DNA from: a virus
IMG/VR virus record: IMGVR_UViG_3300023313_000003
Coordinates: 15,486-79,485 of that record
Direction: 5' to 3' (one strand)
DNA: 64,000 nt
Every line of letters starts with the position of its first letter. The stretch's first letter is position 1. Under the pieces are notes generated by a model that did not search any database, was not told the DNA's origin, and was given only the letters and a program-made list of their open reading frames with translations. The position numbers and the translations under genes were made by a program. This document shows positions 1 to 64,000 of this stretch, piece after piece.

Positions 1-1
1 A

Positions 2-955
2 CTTCTGAGAGGTCTTTAGTATTTGACCATAATCAACCATAACAACATCAAAAGGAAATTCTTCTTTAACATCTTCACATAAGGCTATAAATTTTTCTAA
101 AGTATAACTCCAATCCCCCATGTGATAAATTCTTATATCGTCTTTGTATTCTGATATAAATTTGTTCTTTTTCTCTATTTCTTTCTCATTTAGATTATTA
201 AACCTTACTCTTCCATAAGGAACTTTAATTGCTCTTGAAGCAATTCTTAATAAAGGCTGAGTATCTTGGCCTTCAAGATTTAGATATAAAACTTTGAATC
301 CATCTTGTAAGAATTTCCATGAAGAGTTCAGTAAAAATAATGACTTACCAACATTTGTCCCACCAAGTACAACAGTTAAAGTTCCTCTAGGGATTCCCCC
401 ACCCATTGCTCGATCTATATCTGGAAGTCCTAACGCTAAAAGCTTATCTTCGTTCTCTGCTGACTCTTCCATAACTTTAGTTAAATCTTTTAATGAGAAG
501 TATTTTTGATTATCAAAATCGATACCTTTCATTGCATCAACATCTTTCTCTATATTCTCTAAAATCTTATCAGGGTCTTTAAATTGGCCATTAACTAATT
601 TTTGGTTGATTTTGAAAGCGATTGCCTTCTTTACAAATTTAGCTACATTTTCCTTTATGTATTTAAAATTACGCTTTATTTGTGGCTTCTGAACCTTTTT
701 TAATAACGCTTTATAATCCTCAATTTTATCTTCATCAAACTTAAATAACTCATTTTCCATCATAGAATAAGTTACATAATCATATTCTGCATATAATCCT
801 TTAACTAAATCAAAAAGTAATCCTATTGTTTTATTTGAAAAATAAGATTTCTTCAATAAATCTAAGGACTTCTTAGCAAAAGTAGGATCTTCTACTAATA
901 TTTGAATAACCCCTAACTGAAAATTTGCATCGTAATTAAATTGAATTTCACTCAT
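2..955 (-). CDS. DnaB/T4 gp41-like replicative helicase (runs off the window's left edge; not in ORF track)
   Basis: Manual translation from ATG at 955: MSEIQFNYDANFQLGVIQ...LGLPDIDRAMGGGIPRGTLTVVLGGTNVGKS (Walker A)...VLYLNLEG...VVMVDYGQIL (DnaB motifs H1a/H2). Confidence 0.9.
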   Translation of the reverse strand, partial: MSEIQFNYDANFQLGVIQILVEDPTFAKKSLDLLKKSYFSNKTIGLLFDLVKGLYAEYDYVTYSMMENELFKFDEDKIEDYKALLKKVQKPQIKRNFKYIKENVAKFVKKAIAFKINQKLVNGQFKDPDKILENIEKDVDAMKGIDFDNQKYFSLKDLTKVMEESAENEDKLLALGLPDIDRAMGGGIPRGTLTVVLGGTNVGKSLFLLNSSWKFLQDGFKVLYLNLEGQDTQPLLRIASRAIKVPYGRVRFNNLNEKEIEKKNKFISEYKDDIRIYHMGDWSYTLEKFIALCEDVKEEFPFDVVMVDYGQILKTSQK

Positions 956-999
956 ACTTATCCTCTTGATATTGTCTGCTTTATTTTGGTTTTAATAAC

Positions 1000-1515
1000 G
1001 TAATATATATTGAAGAGATATTCAATAATTATTTTAACTTAAATTTTGAACAGTTAACTTACTAAGTTTACTATAATATTGAAGAATTTTCAATTTTTCT
1101 TTGTTGAAGATATTTTCACCTTATTATTTCCATGCTACCCTATCAAAACAATTCAAAAGAATACTTAAATAAATTTTTAAATATATAATCACCTCGATTC
1201 GGTTGTTCCAACCTCTCGGCGATTAAATGATGGCTTCGCCATTTAGTCAAATAATCTTCAAACATCCTTGAAGATATTTTAAAGTTAACTACTTCTCTAA
1301 ATTTAAAGCGCAGGAGTGACCGACACCATCGGTGTCAACGACAAGCATAAAATTTTTCTATACATAAATACTTATCGCAAGGATATTGGTCTATCTTCGT
1401 TGAAGATATTTATCCCATTAACATTAAAGATTCACTTAATGAGATGTAATAGATATGTTTAATTGGTCACTTACGGCTATCGCCACCTTGGGGTGGCGGC
1501 CTAGTTCCGTAATGT
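1000..1515. other. Hairpin/repeat-rich intergenic region between divergent helicases; candidate replication origin or control region
   Basis: Five TTGAAGA copies (1010, 1079, 1104, 1268, 1400). Hairpins at 1201-1213, 1230-1242, 1254-1275, 1322-1336, 1393-1407, 1481-1498. No long ORF. Confidence 0.45.
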
Positions 1516-1560
1516 GGAAATATATCTTGTTATTTAATTATTAATTAACTAGAATTAAAT

Positions 1561-2991
1561 ATGATTAAAATTGAAATAGGCAATTCCATATCAAGCGTTA
1601 GCTTTATCCCAAGACAAATTTTTTCTCTTGTTCATAAAGAATTATCTTTTTACGATATGGGTATTTATTTTAGAACAGGAAGATGGGATAGAGCAGTTTC
1701 TCCTTTAATGGTTGATAATAAATTCCCAACTGGTTTAGTAAGAAGACTTTGTTTCATTTTAAATAATAATAAATTTCAATTTAAAATAATAGATAATAGG
1801 ATTCGTCCTAAAATAAATCACCTTGCTTTACTTCAAGGAGCTTATGAACCTACTGCTTATATTCATCAGAATGAAGCTGTCCAAGCGTTTTTAAACTCTC
1901 CCTCTGGTAGAGGAATTGTTGTTCTTCCAACTGGAATGGGAAAAACTAGAGTCATGAAAGACACCATCCAACAATTAGGAGTTCACACCCTAATCATAGT
2001 GCCTAGTCTTAATATTAAAAGACAAACACTAATCTATTTAAGTGAGTGCTTTGGAGAGAGTAAGGTCGGTTTATTTAAACGTAATACTTCAAATAAACCT
2101 ATAAGTATAGCTAATTTAGATTCCTTAACTCGTGCGACTAAAGATGATGTTGATCAATTTGACTGTGTGTTTTTTGATGAATGGCATCATGAGGCTTGTC
2201 AAACTGCTCACGATATAAATGAAAATATTATTAGTGATATATATTATAAGTTTGCCTTAACTGCTACTAATTTTAGAAATAGCAAGAATGAACAAATTCT
2301 ATTAGATTGTATTATGGCCAACGAACTTTATAGCATGTCTCCTGTTGAAGCAATGAAGTTTGGATATATATCAAAGATTAAATATTACAGACAAAATATT
2401 CAAGATATTAAACCATTAATTGATCTCGATAATTATGGCCCATTCGGATTACCTGAAAATGAATTAGAAGAACTATGGGAAAAGAAAAAGGATTCATATA
2501 AATACCATGAATTATATAAATTATATATATCTGAGAATGAAGAAAGAAATAGCAAAGTAATCAAACAAGCAAATAGATTAACAGACAAAGGATTATCTAC
2601 CTTAACCTTAGTTAAAGAAATTGCTCATGGGCAATTACTCCAATCTCAAATTAAAGATTGTGTATTTGTTAATGGCCAGGAGGAATCTACATTCAACTAC
2701 GATGCAATTCAAGCCTTCAATAGAGGTGAGATTAAAAATTTAGTTGGAACATCTGTTATAGGTGAAGGTGTAGATACTAAAGGTGCCGATTGTGTAATCT
2801 TAGCTAATGGGGAGAAAGCTAAAACTAAGATTATGCAAAATATTGGAAGAGTTGTTAGGTTAAAGAAGGGTAAAGAATTTGGATTAGTATTTGATTATGA
2901 AGATACAGGTCAAAAAATTATAAAGAAACATTCAAATACTCGTAAAAGAATAGTTAAAAAGTGCTTTAATGAGAAAGCGATTGAGACTTAA
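1561..2991 (+). CDS. SF2 helicase, UvsW-like
   Basis: LPTGMGKT, FDEWHH, TAT and QNIGRVVR motifs; N-terminal FPTGL motif typical of phage UvsW-like proteins. Confidence 0.88.
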   Translation: MIKIEIGNSISSVSFIPRQIFSLVHKELSFYDMGIYFRTGRWDRAVSPLMVDNKFPTGLVRRLCFILNNNKFQFKIIDNRIRPKINHLALLQGAYEPTAYIHQNEAVQAFLNSPSGRGIVVLPTGMGKTRVMKDTIQQLGVHTLIIVPSLNIKRQTLIYLSECFGESKVGLFKRNTSNKPISIANLDSLTRATKDDVDQFDCVFFDEWHHEACQTAHDINENIISDIYYKFALTATNFRNSKNEQILLDCIMANELYSMSPVEAMKFGYISKIKYYRQNIQDIKPLIDLDNYGPFGLPENELEELWEKKKDSYKYHELYKLYISENEERNSKVIKQANRLTDKGLSTLTLVKEIAHGQLLQSQIKDCVFVNGQEESTFNYDAIQAFNRGEIKNLVGTSVIGEGVDTKGADCVILANGEKAKTKIMQNIGRVVRLKKGKEFGLVFDYEDTGQKIIKKHSNTRKRIVKKCFNEKAIET

Positions 2992-3172
2992 TAGCATCTA
3001 GCAAGGTTTTATTTAACTCTAAAGTTACCCCTATAAATTCTACTAAAGGATCTGATTCTCCTCTAAGAGAGATTGCAGTTTGTTGAGATTTTGCTAATTC
3101 ATTACATCTTTCAAGAACCATATCTATACTTGTGAAATCCATTGATTTTTCATTATTCATTTTCTTCTCCAT
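2966..3172 (-). CDS. Hypothetical protein
   Basis: 68-aa ORF at the end of the tail operon, overlapping its neighbour. Confidence 0.55.
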   Translation of the reverse strand: MEKKMNNEKSMDFTSIDMVLERCNELAKSQQTAISLRGESDPLVEFIGVTLELNKTLLDAIKSQSLSH

Positions 3173-3449
3173 TTATTATTAATTGTAATTCTTCTGATAA
3201 TATATCTTTGTCTTCTTTAGGAATCGATTCATAAGTATCAGAATCAACTTGAACAAACTCTTCTACTTCTTCAGGCTTATAAACTTCTAATACAACTTTC
3301 GTTTTCAATCTATTAACAACAAGTCCTTCTGAAGAAACAATTCCAACAACTTCTTCAGGATTAAGAGAAGCTTCTTCTATCGCTTGATCTTCTGATATTG
3401 CATATTTAAAATATGGTTCATTTTTATATAAAATTAAGTGAGTAAACAT
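3153..3449 (-). CDS. Hypothetical protein (possible fibre-associated/chaperone)
   Basis: 98-aa acidic ORF translationally coupled to a collar-domain gene. Confidence 0.65.
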   Translation of the reverse strand: MFTHLILYKNEPYFKYAISEDQAIEEASLNPEEVVGIVSSEGLVVNRLKTKVVLEVYKPEEVEEFVQVDSDTYESIPKEDKDILSEELQLIINGEENE

Positions 3450-4306
3450 TATACAACCTTCATATAAGCTAATAAATAAACAAATTTTGGAGAAAGAATT
3501 TCAGTAGTTCCTCCTTCCTTGCCACCAGTTAGTGACCTTGCTCCTATTATATTATGAGTTTCACTACCATTACCAGTTAATTCTGTAGAAACTAAGGAAG
3601 TAGCTTGACTATTTCCGTCAACATAACCTTTAACTTGAGAGGCTGTGGTTATGCCTGATATGACCGATACATTTATTACACTTCCAGAAACACTTACTTG
3701 GCCAGGCCCGCCTAAAACATCAAAGTAAAAATTAAGCCTAATATCGTTTCCTACGCTTCCTTCTGCTTTTGCTGTATATCTTACATAATCTATTACTTTA
3801 GTTGCTCTCGTAGCATTTACAGGAGCATCAGTAGCTAAATTTCCATGAGTATGTAGAATAGCACTTCTGATATTTGAACTTGCTGGATCTTTATTTCTGT
3901 TATCAATTGCTTGACCTCCACCTCCACTAGCACTAGTTGAATGAGTATGGTCTAAGTTATGAGTATTAGTTCCACCTGAGTTGTTATTTATTATATCATT
4001 TGCCCCTCTAGGATATTTTTCATTAAAATTAGGAGTGAATCGATTAAATATCCCAATAGTTCTAAGAGGAGAGTTTGGGTTTGTTATTTCACTACCATCA
4101 CATAATTGCCAATAATTAATATTTGGCAAAGTTACTCCTATTTGTGTTGCGTTAATATATATTATAGATCCAATAGGCATTAGATTTAATAGAAAGTTAT
4201 TATTCATAGCCATTTTCTTCAATAATTCTTCATGGCCAGGAACATGTAAGTCAACTTCGTTTGAATGATACTCTGTAAAAATAGAAGGAACTCTTATATT
4301 TCCCAT
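3449..4306 (-). CDS. Tail collar-domain protein with an inserted beta domain
   Basis: MPIGSII, WQLCDG, PNFNEKYPRG, HTH/HxH motifs and C-terminal YMKV, as in phage tail collar/short fibre proteins. Confidence 0.75.
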   Translation of the reverse strand: MGNIRVPSIFTEYHSNEVDLHVPGHEELLKKMAMNNNFLLNLMPIGSIIYINATQIGVTLPNINYWQLCDGSEITNPNSPLRTIGIFNRFTPNFNEKYPRGANDIINNNSGGTNTHNLDHTHSTSASGGGGQAIDNRNKDPASSNIRSAILHTHGNLATDAPVNATRATKVIDYVRYTAKAEGSVGNDIRLNFYFDVLGGPGQVSVSGSVINVSVISGITTASQVKGYVDGNSQATSLVSTELTGNGSETHNIIGARSLTGGKEGGTTEILSPKFVYLLAYMKVV

Positions 4307-5376
4307 TATTGAATCCTTATATAAAATTTAACTGTTTGATATGGTGGTTCAATATTGAACTCAGACAAATCATTATTGACAGGGTGATTATGAAAATGGG
4401 CAGCTTGGCCTAATTGATGATCTGGATCTACGTTAGTAGGATTTTCATGATTAGGAGTATGACCTGTATGATTATGGGTGAACTTAAATATATTAATACC
4501 CCCTTCAGTTCCACTTAAACCGAATGAAGTTGGTATTTTTATATAACTCTCAATTAAATTAGGAGTATAATTTCTGACTTCTCCTACTGTTCTAAGAGGA
4601 GAGTTTTCATTTATAATTTCATTTCCATTACATTCTTGCCACATATTAGGGTCAGGTTCAGGAACTCCTACTATGTTTGTCATAATTGGGACAACCATTC
4701 CTAATGGAATCATTGAATTTAGAATTATTGCATTATTATAAAGAGAAGTTGCAAAATCATTTGAATATATTCTGCCAAATTTTAGATCATCTTCACTTAT
4801 ATATTCTCCTACTAAGTTTGGTGGATTTGTAGGATCATTATATTCAAGGCCTCCATCTGTTCTCATGAAGTATTGAACCTCTAAATAAGGAGGAACAAAG
4901 TTTTCTGGATTTGTTAATGAAGTAGAGATTGCATGAGTATGAGGACTCCCATTTCTACTATCTGATCCTGCTTCTGAAGCTGGATTTGCTCTATCTGTTG
5001 CTATTCCAGTTACTCCTCCATGATTATGACTTAAATCTATAGTAGCACTCCCTCCATCAATTCCTCCTGAATGGAATCCTTTTAAGAACTTTTCTTTAAA
5101 ATTAGGCATGTTTTGACCAAACAAAACAGAGTTAACATTAGAAACTGGAGATCCATCACACCATTGCCAGTTTGCAGGATTTGGTGCTTGAATTGGATTA
5201 TTAACTATATCTGTTTGGGAACTAAAAAAACTAAGAATCATTCCAACTGGCAATGCTCTATTCATCCACATTTGAAAATCTAATAACTTCTTCCATGTTC
5301 CTTTTGAAATAGTAGAACCAAAATCAGTTTCAACTTTTGTTAATATTTTAGGCTTTAATAGCGGTGTTTCAATCAT
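4306..5376 (-). CDS. Tail protein with two tandem collar domains
   Basis: Two units of PVGMI/PLGMV, WQWCDG/WQECNG, HNH...HTH and PPY..V.Y/F.R. Confidence 0.78.
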   Translation of the reverse strand: MIETPLLKPKILTKVETDFGSTISKGTWKKLLDFQMWMNRALPVGMILSFFSSQTDIVNNPIQAPNPANWQWCDGSPVSNVNSVLFGQNMPNFKEKFLKGFHSGGIDGGSATIDLSHNHGGVTGIATDRANPASEAGSDSRNGSPHTHAISTSLTNPENFVPPYLEVQYFMRTDGGLEYNDPTNPPNLVGEYISEDDLKFGRIYSNDFATSLYNNAIILNSMIPLGMVVPIMTNIVGVPEPDPNMWQECNGNEIINENSPLRTVGEVRNYTPNLIESYIKIPTSFGLSGTEGGINIFKFTHNHTGHTPNHENPTNVDPDHQLGQAAHFHNHPVNNDLSEFNIEPPYQTVKFYIRIQ

Positions 5377-5384
5377 TTAAACTC

Positions 5385-8300
5385 CTATGGTGTATAATCT
5401 TTAGGGTGAAGAATATAAGGTAATCTCCCATCTGAAAAATTATGAGATCCACCTCTTTGTTCTTCTATCTCTTGAGTTGTTGATGTTGCATAACCAACAT
5501 TAGGTGGGCCATAATAGGCTATCTTAGTTTTTTGGCTATCGATAGCAAAATCATAATTAGAGTATCTTACAAAAAAACCACCAGAAGAAAATCCAGCAGA
5601 ATTTTTAGTCGTTATCGTTACAGTTCCTATTAAATTTTCTATAAAAGTTAATCTATCACCTATTACTGTATCGATTGTAAGTGTTTGATGTAATGATATA
5701 TCGCTTGCATTAATTATATCTACTTTAAAACCTGATCTCCAAGCCTTACCTATAAAGGCATTTACTCTAGTTTCAGCATCTTCGCCATCAACTTGAGCTA
5801 TATCTATATAGTTAAGCCCTACTTGAATTATATCTCCTGTTGGAGAAATATAAGGTGGAGTTCCTAAATTAGTTAATATAACATCTCCAAACTCTCCTCC
5901 AGCTACAATCCCATCAGGTACAAAGTCACCAAAAGCAGTAGTACCTAAAGACCATAATTTCATTTTAACTTCTAATGTATCTAAATCAAAATAAAGCTTC
6001 CTAACAAAACATGGTATATTATTGAATCGCCTACCACTCTTAACTTGACCGCTAACACAGTCTTGATCAAAGAAATTTATAGAATAAAAGTCTGAGATTT
6101 GAGAGAATAGAAACCTAAACCCTAAAGTCACATCTATAAACTCAGGTTCAGCCGCAGCTAATCTAACGAATAAAGGCATAAGTTTATCTATATCATCTCT
6201 TAGATAAATAGTTTCATGTTTAAGTGTTTTCTTTATCTCTCTACCTGATAGTTCAATCCCTGTTGGAGAGATATAAGTATCAGATTCTATTGTTTTACCA
6301 CTTACATATTTTTTCTTATACCTAGTCACAGCAGAATTAAAGTATTGATTGTATTCTTTTTTAGGTTTAAAAGTTTTTAATTTAATATCACCTTCACGAA
6401 TATAGTCTCCATCAGTTCTAAAGTTATCAAAATGAATTTGGAATAAACTATACTTTAGAAACTTATTATGGATTACAGTATTATATTCTTGTAAATATTT
6501 ATTGATATAAGTTATAACATTTGTTTTAGCGTCTATATATATTCTTGATTTATAGGCTGAAAGATTCTCTCTACATGTCTGATTCCATTTTAAATGAAAA
6601 TCAAAAGAAGTTCTTCCTGAATATTTATGTAGTAAGTCTCTAGCTATAAACCCAGCATTATCATTTGCATTAGGAAATTCGTTATAATTATAAACAGTTC
6701 CATTAGTTCTATTTAAAACAAAAATAGTTCCATCTTGAGCTGAAGAAACCCCGATAGGGAAATCAAAACCTTCATCAACTTTAGATAACAAGAAATCACT
6801 TCCTGAGATTAAAGTTCCATTAGAAGGATTAATCCTATAAAATTTTAGAGTCGATCTATCAACTACACATAATTCATTTTTATTAACGTCAATACTTAAG
6901 TCACTAATATCTATAGCTAAAGAATCAAATATATTTCGATTAAAAGTATTTAATACTGTAGGGCCTAATGCACTAAAAGGATTAACTCTATAGAAATTAC
7001 CAGTAAAGTTATCAACAAAAGTTAAAACATTACCAGCATCAATAGTTAAACCAAAAGAAGAATTTAAGTAAGTATTTAATCCTATAATATCTAATGTTGA
7101 AAACTTAATACCAACTGAGTTATCTATGTTTACTCTATATACAGTTGAAGTTGGCAAGTCCATTATCCATAATGATTTATCAAATTGCTCAGTTATCCCT
7201 GTAATCTCTGTAATGCTTGGATCAATTACTGAGAAATCTATTTCTCTTATTAATACTCCATCATTACTTATTTCGTATAATTTCTTAGAAACATTATCTG
7301 CTGTCCATATACTTTGACGTAATGTTGCAGATAAACCTGTTGGAACTAAATCTATTATATTAACATCTGCTAATCTAAAAGCTGATATTGTAGTAATATC
7401 TTTACCAAGACAAAACACAGAAATTCTATCTCCACTTTTAAATGTATATCGATCAGTTAAAACACTAAAAGTATCATTCTCAGTAAAAGTTATCCCACCA
7501 GTTAATGTTAGTTGCCCTGAAGAAACTCCTGCAACTATAGCTGGAGTGTTAACTCCCTCCCTGTAAACAATATCGCCAATCCTAACTCCAAGAGTAACAA
7601 AATCAACATCAAAACTAGGAGAAGTTAACGAGTTAATGCTAGAACCAGCACCAGCTTTCTTCTGTTTGATGATTGCATAATTTTCAGCTAATGAAGGCAC
7701 TTGGGTATCAATTAGAAATCTTCCGTTTTCTGGCTGTTTAATGACTGCTGAATCTAAAAATTGAATTGGCCCTTCGTCCCCTTCTTTTCTTGAACCTCTA
7801 TGCAAATATAAATTTCCTATACTTCTTAAAGAGTTTACTGCTATTTGAAATATCATAGTTGAGCTTAAAGAATCGATAGCATTAATACATGTCGCAGGAA
7901 TCTCACCATAATCGCCTACTTCAACTGTCCAATCTCCATAGATTAGAGGAACAGGTCTACCTTTAGCATTAACATCTACACTAGGATAAGTTGTTTCATC
8001 ATAAGCAGTTGGAGGTAAAGGAACTTCATCTTTATCAAATTTATCATAACATTTTACAGTTACATCTTCTCCTGAAGTAACCAATCCTTGCTTTCTTGAA
8101 ACAAAGCCTTCAAATATATGGTGATAGTTTGATAGTTTTTCTCCAAAACCAATCCTTACAGATACTTTATTACCTATCCATTGAACATATTCTGCCCCTT
8201 GAGCTAAATATTTATTAAAAAATCCATCTCTATTGTTTAGAGTGAATTTCATATCTCCAATTTCAAAGTTAGGGGTCAACCATTCACCAACAGTTATGTT

Positions 8301-8663
8301 TATTGTTGGTGCTTTCCTACATCTTGCTTCGTAAAATCTAGGATTGCCTTCGTTGTCTTCTACATATATGTTTTGGTTGCTTACTCTTATTGTCGTGGTT
8401 GAGTTTATTTCAATATCAGCTATCCATCTTAAATTAATAAAAGGGAAGGAGGCATCTAATGTTTCTTGATCTAATTGAGCGTCACCTAACCACATATATC
8501 TGTCAGGATCAAAAGCAAAAAATTTAGGAACTATTGTTCCTGAAGAAATTCCTGAACCAGCAGGGCCACCAGATACAAAATTAAACTCTCCAACATGGTT
8601 TAAATATCCAACTTGATTCCCTGTATAAAAATATCTAAACTTTCCTGTTTGATTGCATGACAT
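5385..8663 (-). CDS. Tail tip/baseplate hub protein with an NHL-like beta-propeller insertion
   Basis: GRPVPLIYG motif; five propeller-like blades (PTGL..SIWTADN, ITGI..SLWIMD, SFGL..LTFVDN, ISDL..LCVVDR, PIGV..IFVLNR); downstream of tape measure. Confidence 0.7.
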   Translation of the reverse strand: MSCNQTGKFRYFYTGNQVGYLNHVGEFNFVSGGPAGSGISSGTIVPKFFAFDPDRYMWLGDAQLDQETLDASFPFINLRWIADIEINSTTTIRVSNQNIYVEDNEGNPRFYEARCRKAPTINITVGEWLTPNFEIGDMKFTLNNRDGFFNKYLAQGAEYVQWIGNKVSVRIGFGEKLSNYHHIFEGFVSRKQGLVTSGEDVTVKCYDKFDKDEVPLPPTAYDETTYPSVDVNAKGRPVPLIYGDWTVEVGDYGEIPATCINAIDSLSSTMIFQIAVNSLRSIGNLYLHRGSRKEGDEGPIQFLDSAVIKQPENGRFLIDTQVPSLAENYAIIKQKKAGAGSSINSLTSPSFDVDFVTLGVRIGDIVYREGVNTPAIVAGVSSGQLTLTGGITFTENDTFSVLTDRYTFKSGDRISVFCLGKDITTISAFRLADVNIIDLVPTGLSATLRQSIWTADNVSKKLYEISNDGVLIREIDFSVIDPSITEITGITEQFDKSLWIMDLPTSTVYRVNIDNSVGIKFSTLDIIGLNTYLNSSFGLTIDAGNVLTFVDNFTGNFYRVNPFSALGPTVLNTFNRNIFDSLAIDISDLSIDVNKNELCVVDRSTLKFYRINPSNGTLISGSDFLLSKVDEGFDFPIGVSSAQDGTIFVLNRTNGTVYNYNEFPNANDNAGFIARDLLHKYSGRTSFDFHLKWNQTCRENLSAYKSRIYIDAKTNVITYINKYLQEYNTVIHNKFLKYSLFQIHFDNFRTDGDYIREGDIKLKTFKPKKEYNQYFNSAVTRYKKKYVSGKTIESDTYISPTGIELSGREIKKTLKHETIYLRDDIDKLMPLFVRLAAAEPEFIDVTLGFRFLFSQISDFYSINFFDQDCVSGQVKSGRRFNNIPCFVRKLYFDLDTLEVKMKLWSLGTTAFGDFVPDGIVAGGEFGDVILTNLGTPPYISPTGDIIQVGLNYIDIAQVDGEDAETRVNAFIGKAWRSGFKVDIINASDISLHQTLTIDTVIGDRLTFIENLIGTVTITTKNSAGFSSGGFFVRYSNYDFAIDSQKTKIAYYGPPNVGYATSTTQEIEEQRGGSHNFSDGRLPYILHPKDYTP

Positions 8664-9097
8664 TATTGATCGTCCTTCATGGCTTTAAGTTTTTCGAGAA
8701 GTTTAGTTGGAACTGGCCAACCTAGTCTTCCTGCATTTTCTAAAATTGAAATACATTCGGTTGCTGCTAGGAATAATTCCATAACATACCCTGCTAAATG
8801 GAATCCAATGATTTTATCAAATAAGTGACCTGTCATTATTAGTATTAAATATACACAAGATTTATAAGCTACCCTAAGAAATCCTCTACTATATATATTT
8901 TTATTTTTAATAGCCAAGAAGACACCAGTAATAGTATCAAAACAAATTAAGCCAAGTAACAAATAAAAGTTAGAGGGGTTATTATCGAATATATAAATAA
9001 ATACTGTACCTATACTTATAAAAATTGTCTTTAATGCATTTATAGTGAACACGCTGCCAATTATTTCTTTTACTGATATTGCATTTTGTATTTCCAT
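8663..9097 (-). CDS. Holin (toxin secretion/phage lysis holin family)
   Basis: Transmembrane segments, D.ITG motif, and the SILENAGRLGWPVP signature. Confidence 0.9.
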   Translation of the reverse strand: MEIQNAISVKEIIGSVFTINALKTIFISIGTVFIYIFDNNPSNFYLLLGLICFDTITGVFLAIKNKNIYSRGFLRVAYKSCVYLILIMTGHLFDKIIGFHLAGYVMELFLAATECISILENAGRLGWPVPTKLLEKLKAMKDDQ

Positions 9098-9106
9098 GAT
9101 AATCCT

Positions 9107-9132
9107 AAAAGTAGGAGATTTCTCTCCTACTT
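9107..9132 (-). terminator. Rho-independent terminator between the large tail gene and the holin
   Basis: Minus strand AAGTAGGAGA-GAAA-TCTCCTACTT-TT hairpin with short T run. Confidence 0.65.
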
Positions 9133-9139
9133 ATTTTTG

Positions 9140-12100
9140 TTAGATTTTATTAAAATTAAATAGCATCCCTTGTATATTTGAAGGATCTTCATCACTAACT
9201 TTACTTAAAGTAACTTTTAAGGCTAAGTCTCTTCCTGTAGAGATTGTAGATTTATATTTTAGTAGATGATCTTTAGTTTCGACAACAGAAGTTGCTTCAT
9301 CAGTAAAAGCTAATTCTAATTGAGCAATATTTCTATCATAAGAAGCCCATGTATTTTGTTTTAGTCTTCTATAAATAAACTTATCACCAAGATTACGAAC
9401 GTGTTTAACATCCATCTCTTCTTCCATTCTAATTAATCCATGATATGCTGGTCTATCTGCTCCAACTATCAATTTCATAACACCAAGCTTTCCATGCCAA
9501 TCGTAAGATCTATTATAATAATATCTTCCGATATAACTATATTGATAACCTGTTGAGTTGTTTCCAATTACTTTTCCACCTTTCCCTCTATTTTTGTCTC
9601 CAAAGATAAAAGGTAAATCTTCCCAAGTTACCCCATCAAGACTTCTTTCAATAAAAAATCCAGTATCAAATCGTCTACCATATCTCACAAAATGATGAAT
9701 ATCTTGCCAAGCATTTGATATAGTTTTATACGCAAAGCCAGCACCAGTTGGGTTCTCTATAATATGCATATAATATTGTTTAGTGTTTATCCCGAATTGA
9801 CCAAATCCCTCTCTATTAAATGCCATATTCCATGTATTATCCATGTCAGTAGCATTAGGAGACATTTCTATTTCTAAGCAAAAATCTCTTGCGCCAGGGA
9901 ATAAATCATACTCACCATATCTATACATTAAATTATGAGCAGAAACTTGGTACGCAAATCCAGCAAGGAAATCAGCATCTTCAATTATTCCACCAGCAGC
10001 TCCAGTATTTTTTATCATTAAAGCTGCGTTAGCATCAATCGATTCGATATATACACCACCAAAAGCTCTGTATGAAAATTGTCCAACTGGATCTGCTATC
10101 TTACCTGTTCTTTCGTCTAGTCTTTGAGAAGAAGTATCTCCTAGATTTACACCCCACTTTAAAAATGGATCAGCCCTATTCTGATCAATACCTAAAATTT
10201 TAGCTGGAGCGGCGATAGGAAGATTATAAATCCCTGCACTATCATCTATTTCACCATAAAAAGTTCTAGGACTTGATCCTTCACCAGTGTAAAGCCCATT
10301 GTTTGTTTGATAGAAACCTGAGTTCCTATAAGTAACCATCATTTTTTTATTTAATGGATCTCCTACCATTTCCAAAGTTCCTTCAGAATCTTCAGAACCC
10401 CAATGATTAACTAAATGAGATGGCCCCATCCAGTTTGTATTATTTTGTAATTGGTGAATTGGAGAAATATAATAATCATAAAATCTCATAAACATATTAT
10501 AATTTTGATTCTCCCATACTCCATTATTTAATCTAAGATAATTAGAACTAGCTTGAGAAGTTGCTGCAAATCTAATCATACCTCTAAAAGTTGTGCTTAA
10601 GCCTGTTGGATTAATCTCAAGAGCATCTGAAGGATTCCAGTTCCCTTCAACAATAAAAGCAACTTGTTGTCCTACGTTTAATCTTAAATCATCAAAATTA
10701 AAGAAGTGCCATTTAACATCATCATATTGGCATATATCAAACTCTCTAATTTGATTTGATGTTGCTATAACATTTGTTTCATCTGGAACTCCAGCGACAA
10801 CTGCAACACATTTAATCCAGATATAATGATTAGGATTATAACAAGCTTCAGAAAAATAAGTTCGAGCCATATATAATGACATTGTTCTTATATGGAATTT
10901 TCCATCAAAAGATCTTGTAGCATAACCTAGACTATTACCTCTATTACTAACTGAAGGAACAGTGAATAACTGAGCTAACTTATCTCCACGATCAAGACTT
11001 ACTGCTGCTTCAGATAAATGAACAAAATTTAATGCGCCAGGTGCTTGTTCATAATGATAACCTTGAAGTTGAGTATAGTCTGGGATTTTTATAAAATATG
11101 ATTGATGATAATCATAGTCATAATTTATATCTCTAAAATCATTGACAATATAAATTGTATTTCCTACCACTCTCATTCTTTCTTTATAAAATCTTGCCCA
11201 TGCACCTGTGCTTGAAGATAAAGATCCATCATAGCTCCAGTTTTGATAAAGAGATTGGTTCAGATATAAATAAGATCCAATATCATTGTGATAAATATAA
11301 TCAGTGTGATCTAAATTATGAAGCCAAACAGGAAAAGCTCCAAAGTCTGTAGAAATATCAGTAGTGATTACTAAAGGAACTGTCGCATTTGTTAATGTAC
11401 TATTAGTTATTGTTACATCTATTTGTTCTTTATTGAATAAGAAATCAATAACAAAACCTGTTGCCCAATCTCCACTTACAGTTACATCACCAATATTAAG
11501 CCAAGCATAATTAGCAATTATAGCTGCTTCAAAGTCTACTGCTGTCATTCCAAAAGTTAACATACCAATTTTTGTTTCAACAGGAGTCGCTTGATCAAAT
11601 CTTTCTAATGAGAAATCAGCAACACCAGCATCAGGAATCGCATCAAAAGTAAATTTAGTATGTGAATATCTACCACTATGAGTTCTGCCTAAATTTAAGG
11701 TATATAAAAATAACTCAGGAGATGTACTATCTTGTTTAAGAATAACTAACTCTTTACTATCTGTTATAACCCAACTTAAGAATCTATTAGTAGCTGCATG
11801 TTGGTGAGCAAAAGATGTTTGTGTTTTAGTTCCACCTTTTAATGAGGCAGTAAAAGCATTTTCATATCCTATATTGGTATGATTAGTTCCTGCATTATCA
11901 ATCATTGCTTGAGGAATAGTAACCGCATAAGCATGACCATTGTTATGATTTGTTGACCAGAATAATTTCTTTTCACCTTCTATTATTTCCCAAAAGAAAA
12001 TTGCAGGATAATGATGTTGCCAGTGATCAACTCCAATTAAATATGAATAATTCATGTAGACCATATCTTTATTAGCCCAATCAATTATATAATGATTACA

Positions 12101-13603
12101 GTATGGATCATTTAGATGATTACTATAAGCAACAGAACAATGTCCTGTACTCCAATCCATTGCTAATGCTTGATCATACATATGATAATTAGCTCCAATA
12201 GTAACTTGTCCTAAATTATGATGGGAAGAAGGGAATAATTTAGTCCAAAAAGTAACACCACTCATATCTCCAAAGAAGTATTGATTCTGATGATAACCAT
12301 TGTTTGAATATTGATAATGACCAAAAACAAATTTACCACTATCGTCTACATCAAATAACCCATCATTCATCCAGTTAGCAAAATTGTCCGTTCCTTCTGC
12401 ATACTGACCAGTTTGACTTGCTCCATCTTGTGACCAGTGAGATTGAAAATCTTGAACTTGGTTTATTGTTTTTAAAAAGTCTGTAGAGTACCAAAGTAAA
12501 GTTGTGTTTGAGTTAGCTGCTCTTTCTACTTTAGCTGCAATTAATGTATATTGTTTACTTGGTGATTGTTTAACAGTGATATGGTTAACTGCGCCAGGCA
12601 AATTCTTTTGTATTTCATGTAATAAAGGTTTACCTAATATTCTTTTAGCATCTAATGAATGAGCTTCCTCTAATGAAAGAGCTGATAATGTCCCTGCAAG
12701 TCCATCTCCAGCAGATTCTACTACAATATTAAAAGGAGCAAATCTAACTTTTGTAAACCAATCTGCAATAGTATAACCTAGAGTTAAGTCTAAAGTATTA
12801 TCAGTTAATAATAATGTAGTTTCTCGTAAAACATTATCATAAACAGGATTACCAGATATAGAAATAAGAGCTGGCTTATTTAAAGCATCTAATAGGAAGA
12901 TATTTTTATCAGCACCATTAACGCTAACAATTTCAAAAGCTAAAACTGTATCTAAATCTTTAAAATATCCAGTTACATCTCCATGAAAGGTAATAGTATG
13001 AGTTCCATCTAAGTTATTAGTAATATCTTTAGGAGCTAATGATTGCAATGAGGCAACTAAGATACCTTCTGTATGATTAACTACACTAGAAGTTTTTTCT
13101 TCTCTTTGATAATTTCCAGTAGTGATACCTTGATCTAAAGTCATTCGACTTGATTCGATTAAGGCTGTACTAACTACTGAAATTTTAGAATCTTGAAAAG
13201 ATTCAATAAAGTAATCTGGATATTTACCAGATATATCTGCTATTATTTTTAATTCAGCATCATCCAATACTTTTAAGTAACCAATAGCATCTGCATTTGA
13301 TCCTGTGTTATATACACCAGCACCAAAATTAATTTGTCTAACAATTCCTTGGTGCATATAATTTAAAGAAGAGGCTGTATGATTAATCCATACTTCACCT
13401 TCTCTCGCTGTTGCTGGATCTGAGTTCATTACTCTAACATTCATTACTTGTTCTGAACCATTCTTAAAGATAGAAAGTTTCTTAGTTGCTGAGTTGTACC
13501 AGATATGATCAGAGCTAGGTATAACAGGATCATCAGCTCTCATTTGAACTGCTACTTCAGTTGCTAAATTGTCAATCTTTGTAATGTGTGTTTTCTTTGC
13601 CAT
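9140..13603 (-). CDS. Large virion/receptor-binding tail protein
   Basis: 1487 aa in the tail module; N-terminal IWYNS/VWINH repeats; aromatic-rich beta regions; LamG-like segment near the C-terminus. Confidence 0.65.
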   Translation of the reverse strand: MAKKTHITKIDNLATEVAVQMRADDPVIPSSDHIWYNSATKKLSIFKNGSEQVMNVRVMNSDPATAREGEVWINHTASSLNYMHQGIVRQINFGAGVYNTGSNADAIGYLKVLDDAELKIIADISGKYPDYFIESFQDSKISVVSTALIESSRMTLDQGITTGNYQREEKTSSVVNHTEGILVASLQSLAPKDITNNLDGTHTITFHGDVTGYFKDLDTVLAFEIVSVNGADKNIFLLDALNKPALISISGNPVYDNVLRETTLLLTDNTLDLTLGYTIADWFTKVRFAPFNIVVESAGDGLAGTLSALSLEEAHSLDAKRILGKPLLHEIQKNLPGAVNHITVKQSPSKQYTLIAAKVERAANSNTTLLWYSTDFLKTINQVQDFQSHWSQDGASQTGQYAEGTDNFANWMNDGLFDVDDSGKFVFGHYQYSNNGYHQNQYFFGDMSGVTFWTKLFPSSHHNLGQVTIGANYHMYDQALAMDWSTGHCSVAYSNHLNDPYCNHYIIDWANKDMVYMNYSYLIGVDHWQHHYPAIFFWEIIEGEKKLFWSTNHNNGHAYAVTIPQAMIDNAGTNHTNIGYENAFTASLKGGTKTQTSFAHQHAATNRFLSWVITDSKELVILKQDSTSPELFLYTLNLGRTHSGRYSHTKFTFDAIPDAGVADFSLERFDQATPVETKIGMLTFGMTAVDFEAAIIANYAWLNIGDVTVSGDWATGFVIDFLFNKEQIDVTITNSTLTNATVPLVITTDISTDFGAFPVWLHNLDHTDYIYHNDIGSYLYLNQSLYQNWSYDGSLSSSTGAWARFYKERMRVVGNTIYIVNDFRDINYDYDYHQSYFIKIPDYTQLQGYHYEQAPGALNFVHLSEAAVSLDRGDKLAQLFTVPSVSNRGNSLGYATRSFDGKFHIRTMSLYMARTYFSEACYNPNHYIWIKCVAVVAGVPDETNVIATSNQIREFDICQYDDVKWHFFNFDDLRLNVGQQVAFIVEGNWNPSDALEINPTGLSTTFRGMIRFAATSQASSNYLRLNNGVWENQNYNMFMRFYDYYISPIHQLQNNTNWMGPSHLVNHWGSEDSEGTLEMVGDPLNKKMMVTYRNSGFYQTNNGLYTGEGSSPRTFYGEIDDSAGIYNLPIAAPAKILGIDQNRADPFLKWGVNLGDTSSQRLDERTGKIADPVGQFSYRAFGGVYIESIDANAALMIKNTGAAGGIIEDADFLAGFAYQVSAHNLMYRYGEYDLFPGARDFCLEIEMSPNATDMDNTWNMAFNREGFGQFGINTKQYYMHIIENPTGAGFAYKTISNAWQDIHHFVRYGRRFDTGFFIERSLDGVTWEDLPFIFGDKNRGKGGKVIGNNSTGYQYSYIGRYYYNRSYDWHGKLGVMKLIVGADRPAYHGLIRMEEEMDVKHVRNLGDKFIYRRLKQNTWASYDRNIAQLELAFTDEATSVVETKDHLLKYKSTISTGRDLALKVTLSKVSDEDPSNIQGMLFNFNKI

Positions 13604-13613
13604 ATATTACTCC

Positions 13614-15800
13614 TTAATAGTTATATTTTATGAAAAGGTTTAAGTTTATATTTTTCATTCTTGTTTCATTTCCACCAGTAGAACTACTAGCAACACCTCC
13701 ACTAACAGAAGTAACAGGATAAGACCAAGTAGAACCCCACCATCCTTGCCCTATGTTTGGCCTATTATAAGTATGATTGTGACTTTTAAATTCGTCATTC
13801 TGGAATGAACCAATTAAAGATTGATCTGCTTCGTGTAAAACTCTTGAGTTGAGATCAGGATCAAGTCCTCTCCCATTATCAGTTACTCTAATTGATGTGC
13901 CTCTAGCATCAGGAAGAAATCCCCAACCTTTTATCTGTCTTAATTTATCTGAAGCAACTAAAGGTTTAGTTTCAAGTAAAGCCCAACGATCACCATTAGG
14001 ATCATTCATTTCAACCCTAAATTCAGCTTCAGTTAATACCGACCATGAACAATGTCCAACAGGAAAAACATCAATAGCTCCGTCAGTAGCTTGCAATGGA
14101 ATTGTATTCCAAACTTGAGCAACTGAATCATATATTTTTATATGAGCCTTCCCATCTACCATAGCAAAAGCATAGTTTACATTGCCAGTAGTTAATGTTG
14201 GAGGATCTGGAAGATCAGCTTCACTTGGAAAAACTTTTGAAGAGAAAACAGTTCCGTTTAAATTCTCTTCAACTTCAAAAATAGGTTCAGCTAAGTCATT
14301 CTTAACTGCCCATGTATTTCCTACACCATCTACGATATATAAAACATTGTTATTATCAACAAATAATTCCCAAGCTAATCCACTTGTACTAGATAGGAAT
14401 AAGTTATCAACAACAACTCCTGCTGATGGATTATCATTAACAGATATTTGACCGAGATCATTTATTTCTAATGACACTATTGATAGATCATCTCTCTTTA
14501 ATCTTATGGGATCAACAACACCTGTAACAACCTCATTAGCTTGCAACTCTCCAGTGTTAGATATATTTAAAGACCATTTTTGTAATGATGGACTTTCTAG
14601 TATTATATTAGTTAATTTTGGCCTTAATACTACACAAACATTTCCAAAAGAATCTATAGAACTAGATCCTTCAAAAAATACTATATAAACTTTTTTAGAT
14701 ATTCCAGTTAAGTCTCCATCAATAATAAATTTATTACTAGAAACTAAATGCCAAGAATTTGTAATTATTGTAGAACTTTTTTTACATATAAAAACACCAT
14801 CTACAAACACCATAGCTACATCTGTGTTTAAAACACCAGCAGATAAAGTAAATTCAGTATCAACTCCAACTAAAACACCTTCAGTTAAAGAGTCAAAAGA
14901 CTGTTCATGCTTAATTGATAAGCCAGCTAATATAGAAGGAACAACTGAAGGTAATTCAACACCTTCATACACTTCGATCTCTAATTGAGAAGCTTGTCCT
15001 GAATAATCTGAATCTAATTCAAAATTAAAGCTATCTATCTTTATAAAATAAGGAGCAGGAGTTGTTAGTGCATCTATAAATTCAGGAAGTTTTTTACCAT
15101 CTAAATAAATATTTGCTTTATCACTATCTAATATTTCAAAGTCATGCTGTATTTGAGTTTTATTATTAGAATTAATAAATGGGACTTGTACGTTGAACTC
15201 ATTTTTAGATCCATCAGTTAAAGCAAAACCTCTTGACTTAACAGCTAATCCACCGCCTCCGCTTCCACCGCCACCTGAAATTCCTGACCAGATTGCAGCT
15301 CCTAATGTGTTATCTTCACATACATATAGAATATGAGTAATTTTGTCATACCATAAACTTCCTTCTACATAATTTTGAGTAATATCGTTATTTGCATCAG
15401 GAGATATGATTGCATTTTTATTATCTCTTAATGACCAATACCTAGAGGCAGTTTCCGCTATATCGTCTGCTGATAGAGAAATATCTCCTTGCTGACCATT
15501 AACACTTGTCACGAAACTTTTCCATACAGCTAACCCATTAGAATTATCCATACAGAAGTAGCTATCTCCAGTAGTTATATTTGACCACCTTGAACCAATC
15601 TCATAATTTTTAGATAAATCATCAGTAGGAGTTGGATTTACTGTTGCATTAAAATTGTTTTTCCTTAAAGTATTTTCTAAAATATCATCACTCTTAGGAG
15701 TATACGCTTTCTCTGTACTAGGAAGATACGTTTTATCAGCACCAGCATTAGTTAACTCTGTTAAAGTTTTAATGTCTGCATTTTGAATTTTACCACTCAT
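13614..15800 (-). CDS. Tail fibre protein with a C-terminal collar/HxH tip
   Basis: Duplicated NN..A...P...DD...NY..GS.W....T...Y.C.DN..G.A.W unit; repeated L.S....W.L.I.N.G.L; LPDARG...SFQNDEFKSHNH...GNETRMKN. Confidence 0.8.
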   Translation of the reverse strand: MSGKIQNADIKTLTELTNAGADKTYLPSTEKAYTPKSDDILENTLRKNNFNATVNPTPTDDLSKNYEIGSRWSNITTGDSYFCMDNSNGLAVWKSFVTSVNGQQGDISLSADDIAETASRYWSLRDNKNAIISPDANNDITQNYVEGSLWYDKITHILYVCEDNTLGAAIWSGISGGGGSGGGGLAVKSRGFALTDGSKNEFNVQVPFINSNNKTQIQHDFEILDSDKANIYLDGKKLPEFIDALTTPAPYFIKIDSFNFELDSDYSGQASQLEIEVYEGVELPSVVPSILAGLSIKHEQSFDSLTEGVLVGVDTEFTLSAGVLNTDVAMVFVDGVFICKKSSTIITNSWHLVSSNKFIIDGDLTGISKKVYIVFFEGSSSIDSFGNVCVVLRPKLTNIILESPSLQKWSLNISNTGELQANEVVTGVVDPIRLKRDDLSIVSLEINDLGQISVNDNPSAGVVVDNLFLSSTSGLAWELFVDNNNVLYIVDGVGNTWAVKNDLAEPIFEVEENLNGTVFSSKVFPSEADLPDPPTLTTGNVNYAFAMVDGKAHIKIYDSVAQVWNTIPLQATDGAIDVFPVGHCSWSVLTEAEFRVEMNDPNGDRWALLETKPLVASDKLRQIKGWGFLPDARGTSIRVTDNGRGLDPDLNSRVLHEADQSLIGSFQNDEFKSHNHTYNRPNIGQGWWGSTWSYPVTSVSGGVASSSTGGNETRMKNINLNLFIKYNY

Positions 15801-15809
15801 ATTTATTTC

Positions 15810-17942
15810 CTATATAGTCTCGTATTTTACTTTTAATACTTGTCCTAAAACTGGAGGACTATTTAATGTTATTGTGTTTGTTGCTAAAGTGAAAGAATAT
15901 TCTGTATCGTTCAATCCATTCAAGAAAAGCATCAGAGATCCATCGATAGGAGGATTGCTGATAATATAATCTGTATTAATTCCATCAACTACTCCAATAG
16001 GAGTTTCTGTAATTGGAGTAGAATATCCTTCTCCTATTCTAATTATTTTACCTGATCTTTGTAATGTATTATCCCACCAGATTAATGAGTCACCAACTCT
16101 TGAAGCAATTCTAAAATATTCAGGATCATTTGGTACATCAGTTCCAACTATAGGTGTAATATTTAATGTCACATTGAAATTTACCTTAGCATATAAATGT
16201 TCGCCATCAGCTAAAGTAAAAGGACTAAAGGAAGTTTGTATTGTATTAAAAACAGAGCTTTTACCGAAAGAAATAATTAGATCATCTAATATTTCTAATG
16301 TTCCTGCTGGATTAGACCAGATTATCTTCCCATTATTGTTCGTAAATACAAAAGCATTTTTACTATTGATCAAATCATTTATAGTCTTCTGAGTATTTAG
16401 AATAACTGGGCCACTAAGATTTGAAAGAGTATCATCATCTAATGTTACTTTATTCTTAAAAGTAGATTCTCCAGAAACAAACAGTATTCCTTGAGTTATT
16501 AAGTCTTTTACTAGTAAATTAGCATTTCCTTCATAGAAAGCTGAAGGATCAGTTAGTTCTTTTGTATTAATAACATAAGAAGCATTAGGCCTTCCTCCTT
16601 TTAAATATGTTTGGATAAAAGGAGAAGCTTGAAGTTCACTTCCAGAAGCATTAAGGCCAATTGTTATTAAGTCGTTAGATAATAGATTACTTTCTAATGC
16701 TGTTTTGATTTGTTGTGCATCTGATAATCCATCATTGAATGTAACTACAATATGATCACCGATTACTTCAACTAATTCTGCGCCAGGTAAACCTATATCA
16801 TCAGCTCCATTTATTAAATTAATAGGAGCGACTATTGTTGTTTGAGGATTACTGTTACCACCTGTAATAGTTGGGATAACTAATAGACTTGCATTAACAT
16901 TAGCTGTAATTGCATCATTTATTTGTTGAGCAGTTGAAACTCCGTCTTCTGCTTTAATTTTTATAGAACTACCTACTACTGTAATGATTTCATTACCAGC
17001 ATCACCAATAGCATCTACACCACCAGTTAAAAAAGTTTGTGGGTGTATCGTTTGTAATTCATTCCCAACACCTAAAGCAATAGTTTGAACTAATGCATCA
17101 GCTAATGGAGCATTTACAATTGCGAATCTAATACTATCAGGAGTAGATACCCCATCTTCAATTTGTATTGAAAGGTCATTGCCAACTAAAGTGACGACTT
17201 CAGAACCATAAGTTCCTCCTCCAGTATAGGTTATATTAATTAAATCACCTACAACTCCACCTAACCTTGATACATACTCTATATCTTGGATAAATTCATT
17301 AGAAGTTATAGAAGGAGTAAAATCTTCATACTCTATCGAGATATTGTTACCAATTAATCCAGAATTAACAGAAGTATATAAAATGTCTTGTATAGTTAAA
17401 GAAGCTGTATTTAAAACACTTCCCTTTTTATATTCTATAGATATTTTGTTACCTAATTGTTCTATTTTCTTAGAAGTAAAATTAAGATCACCAATAGATA
17501 AAGAGGCATCTATAGAATTTAATGTGAATCTAAGGTTATGATCACCAGAATTGCTACCAGTAGTGCCAGCTCCAAAATTCTTCTGAGGAAGTTCATCGTA
17601 ATTATCCAAATTTTCTCTTGTAAGGTCTGAACCTTGAGCAACAGAGAACTCAAAAGTATCTCCTATTTCAAATAAGGTAGGCCCTTGGTTGATAGTAGCA
17701 AATAACTTTAAGTCTTGGTCATTAAAAGCGACACCAACAACTGCAACTCCAACAGATCCATCTAAGTCTCCAATTATTTTAAAAACAGTAAATGGAGCAA
17801 TCGCAGTACAAATCGCACTATAATTTTGATTTATAGTAAAATGAGTTAGCCTGTCAATAGTTAGTGTTCCATTTCCAATTGAAGGGCCAGTTAATACTGG
17901 AGATGAAGAAACGTAGGGATTTTTGAAAATATCTTGTGACAT
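15810..17942 (-). CDS. Virion structural protein with three nested copies of a beta domain
   Basis: N-terminal GNGTL/FEIGDTF head/tail-decoration-like motif; repeated DG.S.A.QI units; C-terminal DG.NT.Y...LFLNG Ig-like unit. Confidence 0.7.
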   Translation of the reverse strand: MSQDIFKNPYVSSSPVLTGPSIGNGTLTIDRLTHFTINQNYSAICTAIAPFTVFKIIGDLDGSVGVAVVGVAFNDQDLKLFATINQGPTLFEIGDTFEFSVAQGSDLTRENLDNYDELPQKNFGAGTTGSNSGDHNLRFTLNSIDASLSIGDLNFTSKKIEQLGNKISIEYKKGSVLNTASLTIQDILYTSVNSGLIGNNISIEYEDFTPSITSNEFIQDIEYVSRLGGVVGDLINITYTGGGTYGSEVVTLVGNDLSIQIEDGVSTPDSIRFAIVNAPLADALVQTIALGVGNELQTIHPQTFLTGGVDAIGDAGNEIITVVGSSIKIKAEDGVSTAQQINDAITANVNASLLVIPTITGGNSNPQTTIVAPINLINGADDIGLPGAELVEVIGDHIVVTFNDGLSDAQQIKTALESNLLSNDLITIGLNASGSELQASPFIQTYLKGGRPNASYVINTKELTDPSAFYEGNANLLVKDLITQGILFVSGESTFKNKVTLDDDTLSNLSGPVILNTQKTINDLINSKNAFVFTNNNGKIIWSNPAGTLEILDDLIISFGKSSVFNTIQTSFSPFTLADGEHLYAKVNFNVTLNITPIVGTDVPNDPEYFRIASRVGDSLIWWDNTLQRSGKIIRIGEGYSTPITETPIGVVDGINTDYIISNPPIDGSLMLFLNGLNDTEYSFTLATNTITLNSPPVLGQVLKVKYETI

Positions 17943-18049
17943 GCTGTAACCTTATATGTTTTTAATTAAACACTATTAAACATAATCAATGTAAATAATT
18001 GATTTTACTTATTTTATTTATATGTTTTGGGAAATTTAATTATCATATA

Positions 18050-18060
18050 ATATATACAAC
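18050..18060 (-). promoter_or_regulatory. Putative late promoter GTTGTATATAT
   Basis: Copy of the motif shared upstream of structural genes. Confidence 0.6.
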
Positions 18061-18061
18061 T

Positions 18062-18871
18062 TTAGAATACTTCATCAAACTTAAAAGGCATCGTCATATA
18101 TCTATTAACAGTATAAGATTCAGCAGGAATAGTAGACATTTGCCCCCACCCTGTAAAAAGCTCAGGGTCATCTCTATCTACAATTGTTAAAAATGGAACG
18201 CTAATACCCACATAGTCGAATAAACTTCTTAAATTAACAAAATTTGTATTGTTTCCGATTTTAGTATCAAGTTTTGCAAACTTAACACTTAAAGTTCTAG
18301 CTTTAACTCTCTGATTTGATTGTCTAAAGAAGCCTTCTGTACTTATAACTTCAGCATAATCTTTAGTTGCAATAGAAATTGAGTCTGTAATATCTTCATT
18401 ATTACTCATAGTAGTTGCTCTCCCTCCTACTATTCTACCAATCTCAATAAATCCACAAGGATTAGTTGGATCGAGTATTCTAACTCTATAATACTCAAAT
18501 TGATCTCCTAATTCTGAAAGCCACACCATATTTTCTCTCATATAAGGGATAGTAACTGTAACTGGAGGTGCAAGCCAATTATCTGAAATATTAGCTTGGA
18601 GTTGAACTACAACATCTGGAGTAAAATTATGCCCAATGATAGCAAAAGTGTCGATATTTGACACTTTCTCAGCCTTTATCACTATTTCTTGCCAGTTTAA
18701 AACATCTGTACTTCTCCATCTATGCCTACTTGATTCAGTATTTAAGTTTAATTTATCAAAATCACCAGACGCTTGAGAAGTTACTGACAAAATATTTTGG
18801 CCTGGATTATAAATATCTCTGTTCCCAAAATCAAATCTATGTAAAAAGCTTATTCCTGTTCCTGAACTCAT
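18062..18871 (-). CDS. Distal tail (Dit-like) protein
   Basis: Directly downstream of the tape measure; GHNF, YYRVRI.D and IEIGR motifs. Confidence 0.65.
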   Translation of the reverse strand: MSSGTGISFLHRFDFGNRDIYNPGQNILSVTSQASGDFDKLNLNTESSRHRWRSTDVLNWQEIVIKAEKVSNIDTFAIIGHNFTPDVVVQLQANISDNWLAPPVTVTIPYMRENMVWLSELGDQFEYYRVRILDPTNPCGFIEIGRIVGGRATTMSNNEDITDSISIATKDYAEVISTEGFFRQSNQRVKARTLSVKFAKLDTKIGNNTNFVNLRSLFDYVGISVPFLTIVDRDDPELFTGWGQMSTIPAESYTVNRYMTMPFKFDEVF

Positions 18872-21800
18872 GATGCAATAACTCCTTTATCACTTATAAT
18901 TGGTTCTCCACGTTCTGAAGCTTCTCTTATTCCTTCAATTACAGCTTGCTTAATTCCTTCAATATTTGAATCCCGATCAGCATTAATAGTAAAATTATAA
19001 GTATTTCCACCAGAACCTTCTTTTCTGTCCTTAAGATAACCTGTCAAATCCTTATTCGCTTCTGGCTGAAGAACCCTTTCTCCACCTTTTAGCAAGAAAG
19101 ATTTGTCACTCATAGATTGAGGGATTGAGTCCATACCACCATGAGCTTGACCTCCACCGAATTTTTGAGCTTTAATCTGTGCAACATTAGCAATACCAGC
19201 AGCAACAGTTACACCAGCAAGTAAAGGCCCAAGAAGAGGCCCTGCTCCAACTGGAGGTGGAGCTAAAGCTGCTGTCGCTCCAGCAAAAGTATTCATTATA
19301 CTAGAAGTAATGGCCGCGGCTTTACCTACCTCGAACATATCTTTGTCTTTACTTCCTCTTAATTTGGAAGTCATGTCTAAGATCTTACCTGTATTCTTAT
19401 ATTCGCTAGTTTGTTGAACTGCCATTATAGCACCAAGAGCTTGACCATTTTTAATTTGACTCGCTCTCATTCTCGCTCTAAATTGTTCAGCTCTATTCCC
19501 TGCATCTTGAGCAATCTTAGCTTTATCTTGGTAAAATCTAAGTTCAATCTCTTTTAACTTGTTCTTATGTTGGATTTCTCTTTGCTCTCTCGCTAATCTG
19601 AATTGATCTTCAGTTATTACCTTGTTCTCTTGTTCAAATTGAAGCCTTTCTAATTCTAACTGATGTTGCTCTTCTTGTTTTGCCATTTGAGCAGCGAGTC
19701 CATCATCAGTTAATCCTAATAATTCAGCTCTTTGAGTTTGAAGTTCCAACTCTTTCATTGTTTTTTCTTGAATAGCTGCTAATTTTGTATCATGCATTTT
19801 TTTCTGCATTTCAATTTCAGCATTAGCTCTTGCTTGTCTTCTAGTTGAGAGTTCTAACTCTAATTGATCTGAAATTTCATTAAAAGATTTTTGCATTTCT
19901 ATCTCAGAAATTTTTCCTTGCATTTTTAATGCTTTAATCTTATTCATTCTAATTTCAGTATTAATAATTTCAGCTTGGTCTTCAGCTCCAGCACCAGCAG
20001 AAGTTCCACCAAGCAATCCTGCTTTAATATTAGCAAGTGCAGCTTGTTTTTGTTGTTCTGAAGATATAGAAAGAGCCATCTTTGCTTGAAGGTTTTGTTC
20101 AAACATTTGAAGTTCTGTTTCATTAGCAGCAAGAAGAGCTGACTCATTATTTGAAAGACCATACTTAGCCTCAAGCTTTCTTTTAGTAATAAGTTCTTGA
20201 GTTAATAACTCAATTTTCATATCTTTTATATTTACTGCCTGATCTCGCTTCATTTGAGCGATTTCCATTTCTGTAGTAAAAACTTTTGACATTTCTTGAT
20301 CAAGACCTATTTGAACTTGAGCTATCTGAGAATTTCTAGTTTCTTGCTGTATTTTTATTTTATTAGCTTCTAGTGCTTCCATGGCAGCGAGTATTTTTTC
20401 ACTATTTTTGTCAACAGCACCCCAATCTGAACCACTTTTAATTAATGCTTGATTTAATTCTTGTCCTTTTGTTATTATTTTTTGAAGTTGTGCTGAAAAC
20501 TTAGCTGAATCTGCCTTAATTTTTTGTAGATTTAAAGATGGAGTCAAATCTGAAACAAACTCAAAAGCAGCTTCTCCTTCTTTAACTATTTTGTTGAAAG
20601 AAGAGGATAATTTTTCTAAATTTTGTTTTAAATTTTTTACTGAATGACCAACTTTATCAGAAGCCCCTGCTGTGGATATAAAACCATTAACAACATCACC
20701 AGCGACTTCTCCAGATAAAGTTCCCATTGTTTCTGATAATTGCATTATAGAAGAAGTTAATCCTTGCATTTTTTTATCAGACATTGCTAAAGAACTAAGT
20801 CCAAGATAATTAAAAATCTGAGATAAACCCCCAACTGCCAAAGTTAATGTCATTATTCCATTAACTAATGCTAATATCCCTACTGCAACTACTTTTATTG
20901 CAGTTCCTAACATTCCACTTAATATCTCTGCAAGAGAAGTTGAAGATTTATTAGCTTTCTCTGCTGAATCTGCAACAGAGGCAAAAGCTTTAGATAGAGT
21001 ATCAACAACTTTAGAAAATATCTTAAATCTTTCTTCAAGCATTGTTACTGCTTTATATAAGGCCGCGGCAATAGCTATAATTATTGTAATTTTAATCAAT
21101 AATACTTTATTAGCAACAACCCATTTCCAAGTCGCAATTGTGGCTGCTTTTATAGAGGAAATTAACGATACAGCGATACTTCTAGCTGTTAATTTACTTG
21201 CTGCTTCCATTCCTAATATACTTTTAATAGCACCAGCTACTTTTACTTTAAGAACACTAAGTCCTGTTCCTGCGACTTCCTTTAAAGATCCAAATTTCCC
21301 TGCAACTCCAGTTACACCCATAGCCATTTCAGATAAACTTTTATTAATAAAAGGTAACTGAGAAGAAAATACTTTCATTCCAGCAGAAGAAGCTAACCCT
21401 GCGTTTAAAGCACCCAAACTTGAGGTAACTAATCCTATCAATAATGAGTTTTGAAGAAGAACCCCTCCAACTTGCATTAATCTCCCCGATAAAGCTTGGA
21501 TAAAACCAATAGCAGGAAGAATTGGTTTAACTAAATTAGTAAATCCTGATGTTAATTTTGCTAACCCCATGACTACTTGACCATTTATAATTTGACCGCC
21601 TTTACCTAATTCTTGCATTAATTCTTTTGTTGCATTTTTTTGAAGTTTTAATGCTTTTGAATAAGTGTCAGCATTACTTGAAGCAAACCCAGCGGCTAAT
21701 CCTGCTTGCTCCATTAAAACATTGTATCTTGCTTGCCCTTTTTCTACATCTCCAAGTTTATTAAAATTATCTTTTAACTCTTGATTAAGATTTGATTGTT

Positions 21801-23718
21801 TTATAGCAGTTGAATTTAAGTGTAGTCCATAAACGGCTAATCCTGAGCTATTTCCATTAACAGCATTTATTAATGCTGTTAGAGTATTTATAGCTGGCTT
21901 ATGCGCTCTCTCAGATAAATCAATAGATCTACTTATAAGCGTTTCCATTTCTTTTTGGTTCAATCCAAAAGCATGAGTCGCACCAACTGTCTCTGCAACT
22001 AATTTCCTAAGAGAAGCTGTTGTTTGCCCTGTTGATGAATTGGTCTTTTTAATAAATCCATTCCAAGTTTCTGTTGCTTTGGAGGCCTCTTCTGCTGAAT
22101 GAGAATACCCTCTTAATGTTTGAAGAAAGGCAAAGGTAGATTGCTCTGCTTTGGCAAAATATTCTATTTGTTTAGTAGAGGCTTTAGTAAAAGAATTACC
22201 CATTTTAGTAATGAAACCACCTAATGCAACAGCAGCTTGCTGAACTATATAAGCAAACCCACCAAATGCAGCTCCTAAAGCTATAAGAGTAACCCCTGTA
22301 AGTCTCTTCATTAAGGTGTCAGCTTGCAATAGAGAGTACCCCATTATACCAAAAGCAGAACCAACAGCTCCAGCTCTAGCAACAGTTCCTAAGAGTCCTT
22401 TATGAAAAAATTCAGTGTGCTTACCTATTGTTAGCATTGTTTTACCAAAATTTAGTCCAACAGATCCAGCTTGTGCTGTTGATTTTGCAAATCTTACTAA
22501 AGAAGATCCTGAACTTACTATGATTTTACCAAATGATTTAACTCCTAATGATAAATTTTTAAATCCACTTTTAGATAATAATTTTATATTTGTTAATGTT
22601 GACTGAGATGACTTTGATATAATTTTAAATGCATTAGCCATCTTAGAACCTAAAGCTTTAGATAAAAGAATAACTTGTTTTTTAGTTTGAGAAACTTTTA
22701 ATTTGAATAAATTTAATTTAGAAGTTTTCATAGCTCCAACACTATCCCCAGCACTGTTAAAAGCTTTCTCCATACTTTTTGCATTATCAATTATTGCATT
22801 AGAAACTTTTAAACTAGCATTGGTCGCAGTTTCAGTAAAATTTGATAAGGTGTGATAGGTAGTCATAAGAGAAGACTGAAGTATAGTTAAACTAGTATGA
22901 ACTCCTTTAAGTCCTCCTGCTGCTAATTGTAACATTGCCTTATTTAGCTTTAAGGCCACTGTATCAAAAACAGTTACTACTGCTTTATTAAGTCCTCCAA
23001 AATCACCTGACATTTTTAGAATACTAGGTGATACACTAGAAGACATGGCTTTAATCGTTTGAGTTGTCGATTGTATTCCTGCTTTTAATGTAGTTAACCC
23101 TTTCTTAGATATATTTTTAAACCCTTCTTTAACTTCAGATAACTTTAAATTACTCATTGAAGTTTTTAATGTTCTAAAAGATTGACTTATTTTATTACTA
23201 GCAGGGCCAAAGGCAGCCATATTTGAAACAAGCTCATCAGCACGAAAACTAACTTTAAGCATATATTCTTCAAGGGATATAAGACCTAATTTAATAGGCA
23301 CAAATGTCTGCTTTATAACCGCTAGTCCAATAAAAGCACCACCAACGGCTAAGGTGGTATCTGCGATTCTTTGCAGTCCATTGGAGATTGAAGAAAAGGC
23401 TGAAGGATCATTCAGCATATCTAATGTCGTCACTAATTGTTCATTTTGATCTTTTAATGCTTCAGTTAAACTATTAGTTTTCTCCATATCTTTGCTAAGA
23501 ACTTTTAAAGTTTTCGCTTTAGCTCTCATAGATAGATTTGAGGAAAGTATGCTTTTGACTAAGTATTCCTGACTGACAGTATTTTCTTGAGCTGATTGAT
23601 TCGCAGTTTGAAGTGACTTGGTATACTCTGAATTAATTATCTTTGCAGCCCTTCTAATAATTGGGGATAAATTATCAACTGCTGTTAAATTTACTTTTAA
23701 GTTTTTTTCTATTGCCAT
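18868..23718 (-). CDS. Tape measure protein
   Basis: 1616 aa; N-terminal LTAVDNLS; long Ala/Lys/Gly helical regions with hydrophobic segments; C-terminal AHGG...LLKGGERVL. Confidence 0.93.
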   Translation of the reverse strand: MAIEKNLKVNLTAVDNLSPIIRRAAKIINSEYTKSLQTANQSAQENTVSQEYLVKSILSSNLSMRAKAKTLKVLSKDMEKTNSLTEALKDQNEQLVTTLDMLNDPSAFSSISNGLQRIADTTLAVGGAFIGLAVIKQTFVPIKLGLISLEEYMLKVSFRADELVSNMAAFGPASNKISQSFRTLKTSMSNLKLSEVKEGFKNISKKGLTTLKAGIQSTTQTIKAMSSSVSPSILKMSGDFGGLNKAVVTVFDTVALKLNKAMLQLAAGGLKGVHTSLTILQSSLMTTYHTLSNFTETATNASLKVSNAIIDNAKSMEKAFNSAGDSVGAMKTSKLNLFKLKVSQTKKQVILLSKALGSKMANAFKIISKSSQSTLTNIKLLSKSGFKNLSLGVKSFGKIIVSSGSSLVRFAKSTAQAGSVGLNFGKTMLTIGKHTEFFHKGLLGTVARAGAVGSAFGIMGYSLLQADTLMKRLTGVTLIALGAAFGGFAYIVQQAAVALGGFITKMGNSFTKASTKQIEYFAKAEQSTFAFLQTLRGYSHSAEEASKATETWNGFIKKTNSSTGQTTASLRKLVAETVGATHAFGLNQKEMETLISRSIDLSERAHKPAINTLTALINAVNGNSSGLAVYGLHLNSTAIKQSNLNQELKDNFNKLGDVEKGQARYNVLMEQAGLAAGFASSNADTYSKALKLQKNATKELMQELGKGGQIINGQVVMGLAKLTSGFTNLVKPILPAIGFIQALSGRLMQVGGVLLQNSLLIGLVTSSLGALNAGLASSAGMKVFSSQLPFINKSLSEMAMGVTGVAGKFGSLKEVAGTGLSVLKVKVAGAIKSILGMEAASKLTARSIAVSLISSIKAATIATWKWVVANKVLLIKITIIIAIAAALYKAVTMLEERFKIFSKVVDTLSKAFASVADSAEKANKSSTSLAEILSGMLGTAIKVVAVGILALVNGIMTLTLAVGGLSQIFNYLGLSSLAMSDKKMQGLTSSIMQLSETMGTLSGEVAGDVVNGFISTAGASDKVGHSVKNLKQNLEKLSSSFNKIVKEGEAAFEFVSDLTPSLNLQKIKADSAKFSAQLQKIITKGQELNQALIKSGSDWGAVDKNSEKILAAMEALEANKIKIQQETRNSQIAQVQIGLDQEMSKVFTTEMEIAQMKRDQAVNIKDMKIELLTQELITKRKLEAKYGLSNNESALLAANETELQMFEQNLQAKMALSISSEQQKQAALANIKAGLLGGTSAGAGAEDQAEIINTEIRMNKIKALKMQGKISEIEMQKSFNEISDQLELELSTRRQARANAEIEMQKKMHDTKLAAIQEKTMKELELQTQRAELLGLTDDGLAAQMAKQEEQHQLELERLQFEQENKVITEDQFRLAREQREIQHKNKLKEIELRFYQDKAKIAQDAGNRAEQFRARMRASQIKNGQALGAIMAVQQTSEYKNTGKILDMTSKLRGSKDKDMFEVGKAAAITSSIMNTFAGATAALAPPPVGAGPLLGPLLAGVTVAAGIANVAQIKAQKFGGGQAHGGMDSIPQSMSDKSFLLKGGERVLQPEANKDLTGYLKDRKEGSGGNTYNFTINADRDSNIEGIKQAVIEGIREASERGEPIISDKGVIAS

Positions 23719-23727
23719 ACATTACTC

Positions 23728-24090
23728 TTAACTTTTGCTATTTGTTTTAGATTCTTTCATTTGTTTTTTATGTTCTCGCTCTCTATACACGTTAACAATA
23801 CTATCTAAAAAATTAAAAAGTTCTACGCAATATGATGTTTGGTCATTCATGCTACCTCCATGAGGCCACACTCTATTTTCCTTACAATCAAAATATAATG
23901 AAACAATAAATTCTTCACTATAAGAATTAAAAGCTAAAGATCTAGGACATTCTCTATAAATCGTACCATTAACATCAATTAATGATTTTTTCTTATATAT
24001 ACCTCCGCAATTACGCAGAGATTGAAGTCCTTTGTCACAATTAGAACAATTAAAAGCCTTAGACTTATTATAGTCTAAGGCTAAGTCCAT
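23728..24090 (-). CDS. Tail assembly chaperone, T segment of the GT frameshift product
   Basis: In the -1 frame of the upstream gene; WPHGGSMNDQ motif; Cys-rich; precedes tape measure. Confidence 0.75.
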   Translation of the reverse strand: MDLALDYNKSKAFNCSNCDKGLQSLRNCGGIYKKKSLIDVNGTIYRECPRSLAFNSYSEEFIVSLYFDCKENRVWPHGGSMNDQTSYCVELFNFLDSIVNVYREREHKKQMKESKTNSKS

Positions 24091-24536
24091 TATGACTCTA
24101 AAAGCTTTTTTTCATCATCACCAATCGCAGTTCTTAGCATTATAAAACCACCGATTTCTTGAATGATTGAAAAAGGAAACAAATCAATATCACACTTTTC
24201 AATTTTCCCTTCTTCTTGGTAAGAAGAGCAACCATGTTTAAAATATTTAACAAGCATTTCTGTTTGTTTTAATTGTTTAATTGTTGGTTTTCCTTCTTTA
24301 TCTGAAGGATCAGGCATTTCAACTTGAAAATGGTCTTCTTGGATAGTAGCTTGAGCTGAAGTATTCACATTTTTAATTAAAAAATAAGTTGGAAAGATTC
24401 CTTCTTTAAATTTAAGATAATCAACATTATATGTTTTTTCATACTTATCCATGTCACTTTTTTCTTTGTCTATTGCTCCATCTTGAGTTGAAACAATTTT
24501 TCTTACTTTTTTTGGGTCGATTTTTTCAATGGCCAC
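24090..24536 (-). CDS. Tail assembly chaperone (G)
   Basis: Lies between tube and tape measure; GTG start with GGAG RBS; slippery site near its 3' end. Confidence 0.75.
   Translation of the reverse strand: MAIEKIDPKKVRKIVSTQDGAIDKEKSDMDKYEKTYNVDYLKFKEGIFPTYFLIKNVNTSAQATIQEDHFQVEMPDPSDKEGKPTIKQLKQTEMLVKYFKHGCSSYQEEGKIEKCDIDLFPFSIIQEIGGFIMLRTAIGDDEKKLLES
24105..24111 (-). other. -1 programmed ribosomal frameshift site A-AAA-AAG
   Basis: GAA AAA AAG CTT TTA GAG TCA TAA; the -1 frame reads AAA GCT TTT AGA GTC ATA ATG GAC, in frame with 23728..24090. Confidence 0.85.
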
Positions 24537-24593
24537 TTGAATCTCCTAGTTAAAATTAATAAAAATACGACAAAGCCGTACAATTCCTACATT

Positions 24594-24604
24594 ATATATA
24601 CAAT
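24594..24604 (-). promoter_or_regulatory. Putative late promoter ATTGTATATAT
   Basis: Motif copy just downstream of the tube-gene terminator and upstream of the chaperone. Confidence 0.55.
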
Positions 24605-24621
24605 TTATCTATTAAAAAGGT

Positions 24622-24654
24622 AAAAAAAAAGCCCCACTAATTAAAGTGAGGCTT
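24622..24654 (-). terminator. Rho-independent terminator after the tail tube gene
   Basis: AAGCCTCACT-TTAATT-AGTGGGGCTT followed by a T run. Confidence 0.85.
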
Positions 24655-24678
24655 CCTTGGGAGATTAAGCATGACCAA

Positions 24679-26250
24679 TTACTTAATCGTTAACGTCATT
24701 TCATCATCTAAACTATCAGTTGAAGTAGCTAGGCCGACTCCTTCAAGTGACAATGTAACATAACCATCAGCAGGGTTTTCAATAGGTGGTATGCTAAATT
24801 CTACTTTTGGCAATCTAAACTCAAAAGTTCTACCAGCAGAAGAACTAAAACTTGGAGCAGGAATATCATTAGGTTCTAATGTTATTGTAATATCTTCTGC
24901 AACAAATTTCTTATTTCTCATATAAAATGAGAAGTTATCTTTATTTAAAAGAACATCTAATTTGCAAGTAACTGAACGTCTTTTGTCAGGAATATATCCA
25001 CAAATTTTGTTAGTTCCATAAAGAAAGTCTTTTTTAGTATAGTTATTAGCCAAAGCAATTTCAGCACTAATTAATTCACACTCTCCAATGTTAAATCCAG
25101 CAACAGTAAAAGTTCCTTTAAGTCCTAAAAGCGCACTTTCTGATGTTATTGGAGCATAAACTTCAGGAGCATGCCCCATTAAGTAAGAACCAACACTTGA
25201 AGCAGCCAAAGCAGCTCCACCAAGAGTAACTATATCTTCATTAACACCTTCATACACAGCAGAAATAGATCTAGCTGCTTCTATAATAGTGTTGCCATCA
25301 ATATCAATAATATCAACTAAAGAATTAACTTCGTATCGATTACCTTCTTTAAGGCCTAATTTTATATCGTTAGTTCCAAGACCACCTACTAAGAAAGAAG
25401 GGTTAGCCATTAAAAGTTGAGTATTTGCTCCAACACCTGAAACTGTAGCAGTAGCTATTGCAGTAAAAGCAGCAGATCCAGCTAATGCAGCTTGAATTTG
25501 AGTTGCACTTGAAACTCCAGAATCCATTGAAACTTCAACATTATTACCTACAACAGTAACAACTTCTGCTCCAGCAACTCCACCAGTTACATATTTAACA
25601 TTAATTAAATTTCCATTTATTCCAGAACCAATTAAAGCATCAAAAGTAATATCTTGCTCTACAAGAGCAGCAAGTTGTTCAACACCAGTAATTGCTTGAG
25701 AAAGATTTCCTTCACCAGCTACTAAAGAATCTTGAGCAAAACCATCTGCTTTAAATGTTGCCTTACCATCGCCAGGCAAAGAAAAAGTTACTGTATCGAT
25801 AACACAACCAGTAGTTAATCTTGCATAGTGAGTTGCTTCTTCTATAATTCTAAAAGAATTAGAATTTAATCGTGAAAGAACATATTTAATCTCAGCAGGA
25901 TTAGTTACATCAAAGTCTCCAAAAGCTGACACTAAGAAAGCATGAACTGGAGGTAATGTAGGATTTCCTAAACTATCAGGAGTGCCAGGTACAATATATG
26001 ATTCAAAAGAAAATTCAACATTAATTTTACCACTTAATCTAGTAACTAAAGATCGTCCAGAACGTGCGCCTGAATCTTCTCTAGGAATATCAAATTTAAT
26101 ATCAGCAGCGATATGTTCAATAGCTCCTGAAGATTGTGGAATTAATCCACCTGTAGCTGTATCTCCATATCCACCTGTTTCTTGATCGATCCATATCTTC
26201 TGATCGACTCCTAAAACTTCGTATGATCTTGATTTTAAGTCTCTACTCAT
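24679..26250 (-). CDS. Major tail tube protein with inserted domains
   Basis: Position between tail terminator and chaperones; GC.IDTVTFSLP and FRLPKVEF tube-like motifs; highly-expressed-gene codon bias; own terminator. Confidence 0.82.
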   Translation of the reverse strand: MSRDLKSRSYEVLGVDQKIWIDQETGGYGDTATGGLIPQSSGAIEHIAADIKFDIPREDSGARSGRSLVTRLSGKINVEFSFESYIVPGTPDSLGNPTLPPVHAFLVSAFGDFDVTNPAEIKYVLSRLNSNSFRIIEEATHYARLTTGCVIDTVTFSLPGDGKATFKADGFAQDSLVAGEGNLSQAITGVEQLAALVEQDITFDALIGSGINGNLINVKYVTGGVAGAEVVTVVGNNVEVSMDSGVSSATQIQAALAGSAAFTAIATATVSGVGANTQLLMANPSFLVGGLGTNDIKLGLKEGNRYEVNSLVDIIDIDGNTIIEAARSISAVYEGVNEDIVTLGGAALAASSVGSYLMGHAPEVYAPITSESALLGLKGTFTVAGFNIGECELISAEIALANNYTKKDFLYGTNKICGYIPDKRRSVTCKLDVLLNKDNFSFYMRNKKFVAEDITITLEPNDIPAPSFSSSAGRTFEFRLPKVEFSIPPIENPADGYVTLSLEGVGLATSTDSLDDEMTLTIK

Positions 26251-26268
26251 AATTTCCTCTCTTTTAAA

Positions 26269-26592
26269 TTATTTTTTAATCTTTACAGATTTAATTTCTT
26301 TTTTTTCTTCTTTTTTAGGTGAAGTTTTTACCTGTTTTTTTTGTTCTTTTAATCCTTCTACAATGAAAAGCCATTTTCTTACTCGTAGTCTCCTCATTTT
26401 ACTAATATCAGATATACAAATAATATATTTTTTACTTCTATAAGAAAATTTAATCACCTCTTCATCAAAAGAAATATCAGACATTTGGACACCATCATAC
26501 CGAACACCGCTAATTTGAAAATTTAATGAATTTCTTTTACTTAAATGTAGCCTTTTGATTTTGGCTAAGACTTGTCTTTTTCTATCGTTCAT
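26269..26592 (-). CDS. Hypothetical basic protein
   Basis: 107-aa ORF with a promoter motif upstream. Confidence 0.6.
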   Translation of the reverse strand: MNDRKRQVLAKIKRLHLSKRNSLNFQISGVRYDGVQMSDISFDEEVIKFSYRSKKYIICISDISKMRRLRVRKWLFIVEGLKEQKKQVKTSPKKEEKKEIKSVKIKK

Positions 26593-26628
26593 AATTGTTC
26601 CTTCCCTGTTTATGTGGGTTTACCTTAT

Positions 26629-26639
26629 TTATATACAAC
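26629..26639 (-). promoter_or_regulatory. Putative late promoter GTTGTATATAA
   Basis: Motif copy upstream of the 26592 ORF and tube gene. Confidence 0.6.
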
Positions 26640-26646
26640 ATTATTG

Positions 26647-27147
26647 TTATCGTGAGCTTCTTGCTTTTCTAGTGTACTCAGCAGATACAATCATCTCAAA
26701 TAGATGTGTTTGATTTTGAACTGAAAATAATTGATTATCTGTAGTTATTTGAGTTACTTCGCACTTATTAACTTCAGAAGCTAATGTATTATTATCATAA
26801 ACACATTGCTCTACATCGGAAATAAATTCTTCTAATTTTAGAATATCACCTTGTCTATAGACTCCGTATATTCTTATTTGCCAGACATATTCTCTCACGC
26901 ATCCAGCATGTCGAGTAATAGTTGTCGCATCATCTATTATATAAAGAACAGGAGTTTGGTCTTCAGATTTATCTTTCCAACCTTTTACCTCATAAGTTAC
27001 TTCACATACATTTTCAGTATACCCATTTACAGTAGTAATAGTTTCTAAAATAAGCCTAAGTCCTTCCATAATCCTAGCTCTTTTAGATTGTATATTTTTT
27101 ATCTTGTCATGAATTGCAATTATTTGTGCTTGATTTAATGTAGCCAT
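26647..27147 (-). CDS. Tail terminator protein
   Basis: Position; I...L.TIT..NGY motif; P.L.I; alpha/beta pattern of lambda gpU-like terminators. Confidence 0.7.
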   Translation of the reverse strand: MATLNQAQIIAIHDKIKNIQSKRARIMEGLRLILETITTVNGYTENVCEVTYEVKGWKDKSEDQTPVLYIIDDATTITRHAGCVREYVWQIRIYGVYRQGDILKLEEFISDVEQCVYDNNTLASEVNKCEVTQITTDNQLFSVQNQTHLFEMIVSAEYTRKARSSR

Positions 27148-27149
27148 TA

Positions 27150-27626
27150 TTATTCCCCCAATATTCCTTCAACGAATATTCCAAATTTTTCAATTATATA
27201 ATCAGAGTGCAAATCAATTGCATCTCTAAGATAATATTTTGGTCTTATTGTTGATTTACCTACCATGTGTCCTTTTGAAAAACCTATCCCATTTTTACCA
27301 TTAAATTTTAAGGCACTTTTTATCCTAGGTTTAATGAATCTAGCTGGGATTTCCCCACCTTCTTCTTGTATTTGAGCATAAGGAACATTTTCTGGCCCAA
27401 CTTCTCCTATAATCTCATTCCCACTTTCTTTTACTGAAAATTGAACTGAGTTTAATAAATTACCTGTTTTAACATTCATATAAGATCTAATATTATCTTG
27501 TATCTGAGACTTAAGTATAGACATTGCTCTAAACATTTCTAATCTCATTCCATCTTTAACTGAAGAAGAGGAGTTTTCAAACTCCTCTATTATATCTAAT
27601 GCATTACTTGTTAGTAATATTTTCAT
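27150..27626 (-). CDS. Tail completion/neck protein (HK97 gp10 / virion morphogenesis-like)
   Basis: VKTGNLLNS, YAQIQEEGG and RPKYYLR motifs. Confidence 0.8.
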   Translation of the reverse strand: MKILLTSNALDIIEEFENSSSSVKDGMRLEMFRAMSILKSQIQDNIRSYMNVKTGNLLNSVQFSVKESGNEIIGEVGPENVPYAQIQEEGGEIPARFIKPRIKSALKFNGKNGIGFSKGHMVGKSTIRPKYYLRDAIDLHSDYIIEKFGIFVEGILGE

Positions 27627-28421
27627 TTATAAGTCCCAAGTATTTCTTTGCATTTGATTAGCACTACCGAATGAATAGTTAATATATTGATCGAGCTTTT
27701 CGATAATATCTTTAGGTATTCCATCACTTAATTTAGAATAACTTTCACCCATTACACCCTTTGCTGTTACTCCAATATCTTTATTTTCTCTTTGGTAATA
27801 CCAATACTCAACTAATTGTAAGGCCGCGAGTATGAGGTCATAAGGAATATCAGTGCATGCAATAGTTTTAAGTTCTAAATCTGCATCAACACCAATAGTG
27901 AAATCTTTACACCAACCAGCAAGATACTTCATACGAATAGCACCAAGAACAGAACCAGAAAAGATCTGGCCGACTATATGTTTTTCATTATCATCTCTTA
28001 AGACTACATCATTTCCTATAATTCTTAATTGAGTATCTGTTATTTTTTGCCTTTTATCCGCAGAACCACGACTAAAATAAACTGAATCAGTCAGAATAGT
28101 CGGATCTGAGAATCCTCTATTATAATCAATTCTGATTTCACTAACCTCAAGAACAGGCCACATTTGAGGAAGAATTATATTTGATGAATTACCATCGCTA
28201 ACTTCTGTAAATTCAGTAGCTAAAACTCTTGTGTCAATTATTGATTCTATTTTATCACATGCTGCATTTATAAACATTTCTAAGCGTCTAACTCTTTTAA
28301 TATTATCAGGAGAAGGAGTCACACCAGCGACACTAACTTTAATATCTTTTATGTTAATCCAATCAGCAGCTTGGACAACATCTATCCAACAACTATCTTT
28401 TAAAATACTAGTATATGCCAT
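27627..28421 (-). CDS. Head-tail adaptor/connector
   Basis: I.AA...IE; L.QWPV.EV; Y.AG; IP.DL..A.L.LV..WY.QRE. Confidence 0.8.
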   Translation of the reverse strand: MAYTSILKDSCWIDVVQAADWINIKDIKVSVAGVTPSPDNIKRVRRLEMFINAACDKIESIIDTRVLATEFTEVSDGNSSNIILPQMWPVLEVSEIRIDYNRGFSDPTILTDSVYFSRGSADKRQKITDTQLRIIGNDVVLRDDNEKHIVGQIFSGSVLGAIRMKYLAGWCKDFTIGVDADLELKTIACTDIPYDLILAALQLVEYWYYQRENKDIGVTAKGVMGESYSKLSDGIPKDIIEKLDQYINYSFGSANQMQRNTWDL

Positions 28422-28430
28422 AACAATCTC

Positions 28431-28949
28431 CTAAGTTATCTTTACTATGTAAGCTTCGTTAGAAGCAATTAGTGATTCCATTTTAGATTCAATATCTTTA
28501 GGTGTCACTAGGTCATAATCTTTGTTAAAATTTATTCCTCTATACTTAAGTAATAAGCCTACTGCCTCTGAACAAATTAATCCTTTCTTGCCATCTTTAA
28601 AAAATCCTAAAGACCAACCAAAAGCTATATTAGTTAAGTTTAGTATTATATTCATAACACTATACTTAGTTTGGAGAGTCTTATTAGCTTCACGCAGAAT
28701 AGTAAACTTAGTCTCTTTAGGTATCTCTATAGAATAAATACGAATAGGAATATTCGTCTTTAACCAGTTCTCTAACTCTATATAATGAGCTTCACCATTA
28801 GAAGCCTCATAGATCATATATTGATTAGTGCATGAATCATAAAATTCTAATGCAGTATGAGAGTATTTAGTTTTTAATACTAACTTAATAAAGAAACTAA
28901 CAAAGTTCCATTTTTTAGTTGTTGATAGTATTACTCTTACTTTTGACAT
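28431..28949 (-). CDS. Permuted papain-like NlpC/P60 (YiiX/YebB-like) protein
   Basis: YSHTAL (His) precedes ICSEAV (Cys); C-terminal VTPKD. Confidence 0.8.
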   Translation of the reverse strand: MSKVRVILSTTKKWNFVSFFIKLVLKTKYSHTALEFYDSCTNQYMIYEASNGEAHYIELENWLKTNIPIRIYSIEIPKETKFTILREANKTLQTKYSVMNIILNLTNIAFGWSLGFFKDGKKGLICSEAVGLLLKYRGINFNKDYDLVTPKDIESKMESLIASNEAYIVKIT

Positions 28950-28958
28950 AATATTTCC

Positions 28959-29729
28959 TTACTGTTTATAGATAAAAATCTGTAGCTCAAAGCTAACCTT
29001 TTCACCTGGCAAGTGTTTAAATATGTAGTCGAAACAATTTTCTCCAGAACCATTATGATAAGGAAAGACTTTAGATGTTTTTGAATCTACTACAAAATCT
29101 TCTTTAGCTTTTAAAAACTTTAAATTTGTCCCACATATAAAATCAACATCTCCACCATAAATCTTAGGGATCAAAGGAGCTGCTACTATCCATAATCTAC
29201 AATTATTTAATATTTCAATGTTAGCTCTTAACTTACCTCCAACTAAAGCATAATCATTAGTTGGCCACCATCTTAATATAGTCTTACTACAATTGGCATC
29301 AGCATCGGCTTGATCTATACACAATGTATATCCATTAATATCGTCACCTTTATATAAAAATAAAGTAGAATGATTATAATCAGAACCATCAGGTTCTTTT
29401 TCATAGATAGAATTAAATGTTGATAGAGAAAACTCTAAACTTTGATTAAAAAAATGCCAACCTTCAGGGGCCATCTTAGCCATCGTATAAACTGCACCAT
29501 CTTGATCTGTAGATTGAATCTTTTTATTTGAATTAAGTTTATAATTGGTATTGAAATCAATAATATCAGCAGCATTTTTAGAATCATTCTTATCAAGTTC
29601 AACATGAAAAGTAAGACCTCCATCAATAAGGTAAATGAAGATGCTATCTATATCTTCATAAAATTGAATAGAGATCCCTTTAGATAAAGAAAGATCTCTT
29701 AAGAACACCCATGATACCATTTTATTCAT
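28959..29729 (-). CDS. Hypothetical virion-module protein; N-domain shared with 29731..30531
   Basis: V.W..L......SIQ.Y...D......DG..T...L.K.....AD..D..TNY is shared. Confidence 0.7.
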   Translation of the reverse strand: MNKMVSWVFLRDLSLSKGISIQFYEDIDSIFIYLIDGGLTFHVELDKNDSKNAADIIDFNTNYKLNSNKKIQSTDQDGAVYTMAKMAPEGWHFFNQSLEFSLSTFNSIYEKEPDGSDYNHSTLFLYKGDDINGYTLCIDQADADANCSKTILRWWPTNDYALVGGKLRANIEILNNCRLWIVAAPLIPKIYGGDVDFICGTNLKFLKAKEDFVVDSKTSKVFPYHNGSGENCFDYIFKHLPGEKVSFELQIFIYKQ

Positions 29730-29730
29730 A

Positions 29731-30531
29731 TTATAATCCTTTAAATTTATGGGCCATCATTCTAAAGTATTTAAGACCTTTTAAATCATCCTGAAGTTTT
29801 ACTGTGATTGAATCACCCTCTGCTAATTTAACAAAAGGAAAAAATTCTTTCTTAGATATAAACTTATCCTTACTATCTAACCAACCATCTTCATTATTAG
29901 CTCCATCATTATTATTCATATTATTAAATAATAATGATAAATCCATATTATTTTTTATGTTAAACATTACATGATTGATTGCGTTTATGTTTGCAGAGAT
30001 TTCTACACCATTCGATAGGCCATCATCAATAGCTCCAAAATCTTTAGGATCTAAAGAACCTTTGTCAATCATTAATATATCTAATGAAGTTAGATACCAC
30101 ATTTCGCCAACTGGAACTGTAATTGAATAGTTAATAGGAGCAGAAGAAGCATCTACGTCCATATCAACAGTTCCTCCAACAGAATCTAAAAAATATTCAG
30201 GCTGGTATAGTGCAGTAAAAGAAGGAACTGAAGTCTCAACTTTTAATCTATCTCCAATGTTTCCGATTAGAGTTAAATCTGTTCCACCTCTAATCTGCTT
30301 AGTATCTACTTGCTTATTGGCTAAACCAGTAGCTATATAATTTGTTTCTAAATCTAAAACATCAGCAGATTCAGCAGCATTGAATTTTGATAAAGTATGA
30401 CTTAAAGTAAAACTTCCATCAACTACAAAACAAAAATAATGATCGTCTAAATCATATACTTGTATTGATAAATTAGGTTTTGTATTAGCTACTGTTTTTA
30501 GTTGTAGCCATGTTACTTTCATTTGTGCCAT
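29731..30531 (-). CDS. Hypothetical virion-module protein (chimeric A-B architecture)
   Basis: N-domain shared with the 28959 ORF; C-domain shared with the 30541 ORF. Confidence 0.7.
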   Translation of the reverse strand: MAQMKVTWLQLKTVANTKPNLSIQVYDLDDHYFCFVVDGSFTLSHTLSKFNAAESADVLDLETNYIATGLANKQVDTKQIRGGTDLTLIGNIGDRLKVETSVPSFTALYQPEYFLDSVGGTVDMDVDASSAPINYSITVPVGEMWYLTSLDILMIDKGSLDPKDFGAIDDGLSNGVEISANINAINHVMFNIKNNMDLSLLFNNMNNNDGANNEDGWLDSKDKFISKKEFFPFVKLAEGDSITVKLQDDLKGLKYFRMMAHKFKGL

Positions 30532-30540
30532 TTTGTTCTC

Positions 30541-31542
30541 CTATGCTTGTTTCCAGTATCTTATTGAACTGGCCATTGTTTTTACTTTTGTTAATTTATC
30601 AGCAACAATCCATTTTATATAATCCCCATTACTACCTTTTAAAATGATAGGTTCTTTAAATTTTGAGAATCCTCTAAATTGATCTTTGCTATCTAAGAAT
30701 GAATCATCTCTATCACTAGCAGGAGATTCAAAAAAGGAAGCTAGGTCAAGGTTGTCTTTAATATTCATTATGTTATATACACTATTATTTGTTTTGATTT
30801 CTAAAGATAAACCATTAGTTAATTGCTTACCTATTGAAGCAAATACATCATATTTCATTGATCCTTTATCAATCATTATTAACGATAACTGATCGATTAG
30901 GATTACCTCTCCAGCGATAGGTGCAAATAAAAAATCAATCGGAAAACCTGATCCATCTACATTCATATATTTAGAAGCACCATTAACAAGCGGTTGGTAT
31001 TTATATACCTTTGGGAAGGATAACTGAGAGTTAAAAGAATCAACTCTTACATTTGTAGATCCATCACCATTTATATTTAATTCATTGAATCCATTACCTA
31101 TTCTAACTGAATCATAATTTCCGTTTGGTTGAACTACATGGTTTAAATCAACAGAGATCTCTGCATTAGAAATCCTAGCATCCAGAGTTGAAGCAACTGC
31201 ATTATCCGCAACTGAAGTAACCAATGCAAAACTAGCAGATCCCCCAACAACACTTATATTTACATTAAATAATGAATGAATATCTGAAAAAACTTTAGTA
31301 AAATAACCAACACCATTTGCTGATATAGTATCTAAAGTAATAAAAGGATAAGTAACAGAAAATCCATTATCTATCTGAGCTTGTACTATTGCTCCTGCTG
31401 TTATATTTTTAACAGCTATAGTAATTGTTATCCTTGATCCTGTTAAGACCTCAAAAGGTATAATTGAATTACCTGAGAATGAAGCTAGATCTAATAATAC
31501 GTTCGTATTATTTATCTTCAACTGTTTAGTTGTAAAATTCAT
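30541..31542 (-). CDS. Hypothetical virion-module protein (possible head fibre/decoration)
   Basis: C-domain M.VD.S..PI...P..GE...MIDKGS...NG..I...NIK.N.DL...LDSKD.F shared with the 29731 ORF. Confidence 0.7.
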   Translation of the reverse strand: MNFTTKQLKINNTNVLLDLASFSGNSIIPFEVLTGSRITITIAVKNITAGAIVQAQIDNGFSVTYPFITLDTISANGVGYFTKVFSDIHSLFNVNISVVGGSASFALVTSVADNAVASTLDARISNAEISVDLNHVVQPNGNYDSVRIGNGFNELNINGDGSTNVRVDSFNSQLSFPKVYKYQPLVNGASKYMNVDGSGFPIDFLFAPIAGEVILIDQLSLIMIDKGSMKYDVFASIGKQLTNGLSLEIKTNNSVYNIMNIKDNLDLASFFESPASDRDDSFLDSKDQFRGFSKFKEPIILKGSNGDYIKWIVADKLTKVKTMASSIRYWKQA

Positions 31543-31575
31543 AATTCCCTCTATACTAACTTCTTATTCTTATTT

Positions 31576-31809
31576 TTAAGAGAATTTAAACCTTCCACCT
31601 TTTTTATATCTTTTGTCTTTTTTAGGCTTAAGAACTTCTTCAAAAGAAGATCCATCTTCTTTAACTAGTTCAAAAAGATCAGGGTATTTTTGAGCCATGA
31701 CTTTCATTTTGTCTTCAGGGCCATTTAATAATTGACCATCTCTTAAATCAATATTAGTGCCTAATGCTTCTTTAGCTTTTTTACAATCGCCTTTTACTTT
31801 TATTAACAT
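31576..31809 (-). CDS. Small hypothetical protein after the capsid gene
   Basis: 77 aa with an AGGAG RBS. Confidence 0.7.
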   Translation of the reverse strand: MLIKVKGDCKKAKEALGTNIDLRDGQLLNGPEDKMKVMAQKYPDLFELVKEDGSSFEEVLKPKKDKRYKKGGRFKFS

Positions 31810-31825
31810 TACATACTCCTTAATG

Positions 31826-31863
31826 AAAAAAGGGTGGGTAAGTTTTAAAGCTCACCCACCCTT
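31826..31863 (-). terminator. Rho-independent terminator after the major capsid gene
   Basis: AAGGGTGGGT...ACCCACCCTT stem followed by T run. Confidence 0.85.
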
Positions 31864-31890
31864 GGATTCTAATTTTTTAAAAAGTTTCTA

Positions 31891-33297
31891 CTAAGCAAGA
31901 ATGTTGTAAATTATTGCAACAGAACTTTCTTGAGCATAATTTGAAGAATCTGCCTTCAAAACACCTTGGAAAGCTTTTCTACAAAAAGAAACTAAATCAA
32001 GAACATCATATTGAGTTCTATTTTTTTCAACTCTAACTTGAACAGCTCTTCTAAGACCTAAGAACCATCTTTTTCTGTTAACCATTATAACAGAAAGAAA
32101 GTTATTAGCTCCAGCAGTTACGTTTTTACCAGTTGAAGTTGTATCAGCTCTTAAATATTCAGATACGATTACTGGCGCACCTTCATATTTAGCAAGCTCA
32201 CCTGTAATTACAGTTCCTTTTGAACCATACTCATTAAGAGTACGAACATCAGCAAGTTGTAACATTTGATTATAACCTTTTGATTCTACAATGATAGCAA
32301 GTTGAGATGGATCAACACCAAATTTACCCATTTTTGAACGACAAGCACTCATTTCAGTTTCAGTTAGTTTTGCTCCACCAGCATTAACACTACCAGCAGC
32401 TCCAGCTCCTAAAGCTCTTTTTCTTAAACCATCAAAGAAATACTCAGGAGAGTCAGTGATAGCAGTAATTAAAGTGCCAGGTGTAACATCTGGAAGTTGT
32501 GATTCATCATGCATAACACCTAATGTATCACCTTCAAGAATAGCAATTTCGATTGCTTTTTCTTGACCTTCGATTAATTCTTGACGAATAACTTTAACTA
32601 CATCTGGAGCTGAATCTTCATTCAATTCTTCAGGTAGTTCATATTGGTTAGTCATTTTAACAGCATCAAACTGAATAGTTTTATCAGTTTTGAAAACTTG
32701 TGCTGGAGCTAATGCACTAATAGCACCAACTTTTCTAGCAATTGCACCACCAGTTAAAACTGGAAATCTATAAGGATTAGAAGGCATTTTAATTTCAGCA
32801 AATAATCCAGATACTTTTCTATCTAAATTAAATTCATCAATATAAGAATCAGAAACCATTGTAGGAATCCAATCAAAACCATCGTTACCTGTATTAATGC
32901 CAAAAGCTTTCATGTGAAAGTCTAATTCGTCATTAAAGAATGAAAGACTTTTAACATCTTCAGCAGAGATAGTTGAAGATTTACCTTCAGTTTCTCTAAA
33001 CTTTAGAATTTGTGCTGTAACAACAGCAACATCAACAGCTTCTTTTAAACTCTTGACTGCTTCAATTTCTTGTTTACCAAGGTAAGAATATTTCTTAGCA
33101 GAAGTATCAACTTTCATAAGATCGTTCATACTTTTAACACCAAAATTTCTTAAGTTCTTAACTAGAACTTCAGACATTTCACCTTTAGTTTGTCTCTTAG
33201 GAGTCGCACTTCTTTGAGTTGCGGCAACCTTTTTCTTGTTTGCTTTTTTCAAAGCTGCTTTAGCATTTTTTATTGCTAATTTTAATTCTTCGTTCAT
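31891..33297 (-). CDS. Major capsid protein (HK97 fold)
   Basis: G.D.IPT, ELPEELNEDS, E.AILEGD, FDGL and G.PVIVS motifs; follows protease and scaffold. Confidence 0.92.
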   Translation of the reverse strand: MNEELKLAIKNAKAALKKANKKKVAATQRSATPKRQTKGEMSEVLVKNLRNFGVKSMNDLMKVDTSAKKYSYLGKQEIEAVKSLKEAVDVAVVTAQILKFRETEGKSSTISAEDVKSLSFFNDELDFHMKAFGINTGNDGFDWIPTMVSDSYIDEFNLDRKVSGLFAEIKMPSNPYRFPVLTGGAIARKVGAISALAPAQVFKTDKTIQFDAVKMTNQYELPEELNEDSAPDVVKVIRQELIEGQEKAIEIAILEGDTLGVMHDESQLPDVTPGTLITAITDSPEYFFDGLRKRALGAGAAGSVNAGGAKLTETEMSACRSKMGKFGVDPSQLAIIVESKGYNQMLQLADVRTLNEYGSKGTVITGELAKYEGAPVIVSEYLRADTTSTGKNVTAGANNFLSVIMVNRKRWFLGLRRAVQVRVEKNRTQYDVLDLVSFCRKAFQGVLKADSSNYAQESSVAIIYNILA

Positions 33298-33343
33298 TTT
33301 TAGCTCCTATTCGATTTTTTTTTATTAAACGAGTTTCAGGTTA

Positions 33344-33354
33344 ATATATACAAC
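33344..33354 (-). promoter_or_regulatory. Putative late promoter GTTGTATATAT
   Basis: Motif copy upstream of the capsid gene. Confidence 0.65.
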
Positions 33355-33356
33355 AA

Positions 33357-33887
33357 TTAAACAGAAAGACCTTGTAAGTCTTCTGTAAGTTCAGCAAGAA
33401 GCTCAAGACCATCTTCGTCCGTCATTCCTTCAAACTCTTTTTCAGAATCATCTTCAGTCATATCTTCAGCAGAAGCTTCATCTTCACCACCTTCATCTTC
33501 GCTGTTTTCCATTGTAGTTAATGCTTGAACCATTTCTAAAAGAGAAGCCATTGCTTCAGCCATCATGTCTAATCTTTGAGACATTTCAACCATTGGATCT
33601 GCTTTTTCAGATTCCTCTTCTTTAGGATCATCCATTGGTTCATCCATTTCTTCTTCAGCTTCTTCTTCAGAAGCAGAATCATCTTGTTCAGATTCTTCTT
33701 CTTTAGGATTATCCATTGGTTCTGCTTTTTCTTCATCTTCTTCTTTAGGATTATCTTCTGATTCAGAATCTTCTTCTTCAGCATTATCCATTGGTTTAGC
33801 TGGCATTTCAGCTTTTAAATTCTTTAAAGATTTAGTTTTACTTCCTCTTAAAGATTTAATTAAATTTAATAATTCTTCTTTTTTCAT
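33357..33887 (-). CDS. Acidic scaffolding protein with PMD(N/D)PKEEE repeats
   Basis: Between protease and capsid; E/D-rich with a coiled-coil segment. Confidence 0.7.
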   Translation of the reverse strand: MKKEELLNLIKSLRGSKTKSLKNLKAEMPAKPMDNAEEEDSESEDNPKEEDEEKAEPMDNPKEEESEQDDSASEEEAEEEMDEPMDDPKEEESEKADPMVEMSQRLDMMAEAMASLLEMVQALTTMENSEDEGGEDEASAEDMTEDDSEKEFEGMTDEDGLELLAELTEDLQGLSV

Positions 33888-33902
33888 AATTGATTCCTTT
33901 TT

Positions 33903-34562
33903 TTATTGATTATTACCATTATTGGTTAAAACGTACTCTCCCATTAATTCTTTTAAAAACTCTCCAGTAACTTCTTCAGAAGGGTCAAGCAGAGAAATAG
34001 CTTCAGCTAGGAACTTCAAAGCACCTTCACTAAAATCCTTCTCTTGTTCTTCAGATTTTGCTTCTTGCTCTACCATTGAAAATTTAGCAGCAGTATTACA
34101 AGGTATTGAAACTATTGAGATTTCTAATAGTTCTATTTCTTTGACATAATTTGTTGCGCTGGCTTTATCCCAATCTGCATCAACTTCATTATATCCTATA
34201 GAGAAGGTGCATAAGATTCCTTCTTTAATTTTTAATCGAATATCTTCACAATCTTTAGAATTACTGATAACACAAATAACCTTAAGGCCACGTTCATCAA
34301 TACTCATTTCAGTAATTTTGCCAATTACTTTATCCCAATCATGCATATATAATAATATTGGATTATTTTGGTATTCTTTTAATGTTTTTTCAAAAGCTTC
34401 AGGAAGGACAACATCTCCAACTCTATCTCTATCTTTAGTATTCGCATAACCAGATATTTTGATTGTTCCATCTGCTGACTTCTGAACGCTTTTTGCGTCC
34501 CACTCTAAAGCACAATCTAATATTTTTGATTTTTTATTCTTAGTATTTGTTTTCTTAATCAT
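33903..34562 (-). CDS. Prohead protease (HK97 family)
   Basis: GYAN..DRVGD, LLYMHD, FSIGY and LLEISIVSIPCN. Confidence 0.95.
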   Translation of the reverse strand: MIKKTNTKNKKSKILDCALEWDAKSVQKSADGTIKISGYANTKDRDRVGDVVLPEAFEKTLKEYQNNPILLYMHDWDKVIGKITEMSIDERGLKVICVISNSKDCEDIRLKIKEGILCTFSIGYNEVDADWDKASATNYVKEIELLEISIVSIPCNTAAKFSMVEQEAKSEEQEKDFSEGALKFLAEAISLLDPSEEVTGEFLKELMGEYVLTNNGNNQ

Positions 34563-34586
34563 TTCGACTCCTAATGCTACAAGAAG

Positions 34587-34597
34587 ATATTTACAAC
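34587..34597 (-). promoter_or_regulatory. Putative late promoter GTTGTAAATAT
   Basis: Motif copy upstream of the protease. Confidence 0.65.
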
Positions 34598-34607
34598 TTT
34601 TCTATTT

Positions 34608-37223
34608 TTAGAAATTAAACATAAAATCAAAAGTATTTTGAGTCCGATCAATATCTAGTATATTGTCTATATAATTAGAGTCGCCTTTCATGTGGTAAAT
34701 AACTGAACATCTGCAATTTATAACTTCTTCTGCTGGGCCTTTTGCTTCTCTAGGGAAGTCTAATCCATTACTAAAAGACTTATCAGAGGCAACTTCTTCA
34801 CCATCTAAGATAACATGATTTGCTTTATCTCCATTTAAAGGACTTCTAACTTGTCCATCTTGTGCGGTTATCCAAGTTTTTAATAAGTTGTCTTTAAAAT
34901 TAGGAATTTCATTAGACAACTTTTCTACTTTTATACTTTGACCTTGAGAAACTGCTGTTAAAACTTCAGTTCTTGCTATAGTATTCGCTCTACCTTGTTT
35001 AATTTCATCAAAAGTTTCCTGTATCTTAAGAGATAATTCTTGAGAGGAGTCTTGAGCTTTAAAAGAATCGATAATAACCTTTTTTATTTGTTCTCTTGTT
35101 ACTTCAGTTACTCCTGTAATTTTTTCTGCTGCCCTTTTTTTTAACCAATTAGTAGCTAACTCATTAGGATATGAAGTTGCTTGTTTAGGTAAAGTTCTGG
35201 AGAATCCTAACTCCATAGCTGCTAAATCTGAATCTGAAACTTTTACACTTTCTATCTCTACAAATTGAAGAATCCAATCAAAAAGAGGAAGCCCTTCAAT
35301 ATCGCTATCATCTTTAGTTAAACTTTTAAAATCAATTTTATTTATATCTTCTAAAACTAAAACCTTCATTCTATCAAACATTTCTTGAACGTCTTTTAAC
35401 TTAGCTTCAATTAGAGGTTTAACTCCATCTCCAGTTAGTGCTTTACAATATTCTTGTAATTTTAATTCTTTCTCATTTAAGTTTTTTTTTTCTTCATCAT
35501 CTTGTGAAGCTTTAGGATTTTGTGATTCATCTTGAACTTCACTATTAGGCTTAACTGCTTCTGAGTTTTCTCCCCCTGGCGCAAGACCTTCAGCTACAAC
35601 TTGCTCTATGGCCGCGGTTAATGCTTGGCCTAATGGAACTCCTGAAGCAATTAAGATTCCTACTAGTTGAGAAAGTCTTTCCGCATAAGTAGCCCGAGTT
35701 GGTTCAATGTCTGATAATGTAGCTAAATCTGGTTGAGGAGCTTCAATCTTAGTTTCAATATCGTTTGGAGCAGAAGCTTCAGTATTAGAATCTGAAGAAG
35801 AACTGCCATACATATCTTGAGTGTTTAAAGTAGAAACAATTAAAGGAACTTGATTACCCATTTCTACTGCTGGTTTTTTCCAGATCTCTTGTCTGATTTC
35901 ATTTATTGACCATCCTGCTTTACTCATTAAGATTGCAGTTTCAGCCTTGTCTTTTATACTTTCTTGAAGAGCTTCAATCATAGAAGTATCAAAAGAAAAT
36001 TTAAGATTTCTTTCAACATTTAGAATATCTAAATCTAAGTTGAAAGCATCTTCAATAAACCTTTTCATAGGTATTACTGTATCTGTCCAAAAGATCTTTT
36101 CTTGAACTAAAGCGTTCGCATAAGTCGCTCCATCTAAGAGGCCAACTTTTACTGGTGGAACTCCATAAGCTGACAAAATTGGTTCTTTATTAAATTTAGA
36201 AAATTCAACCAAAGAAGTCTCGCCAGGGTTCTGTTCAATAGTTTGGTAATCCATACCTTCAGGAAGGATTAATGTCTTATGATGATTATTTTTTCCAGTG
36301 TAGTCATTTTCAAACGAACGAGTTAATCTTGTTAGCTGATCTTTAGTGAGTTTTTTAGTAGTTTTTATTACTCCACCAAGTCTTGCACCATTCTTATAAA
36401 ATCTAATCATGTGTTCTGAAGTGAATTTATCAATTAATACATGTTTAAGCACAGGAACAAGAGGAGCAAGCCCATTAAAAGCATCAGTAGGATTAGGAAG
36501 TCTAATATGAATTACTTCATCTAAAGTAAATTGATACATTCCATCTTCAGTTTGCATTGAGTACCCAACTAATTCATAAGTGTTACCATCAAATACAGGT
36601 TCAACTAGTGAGGAGTTAAGTCTATACATAGAATGTACGTTTGATTTTCTATGAGATCTTATTTGTTGTTCTAACGCAGAGACTGGCCTTGAATCTCCTT
36701 CAATTTCACCTTCTTTAGTTTTAAGAATAAAAGCTTGACCTGTAGCTAGAAGGTCAATTAAGACCAACATATAAAATTCAACAGGCAATTGAGATTGATT
36801 TGGGTAAGTTAGTAAATCATATTCTGGTTCTGCTGATGCATCTATCCAAGTTTCTTTGTAAGTAGTTGTTTCATTTCCTTTATCATCTGTAAGTATTTGT
36901 TTTTGTATCTTTCTTTTCTCTAATTTGATGGGAAGTGTTGAAATAGTCTTTGCAATTGTGTGAATTACTATAAAAACCCACGTTTCAGAGGCATAAAGAC
37001 GCTGTAAAGTCGCTGAATTGATCGTTTCACCAACAACCCCCATTATATCAGAAGAAGAGTTAGAACTGCCATTACTGTAGTTTTTAGTGTCTAAAGCCCT
37101 TAATTCTGCCTCTATATCGCTTTCATCTAGCTTATTCTCTAGTTCAAGTATCTTATTTTCCAAAATATCAATCTTATTCTCTTGTGGATTTTTTAAGATT
37201 GTTTTTTTTATTTGTTTAATCAT
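34608..37223 (-). CDS. Portal protein (HK97-type) fused to a MuF/SPP1 gp7-like minor head domain
   Basis: EVIHIR, GLAP, FYKNGA, YGVPP and SINEIR in the portal part; C-terminal RANTIARTE, KTW...D..VR, H...DG and EVINCRC in the MuF part. Confidence 0.92.
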   Translation of the reverse strand: MIKQIKKTILKNPQENKIDILENKILELENKLDESDIEAELRALDTKNYSNGSSNSSSDIMGVVGETINSATLQRLYASETWVFIVIHTIAKTISTLPIKLEKRKIQKQILTDDKGNETTTYKETWIDASAEPEYDLLTYPNQSQLPVEFYMLVLIDLLATGQAFILKTKEGEIEGDSRPVSALEQQIRSHRKSNVHSMYRLNSSLVEPVFDGNTYELVGYSMQTEDGMYQFTLDEVIHIRLPNPTDAFNGLAPLVPVLKHVLIDKFTSEHMIRFYKNGARLGGVIKTTKKLTKDQLTRLTRSFENDYTGKNNHHKTLILPEGMDYQTIEQNPGETSLVEFSKFNKEPILSAYGVPPVKVGLLDGATYANALVQEKIFWTDTVIPMKRFIEDAFNLDLDILNVERNLKFSFDTSMIEALQESIKDKAETAILMSKAGWSINEIRQEIWKKPAVEMGNQVPLIVSTLNTQDMYGSSSSDSNTEASAPNDIETKIEAPQPDLATLSDIEPTRATYAERLSQLVGILIASGVPLGQALTAAIEQVVAEGLAPGGENSEAVKPNSEVQDESQNPKASQDDEEKKNLNEKELKLQEYCKALTGDGVKPLIEAKLKDVQEMFDRMKVLVLEDINKIDFKSLTKDDSDIEGLPLFDWILQFVEIESVKVSDSDLAAMELGFSRTLPKQATSYPNELATNWLKKRAAEKITGVTEVTREQIKKVIIDSFKAQDSSQELSLKIQETFDEIKQGRANTIARTEVLTAVSQGQSIKVEKLSNEIPNFKDNLLKTWITAQDGQVRSPLNGDKANHVILDGEEVASDKSFSNGLDFPREAKGPAEEVINCRCSVIYHMKGDSNYIDNILDIDRTQNTFDFMFNF

Positions 37224-37266
37224 GAAGGCCCGCCGTTAATATTGATTTTAGCATAAATACATAATG

Positions 37267-37277
37267 ATATTTACAAC
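37267..37277 (-). promoter_or_regulatory. Putative late promoter GTTGTAAATAT (portal)
   Basis: Motif copy upstream of the portal gene. Confidence 0.65.
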
Positions 37278-37337
37278 TTTTATCACTATTATAATGCCTT
37301 ATACCCCTGAAACGTCAAATATTTGGGTTTAAGCTTT

Positions 37338-37348
37338 GTTGTAAATAT
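37338..37348 (+). promoter_or_regulatory. Putative late promoter GTTGTAAATAT (phosphoesterase)
   Basis: Same motif on the plus strand, oriented toward the 37387 ORF. Confidence 0.65.
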
Positions 37349-37386
37349 AAAGAACCAAAACAAAATAAACAAATCCAAGGAACATT

Positions 37387-38175
37387 ATGGCAGATTATTT
37401 TATCGAACCTCCAAAGAAAGGTGTAGACAAATATATGATCATGGGGGATCTTCACACAGATCAACTCAATTTAAAATGCTTCAAACTAGCAATAAAAACA
37501 GCAAAAATTCACAATGTTACAAACTTAATTGTTAATGGAGATCTTCTTGATGCAGTTTTCTTAATGGCTAAGAATGATTTGTACAAAAGGTGGATAAAAA
37601 GAATAGATGGAATAGAAGACTTTTTTATTCCAACAGCAGAGGCCGAGTTCGCATGGGGTAATTGGTTCTTCGATACCATGCAAAAGCAGTTTAAAAATAT
37701 AATCTATGTTGAAGGAAATCATGATTGGAGATATTTTAATTTCCAACAGCAAATAAATCACTGTTTCAGACATAATTTTGACGTAAAAACGCAACTCAAA
37801 TTAAAAGAAAGAGGAATTAAATATATTCATTACAATGATTGGATCAACTTAGGCCCACAACTAGCAATTACCCATGGAATGTACCATGGAACTTCAGCTT
37901 GCAAAAATCACATGTTGGCAGCAGGAACTTCAGTTATATTTTCTCATATCCATCAAGAGCAAGTTATGTCTTTTGTTAGAAGAGGCAACACTATTTCAGC
38001 TAGGAGTTTACCTTCAATGGCAGACTTAAATCCAGATTATATTAAGAACAGAGAAAACAATTGGTCACTTGGTTTTGGAGAGATTTATTTACTTCCTGAT
38101 GGAAATTGGAATTTTTACTGCTACACCATGTGGGACAATAAGATTGTTCTGCCAGGTGGAAAGATTCTTAAGTGA
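37387..38175 (+). CDS. Calcineurin-like metallophosphoesterase
   Basis: GDLH, NGDLLD, EGNHD, THG and SHIH motifs. Confidence 0.9.
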   Translation: MADYFIEPPKKGVDKYMIMGDLHTDQLNLKCFKLAIKTAKIHNVTNLIVNGDLLDAVFLMAKNDLYKRWIKRIDGIEDFFIPTAEAEFAWGNWFFDTMQKQFKNIIYVEGNHDWRYFNFQQQINHCFRHNFDVKTQLKLKERGIKYIHYNDWINLGPQLAITHGMYHGTSACKNHMLAAGTSVIFSHIHQEQVMSFVRRGNTISARSLPSMADLNPDYIKNRENNWSLGFGEIYLLPDGNWNFYCYTMWDNKIVLPGGKILK

Positions 38176-38486
38176 GACTACCTAAAACTTTAACTATATT
38201 TGGTGCAGAAGTTTTAATAATAAAAGTAAAAGATCTAACTGATGAACAAGAAAATAAAGTCGATGGATTATTTTTAATAGAATGTAATATTATTAAGATA
38301 GAAGCAGATTTAAGTGATGAAGATACTATTCACACCTTGCTTCATGAATTATTCCACGCAATGATAGTTAGAAATTCAATTAATCAAACAACACTCTCCC
38401 ATGATGTAGAAGAAATACTAGCAGATACTAATGCAACAATGATAACTGAATTATTTAATTTAAGGTTTAAAAGAAAGAAAAGTTAA
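38172..38486 (+). CDS. Small HEXXH metallopeptidase-like protein (ImmA/IrrE-like)
   Basis: TLLHELFHA and a downstream EE; GTGA overlap with the upstream gene. Confidence 0.75.
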   Translation: MRLPKTLTIFGAEVLIIKVKDLTDEQENKVDGLFLIECNIIKIEADLSDEDTIHTLLHELFHAMIVRNSINQTTLSHDVEEILADTNATMITELFNLRFKRKKS

Positions 38487-38680
38487 TCAATATTATATTC
38501 TTTCATTTGCTTTAAAGCTTCTTTGGTAGGCTTTAATTTATTGTATTTTTTAGGACTTTTTAGGTACTCTTCCATAAGAATTTTATGGCCATTTACTACT
38601 ATATATTCAGGCCTAAAGTTTTCTCTATATGGTATTTTATATATTTCTTTTATTTCATTACTGGTCTTAGATTTTCCCAT
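38483..38680 (-). CDS. Hypothetical protein
   Basis: ORF with GGAG RBS. Confidence 0.6.
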   Translation of the reverse strand: MGKSKTSNEIKEIYKIPYRENFRPEYIVVNGHKILMEEYLKSPKKYNKLKPTKEALKQMKEYNID

Positions 38681-38916
38681 CTTATTTCTCCTGTTGGAAA
38701 TACAGGAGTACCAATTAACTCCTGAACTTTGCTCATATCCATATTGACTGAATCTTTATTAAAAAGTTTACAAGTTTCACAATACATTTCTACTTTTTTC
38801 ATTTGTTCTTCTCTTACTCTATAAATGATTCCACCCCCTGCTCTATGACAAACAACACAATTAAAAGCTATTTCCATAAGTGAAGGGAAAGGATATATTT
38901 TTGCATCTTTATTCAA
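38650..38916 (-). CDS. Zinc-ribbon hypothetical protein
   Basis: CVVC...CETC. Confidence 0.6.
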   Translation of the reverse strand: MNKDAKIYPFPSLMEIAFNCVVCHRAGGGIIYRVREEQMKKVEMYCETCKLFNKDSVNMDMSKVQELIGTPVFPTGEIRWENLRPVMK

Positions 38917-39535
38917 AAGGCCATACCTTTGTTAATTTCATTGCGTACATTGCATACTCTTTTTGTTTAAGTTTTTTATAAGAATGTATATCTTGAAATT
39001 CGTCTTCAGATAATACTAATAAGATTAAAGCACTAATTACTGCTTCAGATCCTTTTATTATAAGAGGTATTTTACCCCCAAGAGTAGCTTGGATATAGTT
39101 ATCTAAAGCAAAACATATATGATAGTAACATTGCTCTAAGAATGTTCCTTTCATCTCTCTTTTACCTTCTACTGAAAACTTCTTGCACATATTTCTTAAT
39201 TTTTGAGCATTACCTTTGCCTTCTAAATATAAAAACATTTCATCACATGACTGACTTATAACCTTGCCTTTAAAACTTTGTTGAATATCATCAATAAGAA
39301 ATCTAAGTAAGTCACACCTTTGAGATTCAGGCATAATGCTTAAGCAAAAGAATAGAATCCAATCGCCCCTACCTTCATCTACAATATTTAAGAAGTCATT
39401 TTTACGAGTTGAAATATCAACATTAGTTTGCCCTTCAAATCTTTTAAATAGAATTTTTTGAGCAACAGTGCAAGCTTGCATATCTTCTATCATTTTAATA
39501 TTGAAATTCTTTAAATCTATTTTCTTCTTTGCCAT
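38909..39535 (-). CDS. Hypothetical protein
   Basis: 208-aa ORF with RBS. Confidence 0.7.
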   Translation of the reverse strand: MAKKKIDLKNFNIKMIEDMQACTVAQKILFKRFEGQTNVDISTRKNDFLNIVDEGRGDWILFFCLSIMPESQRCDLLRFLIDDIQQSFKGKVISQSCDEMFLYLEGKGNAQKLRNMCKKFSVEGKREMKGTFLEQCYYHICFALDNYIQATLGGKIPLIIKGSEAVISALILLVLSEDEFQDIHSYKKLKQKEYAMYAMKLTKVWPFE

Positions 39536-39603
39536 ATCCTACTCTTTAAGTATTACTAAGTTATCTTTGTTAATCTTGGTTAATATAAGGTATAAAGTCA
39601 AAT

Positions 39604-39858
39604 TTACTCATCTTCTTTTTCACTAAGTAAAATTTTCATAAACATTTTTTTAGTCATTCTCATATCACCTTTTCTTACTCTATCTAAAATTGACTGTTTT
39701 GCTTGTCTTTTACCTTGGTTCGATTGTTTTTTTGCTTTGTAATCTCTTAGAGTTTCTTGAAGTTCATCTTCAAGGTTTTCTAATTCTTTTCTTTTTCTTC
39801 TGATTAATCTTTTTAAATGATTTTTTCTTTCTCTTATATCAGCTACTTTATATGTCAA
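39604..39858 (-). CDS. Basic coiled-coil hypothetical protein
   Basis: TTG start with AGGAGAG RBS; promoter motif upstream. Confidence 0.65.
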   Translation of the reverse strand: MTYKVADIRERKNHLKRLIRRKRKELENLEDELQETLRDYKAKKQSNQGKRQAKQSILDRVRKGDMRMTKKMFMKILLSEKEDE

Positions 39859-39893
39859 GGTACTCTCCTATTTTAGAAAGTTAGTTATGATAT

Positions 39894-39904
39894 ATATTTA
39901 CAAT
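39894..39904 (-). promoter_or_regulatory. Putative late promoter ATTGTAAATAT
   Basis: Motif copy upstream of the 39858 ORF. Confidence 0.5.
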
Positions 39905-39915
39905 AAGAGTTAGAA

Positions 39916-40134
39916 TTAAATAAGAACTGGTTTATTTGAAAGGAAATTTTTAAAAGCTATAACTGCAAGTTTCCAAGTGTCATAGCTCCCAATTATAGTT
40001 GCGTTTACAATTAAAGAATAAGGATTAGGGCCAGGAACGTATGCGATAGTCGCATCATACCCTCGGTAACTCTCGGCCCATGTGTTATTTGAAGTCTTTT
40101 CAAAGCGATATATATTTTCTACACTATTTTTCAT
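39916..40134 (-). CDS. Hypothetical protein
   Basis: 72-aa ORF; variant motif AGTGTATATAT about 5 nt upstream, possibly leaderless. Confidence 0.55.
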   Translation of the reverse strand: MKNSVENIYRFEKTSNNTWAESYRGYDATIAYVPGPNPYSLIVNATIIGSYDTWKLAVIAFKNFLSNKPVLI

Positions 40135-40210
40135 GTACTATATATACACTATTTCGGTAAAGTTAGTTCTATAACCTTAAGTGATATTAAAATAATAATG
40201 CAAGCGATAA

Positions 40211-40507
40211 TCATAACATTCTCCTTATTCTATATTCTTGAAGAATTAAATCAATTCCTCGGGTAAAACTACCATCTCCAACTTTCTTTATTTCTCTCCA
40301 AGAATCAGGTAGTAATTTAATCAATTTAGGCATACGTTTTTTATCATCTCTTGTAGGCCTACCAACTGGATTCCTATTTGGATTTTCCTTTGCCCTTCTT
40401 CTTTTATTCATAGTTGAAGGACTCATTTTACAATTGCCATGCTTTTTTTTAGGGCCTGGCTTTTTATGTTTCTTTTTAGGCTTTTCGTCTAGTATTTGGT
40501 CAAGCAT
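40211..40507 (-). CDS. Putative DNA-binding protein (GRP motif plus RHH-like C-terminus)
   Basis: Very basic; VGRPT...LIKL....W..I....G.GSFTRGI..IL. Confidence 0.55.
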   Translation of the reverse strand: MLDQILDEKPKKKHKKPGPKKKHGNCKMSPSTMNKRRRAKENPNRNPVGRPTRDDKKRMPKLIKLLPDSWREIKKVGDGSFTRGIDLILQEYRIRRML

Positions 40508-40725
40508 TACTTACTCCAATTATTTTTGTTTCTACATTTTCCACATAAGTCACTACTAAACTGTGGGGCCTCTCTTGTGCAATCTTTAGTAATACACTTT
40601 TTTCTAGGGTATAAGTTTTGAGGCCCACCAAACTCTTGAGATAAACTTCGACAACTTTTAATTTCGAGTATTTGCTCTTGTAGAAGTTTTAATTTTTCTT
40701 TAATATTATTAATTTGTTCTTGCAT
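40507..40725 (-). CDS. Hypothetical Cys-containing protein
   Basis: C....C...CGKC; coupled start/stop. Confidence 0.6.
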   Translation of the reverse strand: MQEQINNIKEKLKLLQEQILEIKSCRSLSQEFGGPQNLYPRKKCITKDCTREAPQFSSDLCGKCRNKNNWSK

Positions 40726-40859
40726 TACTTACTCCCTTTAACCTGATAACCTTTAGACTGTAAAAAATCGATAGCAACTTTTACGATAACTACATTGGCT
40801 ATTTGTTTAACTGCTTGTGCTACTTTATCTTGTGTTGTTTTTTCTTTTGTCTTGCTCAT
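40725..40859 (-). CDS. Small hypothetical protein (44 aa, not in ORF track)
   Basis: MSKTKEKTTQDKVAQAVK...; GGAGG RBS; stop overlaps the next start. Confidence 0.6.
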   Translation of the reverse strand: MSKTKEKTTQDKVAQAVKQIANVVIVKVAIDFLQSKGYQVKGSK

Positions 40860-40888
40860 TCTTTCCTCCCGAAAAAATTTTATTATTA

Positions 40889-41263
40889 TTAACTATCTTC
40901 TTCTTCTCCTGCCCATTCGTACCAATCATCACCATGTTCTGAAAAATAATGATAATCCATATATCTATGAATTAATTCACTAAATATATCACTTTTATCT
41001 TTACTACTATAAAATGATTCTTCGATTAAAACAGATAAAGGCATTTTAATTCTTAAAATCACTATTTCGATATGCTGAGATTCTAATCTTAATTTATTAA
41101 GAATATATTGATAAAGTTCTCTATAATGTATCAATTTACCTTTAGTTTTAAATTTCTTTTTTTCAAAAATATTTCTATTAAAAGGTTTACGATTTTCTTC
41201 ATTACCAATTCTTAAAGGTTTACTATCTTCACCTATCCCTATAGTTATTTTTTTGTAATTCAT
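40889..41263 (-). CDS. Hypothetical protein
   Basis: 124-aa ORF in the early-type cluster. Confidence 0.6.
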   Translation of the reverse strand: MNYKKITIGIGEDSKPLRIGNEENRKPFNRNIFEKKKFKTKGKLIHYRELYQYILNKLRLESQHIEIVILRIKMPLSVLIEESFYSSKDKSDIFSELIHRYMDYHYFSEHGDDWYEWAGEEEDS

Positions 41264-41264
41264 T

Positions 41265-42116
41265 TTAAAATTTCACCTTTACAGTTTTAGTCAATCTAGC
41301 CATGTTAGAATTATCATCAGTAAGAATCTCTAATTGGTACTTGTCGGTAATTTCTTTTAAACCATATTCAGTAAAATCGCTTAGTTCTTCTAATAGGATA
41401 TTATAAGTAATTTCAACACTTTTATTGTCCTTACCAACTACATAACTGGAGTCTAATAATTGCCAATAAGGGCCAAACTCTTCATCTAATACTGCATTAT
41501 CATCTTGAATAAGGTAGTAGTCTAAAAGAGATTGTAGCTTTTCGTTTTTATCTTTTTCACAATATGCCATTATATTATTTTCTAGTAATGAATAATTATA
41601 ATGTTCACAAGTATTATCATAATCATTAACAACAAATAAACCGCAGTATATCCCATTATCTTCTCGCCATTCTTCAGCAATTAAAAAAGCATGATGATCA
41701 TTAAGGTAATAAGTAACATCTCTATTCATTGGAGTAATTACCTTTTTTGTACCCCTATCGTTAAGCATAAATATTTCTTCAGCACTTGAAGAAACTACAA
41801 TTGGTGAAGAAGAATAAAGCCCACTAACTGAGGAACAAGTCTCGCTATTATCTAAGTATTCTTCTAAGTATTTAAGTTCATCTTCTTTAAATAATCCTCT
41901 AATATGACTAATATCATAAACATAATCAACACCATCAATATCATTGCATGACATATAGTCATAATTTTCTAAGCTATCTACATTTTTAATTAATTCATTA
42001 ATGTCTTTAATATCATCAAATATTTTGTTGTATTCCAATTGTATTTTATTATCTATTTTTATTACTTTTTCATTTTGTTTTTTTAATTCTTGTTTTAATT
42101 GGTTAATTGTTTGCAT
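41265..42116 (-). CDS. Acidic hypothetical protein
   Basis: 283 aa, D/E/Y-rich; AAAGGAAAACAAAATG start context. Confidence 0.75.
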   Translation of the reverse strand: MQTINQLKQELKKQNEKVIKIDNKIQLEYNKIFDDIKDINELIKNVDSLENYDYMSCNDIDGVDYVYDISHIRGLFKEDELKYLEEYLDNSETCSSVSGLYSSSPIVVSSSAEEIFMLNDRGTKKVITPMNRDVTYYLNDHHAFLIAEEWREDNGIYCGLFVVNDYDNTCEHYNYSLLENNIMAYCEKDKNEKLQSLLDYYLIQDDNAVLDEEFGPYWQLLDSSYVVGKDNKSVEITYNILLEELSDFTEYGLKEITDKYQLEILTDDNSNMARLTKTVKVKF

Positions 42117-42131
42117 TTTGTTTTCCTTTTG

Positions 42132-42521
42132 TTAATTGTTTTCTTCTTTTTCTTCGGCCATTTCGATTAAAGTTTCTTTTTCGTAGTCACTTCTTTTATC
42201 TTCATCAATTTTTAAGTAGTCGCATAATTCAGAATGAGAATAATCATCAAAATTTTCTTGATTATCAAAATCACTTTCGGCCTCATCAAAATCATTTCGA
42301 TCATAATACTCTCCATCGTATTCAACTAAATCCTCATTATCAATAAAATCAGATAATCCACAATTATAAGCAGTAGGGTCAATTTCGCTTAATATCCTAC
42401 TTGGATAATACTCAAGGCCAGCAACACTGACAGGCCCCTCACAATCTAAAAATTCATCATACCTTTGATCAATATCAACTGCTGTATAATCTTGCTCTAA
42501 AATTTCTTCTAATGTTTTCAT
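42132..42521 (-). CDS. Highly acidic protein, candidate DNA mimic
   Basis: Roughly a third D/E; YDEFLD...V.VAG..Y.PS..L.E.DPTAY.CG..D motif recurrent in early phage genes. Confidence 0.7.
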   Translation of the reverse strand: MKTLEEILEQDYTAVDIDQRYDEFLDCEGPVSVAGLEYYPSRILSEIDPTAYNCGLSDFIDNEDLVEYDGEYYDRNDFDEAESDFDNQENFDDYSHSELCDYLKIDEDKRSDYEKETLIEMAEEKEENN

Positions 42522-42758
42522 TTAATTTTCCTTTGTTAATTGGTTTAATTGTTTCTTAGTTATTTCTTGGTTTAATTGGTATGATCTAGCACCTTCAGGA
42601 CAATGCCATAAATCAATAAAAGCACTTTCATCATTAGCATTGTTTAAGGCACTTATAGCCATATCCAACTCGCTATAAAATCCTATTGTTTGAGTAGTTT
42701 CATCTTCTAAAACAATACCTAGCTCCCAATGCAATTTTATTTTATTCATTATAGCCAC
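42522..42758 (-). CDS. Hypothetical protein
   Basis: 78-aa ORF in the operon. Confidence 0.6.
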   Translation of the reverse strand: MAIMNKIKLHWELGIVLEDETTQTIGFYSELDMAISALNNANDESAFIDLWHCPEGARSYQLNQEITKKQLNQLTKEN

Positions 42759-43006
42759 CTAAAATATAAATTAGAATTACTTAATCTTGTATATATGCCA
42801 ACTGTATTTATAGTACAAAAATTAAGCACTAATTTTATACTACCTAGACTTTCAATTTCAGTATTAACAGCTACATCAAAAGTCACAACTTCAATTGGTT
42901 TATTAAATATCGTAAATTCATCATCATATTGATCGGGGGTAGGTAAAATAATTTCATTTCTATATATATTAAAATGTTCAGCTAAAACTTTAACTATTTC
43001 TTTCAT
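42749..43006 (-). CDS. Hypothetical protein
   Basis: 85-aa ORF with GAGG RBS. Confidence 0.6.
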   Translation of the reverse strand: MKEIVKVLAEHFNIYRNEIILPTPDQYDDEFTIFNKPIEVVTFDVAVNTEIESLGSIKLVLNFCTINTVGIYTRLSNSNLYFRWL

Positions 43007-43439
43007 TACATTTATCCTCTAATTCATCTATATTAATCTGATTATCCTTTAAAAGCTTTTCAAGTTCTTCATTTGTTATATTATTTAAGAACAAGTCAAT
43101 AATTTCCCTTTCTTCAATAACAGAATCATTAATTAATTGTTGAAGTTGTGTCTTAATATTTTTTTGCTTTATCGCTTTTTTAATTCTAATTGCTTCAGAA
43201 TAATAACTATTTAATTTTTCAAAGCTAAAATCAAAGTTTTGAGTTCTATCAAGCCAAGCAATTGCATTAATATTAACTAAAAATTTATTGGCACTTTTAA
43301 GTATTTCTTCATGCAATTCAGGGCAATTATTAGAATTTAAATAATCAAGTTCATCAATTATTAAATTTCTATAACTACTATCTAAGTTATCAAGTATCAT
43401 CATTTTTATATGTAATTTATATAAGTCATTTTCTTGCAT
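42990..43439 (-). CDS. Hypothetical protein
   Basis: 149-aa ORF with GAGG RBS. Confidence 0.65.
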   Translation of the reverse strand: MQENDLYKLHIKMMILDNLDSSYRNLIIDELDYLNSNNCPELHEEILKSANKFLVNINAIAWLDRTQNFDFSFEKLNSYYSEAIRIKKAIKQKNIKTQLQQLINDSVIEEREIIDLFLNNITNEELEKLLKDNQINIDELEDKCNERNS

Positions 43440-43442
43440 GGT

Positions 43443-43580
43443 TTAATCCTCTATTTCATTTTGAACATTTGATATTAGATCAATTAAATATTCTTTTCTG
43501 TTATCGCTTAAATTTTTATCATTTGCTATTATTAGACAAGCGTTATCTAATATAGATATTATTTCCTTTTCAAATTCCAT
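43443..43580 (-). CDS. Small hypothetical protein (45 aa, not in ORF track)
   Basis: MEFEKEIISILDNAC...; AGGAG RBS; fills the gap. Confidence 0.6.
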   Translation of the reverse strand: MEFEKEIISILDNACLIIANDKNLSDNRKEYLIDLISNVQNEIED

Positions 43581-43932
43581 AATATACTCCTTGGCTTAAA
43601 ATTTTTATAATTGGTTTATTTATTTCTAATTGGTTAAGAGTTTTTAATTCCCTAGTAGTATATGGATTGTAATAATTAAAGTTATTAATAAGCATATCAA
43701 CTAAATTATTGGCCTGGAGTTTTAATTGTTTTTCAAGCCTTTCAATACTACCTGTAATTTTTAAGTAAATTTCACCATCGCCAATTGTCCAACAACTAAG
43801 CTCATCATTTAAATGATTAATCCTTTTAGTAGTTTGCAAAACCGATTCGCTTAAGCTATTTATAAGCATATCAAATTCATTTTGTGATAAATCAATATTA
43901 TAAGTAAGTTTAGACAATGGGATTATATTCAT
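43570..43932 (-). CDS. Hypothetical protein, paralog of 43932..44270 (start likely MNIIP at 43932)
   Basis: Shared Y...L.Q.....LI..LSE and NPY/F...EL..L; AGGGG RBS before 43932. Confidence 0.65.
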   Translation of the reverse strand: MNIIPLSKLTYNIDLSQNEFDMLINSLSESVLQTTKRINHLNDELSCWTIGDGEIYLKITGSIERLEKQLKLQANNLVDMLINNFNYYNPYTTRELKTLNQLEINKPIIKILSQGVYYGI

Positions 43933-44270
43933 TAAATACCCCCTATGTTTATAAAGTCGTATACTCTTTGTGTAGCATGGCAATTTTTTAATAATGACAA
44001 TTCAACACTATTAAAAGGATTATGATATTCATTATTTAATTCTAGTAAATCTAATAATTGACAACTTGAAGAAAAAAGTAATTGTTCTTTGTGGCTTAAG
44101 CCTCTTTTAATATTAAAGTATTCTGTTTCGTCATCATCTTCAAAATGAATAGTAAGATCATCAAATAATTTATTAACTACTATTAACCTTTCGATAATAT
44201 CTTCACTTAATACACTTATTAAATTGTTTAATTGTTTTTGTTCTAATTTTAATTTATACATATTATTCAC
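43932..44270 (-). CDS. Hypothetical protein, paralog of 43570..43932
   Basis: Pairwise similarity seen by eye. Confidence 0.65.
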   Translation of the reverse strand: MNNMYKLKLEQKQLNNLISVLSEDIIERLIVVNKLFDDLTIHFEDDDETEYFNIKRGLSHKEQLLFSSSCQLLDLLELNNEYHNPFNSVELSLLKNCHATQRVYDFINIGGI

Positions 44271-44273
44271 CTT

Positions 44274-44429
44274 TTATTGTCCAAAAAATTTTAGTTGTTT
44301 AATCATATCGAGAATTAAATTTTCTTCTTGTGCATTTTTAGCCTTTAAAAAACACTTGTTTAAATATTCTAATTTCTCATTATATCCATTTAATTTATCA
44401 ATCTTTTTTAATATATTACTTGTTTTCAA
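44274..44429 (-). CDS. Small hypothetical protein (51 aa, not in ORF track)
   Basis: TTG start after AAGGTG; fills the gap. Confidence 0.5.
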   Translation of the reverse strand: MKTSNILKKIDKLNGYNEKLEYLNKCFLKAKNAQEENLILDMIKQLKFFGQ

Positions 44430-44457
44430 CTTTTCACCTTTCCTTTTATTATCCCAA

Positions 44458-45072
44458 TTAAACTTTACAGGGCATTAATACGGCCTTTTCAATGCCTTGT
44501 ATTGCTTTTCCAGTAACAAGAATAGGCTTAATTGTGCAAGTATCCTTTTCAAGTATCATTTTTTTATTAATGTTAAATGTTATTATTTTTGTTTTCCCTG
44601 AATTTTCCATGCTAGAAACTAAATCTTTTAATAAGTCAAAATTAAAACCTATTTTAAAATTTTCTTCACTTTCTTTTAAATTGCCTAGAATACTATCAAG
44701 CTTTACATAATCCCGATCAATTACATTCAATTGCATTAAAAATTTATCTCCCAATTGAATAATTAAATTGTCACTTAATGAAAAGGTTAACTCGGGGCCT
44801 TCTTTTTTGTACTCTTTTAATATGGCTTTTAATCCCTTTTCATTATTTCTATTGATTATTAAGCCCTCTTTGAAATTATCAAATAAAAACTCATTAAAGC
44901 CCCTATCGTTTAATATAGTTTGATTCATGCAAAAGCCATTTGTTGATTCTAGTATTACAGTGTCATACTCTCCGGGCCGACAATTTACCCCCATTAAAAA
45001 AGTTCTTGTTTCATCTTTTGAAGCAACTTTAATTAAATTTGTAATTGTTTGAATTGTTTTTTTGTAAATCAT
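44458..45072 (-). CDS. Truncated DNA polymerase III beta sliding clamp-like protein (two domains)
   Basis: ASKDETR.FL.GV, STNG (ATDG-like), IGFN..LL.D and C-terminal VLMPCKV match DnaN domains 2-3. Confidence 0.75.
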   Translation of the reverse strand: MIYKKTIQTITNLIKVASKDETRTFLMGVNCRPGEYDTVILESTNGFCMNQTILNDRGFNEFLFDNFKEGLIINRNNEKGLKAILKEYKKEGPELTFSLSDNLIIQLGDKFLMQLNVIDRDYVKLDSILGNLKESEENFKIGFNFDLLKDLVSSMENSGKTKIITFNINKKMILEKDTCTIKPILVTGKAIQGIEKAVLMPCKV

Positions 45073-45151
45073 TTTGTTTTCCTTTGTTAGTTTTTGTTAA
45101 TTGGTTAATGTTTCTTTTAATGTTTAGTTAATCTCTTTTAATGTTTTTAAT

Positions 45152-45171
45152 AGGCCCTATTGTCAGGGCCT
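45152..45171 (-). terminator. Hairpin after the Ocr-like gene (terminator or processing site)
   Basis: AGGCCCT-N6-AGGGCCT inverted repeat; lacks a strong T tract. Confidence 0.4.
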
Positions 45172-45178
45172 TAATTAA

Positions 45179-45709
45179 TTAATCTAAGTTCTTTTCTAAG
45201 TAGGCAAGTACACCGTTGAAAATTTCTTGTGCTTCTAGGTATTGGCCAGCTTGCAAAATACTGTTAATATCTCTTGAATTGCCTAGCTCTAATTCTAGGG
45301 CCTCATTGCAAAATCTTTGACGCTTTAAATTACTACTTAACCAATTAGTTAAATGATGATTATAAATACTAATTAATGAGTCGCAAATTTCAGGCTCAAT
45401 GTCTCGAATATCGTCTAAATCATTGAAGCTATACTCTAATAAATTACCTATAATTGAGTAGGCCGTTTCATACCTATAATTATCAGGCATGAACTCAATA
45501 CCATGTATTAAGTCTCTAAAATCATCTTGCATTAATTCACTTGTATTATCTTTTAAACAATAGAAAGCTTCATCATTTATATTTATTTTTCTTTCAAATT
45601 GATTATAAATCTTTTCAAGAATTAACTTGATTTTTAGTTCTTCACCTTGGCAATTTAAATCACTTAAATTTTTACTTGTTTCTAATTGTTCTTGTAATTG
45701 TTCTTTCAT
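45179..45709 (-). CDS. Ocr (T7 gp0.3)-like anti-restriction DNA-mimic protein
   Basis: DIRDIEPEICDSLISIYNHHL and RDINSILQAGQY align by eye with Ocr [22 protein letters not shown] and KDVIRILQARIY; acidic; near the start of the early cluster. Confidence 0.6.
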   Translation of the reverse strand: MKEQLQEQLETSKNLSDLNCQGEELKIKLILEKIYNQFERKININDEAFYCLKDNTSELMQDDFRDLIHGIEFMPDNYRYETAYSIIGNLLEYSFNDLDDIRDIEPEICDSLISIYNHHLTNWLSSNLKRQRFCNEALELELGNSRDINSILQAGQYLEAQEIFNGVLAYLEKNLD

Positions 45710-45749
45710 TTTGTTTTCCTTTGACCTTTTCGGTCGGTTAATATTCTTT

Positions 45750-45950
45750 TTATATTGTTTTTAATATTTTAATTTCTAACGCTTGAAGTCTTTTAATCTT
45801 TCTTAAGACTAATATTTCAATAATTGAATTTTTATTATATTCTAAGAACTCAATTAAAATTGTTTTCTTGCCTTTTAAGATTTTAATTTCTTCTAATTTA
45901 TAAGCCGTTTTAATTTCTTTAATTGTGTTTTTTAAGTTTTTGTAATTCAT
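45750..45950 (-). CDS. Hypothetical basic protein
   Basis: 66 aa with AAGGT RBS. Confidence 0.55.
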   Translation of the reverse strand: MNYKNLKNTIKEIKTAYKLEEIKILKGKKTILIEFLEYNKNSIIEILVLRKIKRLQALEIKILKTI

Positions 45951-45978
45951 TTTTTACCTTTTATTTAAGTTGATATTT

Positions 45979-46062
45979 CTAAATTAATGATCTTTTTATT
46001 AACATAATTATTTTGTAATGTTTTGCTGAAATTCTCGCTTCAAATTGTTTTAATGTTTTCAT
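45979..46062 (-). CDS. Small peptide (27 aa, not in ORF track)
   Basis: MKTLKQFEARISAKHYK...; AAGGGA RBS; first ORF after the non-coding region. Confidence 0.4.
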   Translation of the reverse strand: MKTLKQFEARISAKHYKIIMLIKRSLI

Positions 46063-46364
46063 TTTTTAAATCCCTTGTTTTTCGTTACGGCTATAATTGC
46101 GTATATACGTTATTCCGTCAAGTTTTATTTGTCTATTATTTCAAGTTTTTTTTAATTTATTTTAAGTTTTAACGTATATCCTTATAAAATCAATAACTTA
46201 CGGCTTAATCTTTTTTTATAATTATTGAATAATAATTAAAATAAGCTTATTTTTTTAAAAAAATTTAGACGTTTTTTGTGGTTTAAATGAAAAAAGGCAT
46301 ATTTTTTAAAAATATAAATGACCACTAATATATATATTTTAGCCATACGTTCCTTATTTTCACA

Positions 46365-46404
46365 AGGCCCGGGCCTCTCTCATACGCTCTCATACGCTCT
46401 CATA
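46365..46404. repeat. 12-bp palindrome AGGCCCGGGCCT abutting a 10-bp tandem repeat (CTCTCATACG x2.8)
   Basis: Read directly from sequence. Confidence 0.85.
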
Positions 46405-46706
46405 TCGTTTCTAAGCGTCTTAAATTAAAACTTAATAAGTTAATCGGCTTGCGTTCTTAACGTATGTATAGGCTCGCTTAACGCTCGCTTAGGAACAAAG
46501 TTATAATAAGTTTATGATCTAAATATAATAAGAGATTTAAAAGGTTTATTTATAGTTTCTTTTTATGTGTTGATTGATTGATATGTGAAAGCCAATTGGG
46601 ATAATTCTTTTATGTGTTGAAAATGTGTTTTATAAGATTCTTATATGTACCTATAGGACAAAGGCCACTGTTTTGAATGATTCTAATGGTTTAGGTGTTG
46701 TTGTTT

Positions 46707-46734
46707 ACCCCACATAATTACGGTTATATGGGGT
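46707..46734. other. dif-like 11-6-11 inverted repeat
   Basis: ACCCCACATAA-TTACGG-TTATATGGGGT. Confidence 0.4.
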
Positions 46735-47198
46735 TAAGTCGTTATATAATATGTAAGTAGTTGATAATAAGTTAAGTGAATAGGTGCTTAATGGTGCGGT
46801 TTTCGTATAGGGAAAGATAGACTTTTTAGGCATTGGCCGAGTGACAGGCTGTTTTTCTCGTATATGGTGCTTTTTTGAAGTGCTTTATTTTTCCCATAAT
46901 AGCCTTTATTTAGCGATATAGTTGTGAAGCTTTATATTCCTAAGTTCGTACTAATAAATCAATATATTACGACTCTCCACGTTACTTACTTGTATGTACC
47001 TGTTATCATTGGTGTTTGGTATGCCAAACAAAAGTTAGGCTTCTCATACTATTGGTTGATTGATTTAACAGACTTCTTTACTATGTAGAAGGTGCTTGGT
47101 AGCTAAGGTAAGTAGTTAATATTACACATGTAAGGAAAGATAAAGAAAGATATTGAAAGGTAGTAGCATTGCTTCAGTTTTCTTTACTGAAGGTGTAT

Positions 47199-47337
47199 AA
47201 GCTCACTCCGTTCGCTTTTAGGAAAGGAGGTGAAAGGAGGTGAAAGGAGGTGAGAAGAGGTGAAAGGAGATTAAAAGAGCTTTTAGGAAAGGAAAGGAGA
47301 AGAGTAGTCAAGCTATATAGGCTCACTCCGTTCGCCT
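47199..47337. repeat. Tandem 10-bp AAAGGAGGTG array flanked by two GCTCACTCCGTTCGC hairpin elements
   Basis: 3 perfect plus 2 degenerate units at 47223-47272; hairpin elements at 47199-47217 and 47319-47337. Confidence 0.85.
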
Positions 47338-47516
47338 CTACTGGTCAATATACTGATTAATATACTTAGTTGATATATTAGTTATGTATTCTTTCTCTTA
47401 TGTTTATATATATGTGTATATTGATATGTATAGTATATGAGTATTGATTATATAGGTTTATTATATGTATATGTATGTAATAGGTATAATTGTTATATAT
47501 TGATTATAAGTATTAG

Positions 47517-47903
47517 TTATTCTTTTATGTTCTTTTCTTTTATTGATGCATTAGTTTCTATATTGTTTCTTGATATATATAGATAACTAAATAAGAAGAT
47601 GGTATATGGAATTGTAATTGGTAGGAATATTATTGTTATTGTTATTTTTGTTATTAGTTCCATTATGTTAGTTTTGGGATAAAACCGAGATATGCTAGTT
47701 TTGGGATAATATTCTTTCCAGAATGTTTTTATTGTTTGGATATTTATATTATAGTTGTTTGTTTCTATTAGTTTATTATTGTTCTTATTTATGAAAGATA
47801 GATTTAATCTTAATGTTAATTTGTTTAGTAAAGCTATATTGTTTACTAATACATATAGACTTGAGTTGTTGTTTGAATATGTTCCACCTTGTTTAATTCT
47901 CAT
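47517..47903 (-). CDS. Hypothetical protein with a C-terminal hydrophobic segment
   Basis: 128-aa ORF, last of the operon before the non-coding region. Confidence 0.5.
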   Translation of the reverse strand: MRIKQGGTYSNNNSSLYVLVNNIALLNKLTLRLNLSFINKNNNKLIETNNYNINIQTIKTFWKEYYPKTSISRFYPKTNIMELITKITITIIFLPITIPYTIFLFSYLYISRNNIETNASIKEKNIKE

Positions 47904-48081
47904 TAATTAGTTCTACTTCAACTATAAAATCTACATTGATAATATACTCTCCTATTGAGATAAACCTTTCATGACTATTGAGGAATGTTTTAAATTCCTT
48001 TAAGTCTCCATTATAAACTGCTGTATATATCTTTGCGTGTTGGCCAGCTACTACTGTTATACTATATTCCTTATCCATCAT
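47893..48081 (-). CDS. Hypothetical protein
   Basis: Coupled small ORF. Confidence 0.6.
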   Translation of the reverse strand: MMDKEYSITVVAGQHAKIYTAVYNGDLKEFKTFLNSHERFISIGEYIINVDFIVEVELINEN

Positions 48082-48266
48082 ACTTCACCTATATATATTA
48101 AGTTTCCTTTTATTAGTTCCTCTATAAACTCTTCTCTATACTCTTCATCATTAACATCTTCTATTACTTCTTTTTTAGATCTTAATATATATCCATCATA
48201 GGTTAGATATAATCTATCAGGGATATAGTAATAAAAAGATTCTGGTATTAAGTAAGTAGTCTTCAA
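48078..48266 (-). CDS. Hypothetical protein
   Basis: TTG start with AAGGA RBS. Confidence 0.6.
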   Translation of the reverse strand: MKTTYLIPESFYYYIPDRLYLTYDGYILRSKKEVIEDVNDEEYREEFIEELIKGNLIYIGEV

Positions 48267-48268
48267 AG

Positions 48269-48679
48269 TTATTCCTTAAAAGGATAGTCTGCATTAATTA
48301 GTTTATCCATATACTCTATTCTTTCTTCATTAGTTGGTAATTGGTATTCTTCATCAGTTAAATTATAGTAGTTATCTGGTTTAACACTATATGTATATAG
48401 TTTAGTTGTTCCTATTTGTCTTTGCTTCATTCTTATTTTAGTTACTTTCTTTTCAAACTCTCTATATTTAGGTGATCTCTTTTGTAACTTAGTTACCCAA
48501 TTATATAAAGTTCTAAGAGACATATCTAATATCTTAGCTGAAGCTGATCTATGATTATTATTATTCATTAGTACCTTTTCTATGTGGTCTAATTGAACTT
48601 GCTCTAATGTTTTCTCTTTATCTTCCATATTAATATTCTGGAGAGTATATAGGTTTATGTCAAATATGGGTATATACAT
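48269..48679 (-). CDS. Fis/NtrC-type HTH DNA-binding protein
   Basis: TLEQVQLDHIEKVL...NRSASAKILDMSLRTLYNW (HTH_8-like). Confidence 0.8.
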   Translation of the reverse strand: MYIPIFDINLYTLQNINMEDKEKTLEQVQLDHIEKVLMNNNNHRSASAKILDMSLRTLYNWVTKLQKRSPKYREFEKKVTKIRMKQRQIGTTKLYTYSVKPDNYYNLTDEEYQLPTNEERIEYMDKLINADYPFKE

Positions 48680-48695
48680 AGTTAAAAGAGAGCAT

Positions 48696-48731
48696 AAAGC
48701 TCACCTATCGGTTCGCTTTTAGTAAAGGAGA
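48696..48731. repeat. Third, covarying copy of the GCTCAC..GTTCGC hairpin element
   Basis: AAAGCTCACCTATCGGTTCGCTTTTAGTAAAGGAG versus AAGCTCACTCCGTTCGCTTTTAGGAAAGGAG. Confidence 0.8.
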
Positions 48732-48819
48732 TGGGCAAGTATATATCCTACTTAAAGGTTCTTAATGTATCATATATGTCATATTAAGCTCAAATTGAGG
48801 GTTAATGCTCCATATATGG

Positions 48820-49155
48820 TTACTTAAGTATCTTCCTTATTTGATTTAACTTATAATATAAATCATTTACTTGATCTTTTAAATACTTAATCTCTGCATA
48901 TCTATCTTCTTCTAATTTTAATATACAGTCTTGATCATAGAATATTGGTTTATTTCTTGATAATGCCAGGCCTCTTTCTACATCACTAATTGATAATGTT
49001 TCTATATTATATTCTTCTTTTACCCTTATTGCTTCTCTCTTATTTATACAGATCATTATTCCATTAGAATCTCTTACTGTTTTAGCTAAGTTATAAGTCT
49101 TACCTATTCCTCTGTTTGACATCTTAAGTAGGCTTCTTGTTATATAATCATTCAT
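48820..49155 (-). CDS. Hypothetical protein with a P-loop-like motif
   Basis: RGIGKT near the N-terminus. Confidence 0.6.
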   Translation of the reverse strand: MNDYITRSLLKMSNRGIGKTYNLAKTVRDSNGIMICINKREAIRVKEEYNIETLSISDVERGLALSRNKPIFYDQDCILKLEEDRYAEIKYLKDQVNDLYYKLNQIRKILK

Positions 49156-49517
49156 ACGTTTCTCATTTGGTAGTATTTTAAGTTACTTACTTTTGATTGA
49201 ATTGCATCTACTTTGCTTTTGGCCTGGTAATAAATATCTGATAGACTAGAAATACTATAATTGGGATTATCCTTTTTCTTATTAGCTTTCTTTTCTCTTA
49301 TGCTTAAGTCTTTTATTGTTTTCATTGCTTTGGGTGAAGATCTATCCTTTCCTTTATTATCCTTTAAGAACTGAGCAAATTCTCTATGAACATTTAATAG
49401 TTCAGTTATTGGATCATTCATATATTCTTGGTATGTGGAATCTTCTTTTACTCTTGCTTTAGTTAGTTCTCTTTCCCAGATTTGTATTTCAAACTTATTT
49501 ATATCGAATAGCTTCAT
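49152..49517 (-). CDS. Hypothetical protein
   Basis: Coupled ORF. Confidence 0.65.
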   Translation of the reverse strand: MKLFDINKFEIQIWERELTKARVKEDSTYQEYMNDPITELLNVHREFAQFLKDNKGKDRSSPKAMKTIKDLSIREKKANKKKDNPNYSISSLSDIYYQAKSKVDAIQSKVSNLKYYQMRNV

Positions 49518-49744
49518 TTTATATCCTCATTAAATATTGATTTATTTAGTGTCTTGCAATAACATTCTCTTGTTTTATTAAAGAAAGTATATTTAGGATA
49601 GCCCTTTATTAAACAAGACTTTTGGCATGACACTCTTAAATTTGAATCTTCTACTATCTTAGTTCCTATAAAAGCAAAAGATATTAGTATTAAGCACATT
49701 ACTGTAAAAACTATTAAAAATTCTCTTTTCTCTGTTTTATTCAT
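49514..49744 (-). CDS. Small membrane protein with a Cys motif
   Basis: TM helix followed by C...C and CYC. Confidence 0.65.
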   Translation of the reverse strand: MNKTEKREFLIVFTVMCLILISFAFIGTKIVEDSNLRVSCQKSCLIKGYPKYTFFNKTRECYCKTLNKSIFNEDIK

Positions 49745-49746
49745 CG

Positions 49747-50100
49747 TTACTCCTCGAACTCATATTCTGTGTCAGGTAATCTTATTATGAAATCAAATTT
49801 ACTTTCATGGGAATGAATACTTTTTAAAAAGTCTTCTTGGTCTATAAACATTCTAAATGTTATCTCGGGAATTTTATACCCAACAGAACGATATAAATAT
49901 TGCGCTCTCTTAACTTTAGCTTTTGGCTTATCGAAAAATAAACCATCCATAATATCTGTAAAAATATAAGACATTGAATACGATCTAAATCCTATTTTGT
50001 ATTCTCCTTCACATAATTCAAGATGCGATATTTTTCCTTGTTCGCCTCCAAAATAAATCTCCTGTCCTATATGTAATTTTTCAAAGTCTTTTTCGTTCAT
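49747..50100 (-). CDS. Hypothetical protein
   Basis: ORF with GGAG RBS. Confidence 0.65.
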   Translation of the reverse strand: MNEKDFEKLHIGQEIYFGGEQGKISHLELCEGEYKIGFRSYSMSYIFTDIMDGLFFDKPKAKVKRAQYLYRSVGYKIPEITFRMFIDQEDFLKSIHSHESKFDFIIRLPDTEYEFEE

Positions 50101-50101
50101 C

Positions 50102-50284
50102 TTATTCTCCTTCTTTTAATTCATTAGTTTTAATACATTTATAGGTAGCATTATCTAGTATAAATTGTTTGTTTGATAATATATTTTTCTCTGCTTTAGA
50201 TAAATCTATAGAGAAGCTAACTATAAACAAAAGTAATGAAAGTATTGTGCATAAAATACCTAATACAACATTATTTTCACGCAT
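50102..50284 (-). CDS. Small membrane protein
   Basis: N-terminal TM helix; GGAGAAAACAAGATG start context. Confidence 0.65.
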   Translation of the reverse strand: MRENNVVLGILCTILSLLLFIVSFSIDLSKAEKNILSNKQFILDNATYKCIKTNELKEGE

Positions 50285-50296
50285 CTTGTTTTCTCC

Positions 50297-50776
50297 TTAT
50301 TTTGACAACTGTTTTAAAGCATATTTAAAAGCTTCTTTTCTAAGTTCTTTAGTGACTGTTTCATCAAATTCTTTTTTAAAACTACTAACCCCTAACTCAA
50401 CAGACCTATCAACTGCTTTTGTAAATACAGTTTTGTCACTAGAATACCCTGTTTTTTTATAAATTAATTGTTCTGAAATAGTTTTTAATAGCTCATTTTT
50501 TAATGTAGTTGGTTCTCTTTCTGTTTGACCATACCTAGTCACTGGGTTATATTCCATTTCCCATAAATCTTCTATCATTTTTGGAAACTTTTCTTCCAGT
50601 TCATCCTTTATTAAACTATCAACTTTTTCTTTTATCTCACCATCTAACACATTTCCCATCTTAGTTTTAAAGTCTGTAACAAGCCAATCTGTAACCTGTC
50701 TTCTTACCGATTCCTCAATCGTTTCTGTTCCATACTCATCACCTAAAATTTCGTTTAAATCAATTTCAATTTTCAT
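50297..50776 (-). CDS. Hypothetical protein
   Basis: 159 aa; GGAGAAAACAAGATG start context. Confidence 0.7.
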   Translation of the reverse strand: MKIEIDLNEILGDEYGTETIEESVRRQVTDWLVTDFKTKMGNVLDGEIKEKVDSLIKDELEEKFPKMIEDLWEMEYNPVTRYGQTEREPTTLKNELLKTISEQLIYKKTGYSSDKTVFTKAVDRSVELGVSSFKKEFDETVTKELRKEAFKYALKQLSK

Positions 50777-50787
50777 CTTGTTTTCTC

Positions 50788-51126
50788 CTAATCATTTTCT
50801 GATGCCATTGTGACAAAAGTATTTACTTCACCCTCTAATATTGATCTTAAAGCGTCTAATGTGAATTGCATTTCAGTATCGTTATGTGGTTGAAAATATG
50901 ATTTATCTTTAAACTTAATGCTGAATTTAAGTTCCTTTATTTCTTCTCCTATTTCTCCGTCTTTATACTTCACTTCTTGTACTATCATTTCACCTGTAGC
51001 TGATTCAATACCATTTTCAATAAAGTAATTCATATTGTCTTGATAATCAGGGTCAATGTTTTTTAATACAAAATCAACATACTCTTTTTTTACTGCTTCA
51101 TTTTCATTTACTAAATTAACTTTCAT
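50788..51126 (-). CDS. Hypothetical protein
   Basis: GAGGAGG RBS. Confidence 0.7.
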   Translation of the reverse strand: MKVNLVNENEAVKKEYVDFVLKNIDPDYQDNMNYFIENGIESATGEMIVQEVKYKDGEIGEEIKELKFSIKFKDKSYFQPHNDTEMQFTLDALRSILEGEVNTFVTMASEND

Positions 51127-51128
51127 TT

Positions 51129-51536
51129 TTAATCCTCCTCAAATTCCATTGTTACTAACCATTGTGGTTCATTTTCAATTATCCATTTTTTAATATTAAT
51201 TTCTTCTTTGGAAACTCTTTCTAATTGCCAAACTCTATATAGTTTTTTTATGTCTTCAACATATTTTTCAGTTAAATCCTTCATTGCTTTAGTTCTTATT
51301 GTATCGCCGTCTGGACAACCATAGTTTTCGTCAAAGTATTCTAATATACTTCCTAATATAATCTCACTTGCTTGATTTATAATAGTTTCGCAAAGCTCTT
51401 GTGGTTTATATTTTATTAAATTAAAAGACTCTGCTAGTGGCCAAGGCATATCTTCTATAGTTTGATAGATTGCTTCATCACGATCTGTTTCAGATATGAT
51501 TTCCTGATCTTCTAATCCATAATAATGTGTTATCAT
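51129..51536 (-). CDS. Hypothetical acidic protein
   Basis: 135 aa, coupled. Confidence 0.7.
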   Translation of the reverse strand: MITHYYGLEDQEIISETDRDEAIYQTIEDMPWPLAESFNLIKYKPQELCETIINQASEIILGSILEYFDENYGCPDGDTIRTKAMKDLTEKYVEDIKKLYRVWQLERVSKEEINIKKWIIENEPQWLVTMEFEED

Positions 51537-51814
51537 TGCTTCTCCTTATTTGCACAATACCAAGTGTATAATCGTTTACTCTTGTGAGTTGTTGCTCCTG
51601 CTTCAAGCATAATTGATTCAAGCTCTTTTATCTTATCCATAAAAGCAGTACAAGATTTCTTTAAAAGTTCTATCTCATCTTTCTGACGAGCTGCTGTCTC
51701 ACCTAACTCTTCAATTTTGTTATCTTTATTCTTTATCTCGATAAGTCTTGAGCAATCTATACAATACTTACCTGTAATTAATTTAAGTTCTCCACATTTA
51801 CAATAATTAATCAT
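51533..51814 (-). CDS. Hypothetical Zn-finger/coiled-coil protein
   Basis: CKC...CIDC. Confidence 0.6.
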   Translation of the reverse strand: MINYCKCGELKLITGKYCIDCSRLIEIKNKDNKIEELGETAARQKDEIELLKKSCTAFMDKIKELESIMLEAGATTHKSKRLYTWYCANKEKQ

Positions 51815-52113
51815 TAAGCCTCCTCTGGGAAACTTGTTATATATTTATTCCATTGCTTAACTTGTAATTCTGATGCTTGCTCATTTTCTACACATTCATG
51901 AGTTAATAGCATTAGTTCTTTGAGAAGAGATATTTTGCTGTGTAGTATTTTATTATTAGCTTCAAGTGCATATATAAATCCACTGGTAAAACTATAAGCT
52001 TGATTTAATTCTTCATGATTATGTTTTTCCCAATCATTAATATTATGAAACTCACAAAAGTTTTGATCTAAAGTATCTTTAATGTTGTTTATTACTAAGT
52101 GTGTGTTATTCAT
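51814..52113 (-). CDS. Hypothetical protein
   Basis: Coupled ORF. Confidence 0.65.
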   Translation of the reverse strand: MNNTHLVINNIKDTLDQNFCEFHNINDWEKHNHEELNQAYSFTSGFIYALEANNKILHSKISLLKELMLLTHECVENEQASELQVKQWNKYITSFPEEA

Positions 52114-52508
52114 TCTCCCTCCTGTACGTATTCCAAAGTGTCAGCCCAAACCTTAACTGTTTGGCATATATCATTGCGATAAAGTTTATGGTATTTGTCT
52201 TGGTATTTACTGCCAACAGCAGTGTTGTTCCCTGCACGAAAAGATATGTATTTTTTGTCATTATTTAAAAATATAGATTGACCAAAATCACCGATATGCT
52301 CATAAAGTGTTATAGTCTCTCGCTCTGGCTCTACAAGTGTGAACTCGTTGCAGTTGTTAAAATGCTTAGATTTAAAAAGAACGCCATTGGATTTTATTGT
52401 TTGTATGCAATCTTCTGAGTATTGGTATTTAACTCCATCAATTGATTTAACAATCTTTCCGTCTAAAATTGCCAGTAATGCTTCATGATTATTTAGTATT
52501 TTATCCAC
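52110..52508 (-). CDS. Hypothetical protein
   Basis: EAL.A..DGK.V motif common in phage hypotheticals. Confidence 0.65.
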   Translation of the reverse strand: MDKILNNHEALLAILDGKIVKSIDGVKYQYSEDCIQTIKSNGVLFKSKHFNNCNEFTLVEPERETITLYEHIGDFGQSIFLNNDKKYISFRAGNNTAVGSKYQDKYHKLYRNDICQTVKVWADTLEYVQEGE

Positions 52509-52846
52509 TATCTTTCTCCATTTTTTATGTTGTTAGTAAATTCAATTACTTGGTCGTGTTTAAGCTTTTTTATCGCACGATAAATTGTTAATCTGGAAGC
52601 TCTTAAAGGAAGAGAACTTCCATTTAAGTAAGGTGTAAGACAACAATAAGGTCTATTTGCAGTCCATACTGTTAGATTATTTATCATAGCGGTGTATTTA
52701 TTAGATGTGAATGAAAAGTTATAATGATTGATTAACATTATTAACTCTTTATCCCAAGTTTCATCATAGTCTTCATTCATTACCCAATAAGTAGGATGTA
52801 ATAACGTAAACAAAAAGCAATGTATTTTATATATTAATGTATTCAT
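52508..52846 (-). CDS. Hypothetical protein
   Basis: P.YW...Y...WD..L and VW.AN.PY motifs. Confidence 0.7.
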   Translation of the reverse strand: MNTLIYKIHCFLFTLLHPTYWVMNEDYDETWDKELIMLINHYNFSFTSNKYTAMINNLTVWTANRPYCCLTPYLNGSSLPLRASRLTIYRAIKKLKHDQVIEFTNNIKNGER

Positions 52847-52854
52847 AATTATCC

Positions 52855-53436
52855 TTATATCTTATTAATGTTTTTTATTGCTTGTAATGCTTTCTTTGTA
52901 TATTTTCTTGTGCCTCTAAGCACAGCCCAATACCTAGCTCCACCTTTCCACTTACCTCTTACTCTTCCTGCCAGGTGATTATCTTGCTTAACCAACTTTT
53001 GAAGAATTAAGATTGCACATTCAATATTAGCTTTAGCATTGTGAACACTTTGCTCTGTTGTGAAGTTACATTTATATCTCTTACCATCTTCTTTACTTAG
53101 TTGAAATAATCCTCTTGACCATAAGCCAAACGATTCTTTATATTTTTCCATAGTATTAAACTTGCTTTCATAATAAGCCATCTCAACTAATATATTTCCA
53201 TAGAATCTAATTGGGTCTTTTATTACTCCAAACTGTTTAATATCAGTTGGCTTTAGTTTTATCAATTCACTAGTCTTTAATGAATCTACTAGATATTTTG
53301 TATACTTTTGATTGTCCCACTTAAAAGTATATTTCATACTAGATGTAATTGGTTTTAATTTTGTTGGTTTATTTACTTCTTTCTTTTGTTTTGTATTACA
53401 AGATACTAGTAGTAATACAATAATTAAATATTTCAT
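52855..53436 (-). CDS. Lipoprotein lytic transglycosylase (SLT-like)
   Basis: Lipobox LLVSC; YESKFN (catalytic Glu), GLFQLS, NIEC and YWAVLR. Confidence 0.8.
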   Translation of the reverse strand: MKYLIIVLLLVSCNTKQKKEVNKPTKLKPITSSMKYTFKWDNQKYTKYLVDSLKTSELIKLKPTDIKQFGVIKDPIRFYGNILVEMAYYESKFNTMEKYKESFGLWSRGLFQLSKEDGKRYKCNFTTEQSVHNAKANIECAILILQKLVKQDNHLAGRVRGKWKGGARYWAVLRGTRKYTKKALQAIKNINKI

Positions 53437-53446
53437 TATAATCTCC

Positions 53447-53908
53447 TTAAGATTGTTGTCTATTTATCGTCCATTTTTCATATAAGTAATTTAATGTGAA
53501 GTTAGGAAAACATAATTGACAGATATTATAGTTATATTTCCCACTAATAATTCTCTTCTTTCTTGAATTTGACTTCTCTTCCCCACAACAAGCACAGATA
53601 TATCTACTCGGTTTACTTGCTGGCCTTAAGTGTTTTGCTGGAGGAACAAATACTATTCTTTTTGATCTAGTCTTCAATGCTAATCTAATTGCTTCAAGTT
53701 CTAATTTTCTTTTATATCTTGCTCTATCTTTTTCTGAAACTTTTCTTAATCTTCCTTCTCTTTTAGATTTCATATAGTTAGCATGTTTTATTAGTTGATC
53801 TTGATTACTATGGAAGTTTTCTTCACCTAGTGTTTTATTAATATACTTAAGAATACTTGGATCTTTTAATATAGCTAACTCCTCTCCTGTCATTACATCA
53901 CAAATCAT
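53447..53908 (-). CDS. Hypothetical Zn-binding protein
   Basis: CACC...CQLC. Confidence 0.6.
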   Translation of the reverse strand: MICDVMTGEELAILKDPSILKYINKTLGEENFHSNQDQLIKHANYMKSKREGRLRKVSEKDRARYKRKLELEAIRLALKTRSKRIVFVPPAKHLRPASKPSRYICACCGEEKSNSRKKRIISGKYNYNICQLCFPNFTLNYLYEKWTINRQQS

Positions 53909-54141
53909 TCATTACCTCTCATTTTATTTAATATTTGAATTGCATACCTTTGGGACTCATGCTCACTCTGAAGACGACTTGAGCTAACTGCTTTAATATC
54001 ACAATAATATTCAGTTGCTTTAGTTTTACAGCCTTTAAAGTTAGCAAACGATTGGCCACTCTCACTTGGCCTTGCTCTGAATCTATAACATTCAAATCTC
54101 CTCTTGCATGATATATCTGTACACATACTTATATGAGGCAT
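53905..54141 (-). CDS. Hypothetical Cys-rich phage protein
   Basis: ISMC....C.....CYRF.A.P....QS. Confidence 0.7.
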   Translation of the reverse strand: MPHISMCTDISCKRRFECYRFRARPSESGQSFANFKGCKTKATEYYCDIKAVSSSRLQSEHESQRYAIQILNKMRGNE

Positions 54142-54144
54142 ATC

Positions 54145-54342
54145 TTACTCCTGACCTATAAATTGTTTAGCTTCTTCTTGATGATCTAATATGGCTTTTA
54201 GCTTCTTCTTACCCATAGAAACAATTGGCCTATCTCCTTTCTTGTTCCCTTCTTCATCTAATTCCCATACTGCAAATATAGCATTTCCTTTAAAATCACC
54301 TTCAATTACTTTTGTTTTCATCAGTCTCTCCTTGTTGACCAT
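54145..54342 (-). CDS. Hypothetical protein (start likely MKTKV)
   Basis: FKG......W...PI.S.G.KK..AI..H motif. Confidence 0.65.
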   Translation of the reverse strand: MVNKERLMKTKVIEGDFKGNAIFAVWELDEEGNKKGDRPIVSMGKKKLKAILDHQEEAKQFIGQE

Positions 54343-54490
54343 TCAATTAAATCTTCTCTAACTATTAGTAAAAATCCCATTATAAAATCTACTGATTCCA
54401 TACTAGAAAACTCTTCAAATAGTACAAAATAAATATTACTAATAATATCAATTGGGATTATTGCTAACATAATTATTAGTCTTTTAATCA

Positions 54491-55180
54491 TTACATTCTC
54501 TCTAGGTTAAACTCAGCAGCACATCGTTTTATTTGATCTTCTAAGTCAGTTATAGGTTTTGTTTTGTCATTATTAAATACAAAGTCATAATCATCATCTA
54601 CACCTAGATTACTTTCAGAGGCATGATTACTTGAACTTTTATGTTCTTGATTGGGATCTTTTGTTTTTACTACTATCCCTTTATTATTCTTAATGTATCT
54701 TCTCTCATTAGGGAATCTTGCATCAGAGATAACTATCTTAGAATACTTCTCTCTACTAATTTGATCGAATAAAACTTTAACGTGAAAGTTATCTAAGAAA
54801 CATTCTCGACAAACTTCTGTTCCTACATATTGTAGTATCTGTCTTGCAGTTGAAAAGGTTTCTCCTCGGTGTAGAATTTTGTGTATCTTATCGTAATCAA
54901 TAGGGCCATCCCATTTATTCTCTATGTTAACCCAACATAAGATTTCCATCATAGGAAAGTTCGATAGTATTCTTTTACTCTTTAACTGTTCTGCTTTCCC
55001 TTTAGATGTATAACATTGCTCATAAGTTAGAGCGAAAGATTTCATGCACATTTGCTTTAAATTATCTGCGAATGAATATTCTTTATATCCATAATCATTT
55101 ACTAAGTATTTAGCTACTGTTGATTTACCTGACTCCAACTCTCCACTTATCCCTATAATTTTCATCTTACCTCCATGCAT
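54491..55180 (-). CDS. Deoxynucleoside monophosphate kinase (T4 gp1-like)
   Basis: IIGISG..ESGKST, SFAD.LK, R..LQ..GTE, ISDARFPNE and HASE. Confidence 0.9.
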   Translation of the reverse strand: MHGGKMKIIGISGELESGKSTVAKYLVNDYGYKEYSFADNLKQMCMKSFALTYEQCYTSKGKAEQLKSKRILSNFPMMEILCWVNIENKWDGPIDYDKIHKILHRGETFSTARQILQYVGTEVCRECFLDNFHVKVLFDQISREKYSKIVISDARFPNERRYIKNNKGIVVKTKDPNQEHKSSSNHASESNLGVDDDYDFVFNNDKTKPITDLEDQIKRCAAEFNLERM

Positions 55181-55294
55181 GATGATAGTTGTTCTTTTAG
55201 TTTCTTGATCCTTTTAGTAAGATCTATATTAATTCCAATAGAGCAAACTAAAAAAGAGATTAAGAATGTCCATGATAGTATTATTTTTGAATCC

Positions 55295-55573
55295 CTATCC
55301 ATTTAGGCCTTCCATTGGAAGCATATCTTTATCATTACTTTCTTTTAATTTGTTTATATAAATCATTACAGGAATGTCTTGATCAATTATTTTAGGATTA
55401 TTTATCTCAATATTAAAATCACATTCATTATAAAATAAATCTAATTCTTTTTCAGTAATGAAACATTTTATACTTTTCTCTTCTATTTCTTCTATTATAG
55501 TTAAGAGTCTTTTGTTTTCTACTCTAAGCTTTTCACATTTCTCAGTATAGAATTTTAATTTATTGTTAATCAT
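55295..55573 (-). CDS. Hypothetical protein
   Basis: Coupled ORF. Confidence 0.6.
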   Translation of the reverse strand: MINNKLKFYTEKCEKLRVENKRLLTIIEEIEEKSIKCFITEKELDLFYNECDFNIEINNPKIIDQDIPVMIYINKLKESNDKDMLPMEGLNG

Positions 55574-55838
55574 TATAGTTACCTCTTATCTTATTAATTG
55601 TTTTGAACATTAAAGGACAAGCAATAAGAGTCTCACCATAAGAAGAGTCTTCATATCTCCGAGATAAATTTACAACTGTTTGGTCTAGTATTTTGATATA
55701 CTTTTCTAAGATCTCACTATCTTTATCTTCTACTTCTTTTTTAGTTATCTTTATTTGAAAGTAAGCTTGGATAATTGAGATGGTTGTTGTTGCTATTAAT
55801 AGGTAAACAATCCATGAGGGAACTATTACTGTAATCAT
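55566..55838 (-). CDS. Hypothetical membrane protein
   Basis: N-terminal TM segment; AAGGAG RBS. Confidence 0.65.
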   Translation of the reverse strand: MITVIVPSWIVYLLIATTTISIIQAYFQIKITKKEVEDKDSEILEKYIKILDQTVVNLSRRYEDSSYGETLIACPLMFKTINKIRGNYND

Positions 55839-55861
55839 TTTAATCTCCTTGGTTTACAAAA

Positions 55862-55890
55862 AGATTAATGATTGAAAAACAAAGAGTCAA
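55862..55890 (-). promoter_or_regulatory. Sigma70-like promoter
   Basis: TTGACT-17 nt-TAATCT with an AT-rich upstream element, ahead of the 55838 ORF. Confidence 0.55.
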
Positions 55891-55927
55891 GTTTTATTCA
55901 ATAATTATTTTATATTATTTAAAAGGA

Positions 55928-56151
55928 GGGAAGGGTGTACCATTTCCAGTAGTTATCACCAATAGGAGCTTGCCAATTCTCCATTCGAGAACTTAAGAAC
56001 TCTAGCGTTAAAACAGTAGATTTCCGTATTCACGTTTTATTTTGCTACTTCCTTCGGCTAACCAACTTTATCAGTGTTGTGCTTTGGAACATCCTTACCA
56101 TTTAAGGCAAAGGCATTTAAACTATATTGCCAGTTATGACCTGACCTTCCC
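55928..56151 (-). ncRNA. Candidate structured non-coding RNA (~225 nt), family unrecognised
   Basis: About 40% GC intergenic block closed by GGGAAGG/CCUUCCC; several internal helices; G-U pairs favour the minus strand. Confidence 0.5.
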
Positions 56152-56159
56152 ATAATTAG

Positions 56160-56837
56160 TTATACTAAATATCCACGTTTACGATAAGCTTCAAGTATTG
56201 ACTGCTTAAGTATCTCAACGAATCTATCTTCAAATTCAAATATAGCAATAGATTCTGCATATTTATAATCAAAGCATGGTTCACCAATAATACTAGTGCA
56301 ATTAACTTTAGACATTTTATCTAACATTCCTGCACCATTATGTTTCTTATCTACTAAGAAGACTCCATCACCATGTCTTTGTTTTATTCCAATTTCAGCT
56401 AACTTATCTGTAAATATATCAGCTAAAAAATTATCAAAGTTATCTCTAGTCCCTTTAGCTACTAATCCTTCAGATCCTTTACCACCATCTGTTGAATTGA
56501 AGTGAGAGTTATATCCAAATGAAATCTCACCTTTAGTTATCTTTTTAATTTTATTAGCAACTGCTCGACATTCATGAGAGTAACCTCCAATAGAAGGTCT
56601 TTCGATTAAATGGATAGGGATTACAGTATCTTGCATAGAAATTTGAAGTTTACTTCCAATCCTATTAGCCCAAGGATTCTCTGACTCACCTAAATAATTA
56701 ACAGTTCCTTGTCTTTTACTATTATGTCCTGAGATATAGAAGAAGTGAGGTAAGCCTCTTAAATCGGCCATAGCACTCACAACTGGATTATCCTTAACAA
56801 CTACTGGTTTTATCTTCTTAAGTGTCTTACAAATCAT
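56160..56837 (-). CDS. N-acetylmuramoyl-L-alanine amidase (Amidase_3), probable endolysin
   Basis: SGH...G, E, SHFNS, GSE and IIGEPCF zinc/catalytic motifs. Confidence 0.82.
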   Translation of the reverse strand: MICKTLKKIKPVVVKDNPVVSAMADLRGLPHFFYISGHNSKRQGTVNYLGESENPWANRIGSKLQISMQDTVIPIHLIERPSIGGYSHECRAVANKIKKITKGEISFGYNSHFNSTDGGKGSEGLVAKGTRDNFDNFLADIFTDKLAEIGIKQRHGDGVFLVDKKHNGAGMLDKMSKVNCTSIIGEPCFDYKYAESIAIFEFEDRFVEILKQSILEAYRKRGYLV

Positions 56838-57154
56838 TTTGATGCCTCATTCGTGTATTTATTAGCAAGAGATAATGACTGAGCTTTCTTAGCTATCTCT
56901 GACTCCCCAGAAAGAACTGACTCACATCCTAACGCATAGTGCATAAAGCTAAAGATTAGATTATTCTTTACCCCTTGGATATGTTCTTCGGGAACTTCCA
57001 TCTCTTTTTCTTGTGCGCTAGTAATTTCATCCTTAACTCTATTAAAATCATCAACTAAAGAATCAAATAACATTTTGAATCTTTCTTTGATTTCTTTAAT
57101 TGTAGGGTCTTTTTCGTCTAACCATTTAATTTCTGATACTTTCATAAAAAACAA
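56834..57154 (-). CDS. Hypothetical protein
   Basis: Coupled ORF. Confidence 0.6.
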   Translation of the reverse strand: MFFMKVSEIKWLDEKDPTIKEIKERFKMLFDSLVDDFNRVKDEITSAQEKEMEVPEEHIQGVKNNLIFSFMHYALGCESVLSGESEIAKKAQSLSLANKYTNEASK

Positions 57155-58065
57155 GCCTCCATTAGCTGTTGTGGGATTATACTCACTATTCCATTTCCTA
57201 TCAACTTATATCTTTGAGTATCTGATACTTGGTATCTTTCACCTTTCTTGTTAATTCCATACTTAGTAAAATCATCAGGCCATAACATTAATCGTTCGGC
57301 TTCTACTGGAGTAATTCTTCTAAGAGAACCATCTGGTTTTACGACAAAGTTACCACTAGATAAACTCCCACAACCATCTCCAGTTGTTAAAGTATTAGCA
57401 TCATCTTCAATCCTTGCTCTATGATCTATATGGTTTTGTCTGGTGCTTCTGGAATAAGCAATAAATATCGATCTGTCTTTACGAATACCATGTCTTTCAA
57501 GGTAGTCAATGCCTTTTGGCCTAACAACTGCACGACTTCCTTTGATGAATCGTACTTGCTTGATGGGTTTTCCTCTAAGATTTCCGACAATGAATAGTCT
57601 TTTTCTTCTTTGGGGTACTCCGAACGCTGATGAATTGAGAACTTGCCATTGGAGATCGTACCCAACTTCGGCCAGCATACTTTGAATAATGGTGAAGTCT
57701 CTTCCATTATTAATGGAAGTAACATTTTCAACATTTTCCCAGATAAAATATGAAGGTTGTCGCTCTTTAAGGATTTTGACATAACTAAAGAATAATCCAG
57801 ATTTTCCTTCAAGTCCTTCTCTTGTTCCAGCAATGCTAAAACTTTGGCAAGGTGTTCCTCCTGTGAGAATGTCAAAATCGGGTAAGGTCTTTGTGAATCT
57901 TGCATGAGTCATATCTCCATAATTTTTTATTGTTGGGTAATTATATTTTAATACTGAACTAGCATATTTATCTATCTCAGAGAACCCTACTGTTTTAAAC
58001 TTTCTTGGATCTAAAGATAAATCAAATCCATTTACTCCTGAACATACAGACATAATCTTAAACAT
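57142..58065 (-). CDS. DNA (cytosine-5) methyltransferase, alpha polypeptide
   Basis: CSGVNG (I), EID, GDM, GGTPCQSFSIAG (IV), ENV (VI), PQRRKR (VIII), RRITPVEAERL and YKLIGNG (X). Confidence 0.93.
   Translation of the reverse strand: MFKIMSVCSGVNGFDLSLDPRKFKTVGFSEIDKYASSVLKYNYPTIKNYGDMTHARFTKTLPDFDILTGGTPCQSFSIAGTREGLEGKSGLFFSYVKILKERQPSYFIWENVENVTSINNGRDFTIIQSMLAEVGYDLQWQVLNSSAFGVPQRRKRLFIVGNLRGKPIKQVRFIKGSRAVVRPKGIDYLERHGIRKDRSIFIAYSRSTRQNHIDHRARIEDDANTLTTGDGCGSLSSGNFVVKPDGSLRRITPVEAERLMLWPDDFTKYGINKKGERYQVSDTQRYKLIGNGIVSIIPQQLMEACFL
57426..57905 (-). CDS. Alternative-frame beta polypeptide of a heterodimeric C5-MTase (M.EcoHK31I beta-like)
   Basis: 159-aa same-strand ORF nested in the MTase; WPKLGTISNG and SLSEILEE.P..KY motifs typical of beta subunits. 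Confidence 0.65.
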   Translation of the reverse strand: MQDSQRPYPILTFSQEEHLAKVLALLEQEKDLKENLDYSLVMSKSLKSDNLHILSGKMLKMLLPLIMEETSPLFKVCWPKLGTISNGKFSIHQRSEYPKEEKDYSLSEILEENPSSKYDSSKEVVQLLGQKALTTLKDMVFVKTDRYLLLIPEAPDKTI

Positions 58066-58232
58066 TAGTTCTTCCTGTTTTGTCTTCTTGATTTCTTTGC
58101 TTGTTTTCTTTTAGCTTTAGTAATTCTTTTACGTTCCTCGGGAAGAGGAATACATTGCAAAGCTTCTTTCCAATTCTTTCCATACTTAGCTCTTAGTAAT
58201 TTAATCTGACCTAATGTTAATTTAGTTCCCAT
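58065..58232 (-). CDS. Small basic protein (55 aa, not in ORF track)
   Basis: MGTKLTLGQIKLL...KKSRRQNRKN; AAAGGA RBS; stop overlaps the MTase start. Confidence 0.6.
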   Translation of the reverse strand: MGTKLTLGQIKLLRAKYGKNWKEALQCIPLPEERKRITKAKRKQAKKSRRQNRKN

Positions 58233-58458
58233 TAGCTAATCCTTTATTATATTCATATTCTGATTGAGTAACTTCAGTTCTAGCGATAAAATTAACATCA
58301 TTATCACCAAGCCCTGCTTCGATAATAACCATGTCCTCAAAGCTCTTGAGACAAAACTCATTACCAAAATCAACTGATATATACTCTCGACCAAATCCAA
58401 ATCCATTACCTTTTAATCTTGCATAGTATGATACTAAGTAATATTTTTTGTTATTCAT
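58222..58458 (-). CDS. Hypothetical protein
   Basis: Coupled ORF. Confidence 0.65.
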   Translation of the reverse strand: MNNKKYYLVSYYARLKGNGFGFGREYISVDFGNEFCLKSFEDMVIIEAGLGDNDVNFIARTEVTQSEYEYNKGLANGN

Positions 58459-58901
58459 AAGATTTCTCCTAGTCTGTTTGCAAATTCTTCTAGCTTTGAA
58501 GCTATTCCTCTGCGAGTTAATGATGCTGTTCTTGTATTAACAACTTCAAGATAGTCTCTAATATCATATTTGAGTTGTCTAATTATTTTTGATTTAGGTA
58601 TCTTTATTTTTAATTTTATAGGATAGTTATTAGTCAATCTCCAAACTGTTGCCGTTTGACCTGTCACTTTACATTTACGAGATCCTACTTCTTCAGCTAC
58701 ACCCATATCTCTAAGCTCACCAAGTCTAGTTGTTAGGTTAGAGCTAGTCGAACTACTGCTATAACTAAAGCAAGCATACAATTCACTTCCTGTTGAATTA
58801 GGGTGTCTATATAATTCTTTATAAACTTTTTCCTTCATCCCAGATATTAGACCACTATCTAAAGCTTCTTTATATGCTTGTCTGCTTATTAATCTAACCA
58901 T
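58455..58901 (-). CDS. Winged-HTH DNA-binding protein
   Basis: S..AY, T..EL, TRLGELRDMG and R.C..TG..A.VW. Confidence 0.75.
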   Translation of the reverse strand: MVRLISRQAYKEALDSGLISGMKEKVYKELYRHPNSTGSELYACFSYSSSSTSSNLTTRLGELRDMGVAEEVGSRKCKVTGQTATVWRLTNNYPIKLKIKIPKSKIIRQLKYDIRDYLEVVNTRTASLTRRGIASKLEEFANRLGEIL

Positions 58902-58979
58902 TACTGACTCCTATACTTTTACTTATATATTGTTATATAATAGATAATATCAAGGAAGATATTAAAGGCCAAGGAAGGC

Positions 58980-59378
58980 CTACCCTTCTATATGCTCTAT
59001 GGGATAATGATCATCTATATATTTAATTACTTTAAGATTAATATCTTCCTTGTTTGAATCAAAGATCCTACCAACCCATCGAGTAAATGATTGTTTACCT
59101 GTAGCAATAAGGCAAAAGTAACCTTCATTTGCATCAACTAGTTCTTGAAGAAAAGCTTTTTCATTTTTAGCCAAATGTTTAGTTAATGCTGAACCTCCTC
59201 TAACTTCATGAGCAAACACATCTTCCATTCTAATATGTAAAGAGATTGAAGCATGGAATCCTAAGTCAACTAGAACTTCAACAGTGTCTCCATCAATAAC
59301 TCGTACTACTTTACATAAATATCTATTTTGCTTATATAAATCATTCTTATTCATAATTACCTCAATTTCACCTGGCAC
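58980..59378 (-). CDS. Thermonuclease (SNase)-like protein
   Basis: VVRVIDGDTVEVLVDLGF...IR....A.E. Confidence 0.85.
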   Translation of the reverse strand: MPGEIEVIMNKNDLYKQNRYLCKVVRVIDGDTVEVLVDLGFHASISLHIRMEDVFAHEVRGGSALTKHLAKNEKAFLQELVDANEGYFCLIATGKQSFTRWVGRIFDSNKEDINLKVIKYIDDHYPIEHIEG

Positions 59379-59980
59379 TTAAATTTTTTGATTACACCTT
59401 TATTAGTCTTCATTAATAGTTCTTCACCATTAACTGCTTTAACTAAAAGATCATCTGTTCTTCTAACATCTCCACGACAATACTCAAGGACTTCCATACA
59501 TTTTCCATTTCTCCAATGTTGAGGTGCATACCCTCCTTGCATTTCCTTTTGATCTCCGAGAGTTGGAATTGAAACACTTTCAAGTTTAACTCTATGACCT
59601 AATGCTTCTGAGAAATCACGACATAAATCAATCATTCTTCCTTTAAAACTATTCTCTACATATCTTTTAGAGTAAGGATTTTCTGGAGTTAAAAGAGATC
59701 CACCTAGTAATGGGAAATCAAATCCAATAGTATTATAGCCAACAATCATTTGATGCTTATTTAGATAACCAAAACATCTAAAAGCAGATTCATCAGTAAC
59801 AAAATCTTTATAGACTCCTTCATGATTTACAGTGCAAGCACAAGCAATTCCTAAGAACTCTGCATTATCAAAACCAAAAGGCTTTGAAACATCTCGTAAA
59901 CATTCTATGTCAAAGGTTGCTCTTGACATTGATTGAAGCATTGCTGGAGTAACTATTATTGGTGTGCTTTCTGTTTTCAT
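59357..59980 (-). CDS. RNase H-fold 3'-5' exonuclease (YprB/PolB-exo-like)
   Basis: FDIE, VGYN..GFD.P.L, IDL and EYC..DV. Confidence 0.82.
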   Translation of the reverse strand: MKTESTPIIVTPAMLQSMSRATFDIECLRDVSKPFGFDNAEFLGIACACTVNHEGVYKDFVTDESAFRCFGYLNKHQMIVGYNTIGFDFPLLGGSLLTPENPYSKRYVENSFKGRMIDLCRDFSEALGHRVKLESVSIPTLGDQKEMQGGYAPQHWRNGKCMEVLEYCRGDVRRTDDLLVKAVNGEELLMKTNKGVIKKFKCQVKLR

Positions 59981-60282
59981 TGTTTTTCACCTTTTATTAT
60001 CATTGAGGTTAGTATTGTTCCTTTATCTTCGCCTAATAAAACTTGTCTAGCTTTAATCATATTATCCTCAGATCCATTAGGAAGTAATGCAGTAGTGCAT
60101 TTTAGATGATTATCTGATTCTTCTAAGTAATCAAGTTGGAAACTTGATACAAGAGGAATATTATTATCCTTACATATCTTAATAACCTTAATCATTAATG
60201 GATTAATCTGATCATCGTAAATTTTTTCTATTGGCCCTGTTTGTGTTTTCATTGTAATTCTCCTATTTTGAATTTTATACAT
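59977..60282 (-). CDS. Hypothetical protein
   Basis: E.IYD.QI.PLM..II.ICK...IP motif. Confidence 0.7.
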   Translation of the reverse strand: MYKIQNRRITMKTQTGPIEKIYDDQINPLMIKVIKICKDNNIPLVSSFQLDYLEESDNHLKCTTALLPNGSEDNMIKARQVLLGEDKGTILTSMIIKGEKQ

Positions 60283-60449
60283 ATATTTACTAAAGCTTTA
60301 TGCTGTCCACTTGTTAATTGACCATATTTAATGAGAGCTTCTTGAATTGAGTCAAGGAAACTAGTATCAAAACCATCATTGTTTGTACTTGTTTTCCAAT
60401 CATAAACAGCATCAATCATTTCCTGTGAGTCTGATTTTTCATTGTACAT
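60249..60449 (-). CDS. Hypothetical protein
   Basis: F..S.......G.LT..Q..AL.NI motif. Confidence 0.65.
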   Translation of the reverse strand: MYNEKSDSQEMIDAVYDWKTSTNNDGFDTSFLDSIQEALIKYGQLTSGQHKALVNICIKFKIGELQ

Positions 60450-60703
60450 TATGATTGCTCCAGTTTTTGTAGCTCTGCATGAAGAAAATAAAAATCAGCC
60501 GAAACTTTATCTTTTAATTTATGACAAGCATCCATCTGATCTTGTAATTTAACTAGATTAACTATGTCATCTTCTTCAAGAATCGACATTCTAGCTTTCA
60601 ATACTTTTATATTGTTTCTGTGAGTTTTTAGTTGTTCTGTTTGATTGTCTATCTCTTTTTGAATTTGCTTCTTTCTTAAATCATTTGTCATTTGTACCTC
60701 CAT
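60449..60703 (-). CDS. Hypothetical coiled-coil protein
   Basis: 84-aa ORF. Confidence 0.6.
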   Translation of the reverse strand: MEVQMTNDLRKKQIQKEIDNQTEQLKTHRNNIKVLKARMSILEEDDIVNLVKLQDQMDACHKLKDKVSADFYFLHAELQKLEQS

Positions 60704-60761
60704 ATTTAGATTATGAAGTCTATTCTGTAATTTTTAATATAAAATGGCAAGAAAATAATTA

Positions 60762-62144
60762 TTAATCATTATCATTATCCATAAAATCAAAAAAATCTTT
60801 AGGAGCTTGACCTCCCATTACACCAAGGAAGTTATCTATACTGTTAATTTCTCCAGAACCTCCGTATTCATCAGCATACCAATTGGCCATAGCAATACTA
60901 ATAACACAATCATCATGTCTCCCTGCTGGTGCTGAATAAGAGATCTTGCCTGTTCTTGTTATCTTATATTCGAACAACTCAAACTCTTGTCTTATAGTTC
61001 TTATGTTTGGGATTCTGATATTGTCATAATCACAAGATAAAATTAGTCTATTAATTAAATCATTCTTAGATTCATTAGTGAACTTATAAGGGTAAGCATT
61101 AACTGTTAAGAAGTCAGCTAATGAAGCTCCGATACCTGTTGCATCAAAGATAACGTCACAAGAATCGAACATCTTAGAAACTCTTTCTATATCTTTAACT
61201 ACTATTTTATAATCTGTTTTATTATATCTTCTATAATAATGTAGTTTTCTAGTATTAGTGTTAAGCACAGAAAGAACTGTATAATCTTTAGATTTAGCTA
61301 GATCGGCAGACAATACATATTGACTACTTTCTATTTCGCTACTATCTGGAATATCTTTCCACTCTTGTTGATCTGATTCAAAGTCTATTTGTTTTCCTGC
61401 AAATATTGATTCTAAATTCCTGAATGTTCCACCTGAGTTGTCGATAAACTCTGCATCGAACTCTTGCTTTCTAATATGTTCAGGAAGATCTTGCATTAAA
61501 TTAACTAGCAACTTAGGATAATCTGGCCTCTTCCACCAAGGTTGTTTAAATGAAATATAACTTTTTTTGTTTAAGTCCTGGCCATCTAAATATTTATAAT
61601 AAAACCAATTTTTACCCCTTGGTGTTGATATGAGAATAATCTTACAATTCTGTCTACGAGCAGTTGCTAAGATTTGTTTGTTAAAAACATCTTCAGCTAT
61701 CAAAGCAGCTTCATCTATAATAATTAAAGAGTAACCTTTTGAAACGATAGAATCTGGATTATCTGCTGATCTAAAAAATACTTTAGTATCGTTGAACATG
61801 TGAATTTCATTATCTGCTTTGAAATACTCCCAATACTTAAAGCTAGTTTCTTCACAGAATTGAGGTACGAATCGTTCACTAGTTAATTCATCATAACCAA
61901 AGAACACATCATCAACAGGAGATTTACATATCTTATAAGTAGGAGCAACCCACATAACTTGAGCCATAGGACTATGTAATAAATGAGGAATAACGATACT
62001 ATTAACAACCCATAGCGTTTTCCCCCAACCCCTAGCTGCATCTACTGTTATTACATTGGCCTGGGGATTCTTAGCTATTCCAGATAGAACTTCCATCTGA
62101 CCACCATGAGGAATATAATTTATCCTAAAAGGTGAAACTTCCAT
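60762..62144 (-). CDS. terL: Terminase large subunit
   Basis: PH.GQ, ARGWGKT, IIIDEAA, ISTPRG, QEF.AEF, nuclease DLAKSKDYT and HDD.V. Confidence 0.95.
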   Translation of the reverse strand: MEVSPFRINYIPHGGQMEVLSGIAKNPQANVITVDAARGWGKTLWVVNSIVIPHLLHSPMAQVMWVAPTYKICKSPVDDVFFGYDELTSERFVPQFCEETSFKYWEYFKADNEIHMFNDTKVFFRSADNPDSIVSKGYSLIIIDEAALIAEDVFNKQILATARRQNCKIILISTPRGKNWFYYKYLDGQDLNKKSYISFKQPWWKRPDYPKLLVNLMQDLPEHIRKQEFDAEFIDNSGGTFRNLESIFAGKQIDFESDQQEWKDIPDSSEIESSQYVLSADLAKSKDYTVLSVLNTNTRKLHYYRRYNKTDYKIVVKDIERVSKMFDSCDVIFDATGIGASLADFLTVNAYPYKFTNESKNDLINRLILSCDYDNIRIPNIRTIRQEFELFEYKITRTGKISYSAPAGRHDDCVISIAMANWYADEYGGSGEINSIDNFLGVMGGQAPKDFFDFMDNDND

Positions 62145-62145
62145 A

Positions 62146-62748
62146 TTACTTAGATTCCTCTTCAGTGTCTATTGCACTAACTTCTACTTCAATACTTGGC
62201 TTCTTCAGAATAGGCTTCTTATCTTCAGGTTGATATTCAAGCATATCTATAACTGAAGGCATACCTTCTGCTACTGCTGTTATCTTAGATGGGACTAATT
62301 TTTTATCTATATCTTTAACTTTAAGAAGATCTCTTGAGACAACTTCATGAAGCTTTAATGCTTGCTTCATTAATTGAGGAGGAACTGGTTCTCCATCTTT
62401 CAATAGCCTTAATCTTCTTTTTATATATTGAGACTGCTTAAAAAATAGTTCTCCAATATCACTAGCAATTCTTTTATATTTGATCTCACAGTCTTTCACT
62501 GTTTGAGTTACCATTTTCTCTCTAAACTCTTGCCTTTTTTTAGACCACTTCCCTACTTGAGCAACACTTTGAACTGTAGTATAGACAACATTATATTTCT
62601 CTGCTATTTGATTAATACTTAAATCGTTGGCAATATAGTCTTCACCCATTAACTTAAGTATTTCAATACTAACATTAATTTTTTCTCTGCCCCTATAATT
62701 CTTTCTTATCGCTTGCATCCCGACTTTTTCTAATTCACTCTTACTCAT
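62146..62748 (-). CDS. Terminase small subunit (putative)
   Basis: HTH (SINQIAEKYNV...TV) and W.K.R, directly upstream of terL. Confidence 0.7.
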   Translation of the reverse strand: MSKSELEKVGMQAIRKNYRGREKINVSIEILKLMGEDYIANDLSINQIAEKYNVVYTTVQSVAQVGKWSKKRQEFREKMVTQTVKDCEIKYKRIASDIGELFFKQSQYIKRRLRLLKDGEPVPPQLMKQALKLHEVVSRDLLKVKDIDKKLVPSKITAVAEGMPSVIDMLEYQPEDKKPILKKPSIEVEVSAIDTEEESK

Positions 62749-63032
62749 TTAATACTCCTATAATCCTGAAATATTCCTTCAATCATTATATCATTCATTT
62801 GAATTTTATTCATCTGTTGCTTTAAAATACTAATTTCCTTTCTAACTTCTGATTTAAGATTTTCCTCAAAAGAAACACAAGGTAGATTTATCGATGAAAT
62901 TAAAACTTCAGGTTCTTTAGTTTTCCCTTTTCTAATTAACTGAATTATAATTCCTTTGTAAGAATCCTTATACATTACAATCTTATTATAATCATCTTCT
63001 TGTATTACTATGAGATTATTAGTCATTTTCAA
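62745..63032 (-). CDS. Hypothetical protein
   Basis: Coupled ORF. Confidence 0.6.
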   Translation of the reverse strand: MKMTNNLIVIQEDDYNKIVMYKDSYKGIIIQLIRKGKTKEPEVLISSINLPCVSFEENLKSEVRKEISILKQQMNKIQMNDIMIEGIFQDYRSIK

Positions 63033-63619
63033 TCTCCAAGATATTGAGTTAGTTTAATTTTAATATTTTTCAATATATATATGACTTCAGTTTTTTTTAT
63101 TTTAGTCTGCTTGCTTATATCAATAGTGCTTTCTCCATGAACTAAATACCTGACAATAACCTTTTGCTCATTATCAGTTAAGGTATTCATTAAAACTTTA
63201 AATGATTGAGCATACCTGACCCAATCTTCTCCTGTTTCATAAAAGATTAGCTCTTCACTCTCAAACATCTCTTCAGGGCAATACAGCTTAGATAGCGAAT
63301 GTTTATATGTTTTACATTTTTTAGAAATATTTAAGAAAGCATAGTAAAGCATAGTAGAGCAGTAAGTTTCTATCTTAGCTTTCTTACTAGTATCAAAAGT
63401 CGCAACACCTTTCCAAAGAACAAGTCTAACTTGTTGAAGTAAGTCGTCAGTGTCCCATCCAAAAGTATCAAATACTGCTTTCCGATATTTGTAGATATAC
63501 TTATTAACTATATATTTCATTTCATTTTGAATGAGATGTTCTACTTTTATTCCATATTTTATATTCTGATCTGGAGTTATTGCTTCTAATATTAAAGCAG
63601 TCTTCCCTTTCTTAGCCAA
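63029..63619 (-). CDS. Phage RNA polymerase sigma factor (sigma70 family, regions 2 and 4)
   Basis: DDLLQQVRLVLWKGVATFD...TY (region 2); LTDNEQKVI......S..DIS (region 4). Confidence 0.82.
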   Translation of the reverse strand: MAKKGKTALILEAITPDQNIKYGIKVEHLIQNEMKYIVNKYIYKYRKAVFDTFGWDTDDLLQQVRLVLWKGVATFDTSKKAKIETYCSTMLYYAFLNISKKCKTYKHSLSKLYCPEEMFESEELIFYETGEDWVRYAQSFKVLMNTLTDNEQKVIVRYLVHGESTIDISKQTKIKKTEVIYILKNIKIKLTQYLGD

Positions 63620-63621
63620 AA

Positions 63622-63984
63622 CTAAACTCTTCTTTTTGGTATTCGGGGTGTGTAAAATATAAACATCAAGATAACATGGCCAACAGAAGATTGCTTCATC
63701 AGTTGAATCTTGTCGTAATCACCTTTAGCCATAAAATCATCAGTGTATTTATTAACTTCTTGAAAGGTAGATCCTCTAAATACTTCTATCTTAGTCTTAA
63801 CAAATTGTCTGCTTTCTAATCTAGGGATAACCAAGAGGTTAACAGCAGTAGAGCTATTAGCTCCCTCAGTAAACTCAGCATATTTAAGTTCATAATTATT
63901 AAGAACATAACTTATTACACGTTTTATTTCTTTAGGTTGTTTATTCCATTTTCCGAATTGGAATAAGAAGCTTCTCATTTTCAT
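63622..63984 (-). CDS. Hypothetical protein
   Basis: 120-aa ORF with AAGGA RBS. Confidence 0.6.
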   Translation of the reverse strand: MKMRSFLFQFGKWNKQPKEIKRVISYVLNNYELKYAEFTEGANSSTAVNLLVIPRLESRQFVKTKIEVFRGSTFQEVNKYTDDFMAKGDYDKIQLMKQSSVGHVILMFIFYTPRIPKRRV

Positions 63985-64000
63985 AACTATTCCTTGTCAA

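Follow-up and report, generated by a model that had tools for sequence, protein, structure and literature searches.

The phage studied here, an uncultured one from a microbial mat, has a siphovirus-like 79.5-kb genome (79,485 bp, 31% GC) with terminal repeats of 127 bp and an overall CpG odds ratio of 0.40. The window is the whole 64,000-nucleotide stretch presented here, i.e., positions 15486-79485 of that genome, and all coordinates given below are numbered within it (Table 1). The genome carries a single gene for a DNA methyltransferase, which a sequence-only reading had described as a two-frame enzyme; it proved to be one uninterrupted open reading frame of 307 aa, overlapped by a 159-aa frame that matches no family. 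Over its full length the protein scores 204.9 bits against the PF00145 profile (curated cut-off 22; 195.7 bits in the genome search) and is its only match, and a profile search of the genome returned nothing for PF01555 or PF02086.

The catalytic half of the enzyme aligns to M.HhaI at 2e-31 and presents GGTPCQSFS (motif IV), WENV (VI) and PQRRKR (VIII). A single target-recognition domain, or variable region, occupies approximately residues 165-250 (~85 aa), ahead of motifs IX and X, and is conserved only among P0002, P0003, P0004, P0006 and P0020. This domain matches nothing characterised: residues 166-307 searched alone gave no PDB match, the alignment to the M.HaeIII structures 1DCT and 3UBT is confined to residues 4-163, the domain itself being devoid of similarity, and the predicted structure has low confidence in this part. 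No TET/JBP (5mYOX) gene was found (PF12851, whole genome, E <= 0.1), nor a Vsr or nuclease partner adjoining the methyltransferase.

Table 1. Positions of the methyltransferase gene and of the sites discussed, in window coordinates.
Feature	Position	Strand	Remarks
Sole DNA methyltransferase gene	57142..58065	-	Orphan cytosine-C5, 307 aa, single frame; PF00145 E=2.8e-60
CCWGG sites (window count)	2676, 3702, 4236, 9894, 11037, 12594, 16783, 18801, 25772, 25985, 29005, 32477, 35575, 36223, 38152, 40031, 40455, 43713, 48966, 49223, 52971, 59371, 61577, 62060
CCWGG survivor GCGCCAGG	9891..9898		CGCC shield, not GGCC; Pro-Gly-Ala = CCT GGC GCA
CGCG survivor GGCCGCG	19312..19318		Ala-Ala-Ala = GCC GCG GCC
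CGCG survivor GGCCGCG	21061..21067		Ala-Ala-Ala = GCC GCG GCC
CGCG survivor GGCCGCG	27822..27828
CGCG survivor GGCCGCG	35610..35616		CCGCGG as well
CCGG survivor CCGGGCC	44972..44978		Lower-strand GCC second C = outer C; Pro-Gly = CCC GGA
GGCCCGGGCC, with second CCGG survivor (46369)	46366..46375		Intergenic 10-bp palindrome
GGNNCC survivor GGTGCC	2782..2787		Only one without GGCC; ends in GCC
Other five GGNNCC survivors	10422, 29467, 40565, 42433, 44794		GGCCCC or GGGGCC
CAGAGACTGGCC, one of the genome's two CAGNNNCTG sites	36677..36688		Both sites abutted by GGCC
Two GGCCC words	19226..19242		Gly-Pro = GGG CCN, coding strand; segment cited in the sequence-only reading

Purged words and the context of the survivors

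The observed counts were set against 300 synonymous-codon shuffles of the whole genome, with which Markov nulls of order 1 and order 3 are concordant (for the unflanked word HCCWGGD, 28 and 36 expected, respectively, and none observed). About 20 restriction-type words are purged genome-wide, and across the 19 purged site classes 93 of the 94 remaining copies overlap GCC, a signature that is unique to the purged words among all 4-6-mers. The words TCTAGA, GATATC, AGTACT, GAATTC, CAGCTG, CTGCAG, AACGTT, ACCTGC, GAATGC and GGWCC stand at zero each where 11-26 are expected, by synonymous recoding. In eight classes avoidance is context-dependent: copies that a GCC overlaps are as frequent as expected or more so. 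Words that themselves include GGCC escape the purge (TGGCCA, 22 vs 10 expected; AGGCCT, 11 vs 6.4).

The absence of GGACC and GGTCC, the first of several regularities that the sequence-only reading had picked out by eye, holds in the window, where GGSCC occurs 36 times, and in the genome (0 vs 26.1 +/- 3.1 expected); it is explained by plain AvaII-type avoidance. The claim that CCWGG persists only as GCCWGG was likewise borne out: all 24 sites of the window have a G at -1 or a C at +1, as do all 29 in the genome, where 7.0 flanked copies are expected and unflanked ones fall from 19.4 +/- 2.6 to zero. One site cited at 29025 lies in fact at 29005, and the earlier coordinates start at the flanking G. 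The four CGCG sites of the window do all read GGCCGCG, and the six in the genome all read GCCGCG, with 0.8 GCC-overlapped copies expected; their total is near expectation (6 vs 8.2), the abnormality being limited to context.

Only two CCGG sites exist in the genome, against 18.1 expected, and both overlap GCC as had been noted, reading GCCCGG on one strand. Sites that would carry a mark on the outer C are retained (2 vs 2.25 expected) and those that would carry it on the inner C (G-CCGG) are lost (0 vs about 8.1-8.4), a pattern that is as expected for an MspI-like enzyme. Four classes outside the set first considered, GGNNCC, CAGNNNCTG, CCTN5AGG and CCAN5TGG, follow the same rule, all 10 survivors lying under the proposed mark at the second C of a GCC: GGNNCC keeps six copies, each containing GCC, with no unshielded copy against 21 expected; CAGNNNCTG keeps two, both GGCCAG..., with no unshielded copy against 16.4 (the shielded class is 6% of expectation); and CCTN5AGG and CCAN5TGG keep one each. 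The scan of observed over expected counts split by GCC overlap, which had been proposed as a check, revealed neither GGWCC nor CCWGG beyond GCC.

The imprint reaches codon usage, much as had been described, and dipeptide usage as well. All 30 Gly-Pro pairs employ GGC or GGG, in a genome where 80% of Gly codons are GGA or GGT; 16 of the 21 Pro-Gly pairs are CCW-GGC, GGC being 9% of Gly codons, four more are preceded by a G-ending codon and the last is CCC-GGA within GGCCCGG. As a dipeptide, Pro-Gly occurs only half as often as expected (21 vs 43.5 +/- 6.1).

GGCC is also in excess, with 126 copies vs 58.9 expected (z = 13), i.e., 2.1-fold and in all three codon phases, while GGCCGCG is enriched 60-fold (6 vs 0.10) and GCCGCGGC is present three times; the GGCCGCG excess and the frame-independent GGCC excess are more than tolerance alone predicts. 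By GGCC observed/expected ratio the phage ranks second of 160 methyltransferase-bearing loci, the first being L164, the one retrieved contig with a homologue of the same architecture and the target-recognition domain in common. Another locus with a related domain, L167, shows no such footprint, which counts against the shield reading preferred below.

The proposed mark and its competitors

Seven candidate marks were scored over the 19 purged classes and their 94 survivors. The second C of GCC performs best as the marked base, leaving one survivor uncovered where 195 are expected, and BGCC likewise covers 93 of 94 with a smaller expected coverage. Moving the mark to the first C brings the coverage down to 83, any GpC covers 90 at the price of making CAGCTG, CTGCAG and GCAN5TGC safe, and a mark on the outer C of GGCC covers 78. 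AGCC is never the sole shield (0 vs 5.8 expected) and seems not to count as one, which makes BGCC, with a preference for G, the apparent motif rather than plain GCC. The original proposal, in which a single mark at the second C licenses several kinds of site, is supported in part, and has to give way for AGCC, and for GGWCC, whose loss needs no shield.

We lean towards the view that a GCC-linked C5 mark, combined with silent recoding, protects the genome, which is the best fit in light of the survivor rule, the comparison of marks, the single C5 enzyme and the GGCC enrichment both here and in L164. Two measures would act together. Genes would have been silently recoded, and Pro-Gly dipeptides even lost, until about 20 Type II target words were absent; target words that were hard to avoid or left over would have been kept only where GCC overlaps them and sets its 3′ C inside the site (CmCWGG, GGNmCC, mCCGG, mCGCG, GGNNCmC, mCAGNNNCTG). 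The orphan enzyme would 5-methylate this 3′ C, preferring GGCC, accepting CGCC and TGCC and refusing AGCC, and phage DNA, marked in the previous host, would be packaged already marked. One short-motif mark could thereby stand in for, or overlap with, the methyl groups that confer protection in several unrelated restriction systems, the contexts predicted to be protected being GCCWGG, GCCGCG, GCCCGG, GGNGCC and GCCAGNNNCTG, and the enzymes EcoRII/PspGI, BstUI, MspI, NlaIV and AlwNI. The purge of G-CCGG fits this scheme on one condition, that the enzyme cutting CCGG is indifferent to methylation of the inner C.

The survivor rule and the single C5 enzyme are observed facts; the likeliest reading inferred from them is that the rule stems from a base modification, which would sit on the second C and be written by the 57142-58065 enzyme. 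A host methyltransferase could be the writer instead. To our knowledge, no natural methyltransferase is directed at the 3′ C of GCC. The fuller proposition, namely a new C5 specificity placing 5mC at the 3′ C of (G/C/T)GCC, where methylation would protect against at least six unrelated restriction specificities, in a genome that has co-evolved with it (Pro-Gly and Gly-Pro codons, dipeptide loss, GGCC enrichment) until 93 of 94 target copies came to lie under the mark, is advanced tentatively, as a possibility that may well prove wrong.

It is unlikely that the mark is placed on the C right after G (G-5mC-C, as in GpC[C/T]), perhaps further modified, and blocks enzymes whose site begins one base downstream. 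This is the sole 3-base phage C5 specificity with experimental proof (PMC8256090), and it does just as well for CCWGG, GGNCC and GGNNCC. It accounts, however, for 83 of the 94 survivors, leaving 11 with no mark inside the site (CGCG 6, CCGG 2, CAGNNNCTG 2, CATATG 1); G-CCGG would be safe under it, yet this class is observed zero times; and with GCT included it wrongly makes safe CAGCTG (0 vs 15 expected), GCAN5TGC (0 vs 12.7), GCTNAGC (0 vs 5.5), GCTAGC, GAGCTC and AGCGCT, the last three also at zero. The lack of a TET/JBP gene speaks against it as well.

An ordinary GGCC methyltransferase of the HaeIII type, with GGCC as the sole GC-rich palindrome that is licensed and the non-GGCC contexts of CCWGG arising from star activity or from a flank preference of the CCWGG enzyme, is similarly improbable. 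GGCC is the commonest phage C5 specificity. The frame-independent enrichment of GGCC here and its enrichment in L164 agree with such an enzyme, as does the overlap with GGCC of all CGCG, CCGG and CAGNNNCTG survivors and of 15-16 of the 29 CCWGG sites. Nevertheless, 13-14 CCWGG survivors and GGTGCC have CGCC or TGCC only, unflanked CCWGG is absent where 19 are expected, the inner-C mark covers just 68 of the 94 survivors, and the target-recognition domain is unlike that of M.HaeIII.

A genome without modification, in which host restriction enzymes are flank-selective and GGCC words (GGCCGCG, GCCWGG) are selected DNA signals or products of repair bias, would account for the excess of GGCCGCG and GGCC and for the triplicate GCCGCGGC, and strong flank effects are possible in C5 enzymes and nucleases (PMC11879396), yet we hold it to be very improbable, since the same flank rule would be needed in eight unrelated site classes, positive selection leaves the fall of unflanked sites from 195 expected to one unexplained, and a VSP-type repair drive predicts a depletion of GGTC/GACC outside GGWCC that is absent (142 vs about 144), with AGCC/GGCT merely mildly low and no Vsr or nuclease beside the methyltransferase.

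Significance and comparison with known systems

What phages gain from short-motif cytosine methyltransferases has been hard to see, since most restriction sites lie outside the reach of a sparse mark, and protection of a whole genome by sparse, motif-specific modification has been deemed unlikely (bioRxiv 10.1101/2023.12.21.572611). The present genome suggests an answer: the phage may purge the sites beyond the reach of its mark and keep those beneath it, altering codon usage and dipeptides on the way. If true, this would show how such modification can guard an entire genome and would define a new methyltransferase specificity; moreover, sequence alone could tell which motif, and which base within it, is modified in an uncultured phage, and the restriction repertoire that a phage has faced could be inferred in this way. 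The shield prediction is directly testable with one cloned gene.

Methylation from an overlapping motif is known to block restriction enzymes, e.g., Dcm or CpG overlap at NlaIV, Sau96I and AlwNI, as a laboratory nuisance; the principle is the same, here seemingly evolved into a genome-wide strategy. The Bacillus phages SPR, phi3T, rho11s and H2 also pit one phage enzyme against several restriction specificities, GGCC, CCGG and CCWGG among them, by means of multispecific C5 enzymes of 440-500 aa with several target-recognition domains, each full site being methylated, whereas the present enzyme has 307 aa and one short domain, and protection would come by overlap only, in an adapted genome. With restriction-site avoidance in virulent phages our case shares 4-6-bp palindromes and Type IIS words brought to zero by synonymous recoding, and differs in that eight classes are context-dependent and the loss of Pro-Gly extends to the proteins themselves.

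M.HaeIII (GGCC) and its R225A variant, which loses the readout of the first G and acts on NGCC (PMC11879396), resemble the predicted specificity in the GCC core, the variable first base and the preference for GGCC. However, M.HaeIII marks the inner C, its best near-cognate site, AGCC, is the one context without protection here, and its target-recognition domain is unrelated by sequence to that of the phage enzyme. The phage C5-methyltransferases of GpC[C/T] specificity, which mark the C adjoining G and act together with TET and glycosyltransferases (Burke et al., 2021, PMC8256090), are alike in being phage-encoded and, on the prediction made here, in a 3-base motif that includes GCC and in sparse post-replicative marking of the phage DNA; in contrast, the present genome has no TET gene and, from the sequence statistics, GCT gives no protection and a mark fits best at the second C of GCC.

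Survival of restriction-type words in the genome

The whole IMG/VR virus record, of which the window takes up bases 15486-79485, spans 79,485 bp with direct terminal repeats, measured at 127 bp; it is 31% G+C and about 95% coding, and the minus strand carries 103 of its 109 ORF-based genes. A microbial-mat metagenome, the sole public run containing the genome, is probably its source. Neither a DNA search of the phage collection nor IMG/VR yielded a close relative, and the identity of the large terminase subunit to those of known phages (Tunturiibacter, Thermus, T5-like) does not exceed 30%.

The background is a massive, discrete avoidance of sites. TCTAGA, GATATC, AGTACT, GAATTC, CAGCTG, CTGCAG, AACGTT, ACCTGC, GAATGC and GCAN5TGC (the last with about 12.7-15.3 copies expected) are missing where 11-26 copies of each are expected, CATATG, TTCGAA, TGTACA and ACSGT are almost lost, and the palindromes at the expected level include AGATCT, ATCGAT, AAGCTT and CAATTG. 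Across the whole window, ACSGT (ACCGT/ACGGT) has 3 copies for 25.9 expected, unlike ACWGT, which is normal (103 versus 110); GGAN6TCC (0 versus 7.5) and GGWWCC (0 versus 15.5) are missing there as well. Two words, CTTAAG (41 versus 24) and CAGCAG (64 versus 32), are enriched in the window.

The sequence-only reading had proposed that palindromes persist only where GCC overlaps them. All its counts hold on recount, and the observation is confirmed and strengthened when synonymous codons are shuffled 300 times across the whole genome with all proteins and the codon usage of every gene preserved: once split by GCC overlap, unflanked CCWGG is absent and CGCG occurs only as GCCGCG. Markov nulls of order 1 and order 3 agree. 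In a scan of all 4-6-mers, the signature of unflanked copies lost and GCC-overlapped copies kept was limited, besides GGNCC, to CCWGG and CGCG. The word GCCAGGTG (7 copies), considered as a motif of its own, was rejected as a consequence of CCAGGT shifted into GCC context.

Copies of purged words compared with the codon shuffle
Word and context	Observed	Expected
GGWCC	0	26.1
CCWGG, total	29	26.5
CCWGG with G at -1 or C at +1	29	7.0
CCWGG unflanked (HCCWGGD)	0	19.4
CGCG, total	6	8.2
CGCG reading GCCGCG	6	0.8
CCGG	2	18.1

Furthermore, four classes of gapped palindromes that had played no part in the first reading follow the same rule. GGNNCC is reduced to 6 copies from 33.4 expected, with none unshielded, i.e., without GCC overlap (21 expected); all six survivors end in GCC, five being GGCCCC/GGGGCC and one GGTGCC, and GGAGCC is missing (4.7 expected). 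For CAGNNNCTG, 2 of 17.4 expected copies are left, both in the form GGCCAGNNNCTG, a context accounting for only 6% of expectation. CCTN5AGG and CCAN5TGG each keep one shielded copy and no unshielded one (5.0 and 4.6 expected, respectively). Altogether 10 of 10 out-of-sample survivors are covered, where chance would give about a quarter; forced GGSCC words overlap five of the six GGNNCC survivors, and once survivors with such an overlap are excluded, the probability that the five left are all covered by chance is about 1e-4.

At the codon level, Gly is encoded by GGC or GGG in every one of the 30 Gly-Pro pairs. Pro-Gly is written CCW-GGC in 16 of 21 pairs, with GGC making up just 9% of Gly codons; the preceding codon ends in G for 4 of the 21, and one pair is CCC-GGA, within GGCCCGG. 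Moreover, the Pro-Gly dipeptide is halved in the proteins (21 versus 43.5 +/- 6.1 expected) and Gly-Pro is mildly depleted (30 versus 43.7), and protein sequence itself seems to be shaped by a DNA-level constraint. In the proteins of the whole genome, the codon after Pro-Gly starts with A or T in just 2 of 21 cases, about 12 being expected.

Candidate marks compared over the survivors

Seven candidate modifications were compared over 19 purged classes, comprising 94 surviving sites in total. The position that the sequence-only reading had put forward, the second C of GCC, is the best single fit: it covers 93 of the 94 and leaves 1 site uncovered versus 194.6 expected. GCC contexts seem not to be equivalent, however, since AGCC never acts as the sole shield: there is no site relying on it, where CCWGG should have 1.0 and GGNNCC 4.7. 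A mark on the second C of BGCC, i.e., with AGCC excluded, covers the same number with a smaller expected coverage (49 versus 60), and the contexts appear to be preferred in the order G > C, T >> A.

The positions so marked, CmCWGG and GGNmCC, coincide with the bases that the cognate Dcm/EcoRII and Sau96I enzymes methylate, and for NlaIV, Dcm or CpG methylation overlapping the site is listed as blocking, i.e., at GGNNCmC. As for CCGG, copies whose outer C would be marked (GC-CCGG) are kept at expectation (2 versus 2.25), and both those whose inner C would be marked (G-CCGG, 0 versus 8.1) and those with no mark (0 versus 7.45) are lost, a pattern that fits an MspI-like enzyme because MspI cuts CmCGG and not mCCGG.

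Among the other candidates, any GpC covers 90 survivors and calls CAGCTG, CTGCAG and GCAN5TGC safe, all of which are absent. The first C of GCC covers 83, as does the first C of GC[C/T], the published phage specificity; the latter wrongly calls safe CAGCTG (0 versus 15) and GCAN5TGC (0 versus 12.7), both absent, as well as GCTNAGC, GCTAGC, GAGCTC and AGCGCT, none of them present. The GGCC marks cover fewer still, with 78 sites for the outer C and 68 for the inner C. Of the single explanations for the sequence statistics, the mechanism put forward by the sequence-only reading, methylation of the second C of GCC, fits best, and we lean slightly towards it.

Excess of GGCC and GGCCGCG

GGCC is enriched 2.1-fold (126 versus 59 expected) in all three codon phases and across dipeptides as unrelated as Gly-Gln, Gly-Leu, Arg-Pro and Met-Ala; GGWCC avoidance forces only part of this excess. 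A drive by very-short-patch repair finds no support: GGTC/GACC outside GGWCC is undepleted, AGCC/GGCT is down by just 13%, and the surroundings of the methyltransferase contain no Vsr-like gene.

GGCCGCG reaches 6 copies in the whole genome versus 0.10 expected, a positive enrichment beyond mere tolerance. There are 3 copies of the 8-bp palindrome GCCGCGGC (0.03 expected), and the rare GCG is the middle codon in all four Ala-Ala-Ala tripeptides. GGCCGCG may be a DNA signal, e.g., a nick, Chi-like or packaging site. A perfect 10-bp palindrome, GGCCCGGGCC, was also observed. Separately, ACTCTCC/GGAGAGT has 22 copies in the whole genome versus 5.5 expected; these are probably part of promoter or ribosome-binding regions on the minus strand, which is the coding one.

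Positions of the features discussed
Feature	Position	Strand or orientation	Remark
GGCCGCG	genome 7557, 15304	one way (7.6 and 15.3 kb)	upstream of the window
GGCCGCG	window 19312, 21061, 27822, 35610	opposite (genome 34.8-51.1 kb)	
10-bp palindrome	window 46366-46375		intergenic, in a gene-poor stretch (~45.7-47.5 kb)
Methyltransferase gene	window 57142-58065	minus	307 aa
132-aa protein	window 58980-59378	minus	0.9 kb upstream of the methyltransferase
Methyltransferase-like ORF	L162:3-1916		122-kb IMG/VR contig; 5'-open, truncated at the locus edge (637 aa read)

The candidate methyltransferase, its relatives and published precedents

The genome encodes exactly one DNA methyltransferase, the candidate writer of the mark. 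It matches PF00145 with E = 2.8e-60, and its PCQ, ENV and QRR motifs were aligned to M.HhaI. Its description as a two-frame enzyme was not borne out, since it occupies a single frame and nothing matches the 159-aa ORF that overlaps it. The genome has no methyltransferase of another class and no TET, and the gene is not accompanied by a restriction enzyme, Vsr or TET gene. The mark could also be written by a host enzyme. The neighboring 132-aa protein matches phrog_452 'endonuclease'; it is judged nuclease-like (staphylococcal-nuclease-like) from a VIDGDT-type motif, and is no recognisable restriction enzyme or Vsr.

The target-recognition domain (about residues 165-250) is common only to a few metagenomic proteins (P0002, P0003, P0004, P0006 and P0020; 45-55% identical) and has no match in solved structures or 50,697 phage records. 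In the AlphaFold model it is of low confidence, and Foldseek gives generic C5 enzymes only. Searching with a degenerate DNA pattern of the domain gave 7 loci, of which L164 alone has the same architecture; this 3.2-kb contig is the only fetched one with such a homologue (50-53% identical, target-recognition domain included) and otherwise has no gene in common with the phage. Among the 160 fetched methyltransferase-bearing loci of the GGCC control set, L164 ranks first and the studied genome second in observed/expected GGCC, which would link the enzyme family to GGCC (n = 2). L167, with a related domain in a rearranged gene, has no footprint. Over 166 loci, methyltransferase similarity group and GCC-flanked CCWGG show no link (ratios 0.95-1.01), and in other loci GGWCC avoidance goes only weakly together with GCC-flanked CCWGG (69% versus 54% expected, studied genome included).

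Several of the comparison loci deserve description. In L012, an IMG/VR contig of 16 kb and 58% GC, and in the related L022, GCCTGG/CCAGGC, an asymmetric rule, accounts for 28 of 29 and 15 of 16 CCWGG sites, respectively, and GGWCC is scarce (4 versus 48 and 1 versus 26 expected); their context rule looks related to that of the phage, yet different. The L162 ORF carries several target-recognition-like segments, one similar to the phage domain; after the ORF come an insert of unrelated sequence and another catalytic N-terminal half. In L166, L167 and L168 the target-recognition domain and C-terminal part lie upstream of the catalytic part, and the arrangement is therefore permuted or tandem.

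The R225A variant of M.HaeIII loses readout of the first G (Jeltsch and colleagues, PMC11879396), so that an NGCC-type enzyme would be biochemically plausible. Phage C5-methyltransferases with a 3-base GpC[C/T] specificity, marking the C after G, have been described (Burke et al. 2021, PMC8256090), and a follow-up preprint considers broad genome protection by such sparse marks unlikely (10.1101/2023.12.21.572611). Those enzymes are TET-coupled, whereas the studied phage is without a TET gene, and their mark covers 83 of the 94 survivors here, as against 93 for the second C of GCC; the base predicted to be marked thus differs, and GCT contexts give no protection here. The strategy proposed for this phage would be a new form of known phage strategies.
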